From Nitrospinales bacterium (lineage in GTDB: Bacteria > Nitrospinota > Nitrospinia > Nitrospinales > JAJDAT01): a DNA stretch of 64,000 nt. How positions within the stretch are numbered: position 1 is the stretch's first letter; every line of letters starts with the position of its first letter. Shown piece after piece: positions 1 through 64,000 of this stretch. The DNA is taken from assembly GCA_046757665.1 (NCBI GenBank), contig JBHHYO010000002.1, forward strand, positions 1-64,000, in the 5' to 3' direction. The notes beneath the pieces are model-generated. The model was not told where the DNA came from. It saw only the letters and a list, made by a program, of their open reading frames with translations, and did not search any database. The translations under genes were made by a program, and so were the position numbers.

Positions 1-36
1 TGATTTTGCCTGATTTGCCGGAATGGCAAGCGGCGA

Positions 37-1041
37 ATGAACACTTCACCAGTAAAAAGCGCCATGGCTTCACAAGTAAACATCATTACCGTTGGCGGAG
101 GAAAGGGCGGGATCGGCAAAAGTGTCGTCGCTACCAACCTTGCCGTCGGCCTGGCTTTGGGCGGGCAAAACGTCGTCCTTGTGGATACGGATTACGGCGC
201 TTCCAATCTCCACGCCCTGCTGGGCATCAGTAATCCCAAACGCGGTTTTCTGGACTTCTTTACGCAAAAGGACAAAAATTCCAACTCACTGCTTTTGGAC
301 ACGGGAATCAGCAACCTGAAATTTGTCAGCGGCGCGGGCGACAACCCCGGTAGCGCAAACTTGCAGGAAGAACACAAAAACCGTATCTTTGATTTCATCA
401 AAAATCTCCAGGCCAATTATGTCTTGTTGGACCTGGGGCCGGGCAGTAGTTACAATGTCATCGATTATTTCAACATCGGAACACAGGGCATCGTCTTAAC
501 CATCCCCGAAATGCCGTCGGTCATGAATGCGTTCAGCTTCATCAAAAACACCCTTTTCCGCCGCCTGGATATGGAATTGGGTGGCCAACCCAAAATCAGG
601 GAATTGACCGATTTCTCGAAAAACCCCGACGCGGCCAACGAAATGTATTCGCTCGATCAGTTGAAAAAAAATGTCGGCAAAAGCAATTCCGCAATAGTCC
701 GGAAAATAGACTCAGTCACCGCTTCCTTTAAACCTAACTTGCTGGTCAACCGCGTCCGCCAAAAAAAGGACCTCCTGCTGGGGCAACATCTGATAGCGCT
801 TGTCAAAAAATATCTCGAGGTAGACCTCAACTACCTGGGTTACATCGTGGAAAGCGATCAAGTGCGAAGCTCCGTCAACAAAATGATCCCCTTTCTCATA
901 AAAAACCCGCAAAGCAAACCTTCCGAGAATTTGCAACGGGTTATCGGGGAGTTGACCCATTCCGACATTCACCTGGTTAAAAAAGGTGGAATGATTTTCG
1001 TCTCGAAACAGGTTCGCCTTTCATCAGGTTGGGACAGTTAG
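37..1041 (+). CDS. MinD/FlhG(FleN)-family P-loop ATPase
   Basis: Deviant Walker A GGGKGGIGKS, VDTDYG and LDLGPG motifs, C-terminal LVNRV; start may be ATG 64. Confidence 0.85.
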   Translation: MNTSPVKSAMASQVNIITVGGGKGGIGKSVVATNLAVGLALGGQNVVLVDTDYGASNLHALLGISNPKRGFLDFFTQKDKNSNSLLLDTGISNLKFVSGAGDNPGSANLQEEHKNRIFDFIKNLQANYVLLDLGPGSSYNVIDYFNIGTQGIVLTIPEMPSVMNAFSFIKNTLFRRLDMELGGQPKIRELTDFSKNPDAANEMYSLDQLKKNVGKSNSAIVRKIDSVTASFKPNLLVNRVRQKKDLLLGQHLIALVKKYLEVDLNYLGYIVESDQVRSSVNKMIPFLIKNPQSKPSENLQRVIGELTHSDIHLVKKGGMIFVSKQVRLSSGWDS

Positions 1042-1121
1042 GTTTTCAGGCCGATATTTCGCTTTCCCTGCCCCGCCTTCTCCCAAACATCAAAATCATT
1101 TCCCCGGCTTTCAAGAAATCC

Positions 1122-2468
1122 ATGGATCAAAAAACTCAAAAGAACCTGCGCGATCTTGCCCGGCTTTCTCCAGCAAGCACCGTTTATGTCGTGGGTGGAA
1201 CCCTGCGTGATTATTTTCTGGGAAAAACGCCTGCCGACTTTGATTTCGCCGTACAAAATGCGCCCCGCCTGGCGGAGCTTTTCGCGGCTCATATAAAAAG
1301 ACATCCCATCCGCTTGCACGACACGCCCGGACGCGAGACCCTGCGCGTCGTCATGAGTGGCGGCGTTTTTTTCGATTTCTCCGAAATGCAGGGGAACAAG
1401 ATTCAGCAAGACCTGGCGGGAAGAGACTTCACCATTAACGCCATGGCCGTTCCGCTCGAAGAATATCTCGAAGCCGACTGGAAACCTCTCGACCCCTTCA
1501 AGGGACGCGCCGACCTGGAAAGAAAAATTGTGCGCGTATTGCCCGGCCCTATTTTCAAATCCGACCCGCTTCGTGTCATTCGAGCGTTTCGCTTTTCGGG
1601 CACCCTGGGATTCGATATCGAGGACAACACCCTGGACAAAATCGCGGAAGCGCACACCGGCCTGAAATTCGTCGCGGCGGAACGCATTGCCAACGAATTA
1701 CTGCTGTTTTTAAATTCAAAAAAGGTCTTCCCCCTGGCCCGCGTTATGAGCCGGACAGGCGTACTGGGACAACTCATTCCCGCTATCCATGCCCCCGGAG
1801 GAAATCCGGCCAAGGCCCGGGAAACCCTTGAAACTCTCGAGTCCCTGGAGGAGATCATTCTCCATCCCGCGAAAGTTTTTCCGGACAAGTTTCCCGGAGT
1901 CGAGCGATATCTCGAAGGCAACAAACCCGGCTTGCTCAAACTGGCCGCCCTCTCATATCCTTTGAATGAAGAAAAAAAATCATCCGCCGGCGCGGCGGCC
2001 GCCGCCTTCCTCAAGAACCTGCGGCTTTCCAACGCTGACATCCGCTTTATCCGCGCCGTTCTCGAACATCAACAAACCGCGCTGACGACGAAACTGGATT
2101 TTGCCGGGCCAGCGCGTGACCTCTCGCGCATTTATTCCTTCGTCAAAAACAGCGGAGCGCAATTGGTTCCCGCCTTACTGCTGGCGGCGGCTCGCCTGGC
2201 GCGGTCGGGGGAAAACGATATTGACTCCTTTATCCGGGCAATCCATAATCTTGTGGAATTTTTTCAGCGCCGTTATTTGCCCGCCCAGGGGCAACGCGCC
2301 CTGCTAACCGGCGACGATTTGATCCGACAGTTCAACCTGTCCCCTTCGCCGGTTTTCAAAACCATTCTTGACCGCGTGGAAGAAGCCCGTGTCCTCGGCT
2401 CGATTACAACCCGCGAAGAAGCGGAGGCGCTGGCGCGGCGTTTGATCCAAACTCTGGCTCAGGCATAA
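1122..2468 (+). CDS. Class II tRNA nucleotidyltransferase (CCA/poly(A) polymerase family; possibly CC-adding)
   Basis: VGGTLRD..DFD, RDFTINAMA, DPLRVIRAFRF and ERIANEL motifs; ATG 1122 preferred over TTG 1029, which overlaps the upstream gene. Confidence 0.85.
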   Translation: MDQKTQKNLRDLARLSPASTVYVVGGTLRDYFLGKTPADFDFAVQNAPRLAELFAAHIKRHPIRLHDTPGRETLRVVMSGGVFFDFSEMQGNKIQQDLAGRDFTINAMAVPLEEYLEADWKPLDPFKGRADLERKIVRVLPGPIFKSDPLRVIRAFRFSGTLGFDIEDNTLDKIAEAHTGLKFVAAERIANELLLFLNSKKVFPLARVMSRTGVLGQLIPAIHAPGGNPAKARETLETLESLEEIILHPAKVFPDKFPGVERYLEGNKPGLLKLAALSYPLNEEKKSSAGAAAAAFLKNLRLSNADIRFIRAVLEHQQTALTTKLDFAGPARDLSRIYSFVKNSGAQLVPALLLAAARLARSGENDIDSFIRAIHNLVEFFQRRYLPAQGQRALLTGDDLIRQFNLSPSPVFKTILDRVEEARVLGSITTREEAEALARRLIQTLAQA

Positions 2469-2471
2469 CCC

Positions 2472-3125
2472 ATGACCATCAAATATTCCAATGCCCGGTG
2501 GAACGAAAAAAAGGTTGTCATCGGCGAAACGGATATGCAGGCCGACGGACCGATTCATCTCGTCATCGGTTTCCATGGCGCCGAGTCCACGCCGGAAAAC
2601 ATGCTGGTTTACGGCAACAAACTGGAACTGACCAACGCCATAACAGTTTATCCGGAAGGCCCCGTCGACGCCGGAAAAGGCCTCTGGAGTTGGTGGCGGG
2701 ACGGGCCAGGGCAAACGGAATCGGTAACGGCGTTTTTAAACTACGCATCGGAAATGCTCAACGCCGCTCGACGCCATGTTGACGAACTTTTCCCAGGACG
2801 ACCCGTCCGCATATCGCTGTGGGGATTTTCGCAAGGTGGCGCGGCGGCGCTGGTTTACGCGCTCCTCGGTTCGCATCCCTTGCATAAAGTGGCCTCCGTT
2901 TGCGGGTTCCTTCCGGAAATTCCGGACGCAACACCCACGAAGAATCCGTCCGCCATCCTTGGCATTTTCGGGACCAACGACGAAGTCGTCCCCGCCTTCC
3001 TCGCCGAACACGCCCTGGACGAAATACAAAGCCGTGGACACAACGTCACCGCCCGGGAAACCCCGCAAGGCCACCAGCTCACCGCCGAAAACCTTGAGGA
3101 AATCAGCGCGTTTTTCAATTCCTGA
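2472..3125 (+). CDS. Phospholipase/carboxylesterase-family alpha/beta hydrolase
   Basis: GFHG, nucleophile elbow GFSQG, G..DEVVP and GH catalytic motifs. Confidence 0.85.
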   Translation: MTIKYSNARWNEKKVVIGETDMQADGPIHLVIGFHGAESTPENMLVYGNKLELTNAITVYPEGPVDAGKGLWSWWRDGPGQTESVTAFLNYASEMLNAARRHVDELFPGRPVRISLWGFSQGGAAALVYALLGSHPLHKVASVCGFLPEIPDATPTKNPSAILGIFGTNDEVVPAFLAEHALDEIQSRGHNVTARETPQGHQLTAENLEEISAFFNS

Positions 3126-3126
3126 A

Positions 3127-3154
3127 TTGACAACACCATGAAAGATGCTATGCT
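3127..3154 (+). promoter_or_regulatory. Sigma70-like promoter of the btu operon
   Basis: TTGACA (3127-3132), 16-nt spacer, TGc-TATGCT (3146-3154), directly upstream of the riboswitch. Confidence 0.65.
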
Positions 3155-3170
3155 GAAAACTTGAATTGCC

Positions 3171-3312
3171 AATAGTCGGAAGCAAGGGAAGACGGTGCAA
3201 GTCCGTCGCGGTCCCGCCGCTGTAACCGGGGACGAAACCCGCCACCGCCACTGTTTGACAACAAACGGGAAGGCGCGGGGAGTAGGATGATCCGGAAGCC
3301 AGAAGACCTTTT
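3171..3312 (+). ncRNA. Cobalamin riboswitch 1
   Basis: AGGGAA..GGTGCAAGTCCG..CCCGCCGCTGTAA..GCCACTG..GGGAAGGC..GAAGCCAGAAGACCT (B12-box pattern), upstream of B12 transport genes; boundaries approximate. Confidence 0.92.
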
Positions 3313-3376
3313 CGACCGCGCTTCACAAACTCTTCGAGGTGAAAGAGGTGAAGGTACGATTTTCCCAATCCCCTTC

Positions 3377-3400
3377 TCCCCTGAAACGGGGATTTTTTTT
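3377..3400 (+). terminator. Intrinsic terminator-like hairpin in the btuF leader
   Basis: TCCCC-tgaaac-GGGGA followed by T8. Confidence 0.6.
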
Positions 3401-3416
3401 GCTATTCCCGGCGCGG

Positions 3417-4352
3417 GTGAAAACCGTCTGCCCTGCCCTGCTCATCTCCGCCCTCATCATTTTTTCTTGCAACATCCAGTGGGCCGCCGCGGAAAAAGTC
3501 AATCCGCCGCAACGCATTATTTCCCTGTCCCCCTCAATCACGGAAGTTCTCTTTGCTCTCGGCGCGGGCCGGCGCGTGGTTGGAGTCACCGATTTTTGCC
3601 TGTATCCCGAAGAAGCAAAACTCCTTCCCAGGGTCGGCGGACTGCTGAATCCCAACGCCGAGGCTATTATTTCCCTGCGCCCGGATTTGATCGTCTATCA
3701 TCACGACAACGAGAAAATCAAAAAGTTCGCCAACCGGCTCGGCGTTCGGTCGTTGAGCGTTTCGTTCGACAGCCTTGCCGATATTTATCAAACCATAAAA
3801 AAAATCGGCGCCGCTTCAGGAGAGCAAGAAGAGGCCAGACGGCTTCTGGAAACCTTGCACAGTAAAATTCAATCTTACCGCGCCGGAATTCAGGGCTTGC
3901 AAAGCAAATCCGTTCTCCTCATCCTGGGCGACAGCAAGGACCCGATGCGGGACTTATACGCCGTAGGCAAGGGAACCTTCCTCGACGAACTGCTGACGCT
4001 GGCCGGCGGGCAAAACATTCTTTCGCAATCCCCGGCGTCCTACCCGAAAGTGTCGCGTGAATTTATTATTTCGGCATCGCCGGAAATCATCATCGTCGCC
4101 GGCCCAAGGGCCAGACTTTCCGCGGATGAACTGCAAGAGCGGAAAAGACAGTGGGGGCACTTTGCCACCGTTCGGGCGGTTAAAAACGGAAACATTTATT
4201 ATATTGGCGCCGATTACATTCTCATCCCCGGCCCCCGGCTGACAAAGATCGTGGAAAAATTCGCGGCTGTCATTCACCCGGAGATCGTATTCGAAAAAAA
4301 CCCGGCGGCCGGGTCAACCAAAAACATCAAAAATTCCGATGATGGAAAATAA
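3417..4352 (+). CDS. btuF: Cobalamin ABC transporter substrate-binding protein
   Basis: RIISLSPSITEVLFALG..VVGVTDFCLYP and PGPRL motifs; signal peptide after GTG 3417 (alternative start 3339). Confidence 0.85.
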   Translation: MKTVCPALLISALIIFSCNIQWAAAEKVNPPQRIISLSPSITEVLFALGAGRRVVGVTDFCLYPEEAKLLPRVGGLLNPNAEAIISLRPDLIVYHHDNEKIKKFANRLGVRSLSVSFDSLADIYQTIKKIGAASGEQEEARRLLETLHSKIQSYRAGIQGLQSKSVLLILGDSKDPMRDLYAVGKGTFLDELLTLAGGQNILSQSPASYPKVSREFIISASPEIIIVAGPRARLSADELQERKRQWGHFATVRAVKNGNIYYIGADYILIPGPRLTKIVEKFAAVIHPEIVFEKNPAAGSTKNIKNSDDGK

Positions 4353-5193
4353 TTTAAAATCCGGCAAAAAATCGAACCCGGTTAAGGGCGCAGACTCCAC
4401 CCCCCTTATCCAATTGCAGGACATTTCATTTTCCTACGAAAAAGCTCCGGTTTTGCGCGACATTGCACTGGAAATCCAAAAAGAGGAATTTGTCGGCATC
4501 ATCGGGCCGAACGGCGCGGGAAAGTCCACACTGCTGAAACTGATGGGGGGCATTTTGCCAACCGACCAGGGGCAATGCTCGTTTAAAGGACGCAACCTGA
4601 ACCGTTATAAAAGGAAAGAACTGGCCCGATCCGTTTCCTGGCTTCCACAGGAGAATTCCATGATTTTCCCTTTCCGGGTCCTGGAGGTCATCCTGATGGG
4701 ACGCCACCCCTACCTTACACCCTTGACGTTTGAAGGGACAGAGGATTTCCGCATCGCCCGGCGGGCCATGGACCTGACCGATATTTCCGATTTTGCCGAC
4801 CGCTTTTACAACGAAATCAGCGGCGGCGAAAAACAGCGGGTCATGATCGCCGCCGCCCTCGCCCAGGAATCTGAGATGATGCTCCTCGACGAGCCCACAT
4901 CATCGCTGGACATCAAATACCAGATCGAAATTTTAAATATTCTGCAACGCCTGAACTCGGACGAGGGGTTGACGCTGGCGCTGGCCCTGCATGACCTCCA
5001 CCTGGCCTCAAAATACTGTTCCCGGCTTGTCCTGCTGGATCAAGGGGAGATCGTAAAAGACGGGCCGCCGCACCTCGTCTTGCAAAAGGAAATCCTTGAA
5101 AAAATTTATGGAATTGAAATCAGAATCGTTAACGACCCGGACGATGGAAGCCTGATGGTTTTCCCCAGAGGACCATGCAAAACCCGAACATGA
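4339..5193 (+). CDS. btuD: Cobalamin/iron-chelate ABC transporter ATPase
   Basis: GPNGAGKST, ISGGEKQRV, LLDEPT. Confidence 0.85.
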   Translation: MMENNLKSGKKSNPVKGADSTPLIQLQDISFSYEKAPVLRDIALEIQKEEFVGIIGPNGAGKSTLLKLMGGILPTDQGQCSFKGRNLNRYKRKELARSVSWLPQENSMIFPFRVLEVILMGRHPYLTPLTFEGTEDFRIARRAMDLTDISDFADRFYNEISGGEKQRVMIAAALAQESEMMLLDEPTSSLDIKYQIEILNILQRLNSDEGLTLALALHDLHLASKYCSRLVLLDQGEIVKDGPPHLVLQKEILEKIYGIEIRIVNDPDDGSLMVFPRGPCKTRT

Positions 5194-6194
5194 TGAACCG
5201 GAAACATTATTTTTTGGTGATCGGCTCATTTCTCATGCTGTTTTTAGTTGTTTTGGCAGTGGCCCCGATGATCGGGCCGACAAAGATCAGCCTGATGAAG
5301 GTATTGACAAGCGACACAGATTTTTCCAACAACCCGGATGCCAACATTTTTTTTCTGGCTCGCTTGCCAAGAGTCCTTTTGGCCGCCCTGACGGGAGCCG
5401 CCCTGTCGGTAGCGGGCGTTGTGCTCCAGGCTCTGCTACGCAACGACCTTGCCGCTCCATTCACCCTGGGCGTTTCCAGCGGCGCGGCGCTGGGCGCCGT
5501 GATTGCCATTCGGCTGGGATTTACCACGATGTTTCCCGGAATCCCCGCCGTGCCCCTGGCGGCTTTCATGGGCGCGCTGACAGCCATCGTTCTGGTCTTC
5601 AGCCTGGCGCGAACCCGCCGGCGGGGGGAATTCACAACTTCGGTTCTGTTGCTGGCCGGGGTAACGGTCAATTTCTTTTTCGCCGCCATGGTCATGCTGG
5701 TGCACTATCTGTCCGACATTACGCAATCGTTTCAGATCGTACGCTGGCTGATGGGAGGGTTGGACATCATGGATTACGAAACGCTGGTTTCCATTTTCCC
5801 GCTGGTATTTTTGGGGATCGCTGTCCTGGCGTACATCGCCCGCGACCTGAACGTCATCAGCGCGGGGGTGGAATCCGCATTGAGCCGCGGGGTGAACGTG
5901 GCCGGCATACAGAGAACCGGATTCATCGCCGCATCCCTGGTTACCGGAGGAGTGGTGGCGGTCAGCGGACCCATCACTTTTGTCGGCTTGATCGTGCCGC
6001 ACATTGTGCGGTTGCTGATCGGCCCCGACCACCGGCTGTTGATCCCGGCGTCGATGTTTTTCGGCGCGAGCTTTTTAATCGCCTGCGACACCCTGGGCCG
6101 AACGGTGATTGCTCCCACGGAAATCCCCGTGGGCGTCCTGACGGCCATTCTCGGCGGGCCGTTTTTCGTGTGGCTACTCAAAAGAAAAAGATGA
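5175..6194 (+). CDS. btuC: FecCD/BtuC-family ABC permease
   Basis: RLPRVLLA, LRNDLAAPFTLGVSSGA, FVGLIVPH, EIPVG. Confidence 0.88.
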   Translation: MQNPNMMNRKHYFLVIGSFLMLFLVVLAVAPMIGPTKISLMKVLTSDTDFSNNPDANIFFLARLPRVLLAALTGAALSVAGVVLQALLRNDLAAPFTLGVSSGAALGAVIAIRLGFTTMFPGIPAVPLAAFMGALTAIVLVFSLARTRRRGEFTTSVLLLAGVTVNFFFAAMVMLVHYLSDITQSFQIVRWLMGGLDIMDYETLVSIFPLVFLGIAVLAYIARDLNVISAGVESALSRGVNVAGIQRTGFIAASLVTGGVVAVSGPITFVGLIVPHIVRLLIGPDHRLLIPASMFFGASFLIACDTLGRTVIAPTEIPVGVLTAILGGPFFVWLLKRKR

Positions 6195-7714
6195 CGGCTA
6201 AAACTTTGATGATTCAGGGAACGGGTTCGGGAGTGGGCAAAAGCGTGATCACCGCCGCATTCTGCCGAAGGTTTTATCTCGACGGTTGGCGCGTAGCGCC
6301 GTTCAAGGCGCAGAATATGTCGCTGAACTCCTTTGTCACCGAGGACGGCGGCGAAATGGGGCGGGCGCAGGTTTATCAGGCCGAAGCCTGCGGGTTGAAA
6401 CCTCACGTCGCCATGAACCCCATCCTCCTCAAACCCTGCGGCGATAACCTGTCGCAGGTCATTGTGCTGGGCAAGGTAACGGAAAACAGGGACGCCAGGG
6501 ATTATTATTCGCACAGGGGAAAATACCTGAAGCCGGTTAAGGATGCCTTCGACTATCTGCGGAAAAACTACGACCTCGTCGTTCTCGAAGGCGCGGGCAG
6601 TCCGGCGGAAATCAATCTCAAGGAAATGGATTTCGTCAACATGCACATGGCCAAAATCGCCAGGACCCCCGTTCTTGTCGTCGGAGACATAGACCGCGGC
6701 GGGGTGTTCGCCTGGATGAAAGGCACTTACGATCTGCTTGACGAGGAAGAGCAGAAACTCGTGGCGGGCTTCATCATCAACAAGTTCAGGGGGGACATCG
6801 AACTGCTGAAACCCGGCATCCGCATGTTCGAGGACAAGGTGCAAAAACCGGTGGTGGGCGTCATCCCGTTTTATCACGACCTGTTGGTCGATGAAGAAGA
6901 TGACATGCCGTTTTCCGCCGATCCCGGCGCCGTTTCGCCGGACGGCGACACACTGGACGTAGCGGTGATCCGCCTGCCGAGGATTTCCAACTTTACCGAC
7001 ATGACACCCCTGACGCGCGAACCGGGCGTTTCCGTGCGCTATGTCCGACGCGCACCGCAACTGCGGGACCCCGACCTCATCATCATCCCCGGGAGCAAAA
7101 ACACCCTGGGCGACTTGCGGTTCATGAAGGAAACGAAACTGGACCAGGCCATCATCGAATGCCACCGGTCGGGAACCGTGATCCTGGGAATCTGCGCCGG
7201 TTTTCAAATCCTCGGACGGTCCATCCACGACCCGTGGAACGTGGAAAGCGCCCGGAAGAAGGAAGCGGGACTGGGCCTGCTGGATTTTGCAACCACGCTG
7301 GACAAGCAAAAAATTACCAGACAATCGACTTTGCGTACCTGCGATAGTCCATTTTTCAAACAAGGTTTGACCGTGCGCGGATACGAGATTCACATGGGAG
7401 TCACCAAATTCCACACTCCGTATCCGCCGCTGTTCGCAAGCGAGAACGGCGCGGACCCGCGGTGTTCCGGCATCGCCGATGACGGGCTTGTCGGCACTTA
7501 TCTCCACGGATTCTTTGACGAGGACGAACTGCGGGTTGAGTTTTTGCGTAGCATACGCCGACACCGGGGATTGCCGGACGTCTCCTCCAACTTGAAGTAC
7601 AAAGCGTTTAGGGAAAAACAACTCGACCGCCTGGCGGAAATGGTCGACCGTCATATCGACATGAAAAAAATCAAGGAGCTGTTAAAAACAAGATCAGTTA
7701 ACTTTTCACGCTGA
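6191..7714 (+). CDS. cobQ: Cobyric acid synthase
   Basis: LMIQGTGSGVGKS, PFKAQNMS, EGAGSPAEIN, GICAG, GTYLHG; ATG 6191 overlaps the btuC stop (ATGA). Confidence 0.95.
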   Translation: MTAKTLMIQGTGSGVGKSVITAAFCRRFYLDGWRVAPFKAQNMSLNSFVTEDGGEMGRAQVYQAEACGLKPHVAMNPILLKPCGDNLSQVIVLGKVTENRDARDYYSHRGKYLKPVKDAFDYLRKNYDLVVLEGAGSPAEINLKEMDFVNMHMAKIARTPVLVVGDIDRGGVFAWMKGTYDLLDEEEQKLVAGFIINKFRGDIELLKPGIRMFEDKVQKPVVGVIPFYHDLLVDEEDDMPFSADPGAVSPDGDTLDVAVIRLPRISNFTDMTPLTREPGVSVRYVRRAPQLRDPDLIIIPGSKNTLGDLRFMKETKLDQAIIECHRSGTVILGICAGFQILGRSIHDPWNVESARKKEAGLGLLDFATTLDKQKITRQSTLRTCDSPFFKQGLTVRGYEIHMGVTKFHTPYPPLFASENGADPRCSGIADDGLVGTYLHGFFDEDELRVEFLRSIRRHRGLPDVSSNLKYKAFREKQLDRLAEMVDRHIDMKKIKELLKTRSVNFSR

Positions 7715-7715
7715 A

Positions 7716-7853
7716 CATTTCCGGTTTGGGGAAGGACGGTCAAAGCCGACACTGCCCCGCAACTGTGAAGGGAACGAACGCCGCTGACAGCCACTGTCAT
7801 CACGATGGGAAGGCGCGGCAAGTAGACAGCCCTAAGTCAGGAAACCCGGCCGG
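7716..7853 (+). ncRNA. Cobalamin riboswitch 2
   Basis: GGGAA..GGT..CTGCCCCGCAACTGTGA..GCCACTG..GGGAAGGC..AAGTCAGGAAACC, upstream of btuB; boundaries approximate. Confidence 0.9.
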
Positions 7854-7889
7854 ATTTTATTCACTAACCTTCGAGGGAAAGGAAACACC

Positions 7890-9737
7890 ATGAACACAAA
7901 ACCTCATTACTCACCAATTTTAATCCTGCTTGCCATCCTGTTTTTTCTGCATCCAGCCGTTCTTTTCGCAAGCGACCTGGTAAAGCTCGATCCCATCGAA
8001 GTGAAAGCGAGCCGGTCGGACCTGTCCGCAAAAAACCTGCCGGCCTCGGTGACCGTTATTAGCCGGGAGCAAATCAAGCGGAGCCAACACGTGCAGGTGG
8101 AGGATATTTTGCGGCAGACCCTGGGAGCCGACGTGGTGCAAAACGGCCCCATGGGGAGCCTCACCAGCGTATTTTTGCGGGGCGCCGGTTCCAGCTCCAC
8201 CCTGGTGATGATTGACGGGATACAGGTTAATTTAAATACCAGCGGCGCATTCAATTTCGGCAATCTCACGCTGGATAATATTGAACGGATTGAAATCCTT
8301 AGAGGAGCGCAAAGCACCCTTTGGGGAGCCGACGCCGTGGGCGGAGTCATCAATATCATCACAAAAACAGGCAAGGGAACTCCCTCGCACTTCGCATCCT
8401 TCGAGGGGGGAAGTTTTTCTACCTTCAAGGAAACCCTCGGCAGTTCCGGAACTCTGGGAGACTCCAACTATTCGTTTACGGCCTCGCGCATCGACAGCGG
8501 CGGGTTCTCCGCGGCCAACGAGAAAAACGGCAACACGGAGAATGATGGCTACGAGGCCACAAACCTTTCGGGACGCCTGGGCCATAATTTTCTGGGTGAC
8601 GGCAGGATTGAGTTTGTCGGCCGTTACACCAAATCCCGCCTGGATTTCGACAAATTCGATTTTTCCGCAAACCCGCCGTTCGTCGATGGCCCAAACCACA
8701 GCAACAACGAACAGTTTTATATCGCCGTGCCCATACAAAAATCGCTGGCGGAGTGGTGGGACATGCGGCTCAATCTCAATACGTCCTACGATAAAGCGGA
8801 AAGCATCGATGAATCGTCAGTCGCTTCACATAACTTCAATCGGACCTACACGGCGGACTTGCAGAACAACCTGAAGCTGGGCGAGTTTTTCTCCACGGTG
8901 GTCGGCATGGAATTCCAAAGCCTGAACGGTCATAACGTAGAGCAAGGGCTGAACCGCAACATCGACCAGCAGGGATACTTCCTGCAAACTCAGTTCAATT
9001 ACCAGGACCGGTTTATTTTGACGGGAGGGTTCCGCGAAAACCTCAATTCCGTCTTTAAAGACAAACTCACCTATAAGTTCGAGGGAGCTTATCGTTTTAT
9101 TGAGTCAGGGACAAGAATCCGGGCCGTCGGGGCCACCGGGTTTCGCGCTCCGACCATCAACGACCTGTTCTTTCCAAACTTCAGCAACCCCAACCTGCAA
9201 CCGGAGGAAAGCAAAAACTGGGAAGTCGGTATCGACCAAACCCTGTTCGGCGGACGTCTCACTTTCGGCATTACCTGGTTCGACTCGCACTTTAAAAACC
9301 TGATCCAATTCGATTCCCAAACATTTCGCCCGGAAAATGTCGGCAGGGCCAGGTCCAACGGCCTTGAAAGTTTCTTGAATTTTCAATTCACCGACAACCT
9401 GGATATGTCCCTGAACCATACCTGGAACCAGGCGGTCGACGGCGACGGCGCCCGATTGCGAAGGCGGGCCAAACAGAAATTGAACGCCACACTGCATCAT
9501 AACTGGAGAAACAAGCTGGATTCGCAGGTCAGCCTGTCTTATAAAAGCGCCATTCGAGACGGCGTGGTCGGCGCCGCCGGATTCACCACCGTCAGGGCGG
9601 TCCTGAGTTATCAGCTTTTGGAAAACCTGAAACTCACCGCGAGAGGCGAGAACCTGTTCGACGATGCCCATGAGGAAATCCCGGGCTTCGGAACGGCGGG
9701 GGTTTCCGGATACGCGGGTTTGACTTACAATTTTTAG
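7890..9737 (+). CDS. btuB: TonB-dependent cobalamin receptor
   Basis: Signal peptide, plug motif IERIEILRGAQSTLWGADAVGGVINIIT, C-terminal F, riboswitch upstream. Confidence 0.88.
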   Translation: MNTKPHYSPILILLAILFFLHPAVLFASDLVKLDPIEVKASRSDLSAKNLPASVTVISREQIKRSQHVQVEDILRQTLGADVVQNGPMGSLTSVFLRGAGSSSTLVMIDGIQVNLNTSGAFNFGNLTLDNIERIEILRGAQSTLWGADAVGGVINIITKTGKGTPSHFASFEGGSFSTFKETLGSSGTLGDSNYSFTASRIDSGGFSAANEKNGNTENDGYEATNLSGRLGHNFLGDGRIEFVGRYTKSRLDFDKFDFSANPPFVDGPNHSNNEQFYIAVPIQKSLAEWWDMRLNLNTSYDKAESIDESSVASHNFNRTYTADLQNNLKLGEFFSTVVGMEFQSLNGHNVEQGLNRNIDQQGYFLQTQFNYQDRFILTGGFRENLNSVFKDKLTYKFEGAYRFIESGTRIRAVGATGFRAPTINDLFFPNFSNPNLQPEESKNWEVGIDQTLFGGRLTFGITWFDSHFKNLIQFDSQTFRPENVGRARSNGLESFLNFQFTDNLDMSLNHTWNQAVDGDGARLRRRAKQKLNATLHHNWRNKLDSQVSLSYKSAIRDGVVGAAGFTTVRAVLSYQLLENLKLTARGENLFDDAHEEIPGFGTAGVSGYAGLTYNF

Positions 9738-9797
9738 GGCAGAGCGAAGCGTGGTATGATCAAGATGAATATATCGAGATTCTTCGCCGCCCCCGGT

Positions 9798-9873
9798 GTC
9801 ATCGCGAGCCGCGCCAGCGGCGTGGCGATCCAACTTTCTGGATTGCTTCGTCGCCTTCGCTCCTCGCAATGAC
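9798..9873 (-). repeat. Palindromic REP-like element (GTCATTGCGAG...CTCGCGATGAC family), short copy
   Basis: Reverse complement matches the 19002-19105 and 55764-55867 copies but lacks their central segment. Confidence 0.85.
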
Positions 9874-9918
9874 AATCAACACTGATGCAAAGCTCTCATA
9901 TCGCCAGGGATACCGAGT

Positions 9919-10536
9919 ATGGTCCGAATCAACAAGGTTTACACAAAAACCGGCGACCGGGGTGAAACCCGCCTGGCAAGCGGAGAACGAATTGCCAAGG
10001 ATCATCCCCGCATCGAAGCCTACGGCACGGTGGATGAGTTGAACTCCCTGGTGGGGATCGTGCGATGTTTTAATTTGCAAAAACCGGACTCCGAACTCCG
10101 CAACAAACTGGAATTGATTCTACTGACCATACAACAGCGACTGTTCGACCTGGGCGGCGAGCTGGCTTCAAAACCGGCGAAAAACCAAAAACGCAGGCTT
10201 TCTCTTTCGGAAGCAAATGTCCACTGGCTGGAAGAGGTCATCGACGCCATGAACGAGGAATTGCAACCGTTGAAAAGTTTCACACTGCCGGGAGGCGGCC
10301 CGGTGTGCTCCTTCCTGCATCAATGCCGCACGGTATGCCGCCGGGCGGAACGGCAAATGGTGGCCCTCGCCCGTCAGGAAGAAATTGGTCCCTGGACGAT
10401 ACCTTATATCAACCGGCTTGCGGATGCGTTTTTTGTGTTTTCCCGGTGGGCCGCCCACCGCCTCGGCGAGGAAGAGCCCTTGTGGGAACCGGGCCAGCCG
10501 GACCCCGACAACTGGCGCTGGGAAAGTAAACCATAA
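9919..10536 (+). CDS. pduO: ATP:cob(I)alamin adenosyltransferase, PduO type
   Basis: VYTKTGDRGET, YGTVDELNS, RTVCRRAER, YINRLAD. Confidence 0.93.
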   Translation: MVRINKVYTKTGDRGETRLASGERIAKDHPRIEAYGTVDELNSLVGIVRCFNLQKPDSELRNKLELILLTIQQRLFDLGGELASKPAKNQKRRLSLSEANVHWLEEVIDAMNEELQPLKSFTLPGGGPVCSFLHQCRTVCRRAERQMVALARQEEIGPWTIPYINRLADAFFVFSRWAAHRLGEEEPLWEPGQPDPDNWRWESKP

Positions 10537-10666
10537 AATCGCCTTTCCCATTGCCTACCGTCATGCAAACCTGCCACCAATCCAGCCAACTATGGAAATA
10601 ATTCCGATCTTGTGGTAAAAATCACGTAAACTATTCGCTGTCCATCTCCCGAATGTCAAAGCAACC

Positions 10667-11410
10667 GTGAAAATCCGAAACGGCAAACAACTCCTGCTTG
10701 TTCTCATATTCTGCCTGGAAGCCTCCGGCGCCGCGGCGGACGTCCGCCAGATCGACACCAACTTCGACGGCAAAATGGATATGTGGGACCATTTCACGCC
10801 CGACGGCAAGCGCCTGTTGATCGAGTACGACAAAAACTACGACGGAACGATAGACCAAAAAGAAATCTACGACACAAAAAAATCCGTCGTGCGCGCCGAA
10901 ATCGACACGAACTATGATGGGAAAATGGATCATTTTCAGTTTTACTTCAACGACGGAAAACTGATCCGGGTGGAAAGGGATACGACATTCGACGGCCGTA
11001 TTGACACCAGGGAATTTCTGGACGCCCGGGAAAAACTAAAAAGAGTCGAGATCGACAACAATCGCGACGGCAAGGCGGACGTTTGGGAGTTCTACAACAA
11101 GGACGGGAAACTGGTTCGAGTGGAGCGCGATTCCGATCGAAGCGGAGCCGTCGACCGTTGGGAGTTTTTTGAGGAAAATGGCGCTTTGTCGCGTGTCGCC
11201 TTCGATACCAACGGCGACAAGAAGCCCGACCAATGGCAATATCTCATTGACTCGAACATTCCGCAAAAAGCCGAGTTCGATACCAACCACGACGGCAAAC
11301 CGGATCGCTGGGAGTTCTTCGACCCATCGGGAAAGGTTAACCGGATCGAACTCGACCGGAATTTCGACGGCAAGGTCGATACCCGGGAAATCAGAGAACC
11401 CTCTCCATGA
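10667..11410 (+). CDS. Secreted protein with nine 25-aa DxNxDGxxD repeats (putative Ca2+-binding)
   Basis: Signal peptide followed by tandem repeats DTNFDGKMD, DKNYDGTID, DTNYDGKMD and others. Confidence 0.75.
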   Translation: MKIRNGKQLLLVLIFCLEASGAAADVRQIDTNFDGKMDMWDHFTPDGKRLLIEYDKNYDGTIDQKEIYDTKKSVVRAEIDTNYDGKMDHFQFYFNDGKLIRVERDTTFDGRIDTREFLDAREKLKRVEIDNNRDGKADVWEFYNKDGKLVRVERDSDRSGAVDRWEFFEENGALSRVAFDTNGDKKPDQWQYLIDSNIPQKAEFDTNHDGKPDRWEFFDPSGKVNRIELDRNFDGKVDTREIREPSP

Positions 11411-11787
11411 GTCCGATCAAGCCTCACGCCTTTGTCGGCCTCATTATTCTATTAACCGCCTGCGCCCCGCAACCCACCATGGACGTGCCGCAGGAGTTCA
11501 AGGCCGGCCAGAAATATTTCCACAAGATATGCTCCAACTGCCACGGTTCAGACGCCATGGGCAAACACACCAAGGCGCCGCGGCTGATCGACACGGATTA
11601 CCTGCCGGAGGAATTTTCCGATGACGACATCCGGCAAACCATTCTCAACGGCACAGATAAAATGCCTTCGCAGAAAAACAAAGTCTCTAAAGAAGAAATC
11701 GAGGAAATCATCAAGTATCTGCGTTATTCCCAGGAAGCCGCCGGGCTGGCCGTGGCGGAAGACGACGAAGAAGAAGAAACCATGTAA
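11407..11787 (+). CDS. Monoheme cytochrome c lipoprotein
   Basis: Lipobox LTAC, CSNCH, distal KMP, acidic tail. Confidence 0.88.
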   Translation: MSPIKPHAFVGLIILLTACAPQPTMDVPQEFKAGQKYFHKICSNCHGSDAMGKHTKAPRLIDTDYLPEEFSDDDIRQTILNGTDKMPSQKNKVSKEEIEEIIKYLRYSQEAAGLAVAEDDEEEETM

Positions 11788-11810
11788 TCGACATTCAGGA
11801 GTCTCCTTTT

Positions 11811-13052
11811 ATGACTGAGAACGAAAGTTACATCCAATCGCTGTTCGCGGACCGCCTGGGCGGAAACCGCTTTGGCAAGGACAGCACCGTTTATAAGTTC
11901 GAAAAAATAAAACGCGCCAAGCGGGCCGCGCTGGCGGCCAAACCCGATAAAGAGCTGTTCGACCTGGGCGTCGGCGAGCCGGATGAGCCCGCCTTTCCGG
12001 AAGTGATCAAGACCCTGCAACTGGAAGCGGAAAAGCCGGAAAACCGCGGCTACACCGACAACGGCATCGAAGAGTTTAAAATCGCCGCCGTCACCTATAT
12101 GGATAACGTTTTCGGCGTCAAGGGCCTGGACCCCAGCCGGCACGTCAACCACAGTATCGGTTCCAAACCCGGGCTGGCCATGACCCCCTTGATCTTCATC
12201 AACCCGGGAGACGTCGTGCTTATGACCGACCCGGGGTATCCCGTTATGGGAACCCATTCCCGGTACTTGCAGGGAGAAGTGGTGACACTGCCCTTGACTC
12301 CGGAAAACAATTTTTTGCCCGACCTGAAAAGCATCGATGAAAAAATTTTAAAGCGAACCAAGCTACTTTATTTGAACTATCCCAACAATCCCACCGGCGC
12401 CCAGGCAACACGCGAGTTTTATGAGAAAGTCGTCGCCTTCGCGAAAGCCAACGATATTGTCGTCATACAGGACGCCGCCTACGCCGCGCTGATTTATCAG
12501 GGCGAACCTTTGAGCTTTCTCTCCATACCCGGAGCGCTCGACGTCGGCGTGGAATTTCATTCCCTGTCCAAGGCCTACAACATGACCGGCTGGCGCATCG
12601 CCTTCATCGTCGGCAACGAGCTGGTGGTCAAGGGATTCGCCAGCGTCAAGGACAACATCGATTCCGGCCAGTTCGCCGCCATTCAAAAAGCCGCCATCCA
12701 CGCCCTGGAACATCCCGGCATCACCGAGGAAATCATCACAAAATACAAACGCCGATTGGCCCTGCTGGTGCAAACCCTCAACTCGGTCGGTTTCAACGCG
12801 CAAATGCCGGGCGGCACTTTTTTTCTGTACGTCAAGGCCCCCAAGGGAGTCAAGAGGCAACGCCGATTCGATTCCGCCGAGGACTTTTCCCAATACCTGA
12901 TTACCGAACATTCGATCTCGACCGTGCCTTGGGATAATGCCGGCTCGTTCGTGCGCTTCTCCGCGACTTTCGCCGCCAAGGGGGGCGAGGACGAAATACG
13001 GATCATGGAGGAAATCAAAAAGAGATTGGCAACGGTTGAGTTTGAGTTTTGA
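11811..13052 (+). CDS. dapL: LL-diaminopimelate aminotransferase
   Basis: DLGVGEPD, LNYPNNPTG, SLSKAYNMTGWR. Confidence 0.85.
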   Translation: MTENESYIQSLFADRLGGNRFGKDSTVYKFEKIKRAKRAALAAKPDKELFDLGVGEPDEPAFPEVIKTLQLEAEKPENRGYTDNGIEEFKIAAVTYMDNVFGVKGLDPSRHVNHSIGSKPGLAMTPLIFINPGDVVLMTDPGYPVMGTHSRYLQGEVVTLPLTPENNFLPDLKSIDEKILKRTKLLYLNYPNNPTGAQATREFYEKVVAFAKANDIVVIQDAAYAALIYQGEPLSFLSIPGALDVGVEFHSLSKAYNMTGWRIAFIVGNELVVKGFASVKDNIDSGQFAAIQKAAIHALEHPGITEEIITKYKRRLALLVQTLNSVGFNAQMPGGTFFLYVKAPKGVKRQRRFDSAEDFSQYLITEHSISTVPWDNAGSFVRFSATFAAKGGEDEIRIMEEIKKRLATVEFEF

Positions 13053-13077
13053 ATAAAAGCTCCCACACTCCTTACCT

Positions 13078-13183
13078 CTCGTTTCCACGCTCCGCGTGGG
13101 AACATTTAACTCGACGCTCCTGCGTCCAATGATTGCCGCAGAGCGGCAAAAGCGTTCGTTCCCACGCGGAGCGTGGGAACGAG
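13078..13183. repeat. REPIN-like inverted repeat (GTTCCCACGCTCCGCGTGGGAAC family)
   Basis: CTCGTTTCCACGCTCCGCGTGGGAAC ... GTTCCCACGCGGAGCGTGGGAACGAG are mutual inverted arms, each self-palindromic. Confidence 0.85.
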
Positions 13184-13193
13184 GGAATCCAAA

Positions 13194-13685
13194 ATGTCCG
13201 AAACTGTTTACATAGGAATAGGGTCGAACATGGGGAGTCCCCGGGAAAATTGCCGGCAAGCGATGGCTCGCCTGAACGTCCGTCCGGGCATCACGGCCAT
13301 GGGGCAATCCTCGCTTTACGAAACGGAACCCGTGGGAGTCGAGGAGCAAAACTGGTTCGTCAACGCCGTCATGGAAATAAAAACCGATTTCAATCCGGAA
13401 GAGTTATTGACGGCGCTCTTGAAAATCGAACAGGAGATGGGACGGGTGCGGCGGGAAAAATGGGGACCGCGGATCATCGATCTCGATATCCTTTTTTACG
13501 GCAACCGAATTATCGACACGGCGCGTTTGAAAATCCCGCATCCGGAAGCCGCCCGCCGCCGGTTCGTCCTTGCGCCCCTGGAAGAAATCAACCCAAACCT
13601 TCGCCACCCGGCGCTGGACAAAACCGTCCGGGAACTGCTGGCGGCATTGCCGAACGAAGAACAGACGGCCCGCCGGCTATCCTGA
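13194..13685 (+). CDS. folK: 2-amino-4-hydroxy-6-hydroxymethyldihydropteridine diphosphokinase
   Basis: YIGIGSNMG, SSLYETEP, WGPRIIDLDIL, IPHP. Confidence 0.95.
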   Translation: MSETVYIGIGSNMGSPRENCRQAMARLNVRPGITAMGQSSLYETEPVGVEEQNWFVNAVMEIKTDFNPEELLTALLKIEQEMGRVRREKWGPRIIDLDILFYGNRIIDTARLKIPHPEAARRRFVLAPLEEINPNLRHPALDKTVRELLAALPNEEQTARRLS

Positions 13686-14867
13686 TTTGTCCAGTTCAAC
13701 AATTTCTGTTTTCTGGATCGCCTCCTGCATCAAGGACTGCCAGGGAAAACCCGCTTCGTCGGACTCCAGGTGCGGGATTCGACTGCGCGTCGCGGGGTTG
13801 GGCGGCATGAATACGGAACAACAATCGGGATGGGGTTCTATGCTGACGCCGTAGGTGCCGATCGTTTTTGCCCGATCGATGATTTCATTCTTGTCCATGC
13901 CGATCAGCGGCCGGAAAATGTTGCAGGAAACCACGGTGGACACGGCTTCCAGATTTTCCAACGTCTGGGAGGCGACCTGGCCGAGGGACTCCCCGGTCAC
14001 CAGCGCCCAGCAGGCGTTTTCCCGGGCAACGGCATGGGCGATGCGGTACATCATTCGTCGGTAAAGCACCACGCGATGCGCGGGCCGGCAACGGTCGCGG
14101 ATGGCTACCTGGGTGGCGCCGAACGGAACCACGTAAAGCCGCCCTCTTCCTTGAAACCGGTTCAAAATACCGGCCAGTCGCAACACCTTGTCATATCCTC
14201 CGCGGCCCAGAAACTCGCGGTTCTCAAAAAATATAAAATGCACGCGGCACCCCCGCCGCATCATCAGGTAAGAGGCTACGGGACTGTCAATGCCTCCGGA
14301 GAGCAGGCTCAACACTTCGCCGGAACTGCCAACCGGCAAACCGCGTAAGCCCGGAACGCGGCGATGGAAAACGACCGTTTGCTTTTGGCCGATTTCAACC
14401 TCCAGAACGAACTCCGCTCCCTTGATATCAACCGTGAGTCCCTTGCCGCCAAGCCGCCCCATGATCCGGGAGCCGATCTCGAAATCGCATTCGGTGGAAA
14501 TTTTGTGAAAGGTCTTATCCGATCGCTGAGTGCGAACGCAGAACTTGAGAGTTTTTCCCGGGGCCAGGAGAGGCTCAATCCAGCGGATGCCCAAATCGGC
14601 GATTTTATCGAAATCCGGTTCCAGGGCCACGCCGACGCTGAACGAAGCGATCCCGGGGACCTCGCGCAAGCGGGAGCAACACTCTTCAACCGCCACGGCG
14701 GGCAGGTCGATGAATATTCTTCCCCGCGGCGCGCGAAACCGGACTTCCTCCAGTCCGGCGAATTTGCGCTTGATGTTTTCAACCAGGCAGTTGACAAAAA
14801 AATCGCGGTTCTTGCCTTTCAGCCCGATTTCATCGTACCGCACGACAATGACGTTTGCGCCGGTCAT
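13677..14867 (-). CDS. thiI: tRNA 4-thiouridine synthase (no rhodanese domain)
   Basis: RYDEIGLKGKNR, THUMP domain, SGGIDSPVA, TGESLGQVASQT, DCC; ATG 14867 overlaps the desulfurase stop. Confidence 0.93.
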   Translation of the reverse strand: MTGANVIVVRYDEIGLKGKNRDFFVNCLVENIKRKFAGLEEVRFRAPRGRIFIDLPAVAVEECCSRLREVPGIASFSVGVALEPDFDKIADLGIRWIEPLLAPGKTLKFCVRTQRSDKTFHKISTECDFEIGSRIMGRLGGKGLTVDIKGAEFVLEVEIGQKQTVVFHRRVPGLRGLPVGSSGEVLSLLSGGIDSPVASYLMMRRGCRVHFIFFENREFLGRGGYDKVLRLAGILNRFQGRGRLYVVPFGATQVAIRDRCRPAHRVVLYRRMMYRIAHAVARENACWALVTGESLGQVASQTLENLEAVSTVVSCNIFRPLIGMDKNEIIDRAKTIGTYGVSIEPHPDCCSVFMPPNPATRSRIPHLESDEAGFPWQSLMQEAIQKTEIVELDKSG

Positions 14868-16039
14868 CCGACTTTCCGGGAAAAGGTTGGATACAGCGCC
14901 TCGTAAGCGCGGGCAAATTCCTTGAGAAAAACATCCACCTCCTCGACCGTATTTTGCCTGCCGAAAGACACTCTCAAACTGCAACGCGCCTCCTCCGTGG
15001 ACAGGCCGATGCCGGTTAAAATTTTGGAAGGCTTTTTGGACTGGGCGCTACAAGCGCTACCCGTTCCCACAAAAATATCCTTTTCCTCCAAATGATGCAG
15101 TAGCACCTCCCCTTCCACCGGCGGAAAGCTGAAGTTGACGATGGCGGGAGACTGGTGATCCGGGGAAACCGAAGAATTAAAACGGAGACGCAGGTTCGGC
15201 AAGCGTCGGGACAAGTCCTGGAGCCCCTCAATCAAACGACATCTCAACTTGCCCAAATGGACACGGGTTTCGTCCGTCCGCTCCAGCGCCAGTTTCAGCG
15301 CTTCCGCCAGGCCGAGGATCAGCGGCACGGGCAATGTGCCGGATCGAATCCCGAACTGCTGTTGGCCGCCATGAATCTGCGGAGCCAAGGGAAAACGCGA
15401 ATCATAAATCAACAAGCCGATGCCCTTGGGACCGTTGATTTTATGCGCCGAGACGGAATATCCCGCCACCCCGTCCCAGAAAGCCGGCGTGAATCGTATC
15501 TTGCCGACAGCTTGCACTCCGTCGAGGAACAGGCGGACCTTCGGCGCATCGGATTTCAAGATCGGAGCAATTTCTCCGGGATCATTGATACTGCCCAGTT
15601 CATTGTTGACATGGGAAAGGCAAAGCAACCTGATCCGATGGCGGCCCAGCTCGGAGATTTTCGCCGGATCCAATCGTCCTTCTTTTTGAAAGCCGGAAAG
15701 GATTTCGCCGCCCTTTTCCTCGGCGAGAGCCAGAGGAGCCGTCACGCTGGGATGCTCGAGGCCAAGGCACGCGGCTTTTTTGCCGGCGTTTCCCTTGATA
15801 AAAAGGTTATTCGATTCGCTCCCGCCGCTGGTAAAGATAATTCGGTAGCTCGCCGGCAACCGCAAGAGAGTGGCGATTTCCTCCCTGGCCTTTTCGACAC
15901 GGTTTGCGGCGTCGAGGCCGATCCGATAAACCGCGCCCGGATTGGCAAAATCCCGGCGCATGGATTGGCTGACCACTTCGAACACCCGCGGGTCGACCGG
16001 GGTGGTCGCCGCATGATCCAGATAAATCATAACCGTCAA
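14864..16039 (-). CDS. Cysteine desulfurase (IscS/NifZ-like)
   Basis: IYLDHAATT, TSGGSESNN, SAHKINGPKG, TGSAC. Confidence 0.92.
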   Translation of the reverse strand: MTVMIYLDHAATTPVDPRVFEVVSQSMRRDFANPGAVYRIGLDAANRVEKAREEIATLLRLPASYRIIFTSGGSESNNLFIKGNAGKKAACLGLEHPSVTAPLALAEEKGGEILSGFQKEGRLDPAKISELGRHRIRLLCLSHVNNELGSINDPGEIAPILKSDAPKVRLFLDGVQAVGKIRFTPAFWDGVAGYSVSAHKINGPKGIGLLIYDSRFPLAPQIHGGQQQFGIRSGTLPVPLILGLAEALKLALERTDETRVHLGKLRCRLIEGLQDLSRRLPNLRLRFNSSVSPDHQSPAIVNFSFPPVEGEVLLHHLEEKDIFVGTGSACSAQSKKPSKILTGIGLSTEEARCSLRVSFGRQNTVEEVDVFLKEFARAYEALYPTFSRKVG

Positions 16040-16051
16040 ATAAAAAAATGA

Positions 16052-16606
16052 TCAGGGTTCGTAAGGGGGAACCATGTCCTGTTCCACCTCAAGTTGCTTG
16101 AGGATTCTGGCGACGACAAAATCGACCATATCGTCCAGGCTCCTGGGTTCGTGATAAAACGCCGGGGACGCGGGCAAAACGACCGCGCCCGCCCGGTCCA
16201 AGGCCAACAGGTTTTTTAAGTGGATCGCGTTGAAGGGCGTTTCCCTGGGCACCACAACCAGTTTGCGTTTTTCTTTCAGAACGACATCCGCCGCGCGCTC
16301 TATCAACGTCCCGGAGATGCCGCCGGCGATTCTGCCAACCGTCCCCATGCTGGCCGGCACCACCACCATGCCGTCCACGGGAAAAGACCCGCTGGCAATA
16401 GGCGCGTTGATGCGAGTATTTTTATGAACGGTAACGGATTCCCCAACAAAATAGGATGGCGTCAAACCCAATTCTATTTTCAACAGTTCCCGGCCGCGAT
16501 CGGAAATGATCAGGTGCAGTTCGGCCCGAGTTTGAAGGTAGTCAAACAATCGTTTGGCGTAACAAACACCGCTGGCGCCCGTTATGGCTAAAATAAAACG
16601 TTTCAT
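16052..16606 (-). CDS. ubiX: Flavin prenyltransferase
   Basis: ITGASG, IASGSF, RAADVVLKE, PRETP. Confidence 0.93.
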   Translation of the reverse strand: MKRFILAITGASGVCYAKRLFDYLQTRAELHLIISDRGRELLKIELGLTPSYFVGESVTVHKNTRINAPIASGSFPVDGMVVVPASMGTVGRIAGGISGTLIERAADVVLKEKRKLVVVPRETPFNAIHLKNLLALDRAGAVVLPASPAFYHEPRSLDDMVDFVVARILKQLEVEQDMVPPYEP

Positions 16607-17226
16607 CGGCTAAGGTAATCGGGAAACAAGGCAACCATTTCATCACGGAGCCGGGCCTGAACTTTTTCCTGAGAGGCCGAACTGTCAACCCTTCGGAAGC
16701 GGGGACCGGTAAACGTATCGAAAATTTTCTGCACTTTTTCCAAATATTCGAGTTTTTCAAAAGTATCCGGCCCGGAATTTCGTGACTGGCGGATGCGCTC
16801 CAGGCAAACCGGCAAAGGCGCGGTAAAAATAAAAACCCGGTCCGGCGCCGGCGCAAACGCCTCGTTCTCGCGGAGAATCGTTTCCGGATTCAGCCCCAAC
16901 GCTCCCTGATAGGCCGTCGTGGAAAAGTAATACCGATCCATTAAAATAATTTTTTTTTGATCCAACGCGGGACGGATGTTGCGCTCCACATCCTCCTTGC
17001 GGTCGTTAATGAACCAGGCCAGTTCCTCCTCGGGGGTGACGCCTCCCCGGCCCTGGACAAGAAGATTTCTTATCTTCCGGCCCCAAACTCCCTGAGTCGG
17101 TTCACGCAGGCGCAAAACCGGCAACCCGTTATCCTGAAAATATTCTGTCAGCAAATGGCAATGCGTGCTCTTTCCGGTGCCATCGATTCCCTCAAAAACA
17201 ATCAAGTATCCGCGATCGAGTTTCAA
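16603..17226 (-). CDS. tmk: Thymidylate kinase
   Basis: FEGIDGTGKST, REP, MDRYYFSTTAYQG. Confidence 0.95.
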   Translation of the reverse strand: MKLDRGYLIVFEGIDGTGKSTHCHLLTEYFQDNGLPVLRLREPTQGVWGRKIRNLLVQGRGGVTPEEELAWFINDRKEDVERNIRPALDQKKIILMDRYYFSTTAYQGALGLNPETILRENEAFAPAPDRVFIFTAPLPVCLERIRQSRNSGPDTFEKLEYLEKVQKIFDTFTGPRFRRVDSSASQEKVQARLRDEMVALFPDYLSR

Positions 17227-17424
17227 AATCAGTCCTGTGGAAAAGTTTTGATTAGTTTAGCTTAGAATGGCTTCTCATTAACAGGTTTTTCGAGCATAAA
17301 ACTCTCCACAAATTTTTTCAATGTGCTCAAAAATAGCGGTATAATTGAGCACACCGGACCATTGCTTTTCCAGCGATTTATCTGTCATGTTCCCTCACAG
17401 GTGAAAAACAGTTCTCGGTTCAGA

Positions 17425-17955
17425 ATGAAGAAAAGTTTGAAAATTCTCGGTTGGATTTTTGTCGGGGTTTTCCTGCAATTCAAATTCAACGTCCTTTATG
17501 GAATCGTTTTTCTGGAGAACCTGAATTTCCATGACCGCGCCTACCAGGTCAAAATAAACTTTACGCCAGCAAAGGAAACCATCGGGGCACTGCATGTTGA
17601 ATCCATTGTTCATCATTCCCTTGGCGCGGATTATTTTGCCACCGTTTACATTCCGGACCAATACGACATATTGAACCAAAAACCATACGTCAGCGCCGAG
17701 CCCTTGCCCGGATACCGGGCCTACCAAATGAATATGAAGCGGAAATACCGCGACGTTTTAAGCGCCAAGGATTTTCTTGTCAGTCCACTCAAAACGACGG
17801 ACATTCCTCCGATGCCCATCATCGTAAAATTTGAAAACATGACCCAACATCTTCACACCGACAAAACGTATGTTCTTTCCACAGAAAACAAAGTCATTCG
17901 GTTAAAGGGTCCAGCGATAGCCGAAGCCACTTTCCCCCAGCAATGGGGAATGTAG
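17425..17955 (+). CDS. Hypothetical membrane-anchored protein
   Basis: ORF with N-terminal hydrophobic helix; no motif recognised. Confidence 0.6.
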   Translation: MKKSLKILGWIFVGVFLQFKFNVLYGIVFLENLNFHDRAYQVKINFTPAKETIGALHVESIVHHSLGADYFATVYIPDQYDILNQKPYVSAEPLPGYRAYQMNMKRKYRDVLSAKDFLVSPLKTTDIPPMPIIVKFENMTQHLHTDKTYVLSTENKVIRLKGPAIAEATFPQQWGM

Positions 17956-17982
17956 ATCACGCAAATTCCGTTGCGTTGAACA

Positions 17983-18819
17983 ATGAGACAGACGCCAAAA
18001 GATTATTACAAAATACTTCGCGTTTCGGAAAGCGCCGATGCGGCGGAGATCAAAAAAGCATACCGCAAGCTGGCCATGGAGTTTCATCCCGACCACAACC
18101 CCGGGGACTCTGCCAGCGAGGAAAAGTTCAAGGAAATCACCGAAGCTTACGGAGTCCTGATCGATCCCTTGAAGAGGCGGGAATTCGACCGTTACCGCCA
18201 CGGGGCTTATTCCGGAACTTATGGGGGCTCTTCCCCGTTCGACTATTCCCAGCAGGACATTTTTGAAAACTTGTTCCGCAACGCCTCCGCGCGCCAGGTT
18301 TTCGAGGAGTTGAACCGGGAATTCAACCGCTCCGGGTTCCGCTCCGGACGAGGTTTTTTTGAGAACATATTTTTCGGCGGGGCCGCTGGAGGCCTGGGCC
18401 GCCTGCTGTGGATGCTCCCCGGTCCGCTGGGACGAATCGGCCAGGGCATCCGCCTGGTTCAATTGGTGGGCACTTCACTTCTGGCTCTGAACCAATTGCG
18501 AAAAGCTCATCAAAAAGTTTCGACCAACGGGGAGGAGGAACCCCGCCCGCTAACCGATTCTTTGAAGGGTTTGTTCGGCAAAACAACCAAAACCTCTCCT
18601 TTGGACCTGAATTTTCAGATTACCCTCACCTCGTCGGAGGCCGACCGCGGCGGCAAGAAAGAAATTTCCTACAAAGTCGGCGAGGAATTGGAGCGGCTCC
18701 GTGTCAGCATCCCGCCGGGAATCCGGAGCGGCCAAAAATTGCGTATCAAGGAGAAGGGATACGAAAAAAACGGCCGCCGGGGAGACTTGGTCCTTTCGTT
18801 TCTGGTTCGGGAACATTGA
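17983..18819 (+). CDS. DnaJ/CbpA-like J-domain protein
   Basis: DYYKIL..HPD J domain, G/F-rich region, C-terminal DnaJ_C-like segment, no Zn finger. Confidence 0.88.
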
Positions 18820-19001
18820 GTAATTGAATCGGGGACACAGATAACTATTCGCAACGTTCATCCCGGAATTCATACACCTACCCCGTGGGGCCTTGCAAAC
18901 CGGCAAATCGACAGGGCTTCCGCTACCGCATACCTGCATTTCGCGCTATATATAGGGGGATAAAAACGGAGACCGGAGGCCGGAGGCGGCCAACCGTGAT
19001 C

Positions 19002-19105
19002 GTCATTGCGAGGCGGCGAAGCCGACGAAGCAATCCAGAAAGGACCATTCCCACCGGGCGTGGCCCGGCTGGATCGCCGCGCCGCCGGTGGCGGCTCGCG
19101 ATGAC
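19002..19105 (+). repeat. 104-bp palindromic REP-like cassette
   Basis: Near-identical to 55764-55867; terminal arms GTCATTGCGAG / CTCGCGATGAC. Confidence 0.9.
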
Positions 19106-19344
19106 GCCGGGGCGGCGAAGAGCGAAAAACGCAAAGGAAAATCCCCCAAACCCCCTGCCTTGAAGGGGGCTTTTCTGTGTCCATCTGTGTGCCCTTCGAC
19201 AGACTCAGGGCAGGCATCGGTGGTTCAACTTTTTTGCTTTTCTCTGCGTTCTTGGCGGCTTTGCGCTGATTTCGGTATTGTAAATTTTAATCTTCAAAAC
19301 GCGGGGTTCGGCATGGGAAAATATGAAATAAAAATATAATTTAA

Positions 19345-19357
19345 TATCAAATAGTTA
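19345..19357 (+). promoter_or_regulatory. Possible IHF-binding site
   Basis: TATCAAATAGTTA matches WATCAANNNNTTR, with an AT-rich upstream tract. Confidence 0.4.
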
Positions 19358-19723
19358 CGTATAAATACTTAAACCTTTTTATAGCATGGTTTTTCCGCGA
19401 AATCCGGTGATTTTTCACCTGACGGGAGAGTTGGAAAACCGGTTGCATAACAAGGAATTGCCGGGTTTACGACCTGACGTTTCGACTATTTCGTTCCTCG
19501 TTTTTCAAAAAAATTTTTTTGCGAAAATCGGCTCCAGTCAGGCATTTACTTCATGCAATAACCGGGCTAACCACCCGAATTTTAACCCGTTCCTTCTCCT
19601 TTTACTCAAGGTAACTGTCGGTTTTGCCGTTGAATAGACAAGCCACACTATCATAATAAACGGAAAGCGGATCAAGCGCCAAATCCCGCTTTCCATAAGG
19701 ATAAAAACAGGGTCGCCACAAAC

Positions 19724-20977
19724 ATGCGTTTATTCCTGGCATTGCTTCTGATACTTTACCAAGGTTCCCCGCTAAGCGCCCAGCCCAGCTCCGGGCAAGG
19801 TGTGCCTGTTGGAGTTGCCAAAACGGTTTTGCTTTCCGCAAAATCGAAAATAGACCTTTCGGGGACGGTGCTTCCCTGGGCGACGTCCCGCCTCGCGGCG
19901 GAAACGGATGGCCGGGTGGAACGTTTGTACTTCAATGAGGGACAATATGTCAAAAAGGGAGCCTTGCTGGTTCAGTTGGACACACGCCCGCTGGAACTGG
20001 AGCGTGCCTTGGCGGTTGCCGAGAAGAAGCAGGCGGCAACCCGCCTGGAAGAACTGCAAGCCGGTTCACGAAGCGAAACCATAGATGCCGCCACGGCGGC
20101 GGTGGCGCAGACGGAAGCCCGTCTCAAGATGACTCAAATCGAACTTAACCGTACGGAAAAACTTTACCGGGAAGGCGTATTAAGCGTTCACGATTACGAC
20201 AACAAACGCGCCTTGCACGACGAAACCCTGGCTCAGTTCGCGGAAAAAAAGGCGCGACTGGAAGAAGCCGTTGCCGGGCCGCGCATCGAAAGAATCCGGC
20301 AGGCAGAGGCCGCTCTTCTCGCCGCGGAAAGGCGCATCCGCATCATTGAAGATCGAATCGAGCGTTCATTAATCCTTGCCCCCTTTGACGGTTCCATCGC
20401 AACAAAGGACACCGAAGTGGGCCAGTGGCTGGAAAAAGGCGACCCGGCTTTGACCTTGATCGCCATCAATCCCCTGAAAGTCGAGGTGCACGTGCCGCAA
20501 CAGCATTTCAACAAAATTGAACTGGGCGCAACAGCAAGAATCATCCTGGAGTTCAGCCAACCCAACTCGCCCGGCACGGCGTTTCAAGGAACAGTCATCG
20601 AAAAAATCTATTCCGGAGATGTAACGTCGCGGACGTTTCCGGTGCGCGTAAAAGTGCATCCAACCCAGGCAAAACTTGCGCCGGGAATGCTGGTTCGGGT
20701 GGAGTTTTCTCCGCAAGGCAAAACCGCCGGCAACCTTTACGCGCCCAAAGACGCGATTGTGCGAACCCCCAGGGAAACCGCCGTGTGGGTGGCGCGCGAG
20801 GACAAGGACAAGAGCATGAGAGCCTTCAAAGTCCCGGTGAAAACAGGACAACAAACCAACGGTCTGATCGCCATTCAACCGATCGGCAAACAAATCGCGC
20901 CTGGGGAATGGGTCGTCGTTCAGGGTAACGAGCGGCTTCGACCCAACACGAAAATCGAAATCCAGAAACGGTATTAG
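19724..20977 (+). CDS. RND efflux periplasmic adaptor (MFP)
   Basis: GRVERLYFNEGQYVKKG lipoyl-like half, long coiled coil, APFDG, SRTFPVRV. Confidence 0.9.
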   Translation: MRLFLALLLILYQGSPLSAQPSSGQGVPVGVAKTVLLSAKSKIDLSGTVLPWATSRLAAETDGRVERLYFNEGQYVKKGALLVQLDTRPLELERALAVAEKKQAATRLEELQAGSRSETIDAATAAVAQTEARLKMTQIELNRTEKLYREGVLSVHDYDNKRALHDETLAQFAEKKARLEEAVAGPRIERIRQAEAALLAAERRIRIIEDRIERSLILAPFDGSIATKDTEVGQWLEKGDPALTLIAINPLKVEVHVPQQHFNKIELGATARIILEFSQPNSPGTAFQGTVIEKIYSGDVTSRTFPVRVKVHPTQAKLAPGMLVRVEFSPQGKTAGNLYAPKDAIVRTPRETAVWVAREDKDKSMRAFKVPVKTGQQTNGLIAIQPIGKQIAPGEWVVVQGNERLRPNTKIEIQKRY

Positions 20978-21073
20978 CGGCGGACCGCCTTGGCGCGGGG
21001 TGTACTTCAGCAGGTTGAACCCGATGTGCAACAACCCATTCCACCGCTACCTTGAGCGGACGAAACCTATTCC

Positions 21074-24000
21074 ATGAAACTGGTCGAACAATCTCTCAAA
21101 TACGGGGTAACGGTGGCGGTAGGGGTGATTTTTATCATCATGTTCGGCCTGTTGTCGCTGTTTCGCATTCCCATCCAGTTGACACCCGAGGTCAGCCAGC
21201 CGGAATTGACCATCTACACCGAATGGCCCGGCGCCAGCCCGGAGGAGGTGGAGCGGGAAATCATCGATGAACAGGAAAAACATCTGAAATCCCTGATCGG
21301 CCTCGTGGAAATGAAAAGCCTGTCGCAAACCGGGCGCGGCGAAATTTATCTCACATTTCAAACCGGAACGGATTTGCAGGACATCCTGGTGCGCACGGCA
21401 AATTCCCTGCAACAGGTTTCCTCCTATCCGGAAGACGTCGATGAACCCGTCATCAAAACGGTCAATATTTCCGACCGGCCCATTGCCTGGTTTGTCCTGC
21501 AACCTCTGCCGGGACAGGAAGACAAGGTCAACGTCTACCATTTTCGCGATTTTGCGGAGGACAAAATCAAGACCCGGTTCGAGCGGGTGCCCGGCGTTTC
21601 AGACAGCTCGGTTTACGGCGGGAGCAGGCTGGAAGCGCATGTGACCTTCAACCCCGCCGGACTGGCCGAACGCGGCCTCAGTATCTTCCAACTCCGCGAA
21701 GCCCTGCGGCGGCAAAATCACAACGTCAGCGGCGGCGACTTCGATGAGGGCAAGAGACGGTATATTATCCGCACGGTGGGAGAATTCCGCACGCTGGAGG
21801 ACATCGAAAACACAATCATATCCGAGGTGGAGGGAAAGCCGGTTTATGTAAAAGACGTCGCCACGGTGACCCTCGGCTATGATGAACTGCGCGCCTACGT
21901 GCGGCAAAACGGGTTGCCCGGTATCGCCATCAACGCCCAGCGAGAGATCGGCTCCAACATCATCAAGGTCATGCGGGACCTCAAAAAGGCGCGGGACGAA
22001 CTCAATGAAAATCTGCTGAAACCGCTGGGGCTCCACCTGGTGCAGACCGCGGACAAAACGGAGTACATTATCCGCGCCATCAACATGGTGCGATTCAACA
22101 TCATCGTTGGCGGAACCTTTGCGATCATCCTCCTGCTGGTATTTCTACGCAGTTTTTACAGCACCCTGGTTGTTGCGCTGGCTATTCCGATCAGCGTCAT
22201 CGGGTCGTTCCTGGTCATCACGCTCATGGGCAGGACGATCAATGTCATCATGCTTGCGGGCATGGCTTTCGCCGTTGGCATGGTCGTCGATGCGTCAATC
22301 ATTGTTCTGGAAAATATTCACCGCCACCGGGAAATGGGTAAACCGGTCGCCCAGGCGGCCCGGGACGGCGCCCTGGAAGTGTGGGGAGCCATTTTGGCCA
22401 GCACGCTGACCACGCTGGCCGTTTTTATCCCGATTCTTTTCATCGAAGAGGACGTGGGACAATTGTTTCGGGACATCGCCGTCGCCATCAGCGCGGCGGT
22501 CACGCTGTCGCTGATGGTGAGCATCCTGGTAATCCCGGTTCTCAGCAAAAAACTTTTGCAATATGAATCCACACACAATCAAATCCCGACTTTCAGGAAT
22601 CTCCTGGGATTGACGCCACTGGCGGTGAAATTCAATGAGGCGGTTATCTCCCTTCTCAAAAAATTGTTTCAATCCCGGCGAATGCAAATTGCCGTCGTTT
22701 TAGTTTTGATCCTGTTGCCGATTTTCATCACGTTGCAGATCATCCCCAAAACCGAATACCTCCCCGAAGGCGACCAGAACGTCATCATCGGTATAATGAT
22801 TCCTCCGCAGGGCTATAACATTGAGGAGGCGCACCGCATCGGAAGGGAAATGGAAGCCGGCTACCGTTCTTATTGGGAAACGGAAGCGGGAAAGGAAAAA
22901 GAAGCCGGCCTCGAAGGCCCGGCGGTGCGCAACTTCCTGTTCATCGGCACCGGAGGGAGCTTGTTCACCATCGTCAAGGCAAAGGACCCCGCGCGCGCCA
23001 AGGATTTGATTTTGCCGTTGAAGAGGGAACTGAAAAAAGTTCCGGGCATGATTGCCATCACCCGTCAGCTGTCGCTTTTTTCCAGCGCGTTTCGCGGTTC
23101 ACGCGGTATCGAAATCAATATTCTGGGACCCGACCTGGTTAAATTGACCACCCTCGCGCGAAATGCTTTTTTCAAACTGAAAAAAATCATGCCGGGCGCG
23201 CAGATCCGCCCCGTCCCAGGCATGGAGCTGGGGCAACCCCAAATTCAGGTGCTACCCAAATGGGAAGAAGTTGCGGATATGGGAGTGAATGTATTTGAGT
23301 TGGGTTACTCCGTCTCCGCCCTGGTGGACGGCGTTTACGCGGATGAAGTCTATCTGGACCCGGACAAGTTGAACGTAACCTATTTGCCGCGTGACGGAAT
23401 CGACCTGATCCTCAAAAGCCGCGACTCCGATATCACCCGCACCCAGGAAATCGATACCGCCATGGTAAACACACCGACGGGACAAACCGTTCCTCTAGGC
23501 AGTATCGCCACTACCGTGGAAACCGTCAGTTCGGAGCGTATTCAACACCTCGAACGCGACCGGTCCATTACCCTGGAGGTACTGCCACCGGCCAACTTGC
23601 CCCTGGAGGAAGGCATCGACCTGGTCAGAACGAAGATCATTCAACCCCTCAAGGATGATGGAACACTGACGGGTGGATACTCCATTCAATTGACGGGAAA
23701 CGCCGACAAACTGGAACGCACCCGGCAAGCCATGTCGGGAAACTTTGTCATGGCCATAATCATCACTTACCTTTTGCTGGCTGTTCTCTTCCAGCACTGG
23801 GGCTATCCGTTGATCATCATGCTGAGCGTCCCAATGGCCGCGGTGGGCGGCGTTTTCGGACTCTGGCTGATCAACCGCTTTGTCCTGCAACCCCTGGATG
23901 TGCTGACAATGCTGGGGTTCATCATCCTCATCGGCGTGGTCGTCAACAACGCGATACTGATCATCTATCAAAGTCTGAACAATCTGCGAAGCGGAGAAAT

Positions 24001-24265
24001 GACCCCGCGTGACGCCATCCTGGAAAGTGTCCGCACCCGCATCCGTCCCATCTTCATGAGCACGTTTACCAGCATCTTCGGCTTGATGCCGCTGGTGGTC
24101 CTGCCCGGAGCGGGAAGCGAGATTTATCGGGGGATCGGGACCGTAATTCTCTCCGGATTATTTTTCAGTATGCTGTTTACGCTCATCCTCATTCCCTCCC
24201 TGCTGAATCTCAGCATGTCGCTGAGAAAGGAAAAAAGACAAGCGATGGAAACATCGCCTTTATAG
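21074..24265 (+). CDS. RND efflux permease (AcrB family)
   Basis: 1063 aa; GMVVDASIIVLENI, GVVVNNAIL, RIRPIFMST. Confidence 0.93.
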   Translation: MKLVEQSLKYGVTVAVGVIFIIMFGLLSLFRIPIQLTPEVSQPELTIYTEWPGASPEEVEREIIDEQEKHLKSLIGLVEMKSLSQTGRGEIYLTFQTGTDLQDILVRTANSLQQVSSYPEDVDEPVIKTVNISDRPIAWFVLQPLPGQEDKVNVYHFRDFAEDKIKTRFERVPGVSDSSVYGGSRLEAHVTFNPAGLAERGLSIFQLREALRRQNHNVSGGDFDEGKRRYIIRTVGEFRTLEDIENTIISEVEGKPVYVKDVATVTLGYDELRAYVRQNGLPGIAINAQREIGSNIIKVMRDLKKARDELNENLLKPLGLHLVQTADKTEYIIRAINMVRFNIIVGGTFAIILLLVFLRSFYSTLVVALAIPISVIGSFLVITLMGRTINVIMLAGMAFAVGMVVDASIIVLENIHRHREMGKPVAQAARDGALEVWGAILASTLTTLAVFIPILFIEEDVGQLFRDIAVAISAAVTLSLMVSILVIPVLSKKLLQYESTHNQIPTFRNLLGLTPLAVKFNEAVISLLKKLFQSRRMQIAVVLVLILLPIFITLQIIPKTEYLPEGDQNVIIGIMIPPQGYNIEEAHRIGREMEAGYRSYWETEAGKEKEAGLEGPAVRNFLFIGTGGSLFTIVKAKDPARAKDLILPLKRELKKVPGMIAITRQLSLFSSAFRGSRGIEINILGPDLVKLTTLARNAFFKLKKIMPGAQIRPVPGMELGQPQIQVLPKWEEVADMGVNVFELGYSVSALVDGVYADEVYLDPDKLNVTYLPRDGIDLILKSRDSDITRTQEIDTAMVNTPTGQTVPLGSIATTVETVSSERIQHLERDRSITLEVLPPANLPLEEGIDLVRTKIIQPLKDDGTLTGGYSIQLTGNADKLERTRQAMSGNFVMAIIITYLLLAVLFQHWGYPLIIMLSVPMAAVGGVFGLWLINRFVLQPLDVLTMLGFIILIGVVVNNAILIIYQSLNNLRSGEMTPRDAILESVRTRIRPIFMSTFTSIFGLMPLVVLPGAGSEIYRGIGTVILSGLFFSMLFTLILIPSLLNLSMSLRKEKRQAMETSPL

Positions 24266-25198
24266 CTCAACCACCCTTTCGTACGCGCCCAGATTGACTT
24301 TCAATCCATTCTCAAGACTGCGCGACCGGGGAACGGCAAAGGTTCCGTTCAGGGTTATTGCAAGTACGCTCTTAAAGTTTCGATATTCTTCATCGGAATA
24401 AATGGCACAGGAATTTTCAAGAAGCTCATCCAGGTCTCTCTTGTCAAAAACGATTTTCCCCGTTTCATTTTCAAAGGCCTTCTCCACCGCAACAGTAAAG
24501 GGAATCACTCCCTCCTCCACGACCTGGCAACTGTTGCTTAAAAATCCCCGATGGAACAAACCCGATTTTACGACGTGCTCTATTACTCCTCCCGCCGCTT
24601 GCTCCGAGCCGTTGCCGAAGTTGGCCGGGCATATTATCGCGTCGGATTTCAGGTCCCGGGCATCGAACAGTGGAAGCACGTACAGGTCCGAGCAGATGAA
24701 AAAGAAGGCCGCATACGCCGCGCCATTTTGCCTCAGTGTGACCTTGTTGAGATAGGAATAGGGTGTCACATCCATCCTGGGAAAAGATTCGTCCCGATGG
24801 CGCAGTTCAAACGATTGCGGAGTTATTTTCGCCTGCGGCGAATAAATCCGCCCGGTTCTTGAGAAAATAAAAAGCGTGTTGTAATTGGTTTTCGGAGAGG
24901 CGTGGGGCAGGTCTTCGCCGGGATGGTTCAGGGAAGTGATCAGGGTCACGCCATGGTTTACAGCGGCCTTGGATAATTCATTATAAGCTTTTTCGGACCC
25001 CTTGACGGTATACGCTCCATACTCAGGGAAGAGGATAGCGGTACCCGGTGCGGCGGCGGAGGCTTTTTGAAGAATCTCCTCAAGTTGTTGCTCCTCCCGC
25101 GCCATCCTGAATGTTTTTGGAACTATTTTTATAGGCATGAGAAATGCCGGCGGCGGTTTTTCAGGAAATCTTCCCGGACCTCTTATAATACTTTTCAC
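24260..25198 (-). CDS. Divergent nitrilase/carbon-nitrogen hydrolase superfamily protein
   Basis: Glu-Lys-Cys triad motifs LFPEY, QAKIT, FICSDL; GTG start overlaps the ACAD stop. Confidence 0.65.
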   Translation of the reverse strand: MKSIIRGPGRFPEKPPPAFLMPIKIVPKTFRMAREEQQLEEILQKASAAAPGTAILFPEYGAYTVKGSEKAYNELSKAAVNHGVTLITSLNHPGEDLPHASPKTNYNTLFIFSRTGRIYSPQAKITPQSFELRHRDESFPRMDVTPYSYLNKVTLRQNGAAYAAFFFICSDLYVLPLFDARDLKSDAIICPANFGNGSEQAAGGVIEHVVKSGLFHRGFLSNSCQVVEEGVIPFTVAVEKAFENETGKIVFDKRDLDELLENSCAIYSDEEYRNFKSVLAITLNGTFAVPRSRSLENGLKVNLGAYERVVEL

Positions 25199-26550
25199 AC
25201 GCTATGTTTTTTTACTTCCATACCGGCAATGATATTTTCCAACACTTCCGGCACCGCTTCCCCGAAATAATAAAGCCAGCTGTCCAGATAATGCTTCATC
25301 ATGGGATTTTCCTTGACGACGGAACTTGCGCCGCCAATTTTAATCAGATAATCACAGACTTTCTGCGCCACCAGCGATGTCTTGAGTTTCGCCCCGTTCC
25401 CCTCAAGAACATACTCACGCAGAAACTCCGGGTTGTCCGGGTCCGCGTCATACCGCCCTTTCAGCCATGCGGCACGGTAGGTCATGTCCCTGGCGGCGTT
25501 GATTTCCATGGACATCTCGGCAATTTTCGCTTTTGTTCTGTCGTATTCCACCAAATGCTTGCCGGCGGACTTTTTCCCCTCCATGGCAATATTCAGATAC
25601 TCCTCAAAAGCTCTCTGAGCCAAACCGGTAGCCAAAGCGGCAATAGTCACTCGGCCGGAATTCAGCATTCTGACGGCATACTGCATTCCATAACCCGGCT
25701 TGCCGACCAAATTATCCAAGGGAACTTCGACGGCATCCAGCACCAGTTCTCCCAATGACGAATTTTCGACGATTCTTTTTTCAAACAACTGTCCGATGTT
25801 AAATCCGCGAGTTCCACGCTCGACAATAAACAAGGAAATCCCGTGCCTGGGATCATCCGACGTTCTGGCAAAAATTGCGTAGACATCCGCCGCACCGGCA
25901 TTGGTGATGAACATTTTATTGCCATCGATCCGGTAATGCGCTCCATCCTCGGAAAGTACGGCTCGTGTCGTCATTTCCCGCATGATGTTGGATCCGGAAG
26001 CAGAAGCTTCGGTCAAACCAAAAGCGGCAAGTTTTTCACCCGCAACCAACTCCCTGAGTATTTTTTCGCCATATTCCGACAAGGTTCCGGCGGCATGATT
26101 GAAACGCAGTCCCTCCGCCACCGTATTTGAAATCGCATATCTCACGCCGATACTGGGAGACGCTTTGCCAAGAGTTTCAAGAAAAGCGATGAATACCGGA
26201 TAGGGGAAACCCACTCCACCTAATTCTTCGGTGAAAGAGGCGCCGGGAAGTCCAAACTCCACAATCCGGTCGTAAATTTCGCCGGGGATTTTTTCTTCGC
26301 TTTTTATTTCATTAATAATGTCTGCAATAGCCGCCCGGTCGATTTGTTTTCTCTCTTCCAGGCTTTCCTTAAAATGTTCGAGGGGATTTCTCGACCTCCG
26401 CAGTTCGGTTTTTTGCTCGGCGGGAAGCACCGTTTTTTCCACAAGTTTTCCGAAAGTGTCCAGCATATCCAGATAGATCGAAAGGTTCTCCTGGCCGCCA
26501 TATACCATCTCGATCCAGTCTTTTTGCTGACGTGTCACATAGCTCATCAT
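25195..26550 (-). CDS. Acyl-CoA dehydrogenase family protein
   Basis: AFGLTEASASGS, DGNKMFITNA, LNSGRVTIAA, divergent C-terminal FGEAVPEV. Confidence 0.9.
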   Translation of the reverse strand: MMSYVTRQQKDWIEMVYGGQENLSIYLDMLDTFGKLVEKTVLPAEQKTELRRSRNPLEHFKESLEERKQIDRAAIADIINEIKSEEKIPGEIYDRIVEFGLPGASFTEELGGVGFPYPVFIAFLETLGKASPSIGVRYAISNTVAEGLRFNHAAGTLSEYGEKILRELVAGEKLAAFGLTEASASGSNIMREMTTRAVLSEDGAHYRIDGNKMFITNAGAADVYAIFARTSDDPRHGISLFIVERGTRGFNIGQLFEKRIVENSSLGELVLDAVEVPLDNLVGKPGYGMQYAVRMLNSGRVTIAALATGLAQRAFEEYLNIAMEGKKSAGKHLVEYDRTKAKIAEMSMEINAARDMTYRAAWLKGRYDADPDNPEFLREYVLEGNGAKLKTSLVAQKVCDYLIKIGGASSVVKENPMMKHYLDSWLYYFGEAVPEVLENIIAGMEVKKHSV

Positions 26551-26599
26551 TTCACCCCGTCATCGGAAACGCCGCGGATTATTCCGGATTGGACGCATC

Positions 26600-27193
26600 T
26601 TAAATCTTATAATATCTGCTTTGGACATAACCTTCCGGCAGTTCCCGGGCATTTTTCATAACCCACATCACATCACTGGCGCTGGCCCGCGGTTTCTGCC
26701 GGAATACGGGCCGCAACTCGTCGCCCTTTTTAAGTCGCGAATAATCCTCGGAACAAACCATGCCCGCAACCAGGGTATCCAGTTCCACCGAGCCGTCACC
26801 CGGTAAAACAGCCTTTATCCAGGCGACGGTAACGGGAAGTTGATCCATAAAGCTGATCCCCGCCAGTTCAATCGCGGTGGACAGTGTATTCACATAAAAC
26901 CCGGTATCGTCCGGCAGTTTTTCCCACCGGGTTTTCTCATAACATTCCGGACAGTCCGCCCTCGGCACTTGAAACCTTAAAATCCCCAGATCATCGTGGC
27001 CGTCCACATTGTCGCAAACTGTATAAAAAAGCTCTGCCTCCTTGCCGCCCATGATCCCCTTTATATAAGGAGACATGCCGCCATAGCTTTTTTTGTATTT
27101 TATGCTGACCTCACGTTGCACAATCACAACATCGCTCCGAGCCGGTTTGTAAGCTTTATCTCCGGCAGTCAGCGCTTTATCCTCAACCGGCAT
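26600..27193 (-). CDS. DUF35-type Zn-ribbon/OB-fold acyl-CoA-binding protein
   Basis: PRADCPEC, GDELRPVF; 3 nt downstream of the thiolase-fold gene. Confidence 0.75.
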   Translation of the reverse strand: MPVEDKALTAGDKAYKPARSDVVIVQREVSIKYKKSYGGMSPYIKGIMGGKEAELFYTVCDNVDGHDDLGILRFQVPRADCPECYEKTRWEKLPDDTGFYVNTLSTAIELAGISFMDQLPVTVAWIKAVLPGDGSVELDTLVAGMVCSEDYSRLKKGDELRPVFRQKPRASASDVMWVMKNARELPEGYVQSRYYKI

Positions 27194-27196
27194 AAT

Positions 27197-28609
27197 TCAC
27201 CACCCTCTTTCGACAGTCGTCACGGTAATATCGCTTCCCGTTCCGGCGTGGCTGTGAAACAACGCGATTTTGGGGTCCGGAACCTGCAATTCCGGGTGAC
27301 CATATTTGTTTTCTATTTTCCCTTGCATCTGCCAAAGTACGTCAACCGCTTGTGTGTTCCCCGTGGCGCCGACCGCGTGCATCTGGCCGATAAGCCCGCC
27401 GGAGGGATTGACATACAGTCCATTTTCGCCGCCTATTTTCGGATTGATGGGAACCTTGCCATCATCCAGAGGCAGGGCGTTAAACAGCTCGCTCGCGTGG
27501 CCGTAAGGCACCATGCCCAAATCTTCCATGGTCTGAATAACTGAAATGACAAAAGCATCATGAATCTCAATGAGGTCAAAATATTCCAGTGGTCTCCCGG
27601 TAACACCGGCCATCGCGTAAGCTTTTTTTGCCGCCCATCGCCCGGCCCGGAAAGAATGCAAACCCGGATATTCAAGCCGGCGATAATAATCCACCAGTTT
27701 CGGGTCGTCTTCTTCGTGCGGCAACAACAAGTCTTCCTTCACCAATCCGCCGACGGTTCTCGGTCTTTCTCCCGTTCTCATGCAATCCGTACCATTACCT
27801 ATTCCAGTAATATAAACGGGTTGGTCGCTAAGCTGTTTTGCCAAATCCTCAGATGCAACGACAACCGCCGATGCTCCATCGGTCATCAGACAACAATCCA
27901 GCCGGTATGAGGGTGTAGCGACAATTCCCGAGTTGACCACATCGTCCACCTGGATGAACCCGCAGGTGGAAACGGTCGCGTAAGGATTATCGCGGCTGGT
28001 TTGAGCCCTGCGGTTATATTGCGCATTGTTTCGCATCAAAACGGCGATTTTGGAAAAAGCGTCCCTTATCTCCTCTGCCGAAACGGTTCTGCCCACGAAA
28101 GTATCAAGATAAGCTTGCGCCATGGCGGCATAGTAAAGCGGGTAGTAACCACCGTTGGGAAAGTCCGCCACCGTGTCGGAAGCCAAGGCAATAAACTCGT
28201 TGCCTTGAAACGTATTCACTTCCGACATTTTTTCATACCCGACGGCAAGAGCGAGGTCCACTCTACCGGAGGCGACTTTTTCAATGGCCGCCTGAACCCC
28301 CAGTCCGCCGGTAGCCCCGCCGCCCACAACCCGGCAGGCTTCAACGGGATTCAGTCCCAAGTAATCCCTTGTCAGAGCTTCTCCCAACAACTGCCCCGCA
28401 AAATGGTCGGCAAAATGGGTAACCACCATCCCACCCCGTTCCCGCATCAATTTTCTAAAAGCCTTCGGCTTCATTTGCAAATCCGATACGGCTTCCTTCA
28501 CGGCTTGCAAAGCCATTTCAAAAAACATCAAATCCGGATTTGCCTTGGCAAAATAATCGACTTTTCCACCGGCAATCAACGCAACTTTTCTGTTCAATGA
28601 GCCTGACAT
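27197..28609 (-). CDS. SCP2/Ltp-type thiolase-fold protein
   Basis: GYEKM, DGASAVVVAS, EIHDAF, NPSGGLIGQMHAVGATG; canonical nucleophile position reads GGGATGG. Confidence 0.85.
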   Translation of the reverse strand: MSGSLNRKVALIAGGKVDYFAKANPDLMFFEMALQAVKEAVSDLQMKPKAFRKLMRERGGMVVTHFADHFAGQLLGEALTRDYLGLNPVEACRVVGGGATGGLGVQAAIEKVASGRVDLALAVGYEKMSEVNTFQGNEFIALASDTVADFPNGGYYPLYYAAMAQAYLDTFVGRTVSAEEIRDAFSKIAVLMRNNAQYNRRAQTSRDNPYATVSTCGFIQVDDVVNSGIVATPSYRLDCCLMTDGASAVVVASEDLAKQLSDQPVYITGIGNGTDCMRTGERPRTVGGLVKEDLLLPHEEDDPKLVDYYRRLEYPGLHSFRAGRWAAKKAYAMAGVTGRPLEYFDLIEIHDAFVISVIQTMEDLGMVPYGHASELFNALPLDDGKVPINPKIGGENGLYVNPSGGLIGQMHAVGATGNTQAVDVLWQMQGKIENKYGHPELQVPDPKIALFHSHAGTGSDITVTTVERGW

Positions 28610-28783
28610 ATCAAACCCCCCTCTTGTTTTAATTTTATCACGCAGTCAATCCAGGATTTGGGTTTTTAAACGATTTTTATTTCCTCCGGACGGCAATTCT
28701 TCCGCAAATGCTTTATAATGAAAAAGAGCTCCTCAAAGAGAAATAAATACCCTGTGGAAGAAATTTTTCTTGGGAGTCTAAAC

Positions 28784-30451
28784 ATGACCAATAAACCCTG
28801 GTTGGACCATTTGACCATCGGGCAGGTCTTGAACACCATATCCGACCGTTTCCCCGATCACGACGCGCTCGTTTTTCCCGCCGCGCAATATCGATCGTCC
28901 TATAACGAGTTTAGAACTAATGTAGATGCAACGGCAAAAGGTCTGCTTGCCTTGGGCATTAACAAGGGAGACTGTGTTGGGATTTGGGCCACCAATGTGC
29001 CCGAATGGGTCATTCTGCAAATGGCCTCGGCGCGTATTGGCGCCGTAATGGTGACAATCAATCCGGCTTACCGCCCCTTCGAATTGAAATATGTCCTCGC
29101 GCAAAGCGATGTAAAAGCCCTTTTCCTTATAGACCATTTCAAAACATCCGATTACTTCGGGATTTTTGATGAAGTTTGTCCAGAGTCCGCAAAGTCCGAA
29201 CCCGGCGGACTCAACAGTCCCACCTTTCCAAAATTGCGCTGGGTGATCAGCCTTAGAGGCAAAACACCACGGGGAATGATTTCATGGATTACCATGTTGG
29301 CCAAAGGTTCCGAAATCAGCGATGAGGTACTGAACGAATCGGCAGAAAAACCACAGGCATCCGACCGGATCAATATCCAATACACGTCCGGAACAACGGG
29401 CTTCCCCAAGGCCGCGATGCTGACGCACCGGAATATTTTGCTGAATGCTTTTTATACCAGCGGCAATCAAGGCTTCACGGAAAACGACCGGGTATGCATT
29501 CCAGTGCCGTTTTATCACTGCTTCGGCTGTGTACTGGGCGTCTTGGGGGCCATGGTTCGCGGAGCGGCAATGATCGTTCCCGCCGAATATTTTTCCTCCA
29601 CCGCCACACTGGACGCCATCGAACACGAGGGGGCAACAGCTATTTACGGTGTGCCGACCATGTTTGTTTCCATGCTGGAAGACTCCACTTTCGCCAGCCG
29701 GAATTTAAGCTCCCTGCGAACCGGCATTATGGCCGGGGCGCCTTGCCTGATTGAAATCATGAATCGGGTCATCAACGACATGGGGGCTCACCAAATCACA
29801 ATCGGCTATGGACTCACGGAGGCTTCGCCCGTGTTTACTCAAACCCGAATCGATGACCCGGTGGAAGTCAGGGTCAACACAGTCGGTTCCCCTATTCCGG
29901 ATGTGGAGGTCAAAATCATCGATCCCAAATCCGGGAAGGAACTCGGCGATGATGAACAAGGCGAAATATGCGTCCGCGGTCACGTTGTCATGCAAGGGTA
30001 TTACAAAGATCCGGAGGGCACGGAACAAACCATCGATAAGGATGGATGGCTCCACTCCGGCGATCTTGCACTGCGTCGAAAAGACGGCAATTACCGCATA
30101 ACAGGCCGAATCAAAGACATGGTGATTCGCGGGGGAGAAAATATCTATCCGCGCGAAATCGAAGAATACCTGTTCACTCATCCCGCGGTCGAGCAAGTAT
30201 CCGTAGTAGGCGTCCCGGACCATAAATTTGGAGAAGAGCTGTGCGCCTGGATTCAATTGAAATCCGGGGTACAAGCAACCGAAGATGAAATTCGCAACTA
30301 TTGTCGGGACATGCTTGCCCATTTCAAAATTCCGCGCTATGTGCGAATAGTTAAATCTTTTCCACAAACCGTGTCCGGTAAAATCCAGAAATTTAAAATC
30401 CGCGAGCAAATGATCCGTGAACTTGGACTCAGCGAGGTAAAATCGAATTAG
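28784..30451 (+). CDS. Acyl-CoA synthetase (AMP-binding)
   Basis: YTSGTTGFPK, GYGLTEASP, RGGENIYPREIEE, SGKIQK; GGGAG RBS before ATG 28784. Confidence 0.92.
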   Translation: MTNKPWLDHLTIGQVLNTISDRFPDHDALVFPAAQYRSSYNEFRTNVDATAKGLLALGINKGDCVGIWATNVPEWVILQMASARIGAVMVTINPAYRPFELKYVLAQSDVKALFLIDHFKTSDYFGIFDEVCPESAKSEPGGLNSPTFPKLRWVISLRGKTPRGMISWITMLAKGSEISDEVLNESAEKPQASDRINIQYTSGTTGFPKAAMLTHRNILLNAFYTSGNQGFTENDRVCIPVPFYHCFGCVLGVLGAMVRGAAMIVPAEYFSSTATLDAIEHEGATAIYGVPTMFVSMLEDSTFASRNLSSLRTGIMAGAPCLIEIMNRVINDMGAHQITIGYGLTEASPVFTQTRIDDPVEVRVNTVGSPIPDVEVKIIDPKSGKELGDDEQGEICVRGHVVMQGYYKDPEGTEQTIDKDGWLHSGDLALRRKDGNYRITGRIKDMVIRGGENIYPREIEEYLFTHPAVEQVSVVGVPDHKFGEELCAWIQLKSGVQATEDEIRNYCRDMLAHFKIPRYVRIVKSFPQTVSGKIQKFKIREQMIRELGLSEVKSN

Positions 30452-30462
30452 TATCGGTTCTC

Positions 30463-31866
30463 ATGAAAACTATTTCACCAAGACCCTTTATGGATAAATT
30501 TGAAACACAGATCACCAATTATGTGCACGGCTTAACTTATCGCGACCTGACGCAAGATGCCGTCCAAGCCGCGAAAGAACGGTATCTGGACAGTTTGGCC
30601 GTTGCGCTTGCCGCATTTCATACCCCTCCGGTGAAAGCCATGAGGAAGTTTGCTCTTGAATCTTCCTCGGCAACAGGCGCAACGGTACTGGGAACCAGGC
30701 ACAAAGCTCCGGTTGATTACGCAACGGTTTACCTGGGCACGATGATCCGGGCGCTTGATTGGAACGACACGTATCTCAACCGGGAGCCGGCCCATCCGAG
30801 CGACAACATTGCCGCCTGTCTCCCCGTGGCGGAAGCGAACGGTAAAACGGGAAAAGACCTGATACTGGCAACTGTTGTTGCATACGAATTACATTGCCGG
30901 CTTTGCGACGCCGCAGGGATTAGAAAAAAAGGATGGGACCACGTGACCTACGGTTCCGTGTCAAGTTCCGCGGCCGCCGCAAAGTTGATGGATTTCTCCA
31001 AGCGGCAAATCCGCGATACACTGGCCATTGCCGTCACGACCGGCAATTACCTGCGGCAAACGCGGGTCGGCACGATTTCGCAATGGAAAGCCGCCGCATT
31101 CGCCCAGGCCGCCCAAAATGCCGTGCGCGCGGCGCTTTACGTCAAACACGGTTTCACCGGGCCCAGCGACATCTTTACTGGCCAACACGGATTTATCAAT
31201 CAGATCACCCTAGGAGAGTTTGACCTTGCCGGGCAATTCGCCGGACCCGACAGCAAGGATTTCAAGATCGCCGATACCTACATCAAATTTTTCCCCGCGG
31301 AATATCACTCCCAAAGCGCCATATGGGCGGCCCTGCAACTCAGGGAGTCCATCGGCCATGAACGCTTGCGGGAGATCGCAAAAATTCATATTGAAACCAG
31401 TTTTCATTCCTATGAGATCATCGGCAAGGAGCCGGCCAAATGGGCGCCGGAAACAAAAGAAACCGCCGACCACAGTCTGCCCTATATCGTGGCCGCCGCT
31501 CTGATAGACGGAAACATCACGCTTCAGCAGTTCGACGATTCTCATTTGAATAATCCCGAACTTCGCTCCCTGATGCAAAAAGTTACTGTCGCCGAAAAAA
31601 AGAAGTACACGGAAATTTATGGAAAATCGTTTCCCAACAAGGTTATCGTCACACTGGCAAACGGCGCCGTCCATGAAAAGGAAGTTTTGGATCCCAAAGG
31701 CCATCCCAACAACCCGTTGACACCAAAAGAAATTGAAACCAAATTCAAAACAGCGGCCGCTCCACTATTGAGCGAAGAAAAACAAAATCAAATAATCGAT
31801 TCCATAGGGTCCCTCGAGAAGATCGAAAACCTGACCGACTTGATGCGGCTGTTGGAGGTCAAATAA
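30463..31866 (+). CDS. prpD: 2-methylcitrate dehydratase (MmgE/PrpD)
   Basis: LDWNDTY, HPSDNI, GWDHV, KFFPAEYHSQ, ETADHSLPY. Confidence 0.88.
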   Translation: MKTISPRPFMDKFETQITNYVHGLTYRDLTQDAVQAAKERYLDSLAVALAAFHTPPVKAMRKFALESSSATGATVLGTRHKAPVDYATVYLGTMIRALDWNDTYLNREPAHPSDNIAACLPVAEANGKTGKDLILATVVAYELHCRLCDAAGIRKKGWDHVTYGSVSSSAAAAKLMDFSKRQIRDTLAIAVTTGNYLRQTRVGTISQWKAAAFAQAAQNAVRAALYVKHGFTGPSDIFTGQHGFINQITLGEFDLAGQFAGPDSKDFKIADTYIKFFPAEYHSQSAIWAALQLRESIGHERLREIAKIHIETSFHSYEIIGKEPAKWAPETKETADHSLPYIVAAALIDGNITLQQFDDSHLNNPELRSLMQKVTVAEKKKYTEIYGKSFPNKVIVTLANGAVHEKEVLDPKGHPNNPLTPKEIETKFKTAAAPLLSEEKQNQIIDSIGSLEKIENLTDLMRLLEVK

Positions 31867-31867
31867 A

Positions 31868-32710
31868 ATGAGCGGGAAAAAACTCCGCGCCTTGCTGAAA
31901 CAAGAAGAGCATGTGGTGATGCCCGGCGCTTACAACGCATTCGTAGCAAAACAAATTGCCGAAGAAGGCTTCCACGGCGTTTATATATCCGGCGCGGGCC
32001 TTTCCAACAGCCTGGGCGTCGCCGACGAGGGCGCACTGGGCCTTGAGGATTTTCTCTATATCGGCGGCTGGATTACCAAGGCCGTCGACATCCCCATCAT
32101 CTGCGACGCAGATACCGGTTTCCAAAACATTGGAGAAACCGTAAGGACATATATTGAGGCGGGGTTTTCAGGATTACATATTGAGGACCAGATTTTCCCA
32201 AAAAGGTGCGGTCATTTATCCGGAAAGGAAGTGATTGCAAGAGATGAGATGATTGCCAAAATAAAAGAAGCTTGCGCGGCCCGCGACCGGTACGATACGG
32301 AATTTGTCATCATCGCCCGAACCGACGCGCGTGGCGCAACCAATATCGACAACGACTCCCAACTCAATGAATCCATCACGAGAGGAAAATTGTATCGGGA
32401 CGCGGGAGCGGACATGATCTTTCCCGAGTCTCTCAGAAATAAAGACGAGTTCGCGGAGTATAGAAGCAAAGTTTCCGGCGACTTACTTGCCAACATGACG
32501 GAATTCGGCAAAACACCTTACCTTAAGGCAAGGGAATTCATGGAACTGGGGTATAAAATCATTCTCTTCCCCGTTTCCCTGTTCAGATACCATGCCGGAC
32601 AGACGAAATCTTTTCTCGCCAGGTTAAAAGAAGAGGGCAGTCAAAAGGAATTGACGCCGGAGATGATGCACAGGTCGGAAATTAACGACATCCTCAATTA
32701 TAAGCCATAG
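31868..32710 (+). CDS. prpB: 2-methylisocitrate lyase
   Basis: DADTGF, PKRCGHL, IIARTDA, LLANMTEFGKTP. Confidence 0.92.
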   Translation: MSGKKLRALLKQEEHVVMPGAYNAFVAKQIAEEGFHGVYISGAGLSNSLGVADEGALGLEDFLYIGGWITKAVDIPIICDADTGFQNIGETVRTYIEAGFSGLHIEDQIFPKRCGHLSGKEVIARDEMIAKIKEACAARDRYDTEFVIIARTDARGATNIDNDSQLNESITRGKLYRDAGADMIFPESLRNKDEFAEYRSKVSGDLLANMTEFGKTPYLKAREFMELGYKIILFPVSLFRYHAGQTKSFLARLKEEGSQKELTPEMMHRSEINDILNYKP

Positions 32711-32719
32711 GAACTGACA

Positions 32720-33898
32720 ATGAATACAATTGACACAGGTCTTGACGGTGTGCCCGTCTGCACCTCTGATATATCCCTGACAACATTGGGAGCGGATGGA
32801 AACCCCATTCTCCTGTACCGGGGATACAGCATATTTGATCTTGTCAAAGGTTTTTTTGAAGAAAGCGTTTATCTGCTCCTTCAAGGCCATCTACCCAGTA
32901 AGGACCAATTCGACGCTTTCACCCAGCAACTCAACACAAACCGCAGTCTCGGTCGACGAATCATCGAACACATGAAAAGTTATCCTGAAAATGTTCACAT
33001 GATGGACTTTCTCCTGACCACTCTGTCCTACGCGCGAATGTTCGATGAGGATTATCACAACCCTTTGTGGCAAAGCCCAAAGTCGGAGGCTGACAAGCTG
33101 GCAAACCTTATTCTCAAAACCGGGATGCGCATGGGCGCAAAGATTCCAACCATCATCGCCAATGGATACAGAATACAGAGCGGAAAACCCGTTGTTCCAC
33201 ACAACCCATCCTTGAACTACGCCGCCAATTTTCTGCACATGCTGGGCATCGAACCCGAAGACGAAGCGGTAAAAGCGCTGAACACCGTGCTTATTCTTTA
33301 TTTGGAGCACACCATCAACTGCTCCACCTTCGCCTCCCTGGTTGCGGAATCATCGGGAACGGACCCCTATTCACCTCTGCTGGCCGGGGGAATCTCTTTA
33401 AAGGGAGTCTTTCATGGCGGGGCAAATGAGTGCACGGCCGATATGCTGGAAGAAATCGGCAAACCGGAAAATGCCGAGGCATATATCCACGGCAAGCTAG
33501 AAAGAAAGGAAATCGTTCCCGGGTTCGGCCATCGCTTGAAACACTATAAAGATAATGTCGAATCAAGAGTACGCATCGCCGAAGGAATCGCCAGGCCGCT
33601 TGCGAAAAAAAGGGGGCAAGGTCATTTATTTGAGATCTATGACATCATCAGCCGGATCATGCACAACGAAAAGGGACGCACCCCAAATGCCGATTTGCCC
33701 ATCTGTATTCTTTTAAAAATCATCGGCGTGCCCAAAACCCTCAACACACCCCTGTTCCAGGCAAGCCGGCATTTCGGCTGGGTGGCCAACAACGTAAGAC
33801 AACGAAAGGCCAACGGCCCTTTATATCGACCCACGCAAAAATACACCGGCCCCGGCACGGATAAAATAAAAACTTATGTCCCCCTGGAAAAACGATGA
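32720..33898 (+). CDS. prpC: Citrate/2-methylcitrate synthase
   Basis: LLYRGY, EHTINCSTFA, HGGANE, GFGHR, PNAD; located next to prpDB. Confidence 0.75.
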   Translation: MNTIDTGLDGVPVCTSDISLTTLGADGNPILLYRGYSIFDLVKGFFEESVYLLLQGHLPSKDQFDAFTQQLNTNRSLGRRIIEHMKSYPENVHMMDFLLTTLSYARMFDEDYHNPLWQSPKSEADKLANLILKTGMRMGAKIPTIIANGYRIQSGKPVVPHNPSLNYAANFLHMLGIEPEDEAVKALNTVLILYLEHTINCSTFASLVAESSGTDPYSPLLAGGISLKGVFHGGANECTADMLEEIGKPENAEAYIHGKLERKEIVPGFGHRLKHYKDNVESRVRIAEGIARPLAKKRGQGHLFEIYDIISRIMHNEKGRTPNADLPICILLKIIGVPKTLNTPLFQASRHFGWVANNVRQRKANGPLYRPTQKYTGPGTDKIKTYVPLEKR

Positions 33899-33904
33899 TT
33901 CAAA

Positions 33905-35206
33905 ATGACCCAACATAAAATTCGCGGTTTCATCGGTGTCAAAAGCAATGACGGCCACGACGCCGCCATTCTGGTCGTTGCCGACACCCTGAAAAAGGGT
34001 GGTATTGAAGTGATCCTTGGCGGTTATGATCTAAGCGTCGACAAATTTGTCGAAGCCATTATCCAGGAAGGCGTACATTTCGCCGGCATCAGTTCATACA
34101 ACGGCGGTCACATCCCCTTTTTCAAGGCGATAAAAAAAAATTTACAAAACCGTCATTACCCGCATATTCATCTGATCGGCGGCGGCGGAGCAACAATCAC
34201 ACCGGATGATATTGAACGTCTCGAATGCGAGGCCGGCATTGATAAAATTTTTCGAAGCGGCGAGGCAAACCTGATCGTACCATTTATCAACGACCATTAT
34301 GATTTTTCCGTTGTTCCCGACCATCCCGAAAAGCTTCTGAAGGATTTGCCGGAAGGTGACGTAGCGGCCATCTCCTGCTTGATGAATCTGGCCGAGGAAA
34401 AAGCTCGCCTGGATACTTTGCTCGACAAAAAGAAGGCGGAGCTGAACATTGCGGCCGATCCGCAACAAGCTCACCGATTACTGGATGAACCTCTTGAAGA
34501 AAACGGACCGACAGGACGGAAGGTATTCGAACAGTCGAAACGCTATGCGATCTGCTTGTCGAAACTGGACGGCCTGACCGACAAAGCCCCAACCAGGGTT
34601 TACGGAATAACCGGCCGTGGCGGGTCCGGCAAAAGCACCTTGCTGGATGAGATCATTCTTCGCTTCTTTCACGACAAGCGAATGAACGACAGAAAAATTG
34701 CCATCCTTGCCGTCGATCCCACCTCAGACCGTTCCGGCGGCGCTCTTCTGGCAGATCGCATCGCATACATGTATGCCACGGACAAAACCTGGGTCGATAC
34801 AAGTAGAATTTTTATACGAAGCGTCGCTTCACGCGGTTACGGCAACGGCGTCGCCCGGGCGCTTCCGGATATGGTGAAAATTTTGAAAACCGCCGGATAT
34901 GACGTGTTTATCGAATCCTACGGAACCGGTCAACCCGACACAGGAATTACCGGCTTGACCGACCAATCCATCCTTGTCATCACACCGGATATCGGCGGCG
35001 CATCGCAAATTGCCAAAGAGGAAATGCTGGGACTGCCGGAAGTCTACATTGTCCTGAACAAAAACGAACTTCGCGGCGCAAGACACGTCATAAGCTTATT
35101 GCAAGGCAAGGTCAGCGACGACCGGTTGTTCCTCACAACCGCCATCCAGCATCGCAATTCCGGTGTCGACCGACTTTATCAATCGCTAACCGAAGGACAT
35201 GTCTGA
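33905..35206 (+). CDS. Cobalamin-binding domain + MeaB-like G-protein (N-terminal half of an IcmF-like mutase)
   Basis: DGHDAA, SSYNGGH, GGGG, GITGRGGSGKST, AVDPTS..GGALLADRI, NKNE. Confidence 0.88.
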   Translation: MTQHKIRGFIGVKSNDGHDAAILVVADTLKKGGIEVILGGYDLSVDKFVEAIIQEGVHFAGISSYNGGHIPFFKAIKKNLQNRHYPHIHLIGGGGATITPDDIERLECEAGIDKIFRSGEANLIVPFINDHYDFSVVPDHPEKLLKDLPEGDVAAISCLMNLAEEKARLDTLLDKKKAELNIAADPQQAHRLLDEPLEENGPTGRKVFEQSKRYAICLSKLDGLTDKAPTRVYGITGRGGSGKSTLLDEIILRFFHDKRMNDRKIAILAVDPTSDRSGGALLADRIAYMYATDKTWVDTSRIFIRSVASRGYGNGVARALPDMVKILKTAGYDVFIESYGTGQPDTGITGLTDQSILVITPDIGGASQIAKEEMLGLPEVYIVLNKNELRGARHVISLLQGKVSDDRLFLTTAIQHRNSGVDRLYQSLTEGHV

Positions 35207-36950
35207 GATGTCCCTGGCCGAAATTATCAATGCAAATGAAAATTATAATCGATCCGTCGAAGCCTCAGTGGAAAAGGCCAAAAAGAACCGGGCCTACCAA
35301 AATAAACTCCAGCGGGAATGGGATGAAAAACGACACACCATCGTATCGCACAAATTGCCGACAGGAATTGACGTCCCCCTGATTGCGGTTCCCTGTATGG
35401 ACCATCCGGCACAGATAGCCCGTTACCAAGGAGAATGGGGGTTTCCGGGAGAGTTTCCATACGGTTTATCCATTTATCCAAAAACTTTCCTGATTATTGA
35501 CGGAAAGCGCGAGCACGAAGAACCCACCAGGATATTCGCGGGCCTTGGATCTCCCGAAATGACCAACGCCCGATTTCATCTCATCATGGGGCAACAACAA
35601 TCCAGGCGGCTGAGCACCGCATTCGATACCAATACTCTGCTGGGAAGAAGCGCCGACAACCCCGATTACCTCCTGGACGTCGGCGAGGGCGGCGTATCGG
35701 TTTCAACCTACCAGGATATTCTCACGCTATATAACGGTTTTTTTTCGGACGATGCCAGCATCTCCATGACGATCAACGGCCCTTCCCTTTGGATGACCGC
35801 CGCCCGTTTTCAAGCGGCCAGAGAACGCGGACAGAATTTGAAAAAAATCCGGGGAACCTCGCAAACCGATCCGTGCAAGGAAGATGACGCCCAAAACGAA
35901 CTGCTTTTTCCCCTGGATAAATCCATCAAGCTGGCAATGGACATGTTTGAATGGTGTGCGCAAAACACCCCATCTTATTATCCGATCAATGTCAGCGGTT
36001 ACCATATCGAACAAAAAGGCGCCACGCCGATCCAACAAGCCGCCTTCACCCTGGCAAACGGATTCGTTTATGTCGATGCCGCTTTGCAACGCGGAATGAG
36101 CATCAATTCCATCGGCAAGCGTCTTCCTTTCTTTTACACATCGGGGATGGAAATCGAATACATCGCCCTGTTAAGCGCCGTGAGAAGAATCTGGGCGGTA
36201 GCCTTACGGGATGTCTATGGCGCGGATGACCCGGCCGCGCAAAAATTGAAGGCCCACGTACAAACATCCGGAAGAAGCCTGTACGAGCGGGAAATCCGGA
36301 ATAACATCACTCGGACGGCTCTCGAATTATTTCATGCTTTGTTGAATTATCCGCAAGCCCTCCACAGCAATTCGTATGATGAACCAATCACGACACCCAC
36401 GGAAGAAGCCGTTCGCATTGCCTCAGATGCGCAAGCTATCCTGTTTGAAGAAATGGGCGGATTCAAGGATATGATGGCGCACTTAAGCGACGGCTCCGGG
36501 CGAATGCAAGTTTATCATTTGGTCATGAAAGGTGTTCTGGATTATTTCCGGCAAATTGACGAATTCGGCGGCACCCTGCAGGCAAAAGCCGACGGATTTT
36601 TCCGCGACGAAATCGCACAATCATCCGCCTTGTACGACAAACAGGTGCACACCGGTGAAAGACGGATTATTGCGATCAATCGCTACCGGCAAGGGCGGAA
36701 AGAAAACAAGGCCGTCCCGCGCGTGGAAATTCCATGGGACCTCAAACAAAAGCGTTTTGAAGACGTAAAACGGTTCAAGAGCCAAAGGGACCAAAGAAAA
36801 GTCAAAGAAAAAATCCTGCAATTGCAAAACACGGCGGACAAGGACGACAATATCTTTGAGATAACACTGGAAATCGTTAAGGACGTAACCATTGATGAAT
36901 GGACCCGAGCCCTTCAAGAAGTTTATGGAATGTATCGAAGAAAAATTTAG
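35199..36950 (+). CDS. Acyl-CoA mutase TIM-barrel subunit (IcmF/isobutyryl-CoA mutase-like)
   Basis: PGEFPY, EPTRIFAG, RLSTAFD, SMTINGP, QTSGRSL, LHSNSYDE; start 35199 or 35208. Confidence 0.88.
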   Translation: MSEMSLAEIINANENYNRSVEASVEKAKKNRAYQNKLQREWDEKRHTIVSHKLPTGIDVPLIAVPCMDHPAQIARYQGEWGFPGEFPYGLSIYPKTFLIIDGKREHEEPTRIFAGLGSPEMTNARFHLIMGQQQSRRLSTAFDTNTLLGRSADNPDYLLDVGEGGVSVSTYQDILTLYNGFFSDDASISMTINGPSLWMTAARFQAARERGQNLKKIRGTSQTDPCKEDDAQNELLFPLDKSIKLAMDMFEWCAQNTPSYYPINVSGYHIEQKGATPIQQAAFTLANGFVYVDAALQRGMSINSIGKRLPFFYTSGMEIEYIALLSAVRRIWAVALRDVYGADDPAAQKLKAHVQTSGRSLYEREIRNNITRTALELFHALLNYPQALHSNSYDEPITTPTEEAVRIASDAQAILFEEMGGFKDMMAHLSDGSGRMQVYHLVMKGVLDYFRQIDEFGGTLQAKADGFFRDEIAQSSALYDKQVHTGERRIIAINRYRQGRKENKAVPRVEIPWDLKQKRFEDVKRFKSQRDQRKVKEKILQLQNTADKDDNIFEITLEIVKDVTIDEWTRALQEVYGMYRRKI

Positions 36951-37151
36951 CCCTCCAGCCGGTGGTTGCCCCGACCACGAAAAATCCATGGCCGGCAAGT
37001 CGCTTTCCCCGCTAATTTTTCACCTTTTTCTTCCCCTCCTTTCCTCCAGGAGCGTTACAATAATAAAAAGGAAATCATTTCACCTCTACTCCCAATAACC
37101 TGAAAATTTTCAGGAGCCAGTTTCGATTCCAATTTTAATTTAGGAGGTATT

Positions 37152-37970
37152 ATGAGCCGCCTAATGTATAGAACATTCGATATTTTTTGGCATGGGATCC
37201 AAAAGAACGTCCACAATCATCCTGTCATTACCCGCAATCCTTATTGCAAATGGTTTAAACAAGGGGAAATAAGCCACAACCAAATGGTCAACTTGTTTGA
37301 ACAGTTTGCCGTCTTCTCCAAGTGGTTTTTGCTGGCCCAATTGATGCGAGTCCTCCACGCATCAGACATTGAAGCTGAAACGCACGCCCGGTTTATTTTA
37401 GCCAATGAATTAGGAGTTGGAATAAATCCGGACGGGTCAACGGAAAACCAGCCGTTCAAAACTCCCTGGGCGCATATCAATTGGCTACGTGAAACCGCAA
37501 AACCTCTCAAACTGAATACGCAAATACTAGGGAATTGGGAAACCGCTTCACCTTCCACCCGGCATTTCATCGGTTCACTTGAAAAAACCTACGGAAGCAA
37601 AGATGCTGAAATCAGCCGAGGCGCGAGCTACGCCATCGAAACCTGGGCCGCATGGGGTATTGGCAAGGGAGAAGAACACGAATCCAACAACTTCTGGAAA
37701 GAGCTGATCACAGGTATTGAGCGATATAACGAAACGAACCACCTAAATGGAAACCGCGCTATCCCCCTCGATTTTTTCCTTTTCCATTTCAACAGTGAAA
37801 AAAGACACGGCGACAATGTGCTTGATGAAATGAAGACCTCTTTTCACAGCCCACGCTTTAATGCCCAAAAGTTTTTTAAAGGAGCCCATCAGGCGCTGGA
37901 GGCCATATATACATTCTGGCTTGGCCTGGACAAAACAAGAAAAGCTATCGGCAAAAAATCGGCCGCATGA
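37152..37970 (+). CDS. Heme-oxygenase-like diiron protein (HDO; CADD/PqqC/TenA fold)
   Basis: Ligand pattern E86, H108, E163, H212-x3-E216-x2-H219; strong RBS AGGAGG. Confidence 0.7.
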   Translation: MSRLMYRTFDIFWHGIQKNVHNHPVITRNPYCKWFKQGEISHNQMVNLFEQFAVFSKWFLLAQLMRVLHASDIEAETHARFILANELGVGINPDGSTENQPFKTPWAHINWLRETAKPLKLNTQILGNWETASPSTRHFIGSLEKTYGSKDAEISRGASYAIETWAAWGIGKGEEHESNNFWKELITGIERYNETNHLNGNRAIPLDFFLFHFNSEKRHGDNVLDEMKTSFHSPRFNAQKFFKGAHQALEAIYTFWLGLDKTRKAIGKKSAA

Positions 37971-38149
37971 TTTTTTTAGTGAAAGCGTTTCCAGCAAAAG
38001 AATCCCCATTGGACAAGTGATCATCCTAAATTCAAGACCATCCTTGGAGGCGCAACCTCAACAAGGCACTGAAAAGCCTCAAAATGTATCAGCTTTAAGA
38101 TTCACACTCCGCGTCAAGTTTCTCACCAACCCGGAAAGTTTTGAATATC

Positions 38150-39283
38150 ATGTCACACGGATCATCCTTAGGCATAAACAAACTATTTTCCATCGAATTT
38201 GTTGTTGATTTTTTCGATCGCTCCCGCAATTTCTACGCAAAAAAAATGGGCTTTGTAGAAACCCACCATTCCACTCCGGAATGGGAGGCTCTGTTCCACA
38301 GCAAGGGAGTTTTTTTCACTGCAAACGACATCAGAGTATTGGTTGTATCTCCAACGTCATCGCACGGATACACGGCCGAATTCTTAAAAATTCTTTCCCC
38401 GGGGATACGAAGAGTCACTTTTCAAGTGAGCGACCTGGATAAGACGATCGATTACCTGGCTGATCACGATGCAACTTTTCTCCACGGCGACAAGGAATTT
38501 TTTTCTAAAAACACCCGTCACCGCTTTATCACCATAACCACGCCAATTGGTTTCCTGGAATTTACCTTCTTGCAAATCGACGGAGACGAGGACGAAATTC
38601 CCATGTTTGAAAAAATCGAATCAGCCCCTGCCTCACCAATGCCTTCCTATTTGAAAATCGATCATTTGACCATTAACTCGCGGACTCTTTACCCGGTCAG
38701 TCATTTTTTCGAACATGTAATGGATTTAAAAAAATTCTGGACGGTGGCATTTCATACGCCAGATTTTAAATCCGGAAAAAAGGGAACCGGATTATCATCA
38801 AAAGTGATGTGGGATCCTCAGTCGAAAATAAAATTCGCCACCAACGATCCTCTTTACCCTCATTTCAACAGTTCGCAAATCCAGACTTTTATCAACCAGA
38901 ATCACGGAGCCGGCATCCAGCACATTGCCCTGGAAGTTGATAATTTAATCGATACCGCAAGAACTCTGCGGTCCCGCGGCATCGAATTTTTGGATACGCC
39001 CGACAGTTATTACAACCTTTTGCCGGAAAGGATGAAGACGCTTAATATCGGCGAATTAAAAGAGGACCTGGAGGAACTGAAATCCGAACGCATCCTCGTG
39101 GATGGAAAAAACGGGAACTACCTGCTACAAATATTTTTAAAAGATGCTTCCCTCCTTTACCACGAGGAAAAAGCCGGACCGTTCTTCTATGAACTGATCC
39201 AGCGCCACGGCCACGAGGGTTTTGGCGAAGGAAATTTTCGAGCTTTGTTTGAAGCGATTGAGTATCAGGCTCCCCACTCATGA
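38150..39283 (+). CDS. hppD: 4-hydroxyphenylpyruvate dioxygenase
   Basis: IDHL, SQIQTF, GAGIQHIAL, YLLQIF, ELIQR, GFGEGNF. Confidence 0.92.
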   Translation: MSHGSSLGINKLFSIEFVVDFFDRSRNFYAKKMGFVETHHSTPEWEALFHSKGVFFTANDIRVLVVSPTSSHGYTAEFLKILSPGIRRVTFQVSDLDKTIDYLADHDATFLHGDKEFFSKNTRHRFITITTPIGFLEFTFLQIDGDEDEIPMFEKIESAPASPMPSYLKIDHLTINSRTLYPVSHFFEHVMDLKKFWTVAFHTPDFKSGKKGTGLSSKVMWDPQSKIKFATNDPLYPHFNSSQIQTFINQNHGAGIQHIALEVDNLIDTARTLRSRGIEFLDTPDSYYNLLPERMKTLNIGELKEDLEELKSERILVDGKNGNYLLQIFLKDASLLYHEEKAGPFFYELIQRHGHEGFGEGNFRALFEAIEYQAPHS

Positions 39284-40131
39284 AACTACTACGGTATAAA
39301 ACCAAAGAGGGTCGGCAAAACCACGGTATTTTAGTAGATCAATCTATTTTCCCATTGGTCGATTTGAGCACTACCGAGGCGCTTAGCCAACCCGACTTAA
39401 TAAATAGTCATGGGAAGCGGATTATGCAACAACCACCCGTCTCCATCGGAGATGTCACTTTGTTGCCGCCGGTTGAAAACCCCGGCGCTTTTTTGGATTT
39501 TTACACATTTGAGGAGCATGTTAAAAACGCCCGCAAAAAACGCGGCTTGGACATGGTAGCAGAGTGGTACCAATTCCCCGTTTGGTATAATGGGTCGCCC
39601 CGTTGTTTTAGCGGGGACCGCTCTACAGTCATTTTTCCCGCAAACGAGAATAAGAAGGATTTTGAGCTGGAACTCGCCATCGTTCTTAAAAAAAAATGCT
39701 CCAAAGTAAATGTGGAGCAAGCTTCGGAATATATCGGCGGGTATACCATCTTGAACGATTTTTCGGCCAGGGAGTTGCAAGGAAAAATCATGCGTATTGG
39801 GCTTGGCCCCGCCAAGGCCAAGGATTTTAGCACCGGTCTGGGCCCTTATCTGGTCACCCCGGATGAAATCGGCGATCCCCGAAACCTGAAAATGCGGGCT
39901 TGGGTCAACGGTCAATTGTGGTCGGAGGGTAACAGCGGCACGTCTCACTACACGTTTGAAGAGATGATTGCTTTCGCTTCCGAATATCAAACATTATATC
40001 CTGGGGATGTTCTGGCAAGCGGAACTGTAGGGTCCGGATGCGGTTTGGAACAAGACCGGTTTCTGAACAAGGGCGATCAAGTTGTGCTGGAAATCGAAGG
40101 TATCGGCAAACTGACTCATTTTGTGGGGTAA
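39280..40131 (+). CDS. fahA: Fumarylacetoacetate hydrolase family protein
   Basis: DFYTFEEH, DFELEL, LNDFSARELQ, AKDF, PGDVLASGT; lies between hppD and hmgA. Confidence 0.82.
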   Translation: MKLLRYKTKEGRQNHGILVDQSIFPLVDLSTTEALSQPDLINSHGKRIMQQPPVSIGDVTLLPPVENPGAFLDFYTFEEHVKNARKKRGLDMVAEWYQFPVWYNGSPRCFSGDRSTVIFPANENKKDFELELAIVLKKKCSKVNVEQASEYIGGYTILNDFSARELQGKIMRIGLGPAKAKDFSTGLGPYLVTPDEIGDPRNLKMRAWVNGQLWSEGNSGTSHYTFEEMIAFASEYQTLYPGDVLASGTVGSGCGLEQDRFLNKGDQVVLEIEGIGKLTHFVG

Positions 40132-40135
40132 TCCT

Positions 40136-41305
40136 ATGTTGAAATATTTACAATTTGGTTCGATTCCACCCCGGCGTCATATCGCACATTACAACGGCAA
40201 CCAACTTTTGAACGAATATTGCTTCACCCGCGAGGGTTTTGAACAGCCTCACTCCACCCTGTACCTTTATAATCCGCCCACGGGGGAAACAGCTTGCGAA
40301 GCCTACCCAGAGGCCTTGTGGGCCAATCCAACCAAACGAAGAGATCCTCTTTTGCAAAGAAGACACTTTAAAAGTGGACTTTTTCCTCCGCAAAAGAATT
40401 TCATCACCGGACGCACAATCCTCGCGTTTAACCAACACCTGCGCTACGGCCTGTGTCATCCGCAATCCCACGAGAACAGTTTTTTTGCCAATAATGACGG
40501 GGATGAATTGTTTTTTCTTTTCGCGGGCGATATTGAGGTTCAGTCCCTGTTCGGCAAGCTTCAGCTAACGGCGGGGGATTATTTGATCATTCCCCGGTCT
40601 TGCCCCTACCGATTCAGCTTTTCCCAATCGCCCCAGTTGCTTTACGTCGAGGCAAGAGGCCAAGTCCGGATTCCCCGGGCCTACTGCAACGATGCGGGGC
40701 AATTAAACATGGACGCCCCTTATTCCGAACGTAGCTTTAAAACCCCGAGCTGGGACAATCTTTTATTTGAAAACGACGACGCAACGACGATCATCCGCAA
40801 ACGCCAGAAGCAATTCACCAAAACTGTTTACGAAAAAAACTTTTTCAAAATGACCGGTTGGGACGGCTACGTCTATCCCCTGGCCATCAATTTAAAAAAC
40901 ATTCAACCCAAAACCGGCAGAGTTCATCTTCCCCCCTCATCCCACATGACTTTTGCCGGAGAGGGTTTTGCCGTCATGAGCTTCCTGCCCAGGATACTCG
41001 ACTTTGACAAGGAAGCCATCCCTTGTCCGTTTTACCACTCGTCCGTGAATTGCGACGAACTCCTTTTCTACTACTCTGGAAATTTTACCAGCCGGAAAAA
41101 CATCGGCAAAGGTTCCATCAGTTTTCATCCGTCGGGCATTCCCCATGGCCCACACCCCGGAGCCTACGAAAAATCCATTGGACTCAAGAAAACGGAAGAG
41201 GAAGCGGTCATGGTCGATACTTTCGATCCCTTGTTCCTGACCGAAGAAAGCCAGGCACTGGAGGACCCTGATTATCCTGCCAGCTGGAGGAATGACCAAC
41301 CATGA
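40136..41305 (+). CDS. hmgA: Homogentisate 1,2-dioxygenase
   Basis: NNDGDEL, GWDGYVYP, HLPPSSH, PFYHSSVNCDE, HPSGIPHGPHPG, AVMVDT. Confidence 0.92.
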   Translation: MLKYLQFGSIPPRRHIAHYNGNQLLNEYCFTREGFEQPHSTLYLYNPPTGETACEAYPEALWANPTKRRDPLLQRRHFKSGLFPPQKNFITGRTILAFNQHLRYGLCHPQSHENSFFANNDGDELFFLFAGDIEVQSLFGKLQLTAGDYLIIPRSCPYRFSFSQSPQLLYVEARGQVRIPRAYCNDAGQLNMDAPYSERSFKTPSWDNLLFENDDATTIIRKRQKQFTKTVYEKNFFKMTGWDGYVYPLAINLKNIQPKTGRVHLPPSSHMTFAGEGFAVMSFLPRILDFDKEAIPCPFYHSSVNCDELLFYYSGNFTSRKNIGKGSISFHPSGIPHGPHPGAYEKSIGLKKTEEEAVMVDTFDPLFLTEESQALEDPDYPASWRNDQP

Positions 41306-41946
41306 CCGTCCACACGGAATTCCAAACCATCAGACCTCGAGAGCAGTATTGGGTGGATATTTATCACTTGATGAATTCCATCATCCAACCCCGGCCTATC
41401 GCCTGGATTTCCACCGTTTCGGAAAACGGTATATACAATCTGGCTCCGTTCAGCTATTTCAATATATGCTCGATGAATCCACCGATCATTTCCAATTCCA
41501 TTTTTTATAACCGGGACGGATCGGAAAAAGACACACTGAGAAACATCAAATCGAACGGGAAATACGTCGTTGGAGCGGTGGGCATAAATTCCGCGGAAAA
41601 AGCCAACGTCAGTTCCGCACCTTTCGCCCCCGATGCCGACGAATTCAAGAAGGCACAGGTTCCATTTGTCGATTGCGGCGCCAACGAACCCCGGCTGGTA
41701 GCCGAAAGTCCCGTGCAACTGAAATGCACGTTGAATCAACTCATCAAATTAGGGAACGGCGCGGGTGTCGGCACATTGGTACTGGGAGACGTCAACGAAA
41801 TTTTAATTTCCCGAAAATTGAATCACCCTCAATGGCAAAAAGGCATTCCTCCCGACCGCATGAACAACGTTGGCAGAATGGGAGCGGATTATTACGCCAA
41901 GACAACCGATCTTTTTCAAATGCCTCGGCCCGTCATCAAAAAATAG
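41302..41946 (+). CDS. Flavin reductase-like (DIM6/NTAB) protein
   Basis: PRPIAWIST, NLAPFSYFN, KDTLRNI, GRMGADYY. Confidence 0.88.
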   Translation: MTVHTEFQTIRPREQYWVDIYHLMNSIIQPRPIAWISTVSENGIYNLAPFSYFNICSMNPPIISNSIFYNRDGSEKDTLRNIKSNGKYVVGAVGINSAEKANVSSAPFAPDADEFKKAQVPFVDCGANEPRLVAESPVQLKCTLNQLIKLGNGAGVGTLVLGDVNEILISRKLNHPQWQKGIPPDRMNNVGRMGADYYAKTTDLFQMPRPVIKK

Positions 41947-41994
41947 CCGATTGCCCTGGGCCATCCCATCGGCGCCACCAACGCAAAAATCCTG
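41947..41994 (+). pseudogene. Relic of a classical thiolase C-terminal motif
   Basis: Translates PIALGHPIGATNAKIL; the thiolase signature is (A)IALGHP(I/L)GA(S/T)GA(R/K)I. Confidence 0.7.
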
Positions 41995-43950
41995 ATGAGC
42001 ACGATACTCTGGAAACCCAGCCCGGAACAAATCAAGCAATCCCGGATGTATCAATTTCTGGAAGCGGTGAATGAACATTATTCCCTGGACCTGAAAACCT
42101 ATCAACAGCTTCATGCTTGGTCCGTTAAAAATATTTCAGAGTTTTGGAAATTTTACAGCCAGTTCGCAAACATTCATTTTCACAAAACCGCCGACAAAAT
42201 TCTTTCATCAAAATCCATGCCTGGAGCCCGATGGTTTACCGGCGCCGAATTGAACTACGCCGAAAACCTCTTGCGGGCTTCCGCCGACAAAACTGCCATT
42301 ATCAGCAAGGCGGAAGGTCAACCCATCCGGCGCATGACTTATGGCCGGCTGTCCGATGACGTTACCAGGCTTGCTTCCGCTTTCAAGGATGCCGGGATCA
42401 AGGCTGGAGACCGCATCGCCGGTTTTCTCCCCAATATTCCGGAGGCCGTTGTCGGCCATCTGGCCGCGGCCGCCGTGGGAGCCGTTTGGAGCTCCTGCTC
42501 GCCGGACTTTGGACGTCAGGGAGTAAAGGACCGTTTCGGACAAATCGAACCCAAAATTTTGATTTGTGCAAGCGGCTACAATTACAATGGAAAATATTTT
42601 CCGGTTTTGGAAACTGTTGAAGCGCTCGCCGGGGAAGTGAACAGCTTGGCTCATATTATTCTCGTCCCCTTCCCGGACCACGCACCACGCAAGGACCGCA
42701 TTAATTTCTCCTCCGTTTTCACTTGGGAAGAGTTTATCGGCAGGGGAGCTTCTCCGGATTTTCAGTTCCATCCTTTTCCTTTTTCCCATCCCCTGTGCAT
42801 TTTGTATTCCTCCGGCACAACGGGCCTGCCCAAATGTATCGTTCACGGGACCGGAGGCACTTTGTTGCAACACCACAAGGAGCACGCCCTGCATACAGAC
42901 ATCAATTCGGAGGACATCGTTTTTTACTTCACCACCTGCGGTTGGATGATGTGGAACTGGCTGATTTCGGCCCTGGCCCAACAAGCAACCATCGTTCTTT
43001 ACGAAGGCTCTCCCTCCTACCCGACTCTGGAAACATTGTGGAAACTGGTTGAAGAAACACGAATCACAATTTTCGGAACCAGTCCAAAATTTCTCTCATC
43101 GAATCAGAAGCAAAACCTGATTCCCAGGCAATGCGCCGACTTGCAAAGTCTCAAGGCCGTGCTTTCCACCGGCTCTCCCCTCGACGCAGAAAGCTTTCGC
43201 TGGGTTTACGAAAATGTAAACCGGCACGTTCAACTATCCTCCATAAGCGGCGGAACGGATATTATCTCCTGTTTTATGCTGGGCAACCCCATGTTTCCGG
43301 TAAGAGCTGGGGAAATTCAATGTCTCGGCCTGGGCATGGATGTTGCGGCCCTGGATGAGCAAAACCATCCGGTTCTGAATCAAAAGGGGGAACTGGCCTG
43401 CCTGTCTCCCGCGCCGTCCATGCCGATTCATTTCTGGGACGACCCGGACGGAGAAAAATATCGAGATGCTTATTTCAACAAAGTTCCCGGAGTATGGATC
43501 CATGGCGATTTCATAGAAATCAAGAAGCATGGAGGAGTCCTCGTTTACGGCCGGAGCGATGCAACGCTTAATCCCGGCGGAGTACGCATCGGCACCGCAG
43601 AGATTTACCGGATTGTCGAGCAGTTGGATGAAATCCAGGATAGCTTGATCATTGGCGTGGAAAAAGACACCGATATCCGAATGATTCTTTTTGTGGTGCT
43701 AGTCCATCCGTTGCGTCTGGAAGAACCCCTGATGAAAAAAATCAAAAGCCGTCTCAAAACAGAAGCCAGCCCGCGCCATGTGCCGCAGGAAATCCACCAA
43801 GTCAAGGAAATCCCCCACACCCTCAATGGGAAAAAAGTCGAACTCATCGTCCGCAACATATTTCAAGGAATCCCGGTAAGCAATAAAGACGCCCTCGCCA
43901 ATCCCGACTGCCTGGCAGAATTTGAAGCACTCCGCTCGCAAAAAGCTTAA
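41995..43950 (+). CDS. acsA: Acetoacetyl-CoA synthetase
   Basis: WSSCSPDFG, SSGTTGLPKCIVH, TTCGWMMWNW, GRSDATLNPGGVRIGTAEIY. Confidence 0.93.
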   Translation: MSTILWKPSPEQIKQSRMYQFLEAVNEHYSLDLKTYQQLHAWSVKNISEFWKFYSQFANIHFHKTADKILSSKSMPGARWFTGAELNYAENLLRASADKTAIISKAEGQPIRRMTYGRLSDDVTRLASAFKDAGIKAGDRIAGFLPNIPEAVVGHLAAAAVGAVWSSCSPDFGRQGVKDRFGQIEPKILICASGYNYNGKYFPVLETVEALAGEVNSLAHIILVPFPDHAPRKDRINFSSVFTWEEFIGRGASPDFQFHPFPFSHPLCILYSSGTTGLPKCIVHGTGGTLLQHHKEHALHTDINSEDIVFYFTTCGWMMWNWLISALAQQATIVLYEGSPSYPTLETLWKLVEETRITIFGTSPKFLSSNQKQNLIPRQCADLQSLKAVLSTGSPLDAESFRWVYENVNRHVQLSSISGGTDIISCFMLGNPMFPVRAGEIQCLGLGMDVAALDEQNHPVLNQKGELACLSPAPSMPIHFWDDPDGEKYRDAYFNKVPGVWIHGDFIEIKKHGGVLVYGRSDATLNPGGVRIGTAEIYRIVEQLDEIQDSLIIGVEKDTDIRMILFVVLVHPLRLEEPLMKKIKSRLKTEASPRHVPQEIHQVKEIPHTLNGKKVELIVRNIFQGIPVSNKDALANPDCLAEFEALRSQKA

Positions 43951-44117
43951 ACGGATCGATCGAAGCCGAAATCACCAGCACATTCGGATGATGGCTTCCG
44001 CCTGTTTTATTACTTGGCATTACCGGTCATTCTATGTCAGGATATTATCGCCGCCCCTGGAACCGGCCGCGAGGGGCCTCTTTGGCTTGTACAGAAAGAA
44101 CGATTTGGAGAAATAAA

Positions 44118-44882
44118 TTGTTTGTGGGTTCCAAGCTCTGGAAAGGGCAAAAACATTATCTCAACAAGATGACTCTGGCGGATCTGGTGGCGGCCTATTT
44201 CGCCTATCCCGCCATCCAGGCCTACCTTTCTCTCACCGCAGTCAGCATCGGGCTGACCCTCCTTTGGGCGAAAGATATCGGGGCCATCGTTCTGTCTGTC
44301 GGCGCGGCAGTGGTGATTTACGGATTAGTCTGGTACCTTCTGCACCGATTCATTCTCCACGGACAGTTTCTCTACAAATCGCCCCGCACGGCGGCTCTGT
44401 GGAAACGCATCCACTTCGATCATCATCAGGACCCCAACGACCTCGGTGTTTTGTTCGGCGCACTGCATACCACCCTGCCGACGATTTTTTTCATGACCGT
44501 CCCGATAGGCTGGCTGATCGGCGGCCCGGCCGGCGGCGCGGCGGCGTTCGCGGCGGGGCTGGTGACCACCTGTTATTATGAGTTCTGCCATTGCATCCAG
44601 CATCTGGCCTATACCCCAAAATGGGCCTTTCTCCGCCGCATCAAGAAACTTCACCTGGCGCATCATTTCCATAACGAGCAAGGCAATTACGGCATCACAA
44701 ATTTTTTCTGGGACCGGCTCGCGGGAACCTATTACCCAAGCACCAACCAAGTCCCACGTAGCGCCACCGTTTTCAACCTCGGTTATGTGAACAAGGAATC
44801 CGAGCAATTCCCCTGGGTGGCAGAACTGTCCGGCGCAAATGTTGACACCGATCCAGGTTGCGCCCAAAGAAAAACGGGCTAA
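44118..44882 (+). CDS. Fatty acid hydroxylase/sterol desaturase family protein (candidate ceramide hydroxylase)
   Basis: His boxes HRFILH, HFDHH, HCIQH, HLAHH; TTG start after GGAG (alternative ATG 44169). Confidence 0.85.
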   Translation: MFVGSKLWKGQKHYLNKMTLADLVAAYFAYPAIQAYLSLTAVSIGLTLLWAKDIGAIVLSVGAAVVIYGLVWYLLHRFILHGQFLYKSPRTAALWKRIHFDHHQDPNDLGVLFGALHTTLPTIFFMTVPIGWLIGGPAGGAAAFAAGLVTTCYYEFCHCIQHLAYTPKWAFLRRIKKLHLAHHFHNEQGNYGITNFFWDRLAGTYYPSTNQVPRSATVFNLGYVNKESEQFPWVAELSGANVDTDPGCAQRKTG

Positions 44883-44957
44883 ACCCAAACCACCGGCATC
44901 ATAACTTGAGCAACTCCGCGGTTTCCCTATAAAGAAACTTCCTGAACCGCCCTTCCT

Positions 44958-47369
44958 TCAGTTTCTTGGTTCCTTTCTTCTGTTGTACTTGTAAAAGACC
45001 AGCTTGTGCGTATCCAGCTCAAACAAGGCCGGCAACATGAACAACGCGCAAGCCGTGCACGTTAATATCCCCAATTGAACCAGGGAAGCGATGGACTGAA
45101 TACCGGCGTGCGACGCAATATTCAAACTGCCGTATCCGGCCAGGCTGGTCAAAGCCGAAAGGATGATAGCGCTCCCCGTTTCTTTTAAGGAAGTCAACGA
45201 TCCTTCTCGGGAATAATCCTGTATGTGATGAGCCAGATAGATGCAATGATCAATCATGATCCCGACAATCGAAGGTAGCATAACGAAGTTGATGAAATTA
45301 AGCTTGATATGTGAAACGGACAACAAGGCACCCGTCAAGGTCAAGCCGGCAAACAAAGGCAAAAAAGTTTTTAAAGCCAACCGCATACTCTGCATGTCAA
45401 TTACCAAAATTAAAAACACAAGGCCCATGGCTATTGCAAGAGTCCAGGGGCCTTTAGTTTTCACCCAGTCCAGGATTTTTGCCGCGAGCAGGTTTTCATT
45501 CATAACCGCGGTCTGTATGTGCCTTGGCTCGAGAGCCCGTTTCAAGTCCTGGATTTCCTTTTCCAGTTGATAAATATTCCTCACGTCAAAAAAATCCTTT
45601 TCGGCAGGGGAAAGAATCAGAACCAGATACTCCTCCTGAACTTTAAACTTTTTAACAAGAATTTTCGGCACCCGGGATTCATCAAAAGGTTTGGGGTTGA
45701 CCAGCCGCTGAAGCTTGCGGAACCTCGATTCGCCAAGGGACAATTTAATAATATCTTTTTCCCTCTCAAATAGCTCCCGGATGCGGACAAGCACGTCCTT
45801 TTTCGATTCATATTCCCGTGCGCTAAACAGATTCAGGGAATGATGCAATCCAATAGTGGAATTCTCCCCATTTTTCTTTTTGATCCTGGCCAGAGCCTGG
45901 TGAATATAAAAAAGGTTTTCCTTTTTCGGCGTGAGGATCAACGTGGGAGAAAATGCAAAACCGAAGTCCCTGGTAGTGGCCGTTTCATAATCTCCCGCCG
46001 GTGATTCGCCGCGTAATTTTTTGAAATCGTATTCAAATTGCACGCCAGGCAACAAAAAAAGGCTGGAAACCGTCAGCAACATAAAAAGAACCGTCAGGAA
46101 ATAAGGCGTGTTTGAATAAAGCCTGGAAATCTTCAACGTAAACAACCGGGGCCTGGGTTTTCCAACCCAATGGATTTTATTGTAAAAAAGCACCTGCGCG
46201 GGGAAGATAAAATGATAGGTAATAAAAGCAAGGGTGATCCCCATGGCGGCAATCATTCCGAACTCGGAGAATCCCCTGAATTCAGAAAAGATCAAAACGG
46301 AAAAGACACTGATGGTGGTAAACATGGCCACCATCGCGGATCGTCCTACCTGGGTCATAACCAGTTCCGTAGCGGCGGGAATGGATTTCCCCTTGACCAG
46401 TTCCTGTTTGAAGCGGATATAAAAATGAATTCCATAATCGACCCCAAGCCCCAGGAGAATCGCAACTAAAAATCCTGTGACGATATTGACATGGCCGATG
46501 ACCAACCGTGTCAACGCAAAGGTATACGTCAGGGACAAGAGAAGAGGAAAAATAATCAGCGGAATCGAAAACACCGAACGGGTATAAATCAAAATGAGGG
46601 CGGTGGTCAGAAAAACGGCCAAAACCGCCGAACGCTTCAAGTCGCGTATTACCGTTTGATTCTCCTCCAGCCTCACCATCAGGGACCCGGTCAATTTGAT
46701 TTGAAGGCCGGGTATTTTGCTTTCCAAACCGGAGCGGCGGATTTCTTCCCGAACCCGAGCGACAAAATTTTCTGTGAAGGTTGTGTCCGTTACGGTTCCT
46801 CTTGGCTGTACGAAAATGTAATAATTTTTTTTACTCTTTCCCCGGTAGTAAGGGTTGATCTCTTCAAACAGGTTGTAATCATCAGCCAAAGATTGAAGCC
46901 TTTCGGGATTGAACAGTTCGGTTCCCAAACCAAAACCTCCCAGTTCCTCCCGGGCGTACTCGACCGCTTCCTGCATGAGGGACTCCAGTTCAAGTAAATC
47001 CTGCCTGGAAACCAAAAGGAGCTGTCGATTGTTCAAATAATCCTTGGGAATATGGGAATCGACGTAATAAGTATCGGGCAATTTTTCCAACCGGCGCGTC
47101 AATTCATTCAGAACCATTGGAGCTTTATTCTGGTTCAAACCTTCCAGAACAAGGACAAGGGGGCCGGAGCCTCCCGTCTTCTCGACCACATGATTGAACT
47201 CCTTGACCAGTTGCAGATTTTCGGGGAGAAGATTATCCATCCGCGGGTTGTACGTCAAACCCGACGCGATCATCAGCGAAAAGCCGCTTGAAACAACAGC
47301 CAGCGCCAAAAGAGTCCCCGGGTATTTTGAGGTGATGTTCTGATAAAACCATTTAAGAATTGTTTTCAT
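44958..47369 (-). CDS. MMPL/RND-family lipid exporter
   Basis: Two TM bundles; GLGVDYGIH, GIMIDHCIY, SALTSLAGYGSL. Confidence 0.88.
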   Translation of the reverse strand: MKTILKWFYQNITSKYPGTLLALAVVSSGFSLMIASGLTYNPRMDNLLPENLQLVKEFNHVVEKTGGSGPLVLVLEGLNQNKAPMVLNELTRRLEKLPDTYYVDSHIPKDYLNNRQLLLVSRQDLLELESLMQEAVEYAREELGGFGLGTELFNPERLQSLADDYNLFEEINPYYRGKSKKNYYIFVQPRGTVTDTTFTENFVARVREEIRRSGLESKIPGLQIKLTGSLMVRLEENQTVIRDLKRSAVLAVFLTTALILIYTRSVFSIPLIIFPLLLSLTYTFALTRLVIGHVNIVTGFLVAILLGLGVDYGIHFYIRFKQELVKGKSIPAATELVMTQVGRSAMVAMFTTISVFSVLIFSEFRGFSEFGMIAAMGITLAFITYHFIFPAQVLFYNKIHWVGKPRPRLFTLKISRLYSNTPYFLTVLFMLLTVSSLFLLPGVQFEYDFKKLRGESPAGDYETATTRDFGFAFSPTLILTPKKENLFYIHQALARIKKKNGENSTIGLHHSLNLFSAREYESKKDVLVRIRELFEREKDIIKLSLGESRFRKLQRLVNPKPFDESRVPKILVKKFKVQEEYLVLILSPAEKDFFDVRNIYQLEKEIQDLKRALEPRHIQTAVMNENLLAAKILDWVKTKGPWTLAIAMGLVFLILVIDMQSMRLALKTFLPLFAGLTLTGALLSVSHIKLNFINFVMLPSIVGIMIDHCIYLAHHIQDYSREGSLTSLKETGSAIILSALTSLAGYGSLNIASHAGIQSIASLVQLGILTCTACALFMLPALFELDTHKLVFYKYNRRKEPRN

Positions 47370-48210
47370 TGCACAGCAAAAACCGATGAAGTCCGAGCGT
47401 TGTAATATATTGTGCCCCCATGAGGTAAGCCATGGGGACCAGGAAAACGTCAAGAACACCAAGAACGGCAAACAGGGCGATAAGAAAAAGAGGCAGGTCG
47501 AGACCGTTCCACTTCCAGACAGCCATCATAAGTTTGGCTTTTTGGTAATACTGTTCCCGTTGCCGCTCCGTCAGCAGAGTTTTTTCAACAATGTTTTTTT
47601 TCTCTTCATCAAGCCGGCTGAAAGAAAGCCAGCGTCCCTGAAACAAAAACCGCTGAAACTGCAAGTAATAAAAATAACTCCGGAGAACAACGGACTTCTC
47701 CTTTCTCATTTTCTGAAAAGTTTCCAGAATTTCCCTTTTATTCCCGTCGTATCCATCGCGCACCAACGTGGTCATGCTTTGTTTGCAATAATCGTAGGAT
47801 ATGGCCCGCAAAATAGTTAACAGCGCGATGCAGGCCAGGGAACCATAGTATGCCCCCATGCCAACCATGATGCCGATGACGACGGCGCCATAAGCAATGT
47901 AACCGGCAATGCCGTCGAGGAGCCTTCCCCATTCACTTGATCGGCCCGTGGCTCGTGCAAGTTGTCCGTCCACGCAATCCAGGATCAGGGTAATCTCCAA
48001 AAGCACCCCTCCCCAAACCATCGACGAGACACTCCCCCGGCTAAAGACGTACCCCGACCACATACCAAACAGAACGGAAGCATAGGTCACCTGATTGGGA
48101 GTGACCGCGGTTTTTTTCAAAAAGCCAACCATGGCTCCGGCAACAGGCACATGCAAATAACGGTTGACCGGTTCTTCAAGGTCTTTCAGAAAATGGCCGG
48201 ATTTTTCCAT
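47353..48210 (-). CDS. CDP-alcohol phosphatidyltransferase family protein
   Basis: TPNQVT and D-x2-DG-x2-AR...G-x2-LD motif (DCVDGQLARATGRSSEWGRLLD). Confidence 0.92.
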   Translation of the reverse strand: MEKSGHFLKDLEEPVNRYLHVPVAGAMVGFLKKTAVTPNQVTYASVLFGMWSGYVFSRGSVSSMVWGGVLLEITLILDCVDGQLARATGRSSEWGRLLDGIAGYIAYGAVVIGIMVGMGAYYGSLACIALLTILRAISYDYCKQSMTTLVRDGYDGNKREILETFQKMRKEKSVVLRSYFYYLQFQRFLFQGRWLSFSRLDEEKKNIVEKTLLTERQREQYYQKAKLMMAVWKWNGLDLPLFLIALFAVLGVLDVFLVPMAYLMGAQYITTLGLHRFLLCNENNS

Positions 48211-48222
48211 AAGGACGATGTA

Positions 48223-49230
48223 TTACAACCAGCGATGATTCTTATACCAATCAAGCGTTTTCGCCAGTCCCGCATTTAAATCATAACGTGGCTGAAATTC
48301 ATATTGATCCATGAATTTTTCGCATGATGCGGTCCAGGAGCTTTGACAAATATCGATCAGCCTCTGCCTGTCCAGCAGAGCGGGTTTCGTGCCGAACCGC
48401 GCCAGCGTTTCGCAAAGCAATGCCAAAGGCATCAAGGCACCTTCCGGAACCCTCAGCGATCGCGCCTTCACACCAAGAGCCCGCATGGCCGCCTGAGCCA
48501 CATCCTCCCATGAGTACGTATTGCCGTCGGTGACAAAAAAAATATTCTCCTCTTGCCGGGGAGCGGCCGCGGCCATGACCATGGCGCGCACCAGGTCGGC
48601 AACATAAATCAAGGAAAGGTCGCGCCGGGTTCGACCGATTTTAATGTTCCATCCGCGACTCACCGTCCTGAGATAGACGAAAAAATTGTTCTCCCTGGGA
48701 CCGTAAACCACGGGGGGGCGTAGAATGACGATGGGCAGGGAAGAGGAAAACTGTCGGGCGATTTCCTCCCCGGCAAGCTTGGATTGTCCATAAAATGTAA
48801 GAGGACGGCAGGGCGTTTCCTCATTAACCGGTCGATCCGGCTCTGCCGGGCCAACGGCCGCCAGACTGCTCAAGTGAACGACCGCCTTGAGCCGTTTTCC
48901 ACGGGCCACGCAGTTGCTGTAAAACGGAGAGCAGAGGTCGGCATTGATTCGGAAATATTCTTGCCGCGTTCTGGCTTGCGTCAATCCCGCGCAGTGAAAC
49001 AAATATTCCGCATCTTCCAGGCCATCGCCAAGCCGTTCCAATCGAGTCAGGTCCGCAGTATGAAGATGTACCCGGGAGGAATCGAGCCAGCGAAGGTCAC
49101 TGGTCTTGCGAACCAGACAATGGACCGTGCAACCGAGGCTTAGGAGATAATCAACCAGATGACTGCCGATAAACCCGGACGCGCCTGTGACCAGCACAGT
49201 GGCGGGGTCAATTTTCGCAGGTTCGTTCAT
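48223..49230 (-). CDS. NAD-dependent epimerase/reductase (candidate ceramide reductase, CerR-like)
   Basis: TGASGFIG, SSLAA, YGQSK, RPPVVYGP; operon context. Confidence 0.8.
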   Translation of the reverse strand: MNEPAKIDPATVLVTGASGFIGSHLVDYLLSLGCTVHCLVRKTSDLRWLDSSRVHLHTADLTRLERLGDGLEDAEYLFHCAGLTQARTRQEYFRINADLCSPFYSNCVARGKRLKAVVHLSSLAAVGPAEPDRPVNEETPCRPLTFYGQSKLAGEEIARQFSSSLPIVILRPPVVYGPRENNFFVYLRTVSRGWNIKIGRTRRDLSLIYVADLVRAMVMAAAAPRQEENIFFVTDGNTYSWEDVAQAAMRALGVKARSLRVPEGALMPLALLCETLARFGTKPALLDRQRLIDICQSSWTASCEKFMDQYEFQPRYDLNAGLAKTLDWYKNHRWL

Positions 49231-50332
49231 AGATGCGGTGCCGCTTGTAAACATCGGCGCCCATTCGATAAAGAGGAGCCAACATCGCCTGGTTATCTTC
49301 CAAAATCCAGGACATTTCGCACAACGCAACTTTTTGGTCTAGGCACCGCCTATAAGTCTTGTGATAAAAAGAAACATCAATTCCCAAGCGTTGGAACTTC
49401 TTTTTTACACCGAGGGTCAGAACCCGGTAGGAATCGATTTTCTTCCTGTTCATTAAAAACCTGGCCCATCCAAAGGGAAAGAGCTTGCCGTCCAGGGTTT
49501 TGAGCACTTGATTAATGTCGGGAAGAGTCAGGGAGAAACCCACCGGTTCATCCTTAATTTCCGCAATCAAACAAAACTCGGGCTCAATGAAATGTTTCAT
49601 CTCATCGGCGGCAAAGTAAAATTCGTCGCGAGTCATGGGCGTGAACCCCCAGTTGCGCTCCCAGGCGGAATTATAAATTTCCCATAAAACGTCTATTTCT
49701 TTTTGAAACTGATCCATCCGCAGACAGCGCACGGTAAACCGGTTTCTTTTTTGAATTCGGACCATCGCTTGCTCCAGGTACTCCGGCATTCTTATGAAAG
49801 GCGCGATTTTCAGGCAAACAAGGTCTTTGGCTTTTGTCAACCCCCAGCCTTCCAGCAGGCTCGAATAATAAGGAGGATTATAAGGTATCCCCAACATGGG
49901 AGCCTTGTCGAATCCCTCTACAAGCAGGCCGCATTCGTGGTTGATGGAGAGGTTCATAGGGCCCAGAAGTTTTTTGAGTCCCTTCGCCCGGCACCCTTCA
50001 TAGACGACATCCAGCAACCGGTCCGCCACCTCCCGGTCGTCAATGGACTCAAACAGGCCGAAAAAACCGACTTCCTGCGAGTGAAACGTATTGTGTGCGT
50101 GATCTACGACAAAGGCAATCCGTCCCACCGGTTGCCTGTTTTCCCCCAGAGCCAGAAAAAAATCGACTTCGGCATGGTCGAAGAACGGGTTGGCTTTTGG
50201 ATCCAGAAATTTTTTGCGTTCCACAAGCAAGGGAGGAACCCATCGGGAGTCATTCTTGTAAATTTCCCAAGGCAACTTGATGAATGCGTGCTTGTCTGCC
50301 GGCGTTTCGACCTTTTGAATTTCCGGGCGCAT
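49208..50332 (-). CDS. GNAT-fold N-acyltransferase (candidate bacterial ceramide synthase, bCerS-like)
   Basis: WVPPL, NPFF, GRIA, GFFGLFE, GLLVEGF, YNPPYY, NWGFTPMT, EMSWILEDN. Confidence 0.8.
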   Translation of the reverse strand: MRPEIQKVETPADKHAFIKLPWEIYKNDSRWVPPLLVERKKFLDPKANPFFDHAEVDFFLALGENRQPVGRIAFVVDHAHNTFHSQEVGFFGLFESIDDREVADRLLDVVYEGCRAKGLKKLLGPMNLSINHECGLLVEGFDKAPMLGIPYNPPYYSSLLEGWGLTKAKDLVCLKIAPFIRMPEYLEQAMVRIQKRNRFTVRCLRMDQFQKEIDVLWEIYNSAWERNWGFTPMTRDEFYFAADEMKHFIEPEFCLIAEIKDEPVGFSLTLPDINQVLKTLDGKLFPFGWARFLMNRKKIDSYRVLTLGVKKKFQRLGIDVSFYHKTYRRCLDQKVALCEMSWILEDNQAMLAPLYRMGADVYKRHRIYERTCEN

Positions 50333-51660
50333 TACCGCGGAATAATTCCCAGCTCGGTGCCGAACTTCTTGAAAGCCGACAGCACCCGGTCGAGGTCTTC
50401 CCGAGTATGGGAAGAGGTGTAACTGGAACGAATCATGGCATTGAGGGGGGGAACTACAGGGGATACCGCCACGCCCGCAAAAACTCCATCATTGAACAAA
50501 AGCTGGTTGAGATACAAAGTCAAGGCTTCGTCGCCAATCTTGATGGGAACGATGGGAACCTGATTGTTGTTGATCTGGAAACCCATCTCGAAAAATCCCT
50601 TTTTGATATAAGAGGTATTTTCATGCAACCGGTCGATGCGTTCGGTTTCCCGGCTCATAACGTCGAGGGCGGCGATCACTCCGGCAACCGACGCAGGCGG
50701 CAAGGCCGCCGTAAAAATAAACGCCGAGGCCTTGTGGCGGATAAACTCGGTGACCTTGGAATTGGCCGAAACGAAACCACCAATGGACCCCAGGCTCTTG
50801 GAAAAAGTCCCGACATAAATGTCGATTTCCTTTTCCAGGTCGAAATAACTTGTCAACCCTTTTCCACGGTCTCCCATAACGCCCAGCCCGTGAGCCTCAT
50901 CCACCAGAACGCTGGCCCCATAGTCTTTCGCCAGCTTGACGATGCCGGGAAGATTGGCCACATCACCGCTCATGCTGAACACACTGTCCGTAATAATCAG
51001 TTTGCCGTCAACATCGGCATACCTCTTCAGACAGTACTCCAGATGATCCATGTCATTGTGCCGATAGCGCACGGTCTTGCCCGGCGCAATGGCGCACCCC
51101 TCATAAATGCTGGCATGATTTTCGCGGTCCGAAAAAGCAATGTCCTTGCGTCCCAGCAAACACGAGATGGTCCCCTGATTGGCCTGGAATCCGGTGGACA
51201 TAACAATCGTGTCCTCGCGGCCGAGAAAATCCGACAACGTCTTTTCCAACGTCCTGTGCAGGGTAAGGGTGCCGTTGAGAAACCGACTGCCGGTACAACC
51301 CGCGCCGAATTTTTCCAGCGCCTTTGTCGCCGCGGCAATTACGCGGGGATCCTTGGTCAAGCCCAAATAATTATTGGTCGAAACGGTTATAACGTCCCTG
51401 CCTTCGATAACCACATGAGCGCCATCCATCTCCTCGGTCTCGCGGAAATACGGATAAATGCCCAAATCCTTGGCTTGATCGGGAGCGTCATAACTGAAAC
51501 ACTTGGAAAGAATGCCCTCGCCTTCCTTGGTCAGAAGCCGCAAGTGCGCATTCTCAAAATCGAACTTCTTCTTTAATAAAGAAATAATTTTGTCACGTTT
51601 CAGATGAGGCGGGGTGTCTTCCGGAGTTTCGTCCAGAACCGGCTGATGAAGATTTTTCAC
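50332..51660 (-). CDS. spt: Serine palmitoyltransferase-like alpha-oxoamine synthase
   Basis: YPYF, TNNYLGL, GCTGSRFLNGT, NHASI, DEAH, GTFSKS; heads the GNAT-reductase operon. Confidence 0.8.
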   Translation of the reverse strand: MKNLHQPVLDETPEDTPPHLKRDKIISLLKKKFDFENAHLRLLTKEGEGILSKCFSYDAPDQAKDLGIYPYFRETEEMDGAHVVIEGRDVITVSTNNYLGLTKDPRVIAAATKALEKFGAGCTGSRFLNGTLTLHRTLEKTLSDFLGREDTIVMSTGFQANQGTISCLLGRKDIAFSDRENHASIYEGCAIAPGKTVRYRHNDMDHLEYCLKRYADVDGKLIITDSVFSMSGDVANLPGIVKLAKDYGASVLVDEAHGLGVMGDRGKGLTSYFDLEKEIDIYVGTFSKSLGSIGGFVSANSKVTEFIRHKASAFIFTAALPPASVAGVIAALDVMSRETERIDRLHENTSYIKKGFFEMGFQINNNQVPIVPIKIGDEALTLYLNQLLFNDGVFAGVAVSPVVPPLNAMIRSSYTSSHTREDLDRVLSAFKKFGTELGIIPR

Positions 51661-52241
51661 GGCTTCGAAATTATCCTTTTAGGTTGGAGTTTAAATTTGA
51701 GAAACCAGGAGCTTCTCTGAAGGCTCGACAGACACGGTTTCTCAGGATCTTTTTCTATTCACCGGAAACTCTTTAATTATTTCCCAACGCAAATCACGCA
51801 AGGGTAACATTAAATGCCCGTTTTGACAAGCGAAACTATAAATTTTCGCAAATCATCGCTTAATTTAATTAAATTTAACTGCAACTCAAAAGCCGATTCG
51901 TTAACATTCCCGAAAACATCCAACTACAAATTTCCCTCCACGCCCCTTTTCCGGGCCGTTGAACAACGACTCAAAAATCATCTTCACCAAAAACCTGCCG
52001 CACTTTCAACGAAGCGACCCGGTTTGCGCCGCACTTTTTCCTTAACGGCATCTTGCCGCTATTTATGACCCCGCCCACGCAAGAACTTTCCGGCGCGGAG
52101 GTTTTATAAAACCCGCCAAGGGAGACTTATGAAATCCGAAGGCTTGTAAAGGAGCAGATGAAACGAGAAAGCGGCCGGGAAAAAACCGCGACACGAATCC
52201 GCGAAAGACCCGGACGCCAAACGGATAAGGCTGGCACGAAA

Positions 52242-52886
52242 TTAAAGTTTTTTGACCTGATTCTTGACCTGATAATAGCGGAAAAACGCGCCCATCATTA
52301 TAATAATCAACAGCGCCAAAACCATCAACGCCCCTTCCATGATAAGCGTCAAGGACAGAGGCATATTTTCCAGAATCCATACGACAATTTGATGCAACCC
52401 ATACCAGGAGTCGGGGTCGCTAAGCCAGGCCTGGAGCGCCGTACCCTGAAACAGGTAATTAAACGCAACGATAAGAGGAAACTCGGTCCACGTGCCGCTT
52501 TGCAACCAGAGAAACCCTTGATACCCCAGCAGGAAAAATCCGGAAAAAAATACCAGCGACGCCGACACAACGGCTATCCCGCCGACAAAGCCAAGAAAAA
52601 AATCCAGCGGCGTCAGCTTTCGCACAATTTCTTTAGACTCCGCCCAGCCTTTCAGGGCCATTTGTTTCGCGCGGATTTTCAGACGTTCCTTCAGCTCCAC
52701 GCAAACCAGTATCGCAGGCTCAACCCAATGGGTTATCTCCGCGATCCAGCGGGAACCATTGAACCCTCTTTCATAAAATTTTCTTTCCGACATGGGATTG
52801 CCCTCCCCGTATTTGGAAACCGCGGGATTGCGGCTTTTTAACCTGGATCTTTCTTTTCGGTGGCGGTTCATCATTTCTCTACTCAA
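52242..52886 (-). CDS. Hypothetical membrane protein
   Basis: Multiple hydrophobic helices; start uncertain (may be 52793). Confidence 0.6.
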   Translation of the reverse strand: MSREMMNRHRKERSRLKSRNPAVSKYGEGNPMSERKFYERGFNGSRWIAEITHWVEPAILVCVELKERLKIRAKQMALKGWAESKEIVRKLTPLDFFLGFVGGIAVVSASLVFFSGFFLLGYQGFLWLQSGTWTEFPLIVAFNYLFQGTALQAWLSDPDSWYGLHQIVVWILENMPLSLTLIMEGALMVLALLIIIMMGAFFRYYQVKNQVKKL

Positions 52887-53065
52887 CCTGCTCCTCTCGA
52901 CCGGAGCAAACGATCATGATCCAATCCATTTACAAGTATAGAACCATTATCATTATTTTCAACAAAAAGCATCTGCTTTATAAAATCCCGCTTTCAACTC
53001 CATACCGGGAACTGTGCCGGCCCGCAGGCCGGAAATATAAATTTAATCAAATTTAAACAATATTA

Positions 53066-53093
53066 TTGACATTTATTTAAAAATATCTATACT
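53066..53093 (+). promoter_or_regulatory. Near-consensus sigma70 promoter with no convincing downstream CDS
   Basis: TTGACA-16 nt-TATACT in an AT-rich context. Confidence 0.6.
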
Positions 53094-53099
53094 ATATAC

Positions 53100-53190
53100 A
53101 GATTGTATGTCCTCCTGTATTTGGACCCGCTTGTTTGGCCTCCTTCCCCCCCTGACAAGCGGGTCTACCTATTTGTAACCCCAAATTTTT
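53100..53190 (+). ncRNA. Candidate small RNA
   Basis: 11-bp perfect stem GACCCGCTTGT/ACAAGCGGGTC with a C/U-rich loop, downstream of the orphan promoter. Confidence 0.4.
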
Positions 53191-53239
53191 CAAACCGTAA
53201 TGCCCCTGTTTGCCAAAACCGGCAACGCTTTGGCAATCA

Positions 53240-55294
53240 TCAGCGGGGGCTGGCGGCGATGTTGCCGCCGTCAACGGTGATTACGCTTCCGGTGGTCTTT
53301 TCCGCCAGGGCAAGGTGCAAAAATCCCTCGGCCACGTCGGTATCGTAAACTTCCCGCGCCAGCAGGTTGTTCTTAAAATATTCATCGGCCTTCAAACCCC
53401 GCGCGCCGGCCCGCTCGGCGATAACCCGCGGCGAAAACAGGCCCGTCCGAACCCGGTCCGCGTTCACGGCATTCGACCGGACGCCCTCCTTGCCGTAGTC
53501 CAAGGCATATTGCTTGGCCAGGGCGACCACGGCGGCCTTGGGCAGGGCGTAGGGACCGAAGTCCTTGCCCGGATTGAAAGCCGCCTTGGAAGCGTTGAAC
53601 AATAAAACGCCGCCGGTTTTTTGCGCCAGAAAAATCCCGACCGCCCGCGCCGCCAGGCTCTGGTGAGCGAAAAAATTCAGATCGAAACTTTTCCGCAACA
53701 CCGCGCCGTCCAGTTGCCCGATCCTCCCCTGAACCGCGTTGCCGGCATTGGATATCAGAATGTCCAGCCCCCCGTAAGCCGTTACCAGTTGGTCGAACGA
53801 CTCCGCAACGGCTTCCTCATCGGTAACGTCGAGGACACAGGTCGTGACGCCGACGGCGGATTCCTCTTCGATGGTTTGCCGCGCCGCGACGAGCCTGGCT
53901 TCGTCCCGGTCCACCAGAAACAGGTTGGCGCCGTTTTTGGCGAACAGCCGGGCGGTGGCCAATCCGATCCCCGATGCCGCGCCCGACAGATAAACCACCC
54001 TCCCCTGAAGTTTCGCCGGCTTGCTCTTGCCCAGTTTGGCCTGCTCCAGCGACCAGTATTCCATGTCAAACAGATCGGCATCGTCGAGCGGCGCAAAACT
54101 TCCCACGCGGAACGCCTTTCGCACGGTGTCGATGGTGTGCTCGTAAATGTCCGCGGCAATACGGGTTTCCTTCGTCGTTTTCCCAAGAGTCAACAGCCCC
54201 AGCCCGGCGACGAGAACGACCCGCGGCAAGGGGTCCAGCTCCTTCTTGTCAACCCCCTTGGCTTCCCGGTTGGACATAAAGTACCGGTGATAATTTTTAA
54301 TGTAACTCTCCAGGGCGGCGGCAATCTCCTGCCGCAATGCTTCCTCATCGTCCAGCGACTGCGGATTCAACAGCAACGGTTTTTGCTTGGTGCGAATCAC
54401 GTGATCCGGCGTCGCCGTGCCGATTTGCGACCAGACGGCGCACTCCTTGCTGGAAGCGAAATCCCGTGCCGCCTCGCTTTGCCGATGATGCGCCACCCAG
54501 GACGCCCCCGACTGTTTCCGGTACAAGCCGCGCAACAACGGGCCGATTTTTCGCAGGATTTCCCCCGCGTCGGCGGAAGCAACCGAAATGGGCGTCAGCT
54601 TCTTCTCCGCCTTGCCGGCAATATATTTCTCCGCCCGCGCCACCGCCTCGATGTGGTAGTCATAACTTTCCCGGGCGGTTTCGGCAAACGTGAACAATCC
54701 GTGATTGATCAGCACCAGGCCCTTGACGCCGGGATTTTTCTCATAAGCCTCGGCGGCGGCCTTGGCGAGGGCAAACCCCGGCATGATGTAAGGCACAACC
54801 CCCAGAAAATCGCCGAACACCTCCCGGCACAGCGCCTCGGCGTTCGGCTGGTTGGCGAGAACCAGAATCGCGTCGGCGTGGGAGTGGTCGACGAACTTGT
54901 GCGGCAGAAAAGCGTGCAACAGCGTTTCCACCGAGGGATTCGGCGACTTGGCGTCCAGCAAGTGAGTGCGCTGGTCGTTGACCATGGCCTCGTCACTGAG
55001 ACTGCCCAGCTTTCTGAGCTTCAGCAGGTAATCGAGTTCGACCCCCGGCAAGCCCGGCGGTTCCAGAGTGTCCAGGTCCCAGCCGCTACCCTTGACGTAA
55101 AGCGCCCGCACCTCTTCCCCCACCCGGTTTTCGATCACCGACTTTACCGAGGTATTGCCGCCGCCATGTAGCACCAGAGCGGGGTCCGAACCGATCAGCC
55201 GGGACGTGTACACCCGCAGAGCGATGTCCTCGGAATAATCGGCGTATTTTTTCTTGAAAGCCTCTGCTTCTTCATCTTTCCATCGATTTTGCAT
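53240..55294 (-). CDS. Bifunctional class II aldolase/short-chain dehydrogenase (RhaEW/YuxG-like)
   Basis: LHGGGNTSVK, PSVETLLH, HSHAD, TPDHVIRTK, FDMEYWSLEQAKL, SGAASGIG. Confidence 0.9.
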   Translation of the reverse strand: MQNRWKDEEAEAFKKKYADYSEDIALRVYTSRLIGSDPALVLHGGGNTSVKSVIENRVGEEVRALYVKGSGWDLDTLEPPGLPGVELDYLLKLRKLGSLSDEAMVNDQRTHLLDAKSPNPSVETLLHAFLPHKFVDHSHADAILVLANQPNAEALCREVFGDFLGVVPYIMPGFALAKAAAEAYEKNPGVKGLVLINHGLFTFAETARESYDYHIEAVARAEKYIAGKAEKKLTPISVASADAGEILRKIGPLLRGLYRKQSGASWVAHHRQSEAARDFASSKECAVWSQIGTATPDHVIRTKQKPLLLNPQSLDDEEALRQEIAAALESYIKNYHRYFMSNREAKGVDKKELDPLPRVVLVAGLGLLTLGKTTKETRIAADIYEHTIDTVRKAFRVGSFAPLDDADLFDMEYWSLEQAKLGKSKPAKLQGRVVYLSGAASGIGLATARLFAKNGANLFLVDRDEARLVAARQTIEEESAVGVTTCVLDVTDEEAVAESFDQLVTAYGGLDILISNAGNAVQGRIGQLDGAVLRKSFDLNFFAHQSLAARAVGIFLAQKTGGVLLFNASKAAFNPGKDFGPYALPKAAVVALAKQYALDYGKEGVRSNAVNADRVRTGLFSPRVIAERAGARGLKADEYFKNNLLAREVYDTDVAEGFLHLALAEKTTGSVITVDGGNIAASPR

Positions 55295-55382
55295 ATCAGG
55301 AAAATAGCAAAACTCCGCATAAACTTAAAGATAAAAGCGGGGACGATGAAAACCGCCCGCCTGACCGAGCTCGCCCGCATTC

Positions 55383-55413
55383 CTGTCATGGTGAGCCCGT
55401 CGAACCATGACAG
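55383..55413. repeat. REP-like palindrome (GTCATGGTGAGCCCGTCGAACCATGAC)
   Basis: Self-complementary; same family as CCCTTCGACAGACTCAGGG at 19192-19210. Confidence 0.7.
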
Positions 55414-55415
55414 CA

Positions 55416-56048
55416 CCTGACTGGAGCCGGTTTTCGCAGAAAAAAAATTTTGAAAAAACGAGGAACGAAATAGTCTAAATGACAGGTTATAAACCCGGAA
55501 AACCCTTGTCATGCAACCGGTTTTCCAGCTCTCCCGTCAGGTAAAAAATCAACGATTTTCGCGGCAAAACGGCCCAAAAACCGGATCGAATTTTTCCTTG
55601 TATCCATATGACTTTAAATAACTTGTAAAGACAGGTTTTGGCATGTCGAACCCCGCCATTTGAAGATTAAAATTTACAATACCGAAATCACCACGGAGTC
55701 ACAGAGACACACAGAAAAGCCCCCTTCAAGGAGAGACCTTTGCATAAGTGTACTGGTTTGATTGTCATTGCGAGGCGGCTCAGCCGACGAGGCAATCCAG
55801 AAAGGACCATTCCCACCGGGCGTGGCCCGGCTGGATCGCCACGCCGCCGATGGCGGCTCGCGATGACACCGAAGTTGATTTCCATGGCGTGGTGGCGCGG
55901 ACTTTCCAGTCCGCGCATGGGCAGGCTGGAAAGCCTGCCCCACCATTTCAGGGCCACCGCAGGGAACAGACATGTCTGTTCCCTGCTTCCCGCGGTCTCC
56001 CGTCTCCGGGTTTTATCCCCCTACATATAGCGCGAAATACAGGTATGC
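55416..56048 (-). repeat. ~633-bp non-coding dispersed element, copy B
   Basis: Inverted homolog of 18928-19542. Confidence 0.85.
55764..55867 (+). repeat. 104-bp palindromic REP-like cassette
   Basis: Near-identical to 19002-19105. Confidence 0.9.
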
Positions 56049-56187
56049 AACCGCGCAACCCTTTTCAATCCTGCGGGTTAAAAAAATAATGGGAGAGGCG
56101 CCGGGCGAAATATTTCGTCATCGCCTTGAGCCGTCGGAGAATAGACTTTTTCCCCCGGCGCTACTGGAAGTATTTTATACTGCCGTC

Positions 56188-56259
56188 ATGAAAGTCTGTA
56201 TCCATCGAGGGACACAGGAGATCGGCGGCGCCTGCACTGAGCTTGAGAAAGAGAAATAA
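56188..56259 (+). pseudogene. N-terminal relic of an MBL-fold/RNase J-like hydrolase
   Basis: MKVCIHRGTQEIGGACTEL resembles the HRGxxEIGGxC N-terminus of that family; stops after 23 aa. Confidence 0.65.
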
Positions 56260-56261
56260 TA

Positions 56262-57503
56262 ATGGTTGAAGATAGCTCCAGGACAAGCAAAAGAAGTCTT
56301 TGGGTCAATATCTGCGTGTTCAGCTTCAGCCTCTTTATTTCCTTGTTCCTTGCGGAGATGGCGGTAAGAACGCTCAGGCCGGATTTAAAATATTTGGTCC
56401 AAAGCCAGTTTGAAGAAAACAGATTCCGAATTCACGCCAATATCAAGAATACCGCGGGGTTTTATCCTCATCCCGATTCCGGGAAAAACCATATGGTAAG
56501 GCACAATTCGCTGGGCTTGCGGCAACACAGAGAGTTTGACCGCAACAAACCGGCCCAAACCACCCGCATCGGTTTCTTTGGTGATTCCTTCACCGAAAAT
56601 GTTCGTATGCCGGTACAGTACTCCTTTACGGAACCTTTGGACTTCCTTCTCAATCGGACAGGCAAGGCTTTTGAAGTCCTGAATTTCGGCACGGATGGCT
56701 ACGGCACGGATCAGGTTTATCTGCAATATATGGAAGAGGGCAAAAAATCAAATTTGGACTTCGTCGTCTATTTATATTGTGAAAACGATTTGCGGGATAT
56801 TTTGGCGAACAAGCTGATAGATATCGACGAAAAGGGAAACATCAAATACATTCCGGCATTGCCCTCGGGCCTTTTTGTCTCAACCGTGAAAAAATTTTAC
56901 CTTACCTACCTCTTGCTGGAGGCGCTACTCAAATGGAATGTGGTGAAAGATAATTTCCTCAATGAGCGGTTGGACCCAAACAAAATCCGGGACGCTACAG
57001 ATCATCAGGAAGAGGGAAGGCGCAAGTACGAGGCGCTGGCCAGACAACTGGAACAGGACCCGGAGAATCCGGAATTGAAACACGCGCTGAAAATATTTTC
57101 CGCTCTGATGCAAGCAATGAAAAAGGAAAGCGAATCGAATTCATCGCGGTTGTACGTGGTTCTCTTTCCCGGATACAAATCAAACAACAAGGGCGTCCAC
57201 AACCAGAAAATCACAAAGGTTCTTGAGGGCCTCGGGATTGACGTTTTAGACCTTTTCCCTGTATTCCGGCAAACGGAAAACCGTCATCGACTCAATCTCT
57301 ATTTCAAAAAAGACAACCATTGGAACGAGGAAGGAAACAAAATAGCCGCGGTGGAGATATTCAAATTTCTCGCCGAAAAACTCGGATTGGTTTTTGCGGG
57401 CGACGCCTTCATAAAGGAAGGACTGAACGAATATTACAGCTCCTTCCCGCCGGTTGCAATCAGCGATGTATGGCTTCAAAAAAAACCGTTGCGGACAACT
57501 TGA
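56262..57503 (+). CDS. Membrane-anchored SGNH/GDSL hydrolase
   Basis: N-terminal TM helix; FGDSFTE, NFGTDGYGTDQ, END, DNHWN. Confidence 0.85.
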   Translation: MVEDSSRTSKRSLWVNICVFSFSLFISLFLAEMAVRTLRPDLKYLVQSQFEENRFRIHANIKNTAGFYPHPDSGKNHMVRHNSLGLRQHREFDRNKPAQTTRIGFFGDSFTENVRMPVQYSFTEPLDFLLNRTGKAFEVLNFGTDGYGTDQVYLQYMEEGKKSNLDFVVYLYCENDLRDILANKLIDIDEKGNIKYIPALPSGLFVSTVKKFYLTYLLLEALLKWNVVKDNFLNERLDPNKIRDATDHQEEGRRKYEALARQLEQDPENPELKHALKIFSALMQAMKKESESNSSRLYVVLFPGYKSNNKGVHNQKITKVLEGLGIDVLDLFPVFRQTENRHRLNLYFKKDNHWNEEGNKIAAVEIFKFLAEKLGLVFAGDAFIKEGLNEYYSSFPPVAISDVWLQKKPLRTT

Positions 57504-57865
57504 AAAAAAACATCGCACTTAGATACCTGGAGCTGGAACCTGAGGCCATGACGGTGTATAGCGAATTGATCGCGTCAAACAAAGACTCGGCTCCAGTCTA
57601 TGCCAGACTGGGAAATGCCTACTATTCCAGGGAAATGTATGATCGAGCCATCGAGGATTATAATAAAGCTCTTGCATTGGACCCGGAGGCCCTTGCCACT
57701 TACAACAATCGCGGCATGAGCTATTTGCGTTCAAATAACCTTCATATGGCGGTTTTGGATTTTAAGAAGGCATGTGATTCCGGTATTCAAGCCGCATGTA
57801 AAAATCTTGAAATGGTCGTTCAGGGGATTAAAAACAAGAGCAAAAGGAATGCCATTCCCCACTGA
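57470..57865 (+). CDS. TPR-repeat protein (possibly the frameshifted C-terminus of the SGNH protein)
   Basis: YARLGNAYY..YDRAIEDYNKALALDP, YNNRG, DFKKACDSG. Confidence 0.7.
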   Translation: MASKKTVADNLKKNIALRYLELEPEAMTVYSELIASNKDSAPVYARLGNAYYSREMYDRAIEDYNKALALDPEALATYNNRGMSYLRSNNLHMAVLDFKKACDSGIQAACKNLEMVVQGIKNKSKRNAIPH

Positions 57866-57882
57866 ACGCTTTCGAGAAAAAC

Positions 57883-59538
57883 TCAACGATTCGGCAATGT
57901 CCCGCACTCACCGGCCTGCTTGCGGCAGTCAAAAACCAGGATGGAACCGCCGCCGAGTTGCGCCGTCGGCACGATTTTCCGGAGCGGCGCGTAGAAGTCC
58001 GGCGGGCGGTTGTAAAGCCCCTGCAACAAGGTCGCGCTGACGGCTATGACTCCCTCCAGCTTAAGCTCATCCACAGCCAGAGGCGTCTGCCGCCGCAAAA
58101 ACGACGGCAGTGGCTCGGCGACAACGCCATACGCTTTCGGGTCGGCGGTGCCGAAATAACCCAGCCGAACGGTCTTGATATTCCTCTCCCGCTGAAAACG
58201 CGCCAGCGCGGGAAGGGCCTGTCCCCAGTCCAGGTTGGAATCGACAAGATACAACCGCTTCTCCTGTTGCGGCACGGCGCGGTTGAAATAGGACAAGTAA
58301 TCCGGGTGCGCGCTCAGCGTCGCAAAAACCAGCCAGCCCAAAACCGGTATCAAAAGCAAACGCCACCGGGGAACCCGCGCCACGCCCCCCAGGTATAAAA
58401 ACAAAAACGGATACGCCCACAGCAGGTAGCGCAGGCCCAGGTTGACTCTCTTCAAAACCACCGCCAGCACAATGCCGCCGAGAGCCAGGGCGATGAAGTT
58501 CGTCATTTTGCCGACCCGGAACTTTCCTCGCAGGTGCAACAAAAGCGCCGTGACCAGCAGGATCAAAACAGGCAGTGGGGTCTTGTACGCGAAGGCCAGG
58601 GGAAAATAGGCAAGCCATCCCTTGTCCGAAATCACGCCGTTCAGGTAATACACGCGCCCGGTCTCCAGGGATTGCCAGCCCTGCCGCAGGCCGCCGAAAT
58701 AGTCCGGCGCGGGCGCCGGTATTCCGTTGCCGTCAATCCGCCCGACCTGGAACCCGTACACCCCCCATAGCACGACAAAAGCTATCGCCACCAGGGCCAG
58801 CCAGACCCAGACGGCGTTCAAGCGAGATTTGGCAACCGGCGTCCGGCCCAGCGCCGGCGCCAGAACGGTCTTTCGTTCCGCGAGCACGAGAACCAGAAGC
58901 GCAACGGGCAATGCCAGGAGCGCCATGTGCTTGCTCGCCAGGGCCGCGCCCAGGCACAACCCCGCCACCGCCAGCCGCCAGGGCGCGGGCCGGCGGACAA
59001 GGCCCGACAAGGCGAAAAAAAACGCGAACAGACACAGCGCCAGCCCCATGTCCGTGGTCACTAGCCGCCCGTGCGCCAGCATCATGGGCGAGAAAACGAA
59101 CAGGCCAAGCGCCGTCAGCCCGCCCGCTTCCCCATGAAGCTCCCGCGCCCACAGGTAAACCAGAAACCCAAGAACCAGGGCAAGCCCCACCGTCACCCGG
59201 CGGGCTTGGCGAATCATTGCCTTGCCGTCATTATCCATCTCCCACAACACCCTGCCGGAATGGAAAAAGAACGGATACATTGCCGGAGTCGCCTCGGGAA
59301 TTTCAGGGCGCCGCGTAACATGGACGGGTAGCGCCTGCAACAGGTTGATCAACGGCGGATGCTCGCGGTTCAACAGATAACCCTTCCCGGCAAGCGGGTA
59401 CAGTCCCCGCACCAGATGGTTGCCCTCGTCGAACGTCGCCGACTTTTCCTCCAGGCCGGTAAGAGCCAGGCAGGCAAACACCGCCAGCAACGTGGCGGCC
59501 AATCCCCTGGCGGCGTAGCGGTAGGAATCTTTATTCAC
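57883..59538 (-). CDS. GT-C/ArnT (GT39-like) glycosyltransferase
   Basis: TFDE, EHPPL, LVTTD, ASKH, RYLL, DSNLDWGQ; multiple TM helices. Confidence 0.82.
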   Translation of the reverse strand: MNKDSYRYAARGLAATLLAVFACLALTGLEEKSATFDEGNHLVRGLYPLAGKGYLLNREHPPLINLLQALPVHVTRRPEIPEATPAMYPFFFHSGRVLWEMDNDGKAMIRQARRVTVGLALVLGFLVYLWARELHGEAGGLTALGLFVFSPMMLAHGRLVTTDMGLALCLFAFFFALSGLVRRPAPWRLAVAGLCLGAALASKHMALLALPVALLVLVLAERKTVLAPALGRTPVAKSRLNAVWVWLALVAIAFVVLWGVYGFQVGRIDGNGIPAPAPDYFGGLRQGWQSLETGRVYYLNGVISDKGWLAYFPLAFAYKTPLPVLILLVTALLLHLRGKFRVGKMTNFIALALGGIVLAVVLKRVNLGLRYLLWAYPFLFLYLGGVARVPRWRLLLIPVLGWLVFATLSAHPDYLSYFNRAVPQQEKRLYLVDSNLDWGQALPALARFQRERNIKTVRLGYFGTADPKAYGVVAEPLPSFLRRQTPLAVDELKLEGVIAVSATLLQGLYNRPPDFYAPLRKIVPTAQLGGGSILVFDCRKQAGECGTLPNR

Positions 59539-59692
59539 GGTTATGGTTTGGCCGGAGATTTGTTAAAACAAGCTTCTTCCCGAAAAGGATTCGACATCCC
59601 GTCGATGGTATTCGTGATAAGCCCCTCCCGCAACTCATTTTTCGCGGAGAAAAAATATAAGGAGCCGGGACATTCTGTTATAATCTTCCACC

Positions 59693-59941
59693 ATGCTGGC
59701 GAAAATTCACGTGACATTCAAGAACGGCGTGCTGGACCCTCAGGGCAAGGCCGTGCATCATGCCCTCACCGACCTCGGATACACGGAAGTGACCGCCGTC
59801 AATATCGGCAAATACATGGAAATCCGGTTGGACGGCGTTTCCAGGGCCGAAGCCCAGAGCCGCGTTGCGGAAATGTGCGATAAACTTCTCGCCAACCCGA
59901 TCATCGAATCCTACCGGTTCACCTTGGACCCTGCCGGATGA
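59693..59941 (+). CDS. purS: Phosphoribosylformylglycinamidine synthase subunit PurS
   Basis: [18 protein letters not shown]. Confidence 0.95.
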
Positions 59942-59966
59942 ATCTTTCCTTGAAGGACGTCGTGCC

Positions 59967-60653
59967 ATGAAATGCGGTGTTGTTGTTTTTCCGGGATCGA
60001 ACTGCGACCGGGATTGCTACCATGTCCTGAAACAGGTTTACAAACTGGATGCGCAATGGATATGGCATAAGGACCTGCGCCTGGGGAAGTTTGATTTTAT
60101 CGTGCTTCCGGGCGGCTTTTCCTATGGGGACTATCTGCGGCCCGGCGCGATTGCCCGGTTTTCTCCGGTCATGAAAACCTTGCTGGACTACGCCCGGGCC
60201 GGCGGGCGCATCCTGGGCATATGCAACGGCTTTCAGATTCTGCTCGAAGCCGGCCTGTTGCCCGGAGCCCTCATGCGCAACTATTCCCAGAACTTCATTT
60301 GCAAGCCCGTGTACGTTCGCGTGGAGAACAACCGGACACCGTTCACCGGCCAGTGCAGGGAAAAAGCGGTTTTGAAAATCCCTATCGCCCACGCCGACGG
60401 ACGCTTCTTCATTTCCACCGCCAGGCTCAAGCGGATTGAGGACAACGGCCAGGTCGTTCTTCGTTATTGCGACCGCGACGGCGAAATCACCGAGGCCGCC
60501 AACCCCAACGGCTCGGTGGCAAACATCGCCGCCGTCGCCAACGACACGAAAACGGTTCTGGGAATGATGCCGCACCCCGAACGTTGCGCCGACCCGCTGT
60601 GGGCCGACCTCGACGGCAAGCATATTTTTCAATCCCTGATTCAATCCTTCTGA
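59967..60653 (+). CDS. purQ: FGAM synthase glutaminase subunit
   Basis: [31 protein letters not shown]. Confidence 0.96.
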
Positions 60654-60669
60654 CGTCCCGGCGCCCACT

Positions 60670-62893
60670 ATGAAACCCGAGATCAAACCGCCCTACAGTT
60701 TGGAAACGGTGGAAGGAGTCGGCCTGAGCATCGACGAATACCAGCGCATCGAGGACCTGCTGGGCCGGGCGCCCAATTGGCCCGAGCTGGGCATCCTGGG
60801 CGTCATGTGGAGTGAACATTGCAGTTACAAAAGTTCGAAGGTTCATTTGCAGACCCTGCCCACGGAAGGCCCGCGGGTGCTCCAGGGCCCCGGCGAGAAT
60901 GCCGGCGCCGTCGATCTCGGCAACGGCATGGCGGCCGTTTTCAAGATCGAGAGCCACAACCATCCGTCCTACGTCGAACCGCGTCAGGGAGCCGCCACGG
61001 GTGTCGGCGGCATCCTGCGCGATATCTTCACCATGGGAGCCCGGCCCGTGGCCCTGCTCGATTCCCTGCGCTTCGGCGACCCGGAACACGCCCGCACCCG
61101 GTATCTGCTCAAGGGCGTGGTCAAGGGCATTGCCGATTATGGAAACTGCGTCGGCGTGCCCACCGTGGGCGGCGAAATCGGTTTCGACTTCTGTTATAAC
61201 CAGAACATCCTGGTCAACGTGTTTTGCCTGGGCCTGGTAAAAAGCGACCGCATATTTTGCGCCAGCGCGGGAGGCCCCGGCAACACGGTGTTCTATGTCG
61301 GCTCCAAAACCGGAAGGGACGGCATTCACGGCGCCAGCCTGCTGGCCTCCAGCGAGTTCGACGAAACCACGGAGGACAAACGGCCCACCGTTCAGGTCGG
61401 GGACCCGTTCACCGAAAAACTCCTCATCGAGGCCTGCATGGAACTGTTACAGCACGACTGGGTCGTCGGCATCCAGGATATGGGCGCGGCGGGGTTGACC
61501 TCCTCCTCATTTGAAATGGCCGGCCGCTCCGGCGCCGGCATTGAAATCGACCTCTCCCGCGTCCCCCTGCGGGAAGCAGGCATGACGCCCTACGAAATCC
61601 TCCTCTCGGAATCCCAGGAACGCATGTTGATCGTCGTCAAAAAAGGTTGCGAAGAGGACGTTAAAACCCTGTTCAAAAAATGGGAACTGGAAGCGGAAGT
61701 CATCGGCAAAGTCACCACCGGCGGCAAAATGCAAATGCAATTCAACGGCGAAGTCGTCGTGAACCTGCCCATTTCCCTGGTCGTCGACGATGCGCCCGTT
61801 TACCATCGCGCCGCATCCGAACCGGCCCATATCGGTGAATTGGACAGCTTGAATTTAAAAGTCCTGCCGGTCCCCGAAAGAGGCGAACCGGCATTGAGAA
61901 AAATCCTGTCCTCTTTCAACATCGCCAGCAAGGCCTGGGTGTATGAACAGTACGACCACATGGTGGGCCTCAACACCCTCGTACTGCCCGGCTCGGATGC
62001 GGCCGTGGTCCGCGTCAAGGAAACGCAACAGGCCCTGGCCATTTCCGTTGACGGAAACAGCCGCTATTGCCATCTCAACCCCTTTAGCGGAGCGCAGATA
62101 GCGGTGGCCGAATGTTGCCGCAACATCGTCTGTTCCGGCGGACAGCCCATCGGCGTGACCAATTGCCTCAACTTCGGCTCTCCGGAGCGTCCGGAAACCA
62201 TGTGGCATTTTGAACAATGCGTGAAGGGAATCGGCGAGGCCTGCCGATTGTTTGAAATTCCGGTGGTCAGCGGCAACGTCAGCTTATATAATGAAACGAA
62301 AGGAAAGCCCATTTACCCAACTCCCATCATCGCCGTGGTGGGCTTGCTGGAGGACCAAAAACGCCACTGTACGCAATGGTTCAAGGAACCCGGTCACCTG
62401 ATCGGCCTGCTGGGCCTGACCATGGAGGAGTTGGGCGGGACCGAGTACCTGGAATTGATGTTCGATTTATGCCAGGGACGCATTCCGCACCTCGACCTCA
62501 AATATGAAAACACGATTCAACAGGTTTGCCGGGACTTGATCCGCCAGAACCTCATCGCGTCCGCTCACGACTGTTCCGAGGGAGGACTGGCGACAGCGCT
62601 GGCGGAATCCTGCGTTTCCGGGCGGGAACGGGTGCTGGGCGCGGATATCCGGCTGGATTCTACAATCCGGGCCGACGCCCTTTTGTTCGGGGAGTCCCAG
62701 TCGCGAATCGTTATCTCCTTTCCTCCAGAAAACAGGGATGCCATTGAGAAACTGACCCAAGCCAGGCAAGCCGATTTTACGGTCATCGGCAAGGTCGGCG
62801 GCAAGCATTTCACGGTCAGCCTCAACGACCGGGAGTTTATCAAGGAAGACGTTCACACCTTAAAAAAAGTCTGGGCGGAGCCCCTGGAAAATT

Positions 62894-62913
<20 letters not shown>
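60670..62913 (+). CDS. purL: FGAM synthase subunit PurL
   Basis: [33 protein letters not shown]. Confidence 0.97.

Positions 62914-64000
<1,087 letters not shown>

What the first reader, a model, noticed from the sequence alone, without database searches (positions are those of the whole stretch)
18928..56048. Two ~620-bp non-coding elements in inverted orientation bracket a 36-kb accessory region
Copy A (18928-19542, +) and copy B (55416-56048, -) share four ordered blocks: GCATACCTGYATTTCGCGCTATATRTAGGGGGATAAAA; TTGAAGGGGGCTTTTCTGTGT; TGATTTCGGTATTGTAAATTTTAATCTTCAAA; and a ~150-bp block (19389-19542 vs 55416-55570) ending GGCTCCAGTCAGG. The spacers are unrelated or hold REP cargo. There is no conserved ORF, transposase, clear TIR or TSD. 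I do not recognise the element. It could be a new non-autonomous mobile unit, a large structured RNA or a chromosomal landing pad. The pair encloses the RND, catabolic and sphingolipid genes, which may be coincidence.
Basis: partly seen in the sequence, partly recalled or inferred. Interest (0 to 1): 0.78.

Follow-up and report, generated by a model that had tools for sequence, protein, structure and literature searches.

The report
Forty-copy non-coding repeat, not a bracket
The two look-alike stretches are real, but they are just two of about forty copies of a previously undescribed non-coding repeat scattered between the genes of this bacterium, so their position around the 36-kb region is coincidence, while the repeat family itself looks conserved by selection.

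Summary
In detail: copy A (18874-19542, +) and copy B (56098-55416, -, plus a 56-nt tail) share the four ordered blocks. The bracketing reading does not hold. The same genome (2.97 Mb, 160 contigs) has 30 near-full and 12 partial copies of the right block and about 40 of the left block. Pairs 14-47 kb apart, often inverted, occur on other contigs too.

The element is modular: a 100-bp left block, a cargo slot filled with nested hairpin repeats, a 305-bp AT-rich right block, and 0-3 tail modules. Whole units were copied with sharp ends, with no target duplication and no long terminal inverted repeat. All 29 copies examined are intergenic, with no orientation bias.

I found it only in this lineage and in two related metagenome contigs. 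It matches no Rfam family, shows no RNA fold, covariation or coding signal, and no known IS end matched.

About half the right-block columns are about 97% identical among copies, while the rest are about 56%. Spacing is fixed to within 3 nt. An orthologous copy in a relative keeps the conserved columns but drifts elsewhere at the synonymous rate.

Best reading (about 0.5): a formerly mobile, non-autonomous element whose blocks are protein-recognition sites on DNA. Its function is untested.

The parts
18874..18965 (+). Copy A, left block. Begins ACA-CCTACCCC and holds the conserved core TACCTGCA-N5-GCGCTATAT.
   Evidence: About 40 copies in the genome. The left boundary is shared by whole-unit paralogue pairs.
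18958..19235 (+). Copy A, cargo slot. It holds CGGAGRC heptamer repeats (about 18958-18985), a REP (about 19000-19115), a terminator-like hairpin 19151-19169 followed by a T tract, and a second hairpin repeat.
   Evidence: REP about 85-90 hits; hairpin. Cargo differs between copies and between orthologues.
19236..19542 (+). Copy A, right block. AT-rich, with fixed spacing; ends in CCAGTCAGG.
56011..56098 (-). Copy B, left block.
55721..56010 (-). Copy B, cargo slot. It holds heptamers, hairpin repeats, the same REP as copy A in the opposite orientation, and a terminator-like hairpin 55734-55720.
55416..55720 (-). Copy B, right block.
55360..55415 (-). Copy B, tail module: a hairpin repeat plus ...GCGGGCG..CGGTCAGG.
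   Evidence: This module type forms a cluster of 7, whose listed members nearly all lie straight after an element's right end.

Best explanation
Copies A and B are ordinary members of a lineage-restricted family of about 40 non-coding composite elements. Each is 0.42-0.75 kb, or up to 1.2 kb with cargo. They lie in a Nitrospinota genome; that taxon label comes from earlier scan notes and was not tested here.

Anatomy of a unit:
- a 100-bp left block;
- a cargo slot that tolerates any insert and collects nested REP-type hairpin repeats;
- a 305-bp AT-rich right block with rigid internal spacing, ending in CCGGTCAGG;
- 0-3 tail modules that each end in the same octamer.

Shown: the family exists. 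Whole units were copied to new intergenic sites with sharp ends and without TSD or long TIR. The sequence is not coding and not a stably folded RNA. About half of the right-block positions stay nearly invariant while the rest diverge at about the neutral rate, also between orthologous copies.

Inferred: the element is, or was, a non-autonomous mobile element moved in trans by an enzyme not identified in this assembly. Its conserved blocks work on DNA as a phased protein-recognition platform, much like a transposon end or an attP-type site. The candidate blocks are:
- a 20-bp imperfect palindrome;
- an IHF-like site;
- the hexamer CCTGAC twice direct and once inverted at the terminus;
- a 12-bp palindrome at the right end.

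That platform is now kept in place by purifying selection, which implies some use to the host or to the element. Its position around the 36-kb region is chance.
For: Copy number and dispersal:
- 40 matches in the own genome.
- 43 merged right-block loci and 35 left-block hits.
- nhmmer finds 30 near-full hits plus 12 fragments at E<1e-4, and the next hit is at E=0.18.
- 23 of 29 long copies have a left block 70-800 bp upstream in the same orientation. A diverged left block was found for a 24th.

Copied as a unit: whole-length paralogue pairs share the cargo and stop at -3 and at the right terminus. C17/C9 are 88% identical over 618 bp, C3/C9 84% over 656 bp, and C1/C95 84% over 534 bp.

Genomic context: 29 of 29 are intergenic, and flank orientations are mixed.

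Lineage limits:
- 1 of 40 relatives hit by blastn, and that hit is two 22-nt matches.
- 7 of 119 other Nitrospinota genomes gave only single 20-26-bit profile hits.
- 0 and 5 chance hits in the species collection.

Presence and absence in a relative: L033 holds the orthologous copy. L034 holds a copy where the own contig C25 has none.

Selection and spacing:
- In the orthologue pair, family-conserved columns are 139/147 identical and variable columns 112/137. Fisher p=8e-4, with conservation defined on the other 26 copies.
- Third codon positions of 13 flanking genes are 78% identical.
- Median paralogue identity is 97% in conserved columns and 56% in variable columns.
- Anchor distances are 113-116 and 184-187 nt.

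Not RNA and not coding.

Cargo is dynamic: REP units differ between orthologues.
Against: No mobilising enzyme was found. The assembly (97.6% complete, draft) has no Y1 or TnpB family member. The Y2 search found nothing, but its positive controls also failed. The single IS110-family gene has unrelated ends.

No clean empty site was recovered. The one polymorphic site is on a contig that ends inside the element.

No paralogue pair is closer in variable columns than the orthologue pair, so there is no sign of copying since that split.

Purifying selection in place is not what a purely selfish non-autonomous element predicts. It rests on one orthologous pair.

Mosaic copies exist (for example L010 and L025), so exchange between copies occurs and some concerted evolution cannot be excluded.

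Protein binding is inferred from motifs only. The IHF consensus is recalled, not tested, and its core varies in about 10 of 29 copies.

No expression data exist, so an unstructured RNA is not excluded.
Confidence: 0.5

Rival explanations
1. Multicopy non-coding RNA genes. The left block would be a promoter (TATAT box), driving a short RNA across the heptamers and REPs to the mid-element hairpin and T tract. Alternatively, or in addition, the right block would be transcribed, with its invariant pyrimidine-rich 22-mer (containing TTCCTC) acting as an anti-Shine-Dalgarno seed.
For: There is blockwise purifying selection in place. A terminator-like hairpin with a T tract lies just before the right block in both window copies and in many others. 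The most conserved stretch is an unpaired, C/U-rich 22-mer.
Against: No sigma-70-like promoter was called in the left block. There is no fold signal on either strand, no supported consensus structure and only weak covariation. There is no Rfam hit. An unstructured RNA does not explain the rigid spacing across variable segments. Forty copies would be unprecedented for a trans-acting sRNA (recalled).
Confidence: 0.2
2. A purely selfish, decaying MITE-like family with no function. On this view the conserved blocks only reflect what the mobilising enzyme needed in the source copies, plus concerted evolution between copies.
For: The family is dispersed, intergenic, orientation-neutral and lineage-specific, and it is copied as a unit. 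Mosaic copies show exchange between family members.
Against: The orthologous copy keeps 139/147 conserved columns while variable columns drift to 82% (112/137), close to third codon positions at 78%. Conversion tracts long enough to matter would also homogenise the variable segments, yet these are 56% identical. Indels are almost absent in the right block but common in the cargo.
Confidence: 0.15
3. Portable regulatory cassettes: an upstream palindrome (activator site), an IHF bend and a sigma-54 -24/-12 promoter firing rightwards into the neighbouring gene.
For: Both window copies carry TGG-N8-TTGCAT, and a gene starts 122-182 bp downstream on the same strand. rpoN is present. The palindrome, the IHF-like site and the motif are spaced as in such promoters (recalled architecture).
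Against: GG-N8-TTGC occurs in only 10 of 29 copies, and the strict form in 5 of 29. 18 of 29 copies face the 3' end of the downstream gene. The TTGC is half of a small conserved hairpin.
Confidence: 0.08
4. One reading: the inverted pair delimits, mobilises or inverts the 36-kb accessory region as a composite unit.
For: The two copies are inverted, and the interior has lower GC (46-51%) and patchily distributed genes.
Against: About 40 copies exist, and similar pairs occur on four other contigs. The GC edges lie 3-5 kb inside the copies. The two copies are only 78-79% identical in the right block, so they are not a recent duplicate pair.
Confidence: 0.03

Closest known systems
REP / BIME mosaic elements of enterobacteria and Pseudomonas, including the IHF-binding RIP/BIME-1 type (recalled from the literature)
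   Same: Both are strictly intergenic, present in tens of copies and built as a modular mosaic. Both have a host-factor-type site inside, are tolerated at gene ends, and carry nested hairpin repeats.
   Different: BIMEs are built from 35-40-bp palindromic REP units and depend on a RAYT (Y1) transposase. Here the defining blocks are 100 and 305 bp, AT-rich and non-palindromic. REPs are only cargo, and no Y1 gene was found.
MITEs such as Correia/CREE, ERIC, RUP and Nezha (recalled)
   Same: Both are non-autonomous non-coding units copied whole to many intergenic sites, with subfamilies.
   Different: This element has no terminal inverted repeat beyond a 6-7-nt resemblance, no target-site duplication and no long hairpin fold. 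It is 3-5 times larger. It shows conservation in place.
Ends of IS200/IS605-, IS110- or tyrosine-recombinase-type elements and their non-autonomous derivatives (PATEs, CIMEs); lambda attP as a phased nucleoprotein platform (recalled)
   Same: Both have asymmetric ends without TIR or TSD, a body that tolerates cargo between two end blocks, and short recognition motifs repeated direct and inverted. Both have an IHF-like site, and spacing matters more than sequence between blocks.
   Different: No subterminal hairpins are conserved. No TnpA or TnpB was found. The one IS110 copy has unrelated ends, and no direct-repeat core was seen at the two boundaries.
LDR and QUAD/Sib long intergenic repeats of E. 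coli (type I toxin-antitoxin loci; recalled)
   Same: Both are 300-530-bp intergenic repeats first seen as unexplained repeats. They turned out to be functional loci kept by selection.
   Different: Those encode a conserved small hydrophobic peptide plus an antisense RNA and number 4-5 copies. Here the only recurrent small ORFs (19 or 31 aa) are hydrophilic, intact in 7 of 19 subfamily-B copies (10 counting read-through forms) and 6 of 10 subfamily-A copies, with no codon periodicity.
Nested hairpin repeat families noted earlier by this scan in other Nitrospinota genomes (e1-1090465, e1-956558, e1-2302310)
   Same: They occur in the same phylum. The small GC-rich hairpin repeats that fill the cargo slot and tails here are of that kind.
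   Different: Those are 70-175-nt hairpin units. The element here is a larger, AT-rich, non-hairpin scaffold in which such units are nested. No look-alike of the scaffold is on record in the scan.

Membership tests
MITE (DDE-transposon derived) | Terminal inverted repeats of about 10 bp or more | tested here: not met
   The left end begins ACACCTACCCC and the reverse complement of the right end begins CCTGACCGG, so only a 6-7-nt resemblance exists.
MITE (DDE-transposon derived) | Target-site duplication flanking each copy | tested here: not met
   The flanks of copies without tail modules show no direct repeat.
MITE (DDE-transposon derived) | Short non-coding unit present in many copies and copied whole | tested here: met
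REP / BIME | Built from 20-40-bp imperfect palindromes with a conserved 5' tetranucleotide | tested here: not met
   The scaffold blocks are not palindromic and do not fold. Only the cargo is REP-like.
REP / BIME | A RAYT (Y1 transposase) gene in the genome | tested here: not met
   PF01797 gave 0 matches in the 97.6%-complete draft, and the controls rang in 6 of 14 genomes. A draft assembly cannot prove absence.
IS200/IS605-derived element or omega-RNA locus | TnpA/TnpB present, subterminal hairpins, a structured right-end RNA | tested here: not met
   no TnpA/TnpB; no fold; no Rfam hit.
Rfam RNA families / large structured RNA | Match to a covariance model, or covariation-supported structure | tested here: not met
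   0 hits at gathering score over the window apart from two cobalamin riboswitches elsewhere. 0 hits at E<=1 on a compact copy. Covariation is no better than shuffles for the long-range helix and weak for the local one.
Type I toxin-antitoxin repeat loci (LDR, Sib) | Conserved small hydrophobic ORF | tested here: not met
Sigma-54 promoter cassette | -24 GG and -12 GC at fixed spacing in all members, facing a gene | tested here: not met
   10 of 29 copies have the motif. 11 of 29 face a gene start.
Composite transposon or invertible segment bounded by the two copies | The pair is unique or near-identical, and the segment is variable as a unit | tested here: not met
   About 40 copies exist. The pair is 78-79% identical. 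The GC edges are offset. Inversion itself could not be tested.
Phased protein-binding DNA platform (transposon end or attP-like) | Conserved short blocks at fixed distances with free sequence between them | tested here: met
Phased protein-binding DNA platform (transposon end or attP-like) | Demonstrated binding of a recombinase or accessory proteins | not testable with these tools
   This needs EMSA, DAP-seq or pull-down.

The most novel reading that the evidence does not exclude
The family is not junk. It would be about 40 selected loci of a new kind: a transposon-end or attP-like DNA platform of about 400 bp with rigid spacing. A Nitrospinota lineage would have spread it through its chromosome and now keep it in place, for example as docking sites for an architectural or regulatory protein complex. 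The same platform would serve as the preferred landing pad for the phylum's nested hairpin repeats.
Probability: 0.3. Interest if true: 0.7.

Novelty: new variant of a known kind. Interest (0 to 1): 0.45.

Why it matters
The finding removes a false lead: a mobile or invertible 36-kb island bounded by special elements. In its place is a defined, lineage-specific repeat family with unusual properties for a bacterial interspersed repeat:
- It is large and AT-rich.
- It has no TIR, TSD or hairpin.
- Half of its positions and all of its spacing are kept over a divergence that has randomised the rest.

If the conservation in place holds in more genomes, this is a tractable case of a spread non-coding element being retained for a function. 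It would also explain why assemblies of this uncultured marine nitrite-oxidiser lineage break at the same places.

Tried and rejected
- Structured RNA, rejected. The RNAalifold consensus is -5.5 kcal/mol. The single-copy folds are no better than shuffles on either strand. My own column-pair scan gave only low-complexity pairings. The named helices were tested.
- Small protein, rejected. A 31-aa ORF (subfamily B) and a 19-aa ORF (subfamily A) start at the same ATG. They are broken in many copies and show no third-position excess. No period-3 signal occurs anywhere in the right block.
- Sigma-54 cassette as a family feature, rejected.
- A DnaA-box-like octamer occurs in only some subfamily-B copies (read). 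It was not pursued.
- Distant relatives. The weak profile hits in 7 other genomes were inspected. Two lie inside a TonB-type receptor gene and two in one orthologous divergent promoter region that does not align with the element, so I judged them chance.
- L035 from the metagenome scan shares only the 20-mer.
- The five hits of the gapped pattern are in unrelated phyla, at about the chance expectation.
- Mobiliser search. No Y1 or TnpB family member was found, and the Y2 search was uninformative because its controls failed. IS110 gave one gene with unrelated ends. The three tyrosine recombinases were not followed up.
- Expression. No RNA holder is listed for this stretch.
- Laid DNA contigs of three runs break inside the repeat. 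They show neither an empty site nor an inversion joint at the element ends, which proves nothing either way.
- Literature. One full-text search (Nitrospina + intergenic + repeat; 12 papers) turned up nothing. A term search inside the N. gracilis genome paper (PMC3578206, passages only) found no mention of such repeats.
- I did not search ISfinder, because no tool offers it.
Full report
**1. The observation**

I read both stretches and aligned them. They are separated by spacers that do not align or that hold a REP-type repeat. The last block ends in ...GGCTCCAGTCAGG at 19542 (+) and 55416 (-).

Family alignments move the left ends outward:
- Copy A runs from 18874/18877 to 19542.
- Copy B runs from 56098 to 55416 and is followed by a 56-nt tail module (55415-55360) that ends in the same CGGTCAGG.

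Rfam at gathering score finds only two cobalamin riboswitches elsewhere in the window.

**2. Not a pair but a family**

The window is contig C2:1-64000 of a 2.97-Mb, 160-contig, 54.8% GC genome that is 97.6% complete.

- A 286-bp query from copy A's right block finds 40 matches in that genome at 72-92% identity.
- After merging there are 43 right-block loci and 35 left-block hits.
- A profile of 29 aligned copies gives 30 near-full hits and 12 fragments at E<1e-4. The fragments mostly lie at contig ends, and the next hit is at E=0.18.
- 23 of 29 long copies have a left block 70-800 bp upstream on the same strand. A diverged left block was found for a 24th copy (C88), which is the most compact unit at about 390 bp.
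- Most of the remaining copies are cut by a contig end or are 5'-truncated.
- A few left blocks stand alone.

Contigs C39, C9, C6 and C17 also carry two copies 10-47 kb apart, three of the four inverted. With about one copy per 70 kb, two copies 36 kb apart are expected by chance.

The lower-GC stretch inside the region spans about 24-52 kb, so its edges lie 3-5 kb inside the copies. A PrpD-like gene in that stretch is patchily distributed, in 11 of 40 relatives. So part of the interior may indeed be accessory, but the elements do not delimit it.

**3. Anatomy**

From the alignments a unit has four parts.

- **Left block, about 100 bp.** It begins (ACA)CCTMCCCC and holds the nearly invariant core TACCTGCA-N5-GCGCTATAT.
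- **Cargo slot.** It starts with 2-4 heptamer repeats (CGGAGRC, or another heptamer in five copies). It is filled with different hairpin repeats in different copies. One copy even holds a fragment of a DDE transposase gene.
- **Right block, about 305 bp, AT-rich.**
- **Tail modules, 0-3 per copy.** Each ends again in CGGTCAGG.

The terminal heptamer GGTCAGG occurs 162 times between genes. Clustering the sequence upstream of these sites shows that the recurrent tail-module types (clusters of 12, 7 and 3) lie mostly straight after an element's right end, with at least one listed exception.

A hairpin with a T tract sits just before the right block in both window copies.

The right block contains these features:
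- an imperfect 20-bp palindrome around AAATTTTAATCTTCAAA;
- a stretch resembling an IHF site (the consensus is recalled, and its core varies in roughly a third of copies);
- CCTGAC twice in direct orientation and once inverted at the terminus;
- an invariant 22-mer;
- an A/T tract;
- a 12-bp palindrome.

**4. How it spread**

The best paralogue pairs are similar over the whole unit including the cargo. Similarity stops at 3 nt before CCT and at the right terminus, or after a shared tail:
- C17/C9: 88% over 618 bp;
- C3/C9: 84% over 656 bp;
- C1/C95: 84% over 534 bp.

So the composite was copied as a unit.

There is no target-site duplication and no inverted terminal repeat beyond a 6-7-nt resemblance. 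The 7 nt outside the left end show only a weak GCCGACA-like preference.

All 29 copies examined lie between my ORF-based gene calls. Flank orientations are mixed: 7 convergent, 10 tandem, 3 divergent, 9 at contig ends. 18 of 29 right ends face a gene's 3' end, so the element is not a dedicated promoter.

**5. Distribution**

- Blastn in 40 relatives finds nothing but two 22-nt matches.
- A sequence profile (model R1) over 119 other genomes of the phylum gives seven single hits of 20-26 bits. On inspection these lie inside a receptor gene or in an unalignable promoter region.
- Pattern scans of the species collection give 0 hits and 5 chance hits.
- Plasmid records match only the REP cargo.
- The metagenome scan found two contigs of relatives that are 82-91% identical in genes.

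L033 carries the orthologous copy. It joins what are two contig ends (C15 and C129) in this assembly. L034 carries a copy with two tails in an intergenic region where the own contig C25 has none. L034 ends inside the element, so the empty site is not precisely defined.

**6. Conservation pattern**

This is the most informative result.

| Comparison | Family-conserved columns | Variable columns |
|---|---|---|
| All paralogue pairs, median identity | 97% (136 columns) | 56% (148 columns) |
| Orthologue pair (own C129 versus L033) | 139/147 identical | 112/137 identical |

- For the orthologue pair, conservation was defined on the 26 other copies, and Fisher p=8e-4.
- Third codon positions of 13 flanking genes are 78% identical. 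The variable columns therefore drift at about the neutral rate while the blocks are held.
- Distances between anchors vary by only 3 nt across the aligned copies that hold both anchors (27-28 of 29): 113-116 and 184-187 nt. The cargo slot, by contrast, gains and loses whole repeats even between orthologues.
- No paralogue pair is closer in variable columns than the orthologue pair. I therefore see no copying younger than that split.
- Mosaic copies show that segments have been exchanged between members.
- Conversion tracts long enough to preserve the blocks would also homogenise the variable segments, and that is not seen.

The selection argument rests on one orthologous pair and should be repeated.

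**7. What it is not**

- **Not a folded RNA.** The consensus fold is -5.5 kcal/mol and z-scores are +1.0 and -0.44. The CCTGAC...GTCAGG pairing is invariant and shows no covariation above shuffles. A local helix is paired in 67.5% of cells with marginal support.
- **Not in Rfam**.
- **Not coding.** The recurrent small ORFs are often broken and show no codon periodicity.
- **Not a family-wide sigma-54 promoter.** 10 of 29 copies have the motif, although both window copies carry a strict match and rpoN is present.
- **No mobiliser identified.** No Y1 or TnpB gene was found, the Y2 search was uninformative because its controls failed, and the one IS110 gene has unrelated ends.

**8. Best reading**

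The facts fit a non-autonomous element that was copied whole by a trans-acting enzyme that leaves no duplication. Two end blocks flank a slot that tolerates any cargo.

Short invariant blocks, rigid spacing, an IHF-like site, recognition motifs in direct and inverted orientation, and the absence of any RNA or coding signal point to a DNA-level, phased protein-binding platform of the kind seen in transposon ends or attP sites.

Conservation in place then means the platform is still used, by the host or by an element-encoded function elsewhere. I put this at about 0.5. The rivals, in order:

| Rival | Confidence |
|---|---|
| Unstructured multicopy ncRNA family | 0.2 |
| Functionless decaying family with concerted evolution | 0.15 |
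| Regulatory cassette | 0.08 |
| Bracket or inversion reading | 0.03 |

No RNA data exist for this organism. The available DNA runs are short-read contigs that break inside the repeat.

**9. Comparison and novelty**

The element works most like the end regions of recombinase-moved elements, and it shares the ecology of BIMEs and MITEs. It fails the defining tests of MITEs (TIR, TSD), REP/BIMEs (palindromic units, RAYT), IS200/IS605 derivatives, type I toxin repeats and any Rfam family.

Earlier notes of this scan describe small nested hairpin repeats in other Nitrospinota. Those correspond to the cargo here, not to the scaffold, and the scan holds no look-alike of the scaffold.

One literature search and one paper's passages gave no description of it.

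I class it as a new variant of a known kind (interspersed non-coding repeats), with moderate interest.

Noticed in passing
window 3138-3329 and 7706-7867 (+): Two cobalamin riboswitch aptamers (103 and 80 bits) lie 4.5 kb apart, upstream of the region studied.
   Followed up: no
window about 24000-52000: GC falls to 46-51%, against 54-59% in the flanks and 54.8% genome-wide. The stretch holds acyl-CoA metabolism genes, a B12 mutase, MMPL and an aminotransferase. A PrpD-like gene at 30463-31866 is found in 11 of 40 relatives and in 0 of 5 of the same family. This may be an acquired island whose edges do not coincide with the repeat copies.
   Followed up: partly
G000 C6:57819-58989: One element copy carries a fragment of a DDE-type transposase ORF, plus GGGAACGAGG-like short repeats, in its cargo slot. 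The slot therefore accepts more than REPs.
   Followed up: no
G000 C101 about 6100-6800 (-), C3 about 52000-52880 (-), C54 about 16700-17400 (-): Left blocks stand without a right block. One is about 280 bp upstream of a flgC-like gene on the same strand. One is next to a tRNA gene on the other strand. One is next to a small helix-turn-helix-like gene.
   Followed up: no
right ends of many copies, e.g. window 55360-55415; L034:10620-10870: Tail modules of three or four types each end in ...GCGGGCG..CGGTCAGG. In this genome they mostly occur immediately after the element's right terminus, as if the terminus were re-created after each insertion.
   Followed up: partly
window 19000-19115 and 55765-55865: The REP in the cargo slot has about 85-90 BLAST hits in the genome. 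Its hairpin core also matches unannotated DNA on two Novosphingobium plasmids at 95-100% over 38-40 nt.
   Followed up: no
G000 C124:4868-5311: This is the only IS110-family transposase gene in the assembly (361-aa frame, at a contig end). Its flanks show no similarity to the repeat family.
   Followed up: partly
window 19176-19192 and 55608-55592 (approx.): Both window copies, but only 5 of 29 family members, carry a strict sigma-54-type TGG-N8-TTGCAT. A gene starts 122-182 bp downstream on the same strand.
   Followed up: partly

Follow-up and report, generated by a model that had tools for sequence, protein, structure and literature searches.

Which reaction is carried out by a protein that matches no profile in the family databases and is encoded upstream of genes resembling those of homogentisate breakdown? 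The question is raised by a gene in a 64,000-nucleotide stretch of a Nitrospinales contig, analysed here over its whole length and referred to as the window. The initial annotation saw in the gene product a heme-oxygenase-like (HO-like) diiron enzyme of the HDO type, and proposed a new O2-dependent entry reaction into tyrosine catabolism such as pterin-independent aromatic hydroxylation, with CADD-like p-aminobenzoate (pABA) synthesis as the alternative. The idea of an O2-dependent entry reaction is supported as far as computation reaches. The explanation that we consider best, at a probability of about 0.45, is that the protein, hereafter P0001, may be a pterin-independent phenylalanine or aromatic hydroxylase that replaces the phenylalanine hydroxylase PhhA.

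The gene, its predicted fold and its putative metal ligands

The gene and the codons of its six putative metal ligands are located as follows.

37142..37147, + strand: Shine-Dalgarno box AGGAGG, 4 nt upstream of the ATG of the HDO gene (direct sequence reading)
37152..37970, + strand: predicted gene for an HDO-fold dimetal oxygenase, protein P0001, 272 aa (ORF, ligands, model, Foldseek)
37407-37409, + strand: ligand codon E86
37473-37475, + strand: ligand codon H108
37638-37640, + strand: ligand codon E163
37785-37787, + strand: ligand codon H212
37797-37799, + strand: ligand codon E216
37806-37808, + strand: ligand codon H219

A promoter and terminator scan of 36800-38300 returned zero promoter-like sites and a single terminator-like site, on the minus strand within the HPPD gene and at chance level. 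Listed sequencing runs that contain the sequence comprise zero RNA sets and two DNA sets, the latter possibly the source sample.

P0001 was not matched by Pfam at E <= 0.01 (at E <= 10 there are just two chance-level matches), by NCBIfam at E <= 0.1 or by the PDB sequences at E <= 10, and PF14518 (Haem_oxygenas_2) does not match it even at E <= 10. A precomputed PF14518 match is found in four among the 120 P0001 homologues listed. The family lies outside the current PF14518 model. Another gene of the same genome does match PF14518 (DUF3050, L081); it was ruled out as a relative of P0001, with a hhalign probability of 0.7%. Relatives are numerous: 122 at E <= 0.001 in a search of 5.8 billion proteins, 278 in a profile-free search of 1.84 billion cluster representatives and, starting from one member of a cytochrome b5-fused HDO branch, 2544 at E <= 1e-10, which include proteins from Prymnesium parvum, Emiliania huxleyi and Chrysophaeum taylorii.

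An AF2 model of P0001 (pLDDT 93.1) shows an HO-like/HDO fold with seven helices, as the initial annotation had anticipated. The top Foldseek matches of this model are CADD (best), BesC, PolF, UndA and HrmI; sequence identity to solved HDO members is 9-15%, and the H-x3-E-x2-H stretch aligns with the same stretch of BesC (E 0.18). As defined in passages of PMC11363339 and PMC13108848, HDOs combine the seven-helix fold with an E-H-E-H-(D/E)-H ligand set, 3His/3carboxylate, on core helices 1-3. All six ligands named in the initial annotation exist at their positions, and all are invariant across 44 aligned homologues, in a 10-sequence alignment with a distant subfamily (34-37% identical) and in an 8-sequence alignment with algal and cytochrome b5-fused members. 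A wider and gappier alignment of 27 sequences has zero fully invariant columns and only H108 and E216 at >= 90%; it includes the truncated P0235 and the divergent P0151 and P0156, which miss several ligands.

P0001 has the 3His/3carboxylate set and deviates in its arrangement. The unusually long spacer between E86 and H108 noted in the initial annotation is real and counts 21 residues, and in the distant subfamily it is longer still by about 20 residues. In canonical HDOs the first Glu and the first His lie together on core helix 1, according to a passage of PMC13108848, whereas in the model of P0001 E86 ends a helix (73-87) and H108 starts a different one (108-115). The invariance of H108 suggests that this residue is at the metal site. 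By model and ligand set P0001 is a divergent predicted member of the HDO superfamily, and its dimetal centre would be Fe/Fe or Mn/Fe.

Coupling to the homogentisate pathway

Upstream of the HDO gene, across a gap of 200 bp, the neighbours are genes of the methylcitrate cycle and of a split IcmF-like mutase. Downstream, the window contains the following genes.

38141..39283, + strand: HPPD-like VOC dioxygenase (PF00903; TIGR01263 at 247.8 bits, under the cut-off of 277)
39280..40131, + strand: small FAH-family hydrolase, 283 aa (PF01557 at 1.9e-53)
40121..41305, + strand: divergent homogentisate 1,2-dioxygenase-like cupin (HgmA-like), 394 aa (PF20510 at 39.6 bits)
41302..41946, + strand: flavin reductase-like protein, 214 aa (PF01613; 3bpk, NTA monooxygenase component B, at E 2.8e-24)
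41995..43950, + strand: acetoacetate-CoA ligase (NF002937 at 915.5 bits and TIGR01217 at 842.5 bits, both over their cut-offs)

The succession hppD-fahA-hmgA given in the initial annotation is thus correct in kind, the profile scores describing an HPPD-like, a small FAH-family and a divergent HgmA-like protein. The HPPD-like ORF as listed begins with TTG, but translation more likely starts from the ATG at 38150. The solved relatives of the small FAH-family hydrolase are HpcE/HpaG, FAHD1 and maleylpyruvate hydrolase, and it is presumably a maleyl- or fumarylacetoacetate hydrolase. For the HgmA-like protein TIGR01015 gives 44 bits against a cut-off of 510; among solved structures human HGD (1ey2, E 2.4e-10) comes closest to it, and the stretches bearing the His/Glu/His residues align between the two. 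Acetoacetate-CoA ligase fits a pathway that ends in acetoacetate, as it would take up the end product. Neither phhA nor an aminotransferase gene is present in the cluster, as had been observed before, and the window holds no large subunit of a flavin monooxygenase.

The genomic surroundings of P0001 relatives were compared in 73 loci, with one genome per species. By record title they belong to Nitrospinota, Nitrospirales, Methylomirabilota, Melainabacteria, Elusimicrobiota, an anammox MAG, Terriglobia/Acidobacteriota, Bdellovibrionota and MAGs labelled Gamma- or Deltaproteobacteria. Clustered proteins encoded within six genes of the HDO gene gave these counts, which are lower bounds because many of the 73 contigs are short:

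HgmA(-like): 26 of 73 loci, and the window
FAH: 24 of 73 loci, and the window
acetoacetate-CoA ligase: 15 of 73 loci, and the window
thiolase: 13 of 73 loci
HPPD: 10 of 73 loci, and the window
flavin reductase: 10 of 73 loci, and the window

Linkage to HgmA(-like) or FAH genes spans Nitrospinota, Nitrospirales, Methylomirabilota, Melainabacteria, the anammox MAG and the gamma- and delta-labelled MAGs, with a gene order that varies considerably. The HDO gene is convergent to an HPPD-FAH-HgmA-reductase-thiolase-ligase operon in most Nitrospinota and Nitrospirales; it is the first gene of the operon in Methylomirabilota, stands at the end of the anammox locus, preceded there by genes for HPPD, an HgmA-like protein, a HisC-type aminotransferase and FAH, and in two delta-labelled MAGs runs divergently from HPPD. 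At L067 it overlaps a canonical hmgA by 4 nt, and at L072 it follows a canonical fahA. That the gene heads the cluster, as first annotated, therefore describes the window, where it is upstream and co-directional, but it is no strict operon head since most relatives have it convergent. A linkage that persists through such rearrangement is good evidence for a shared function. In ten Elusimicrobia loci the HDO gene stands alone, divergent from a LysR regulator, with the HgmA-like and FAH genes elsewhere in the genome; the Acidobacteriota loci L060 and L061 have zero pathway neighbours.

Phyletic distribution agrees with gene order. Of 120 genomes of the window's phylum 26 have HDO and 23 have an HgmA-like protein, the latter never without HDO; among the high-quality genomes the same 16 of 57 carry both. 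The three genomes with HDO only are 70-78% complete, and one of these HDO copies is a fragment with stops. Over several phyla, HgmA_N was detected in 33 of 40 carrier genomes versus one of 14 control genomes, and among the seven carriers with zero HgmA_N matches, three (G013, G014 and G021) show a weak HgmA-like neighbour by tblastn. HPPD at E <= 1e-10 is present in 16 of the 40. Ten clusters without HPPD hold a short VOC protein of 227-261 aa, which resembles, weakly, only hydroxymandelate synthase and the C-terminal domain of HPPD. The link to hppD that the initial annotation proposed to check hence extends to HPPD, HgmA and FAH genes in several phyla, by linkage as well as by co-occurrence, and this physical and phyletic coupling places the P0001 family in the phenylalanine/tyrosine-homogentisate pathway.

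Complementarity with PhhA

PhhA employs a mononuclear iron and tetrahydropterin, and its domain, Biopterin_H (PF00351), is absent from the window's own genome, which is 97.6% complete. It was found in none of the 40 carrier genomes, in none of five further carriers and, overall, in none of 59 carrier entries, among which some Nitrospinota genomes are possibly counted twice. The absence of phhA suggested from the cluster thus holds for the own genome and for every carrier examined. In the window's phylum this says little, because Biopterin_H is lacking with or without HDO (0 of 5 carriers, 0 of 5 non-carriers) and no complementarity is visible there. Pterin-4a-carbinolamine dehydratase is encoded by the own genome and by 6 of 14 controls alike, and is therefore uninformative.

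Complementarity is observed in other phyla, in a subfamily that is 32-37% identical to the window protein and has the same ligands. In the class of genome G034 an hmgA-type match is present in 37 of 38 genomes, over the cut-off in 30; ten of the 38 have HDO only, 26 have PhhA only, none has both and two have neither, one of which lacks hmgA as well. The HDO gene abuts hmgA in 10 out of 10 carriers, and in relatives without HDO the Biopterin_H gene adjoins hmgA, abutting it in L084. The two genes share one slot, as can be seen from the identical cox operon that flanks hmgA-HDO in L085 and hmgA with the Biopterin_H gene in L086. In the order of genome G036 (35 genomes) HDO was found in 7, PhhA in 11, both in none and neither in 17.

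In an hmgA tree built from 30 full-length genes of the class of G034 the HDO label requires three changes, two of them forced by well-supported branches, and every contrast is opposite to Biopterin_H. With just two to three independent contrasts in one class a sign test is unable to reach significance, and the naive Fisher values of p = 1.4e-7 (class of G034) and 0.07 (order of G036) overstate the case since relatives are not independent. In two clades HDO and Biopterin_H exclude each other, and this complementarity of PhhA with the HDO family is newly described here. Separately, the C-terminal half of certain Biopterin_H proteins of 600 aa was considered as an HDO domain and ruled out.

Possible reactions and their significance

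If P0001 replaces PhhA, it would catalyse the O2-dependent para-hydroxylation of L-phenylalanine to tyrosine without a pterin, or would act on a close phenylalanine-derived skeleton such as phenylpyruvate. The two extra electrons per turnover would be delivered by the flavin reductase of the same cluster and, in some relatives, by a fused cytochrome b5. The product would then pass via an aminotransferase and the HPPD-like, HgmA-like and FAH-like enzymes to acetoacetate, to be activated by the acetoacetate-CoA ligase. Phenylalanine hydroxylation and maleylacetoacetate isomerisation are the steps for which the clusters have no gene.

Electron supply has some bearing on this scheme. Characterised HDOs, with the exception of FlcD, need an auxiliary reductant, as stated in a passage of PMC11363339. 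Four protein clusters have an N-terminal cytochrome b5 fused to the HDO domain; the fusions P0136, P0274 and P0320 keep the six ligands, the fourth being the truncated P0235. Long fused forms of the family were not found in a weak profile search confined to proteins of 973-2775 aa. The flavin reductase is confined to Nitrospinota and Nitrospirales clusters, is of the type that serves two-component monooxygenases, and the copy at 41302-41946 may be the electron donor of the HDO. Both the b5 fusions and the clustered reductase fit an oxygenase that uses two electrons per turnover, like a monooxygenase.

P0001 could also be an HDO-type oxidase for another step that feeds or serves the homogentisate pathway. 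As candidates, it might deaminate tyrosine oxidatively to give 4-hydroxyphenylpyruvate, form homogentisate by hydroxylating (hydroxy)phenylacetate, or deal with a reactive quinone that arises as a by-product. Such an enzyme would account equally well for the coupling to HgmA-like and FAH genes, and known HDOs cleave or rearrange amino acids, according to part of PMC13108848. With HPPD missing from 24 of the 40 carriers at E <= 1e-10, a different route to the ring-cleavage substrate is conceivable; also in line with this are an indole/phenylpyruvate decarboxylase-like TPP enzyme in six clusters (TIGR03394 at 359 bits, under the cut-off) and an N-methyltryptophan-oxidase-like flavoprotein near the HDO gene in five Elusimicrobia loci. 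None of these roles, however, predicts the exclusion of PhhA or its replacement at the same locus, and the HisC-type aminotransferase already present in the anammox operon makes a second tyrosine-deaminating enzyme unneeded there, so that we consider this group of reactions unlikely although it retains some weight. A role after ring cleavage, or as a substitute for the missing glutathione-dependent maleylacetoacetate isomerase (MaiA), would explain why no cluster has an isomerase gene and why neither the own genome nor 37 of the 40 carriers have maiA over its cut-off. It is at odds with the three carriers that do have maiA over the cut-off (G021, G033 and G034), with relatives that have hmgA but no HDO and lack maiA too, and with the class of G034, where maiA over the cut-off occurs in 4 of 38 genomes, two with HDO and two without, so the distribution of HDO does not follow that of maiA. 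The pathway may just skip isomerisation, given that a direct maleylpyruvate hydrolase (6jvv) is found among the small FAH-family enzymes, and a complete O2-activating 3His/3carboxylate site and cytochrome b5 fusions are unexpected in an isomerase; we find this role improbable.

A non-catalytic accessory function for the iron dioxygenases, be it metal or O2 sensing, metal delivery or other, would suit the co-occurrence with two Fe(II) dioxygenases and the solitary position beside a LysR regulator in the ten Elusimicrobia loci. But none of the neighbouring genes is constant enough to hint at a partner, all catalytic ligands are maintained across a very wide divergence and the cytochrome b5 fusion points to redox turnover, which leaves such a function very improbable. 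Self-sacrificing pABA synthesis is known from CtCADD/NePabS (PDB 1rcw, 8va9; TIGR04305), which are the best Foldseek match of P0001, have the same ligand set and perform chemistry on a tyrosine-type aromatic ring, in likeness to the role proposed here. P0001 differs by being about 60 residues longer and by its catabolic setting, and TIGR04305 matches neither P0001 (E <= 0.1) nor anything else in the genome. The own genome has a pabB-type gene, at 327.9 bits (329.5 with its neighbours) against a cut-off of 328.4, and the patchy occurrence of HDO in 26 of 120 genomes of the phylum tracks HgmA-like and not the need for folate. The pABA alternative of the initial annotation is hence disfavoured, and we hold it to be barely credible.

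The proposed phenylalanine hydroxylase would differ from the systems that it resembles. The HDOs HrmI, BesC, FlcD, PolF, UndA and SznF belong to natural-product biosynthesis, whereas P0001 is set in primary catabolism and its family separates the first Glu from the first His by at least 21 residues, unlike canonical members. With PhhA it would share the same job and shares the same place beside hmgA, but the fold and cofactor are unrelated, a predicted pterin-free dimetal site taking the place of the mononuclear iron; this is analogy and not membership. The hppD-hmgB-hmgA operon of the Bacillus cereus group encodes a homogentisate pathway for tyrosine and phenylalanine breakdown, and passages of PMC4457819 on it are silent about both an isomerase and an HDO-type gene. 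A term search of the 2026 mini-review PMC13108848 returned no mention of aromatic hydroxylation among HDO reactions, and no tie of HDOs to homogentisate or phenylalanine hydroxylation. Literature that links HDOs with either was not found in a search of the main texts of open-access papers; searches for Nitrospina and homogentisate found none, and those for a glutathione-independent maleylacetoacetate isomerase only unrelated papers.

On the sequence evidence gathered here it is possible, at somewhat less than an even chance, that the family as a whole is a pterin-independent dimetal phenylalanine 4-hydroxylase. It would then be without precedent among HDOs both in hydroxylating an aromatic carbon and in serving a textbook catabolic pathway, and would have displaced PhhA repeatedly across many phyla; the family occurs, in part b5-fused, in haptophyte and pelagophyte marine algae as well. 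To our knowledge phenylalanine hydroxylation is textbook chemistry of one enzyme family with a pterin cofactor. If the proposed reading is true, a second and unrelated solution to this reaction exists, and it would supply a step missing from the predicted metabolism of the many organisms in which the homogentisate pathway occurs without PhhA, among them nitrite oxidisers, Melainabacteria, Elusimicrobia, Acidobacteriota and marine algae. Aromatic C-hydroxylation would then join the reactions of the HDO superfamily, of whose >10,000 members about a dozen have been validated as stated in a passage of PMC13108848, and annotators could name a family that numbers in the thousands, given the 2544 relatives of a single one of them at E <= 1e-10.

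Gene content on either side of the HDO gene

The window lacks a thiolase gene at the junction of the flavin reductase and acetoacetate-CoA ligase genes (41946-41995), as judged by comparison with loci L002-L023; in 13 related loci a thiolase lies between these two genes. An aryl-pyruvate-decarboxylase-like TPP enzyme, found in six related loci, is likewise missing from the window. The cluster is immediately followed by a membrane diiron protein gene and, convergent with it, a transporter gene. Separately, 5' of the HDO gene, propionate/methylcitrate genes and then a split IcmF-like mutase occupy 28718-36950.

Window genes 5' and 3' of the cluster
28718-36950 (first part): acyl-CoA ligase, PrpD, PrpB-like protein and citrate-synthase-type PrpC
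33905-35206: B12-binding domain and MeaB GTPase fused in a single gene, part of the split mutase
35199-36950: mutase barrel of the split mutase, directly after the fusion gene
44034-44882, + strand: fatty-acid-hydroxylase-family membrane diiron protein
44958-47471, - strand: MMPL transporter

HDO family members and a second HO-like gene

Hosts of the HDO family include eukaryotic algae (haptophytes and one pelagophyte), and certain members have cytochrome b5 as their N-terminal domain (proteins P0136, P0274, P0235, P0320; P0312, P0315, P0335). In the 555 aa protein P0150 the HDO domain is preceded by a fused class I methyltransferase domain, an architecture represented by one metagenomic cluster of three members. 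The genome containing the window has a second HO-like gene, DUF3050/PF14518 (L081:1348-2187, contig C1), with a C5-epimerase-like gene on one side and a sulfatase on the other; it was considered as a member of the family and rejected as unrelated.

Long proteins at hmgA loci

Within the class of genome G034, genomes that lack the HDO have the Biopterin_H domain adjoining hmgA in proteins of approximately 600 aa (L084:4419-6227, L088:3766-5523 and L086:4953-6329), and some of these genomes additionally encode an ordinary PhhA of 260-300 aa. The C-terminal ~300 residues of the long proteins matched no Pfam family; they were rejected as an HDO domain, not being HDO-like. In Elusimicrobia the HgmA-like domain forms the C-terminal portion of 606-681 aa proteins (L075:6700-8745, L076:7584-9404, L077:7176-9011), of which the N-terminal ~300 residues matched no Pfam family, and a YgfZ/CAF17-type folate-binding protein is encoded nearby in five of the six loci examined. 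Several HgmA-like matches of the window's phylum (genomes G083, G067, G117, G056, G081 and G082) were reported with one in-frame TGA.

A short HPPD-like protein

Ten clusters from Methylomirabilota, Melainabacteria and gamma-labelled genomes have kept a protein of 227-261 aa (for instance L024:8362-9045, L026:9335-10114 and L033:8789-9562). It is weakly similar to HPPD and hydroxymandelate synthase, in their C-terminal domain, and to nothing else; the protein may therefore represent a minimal HPPD.
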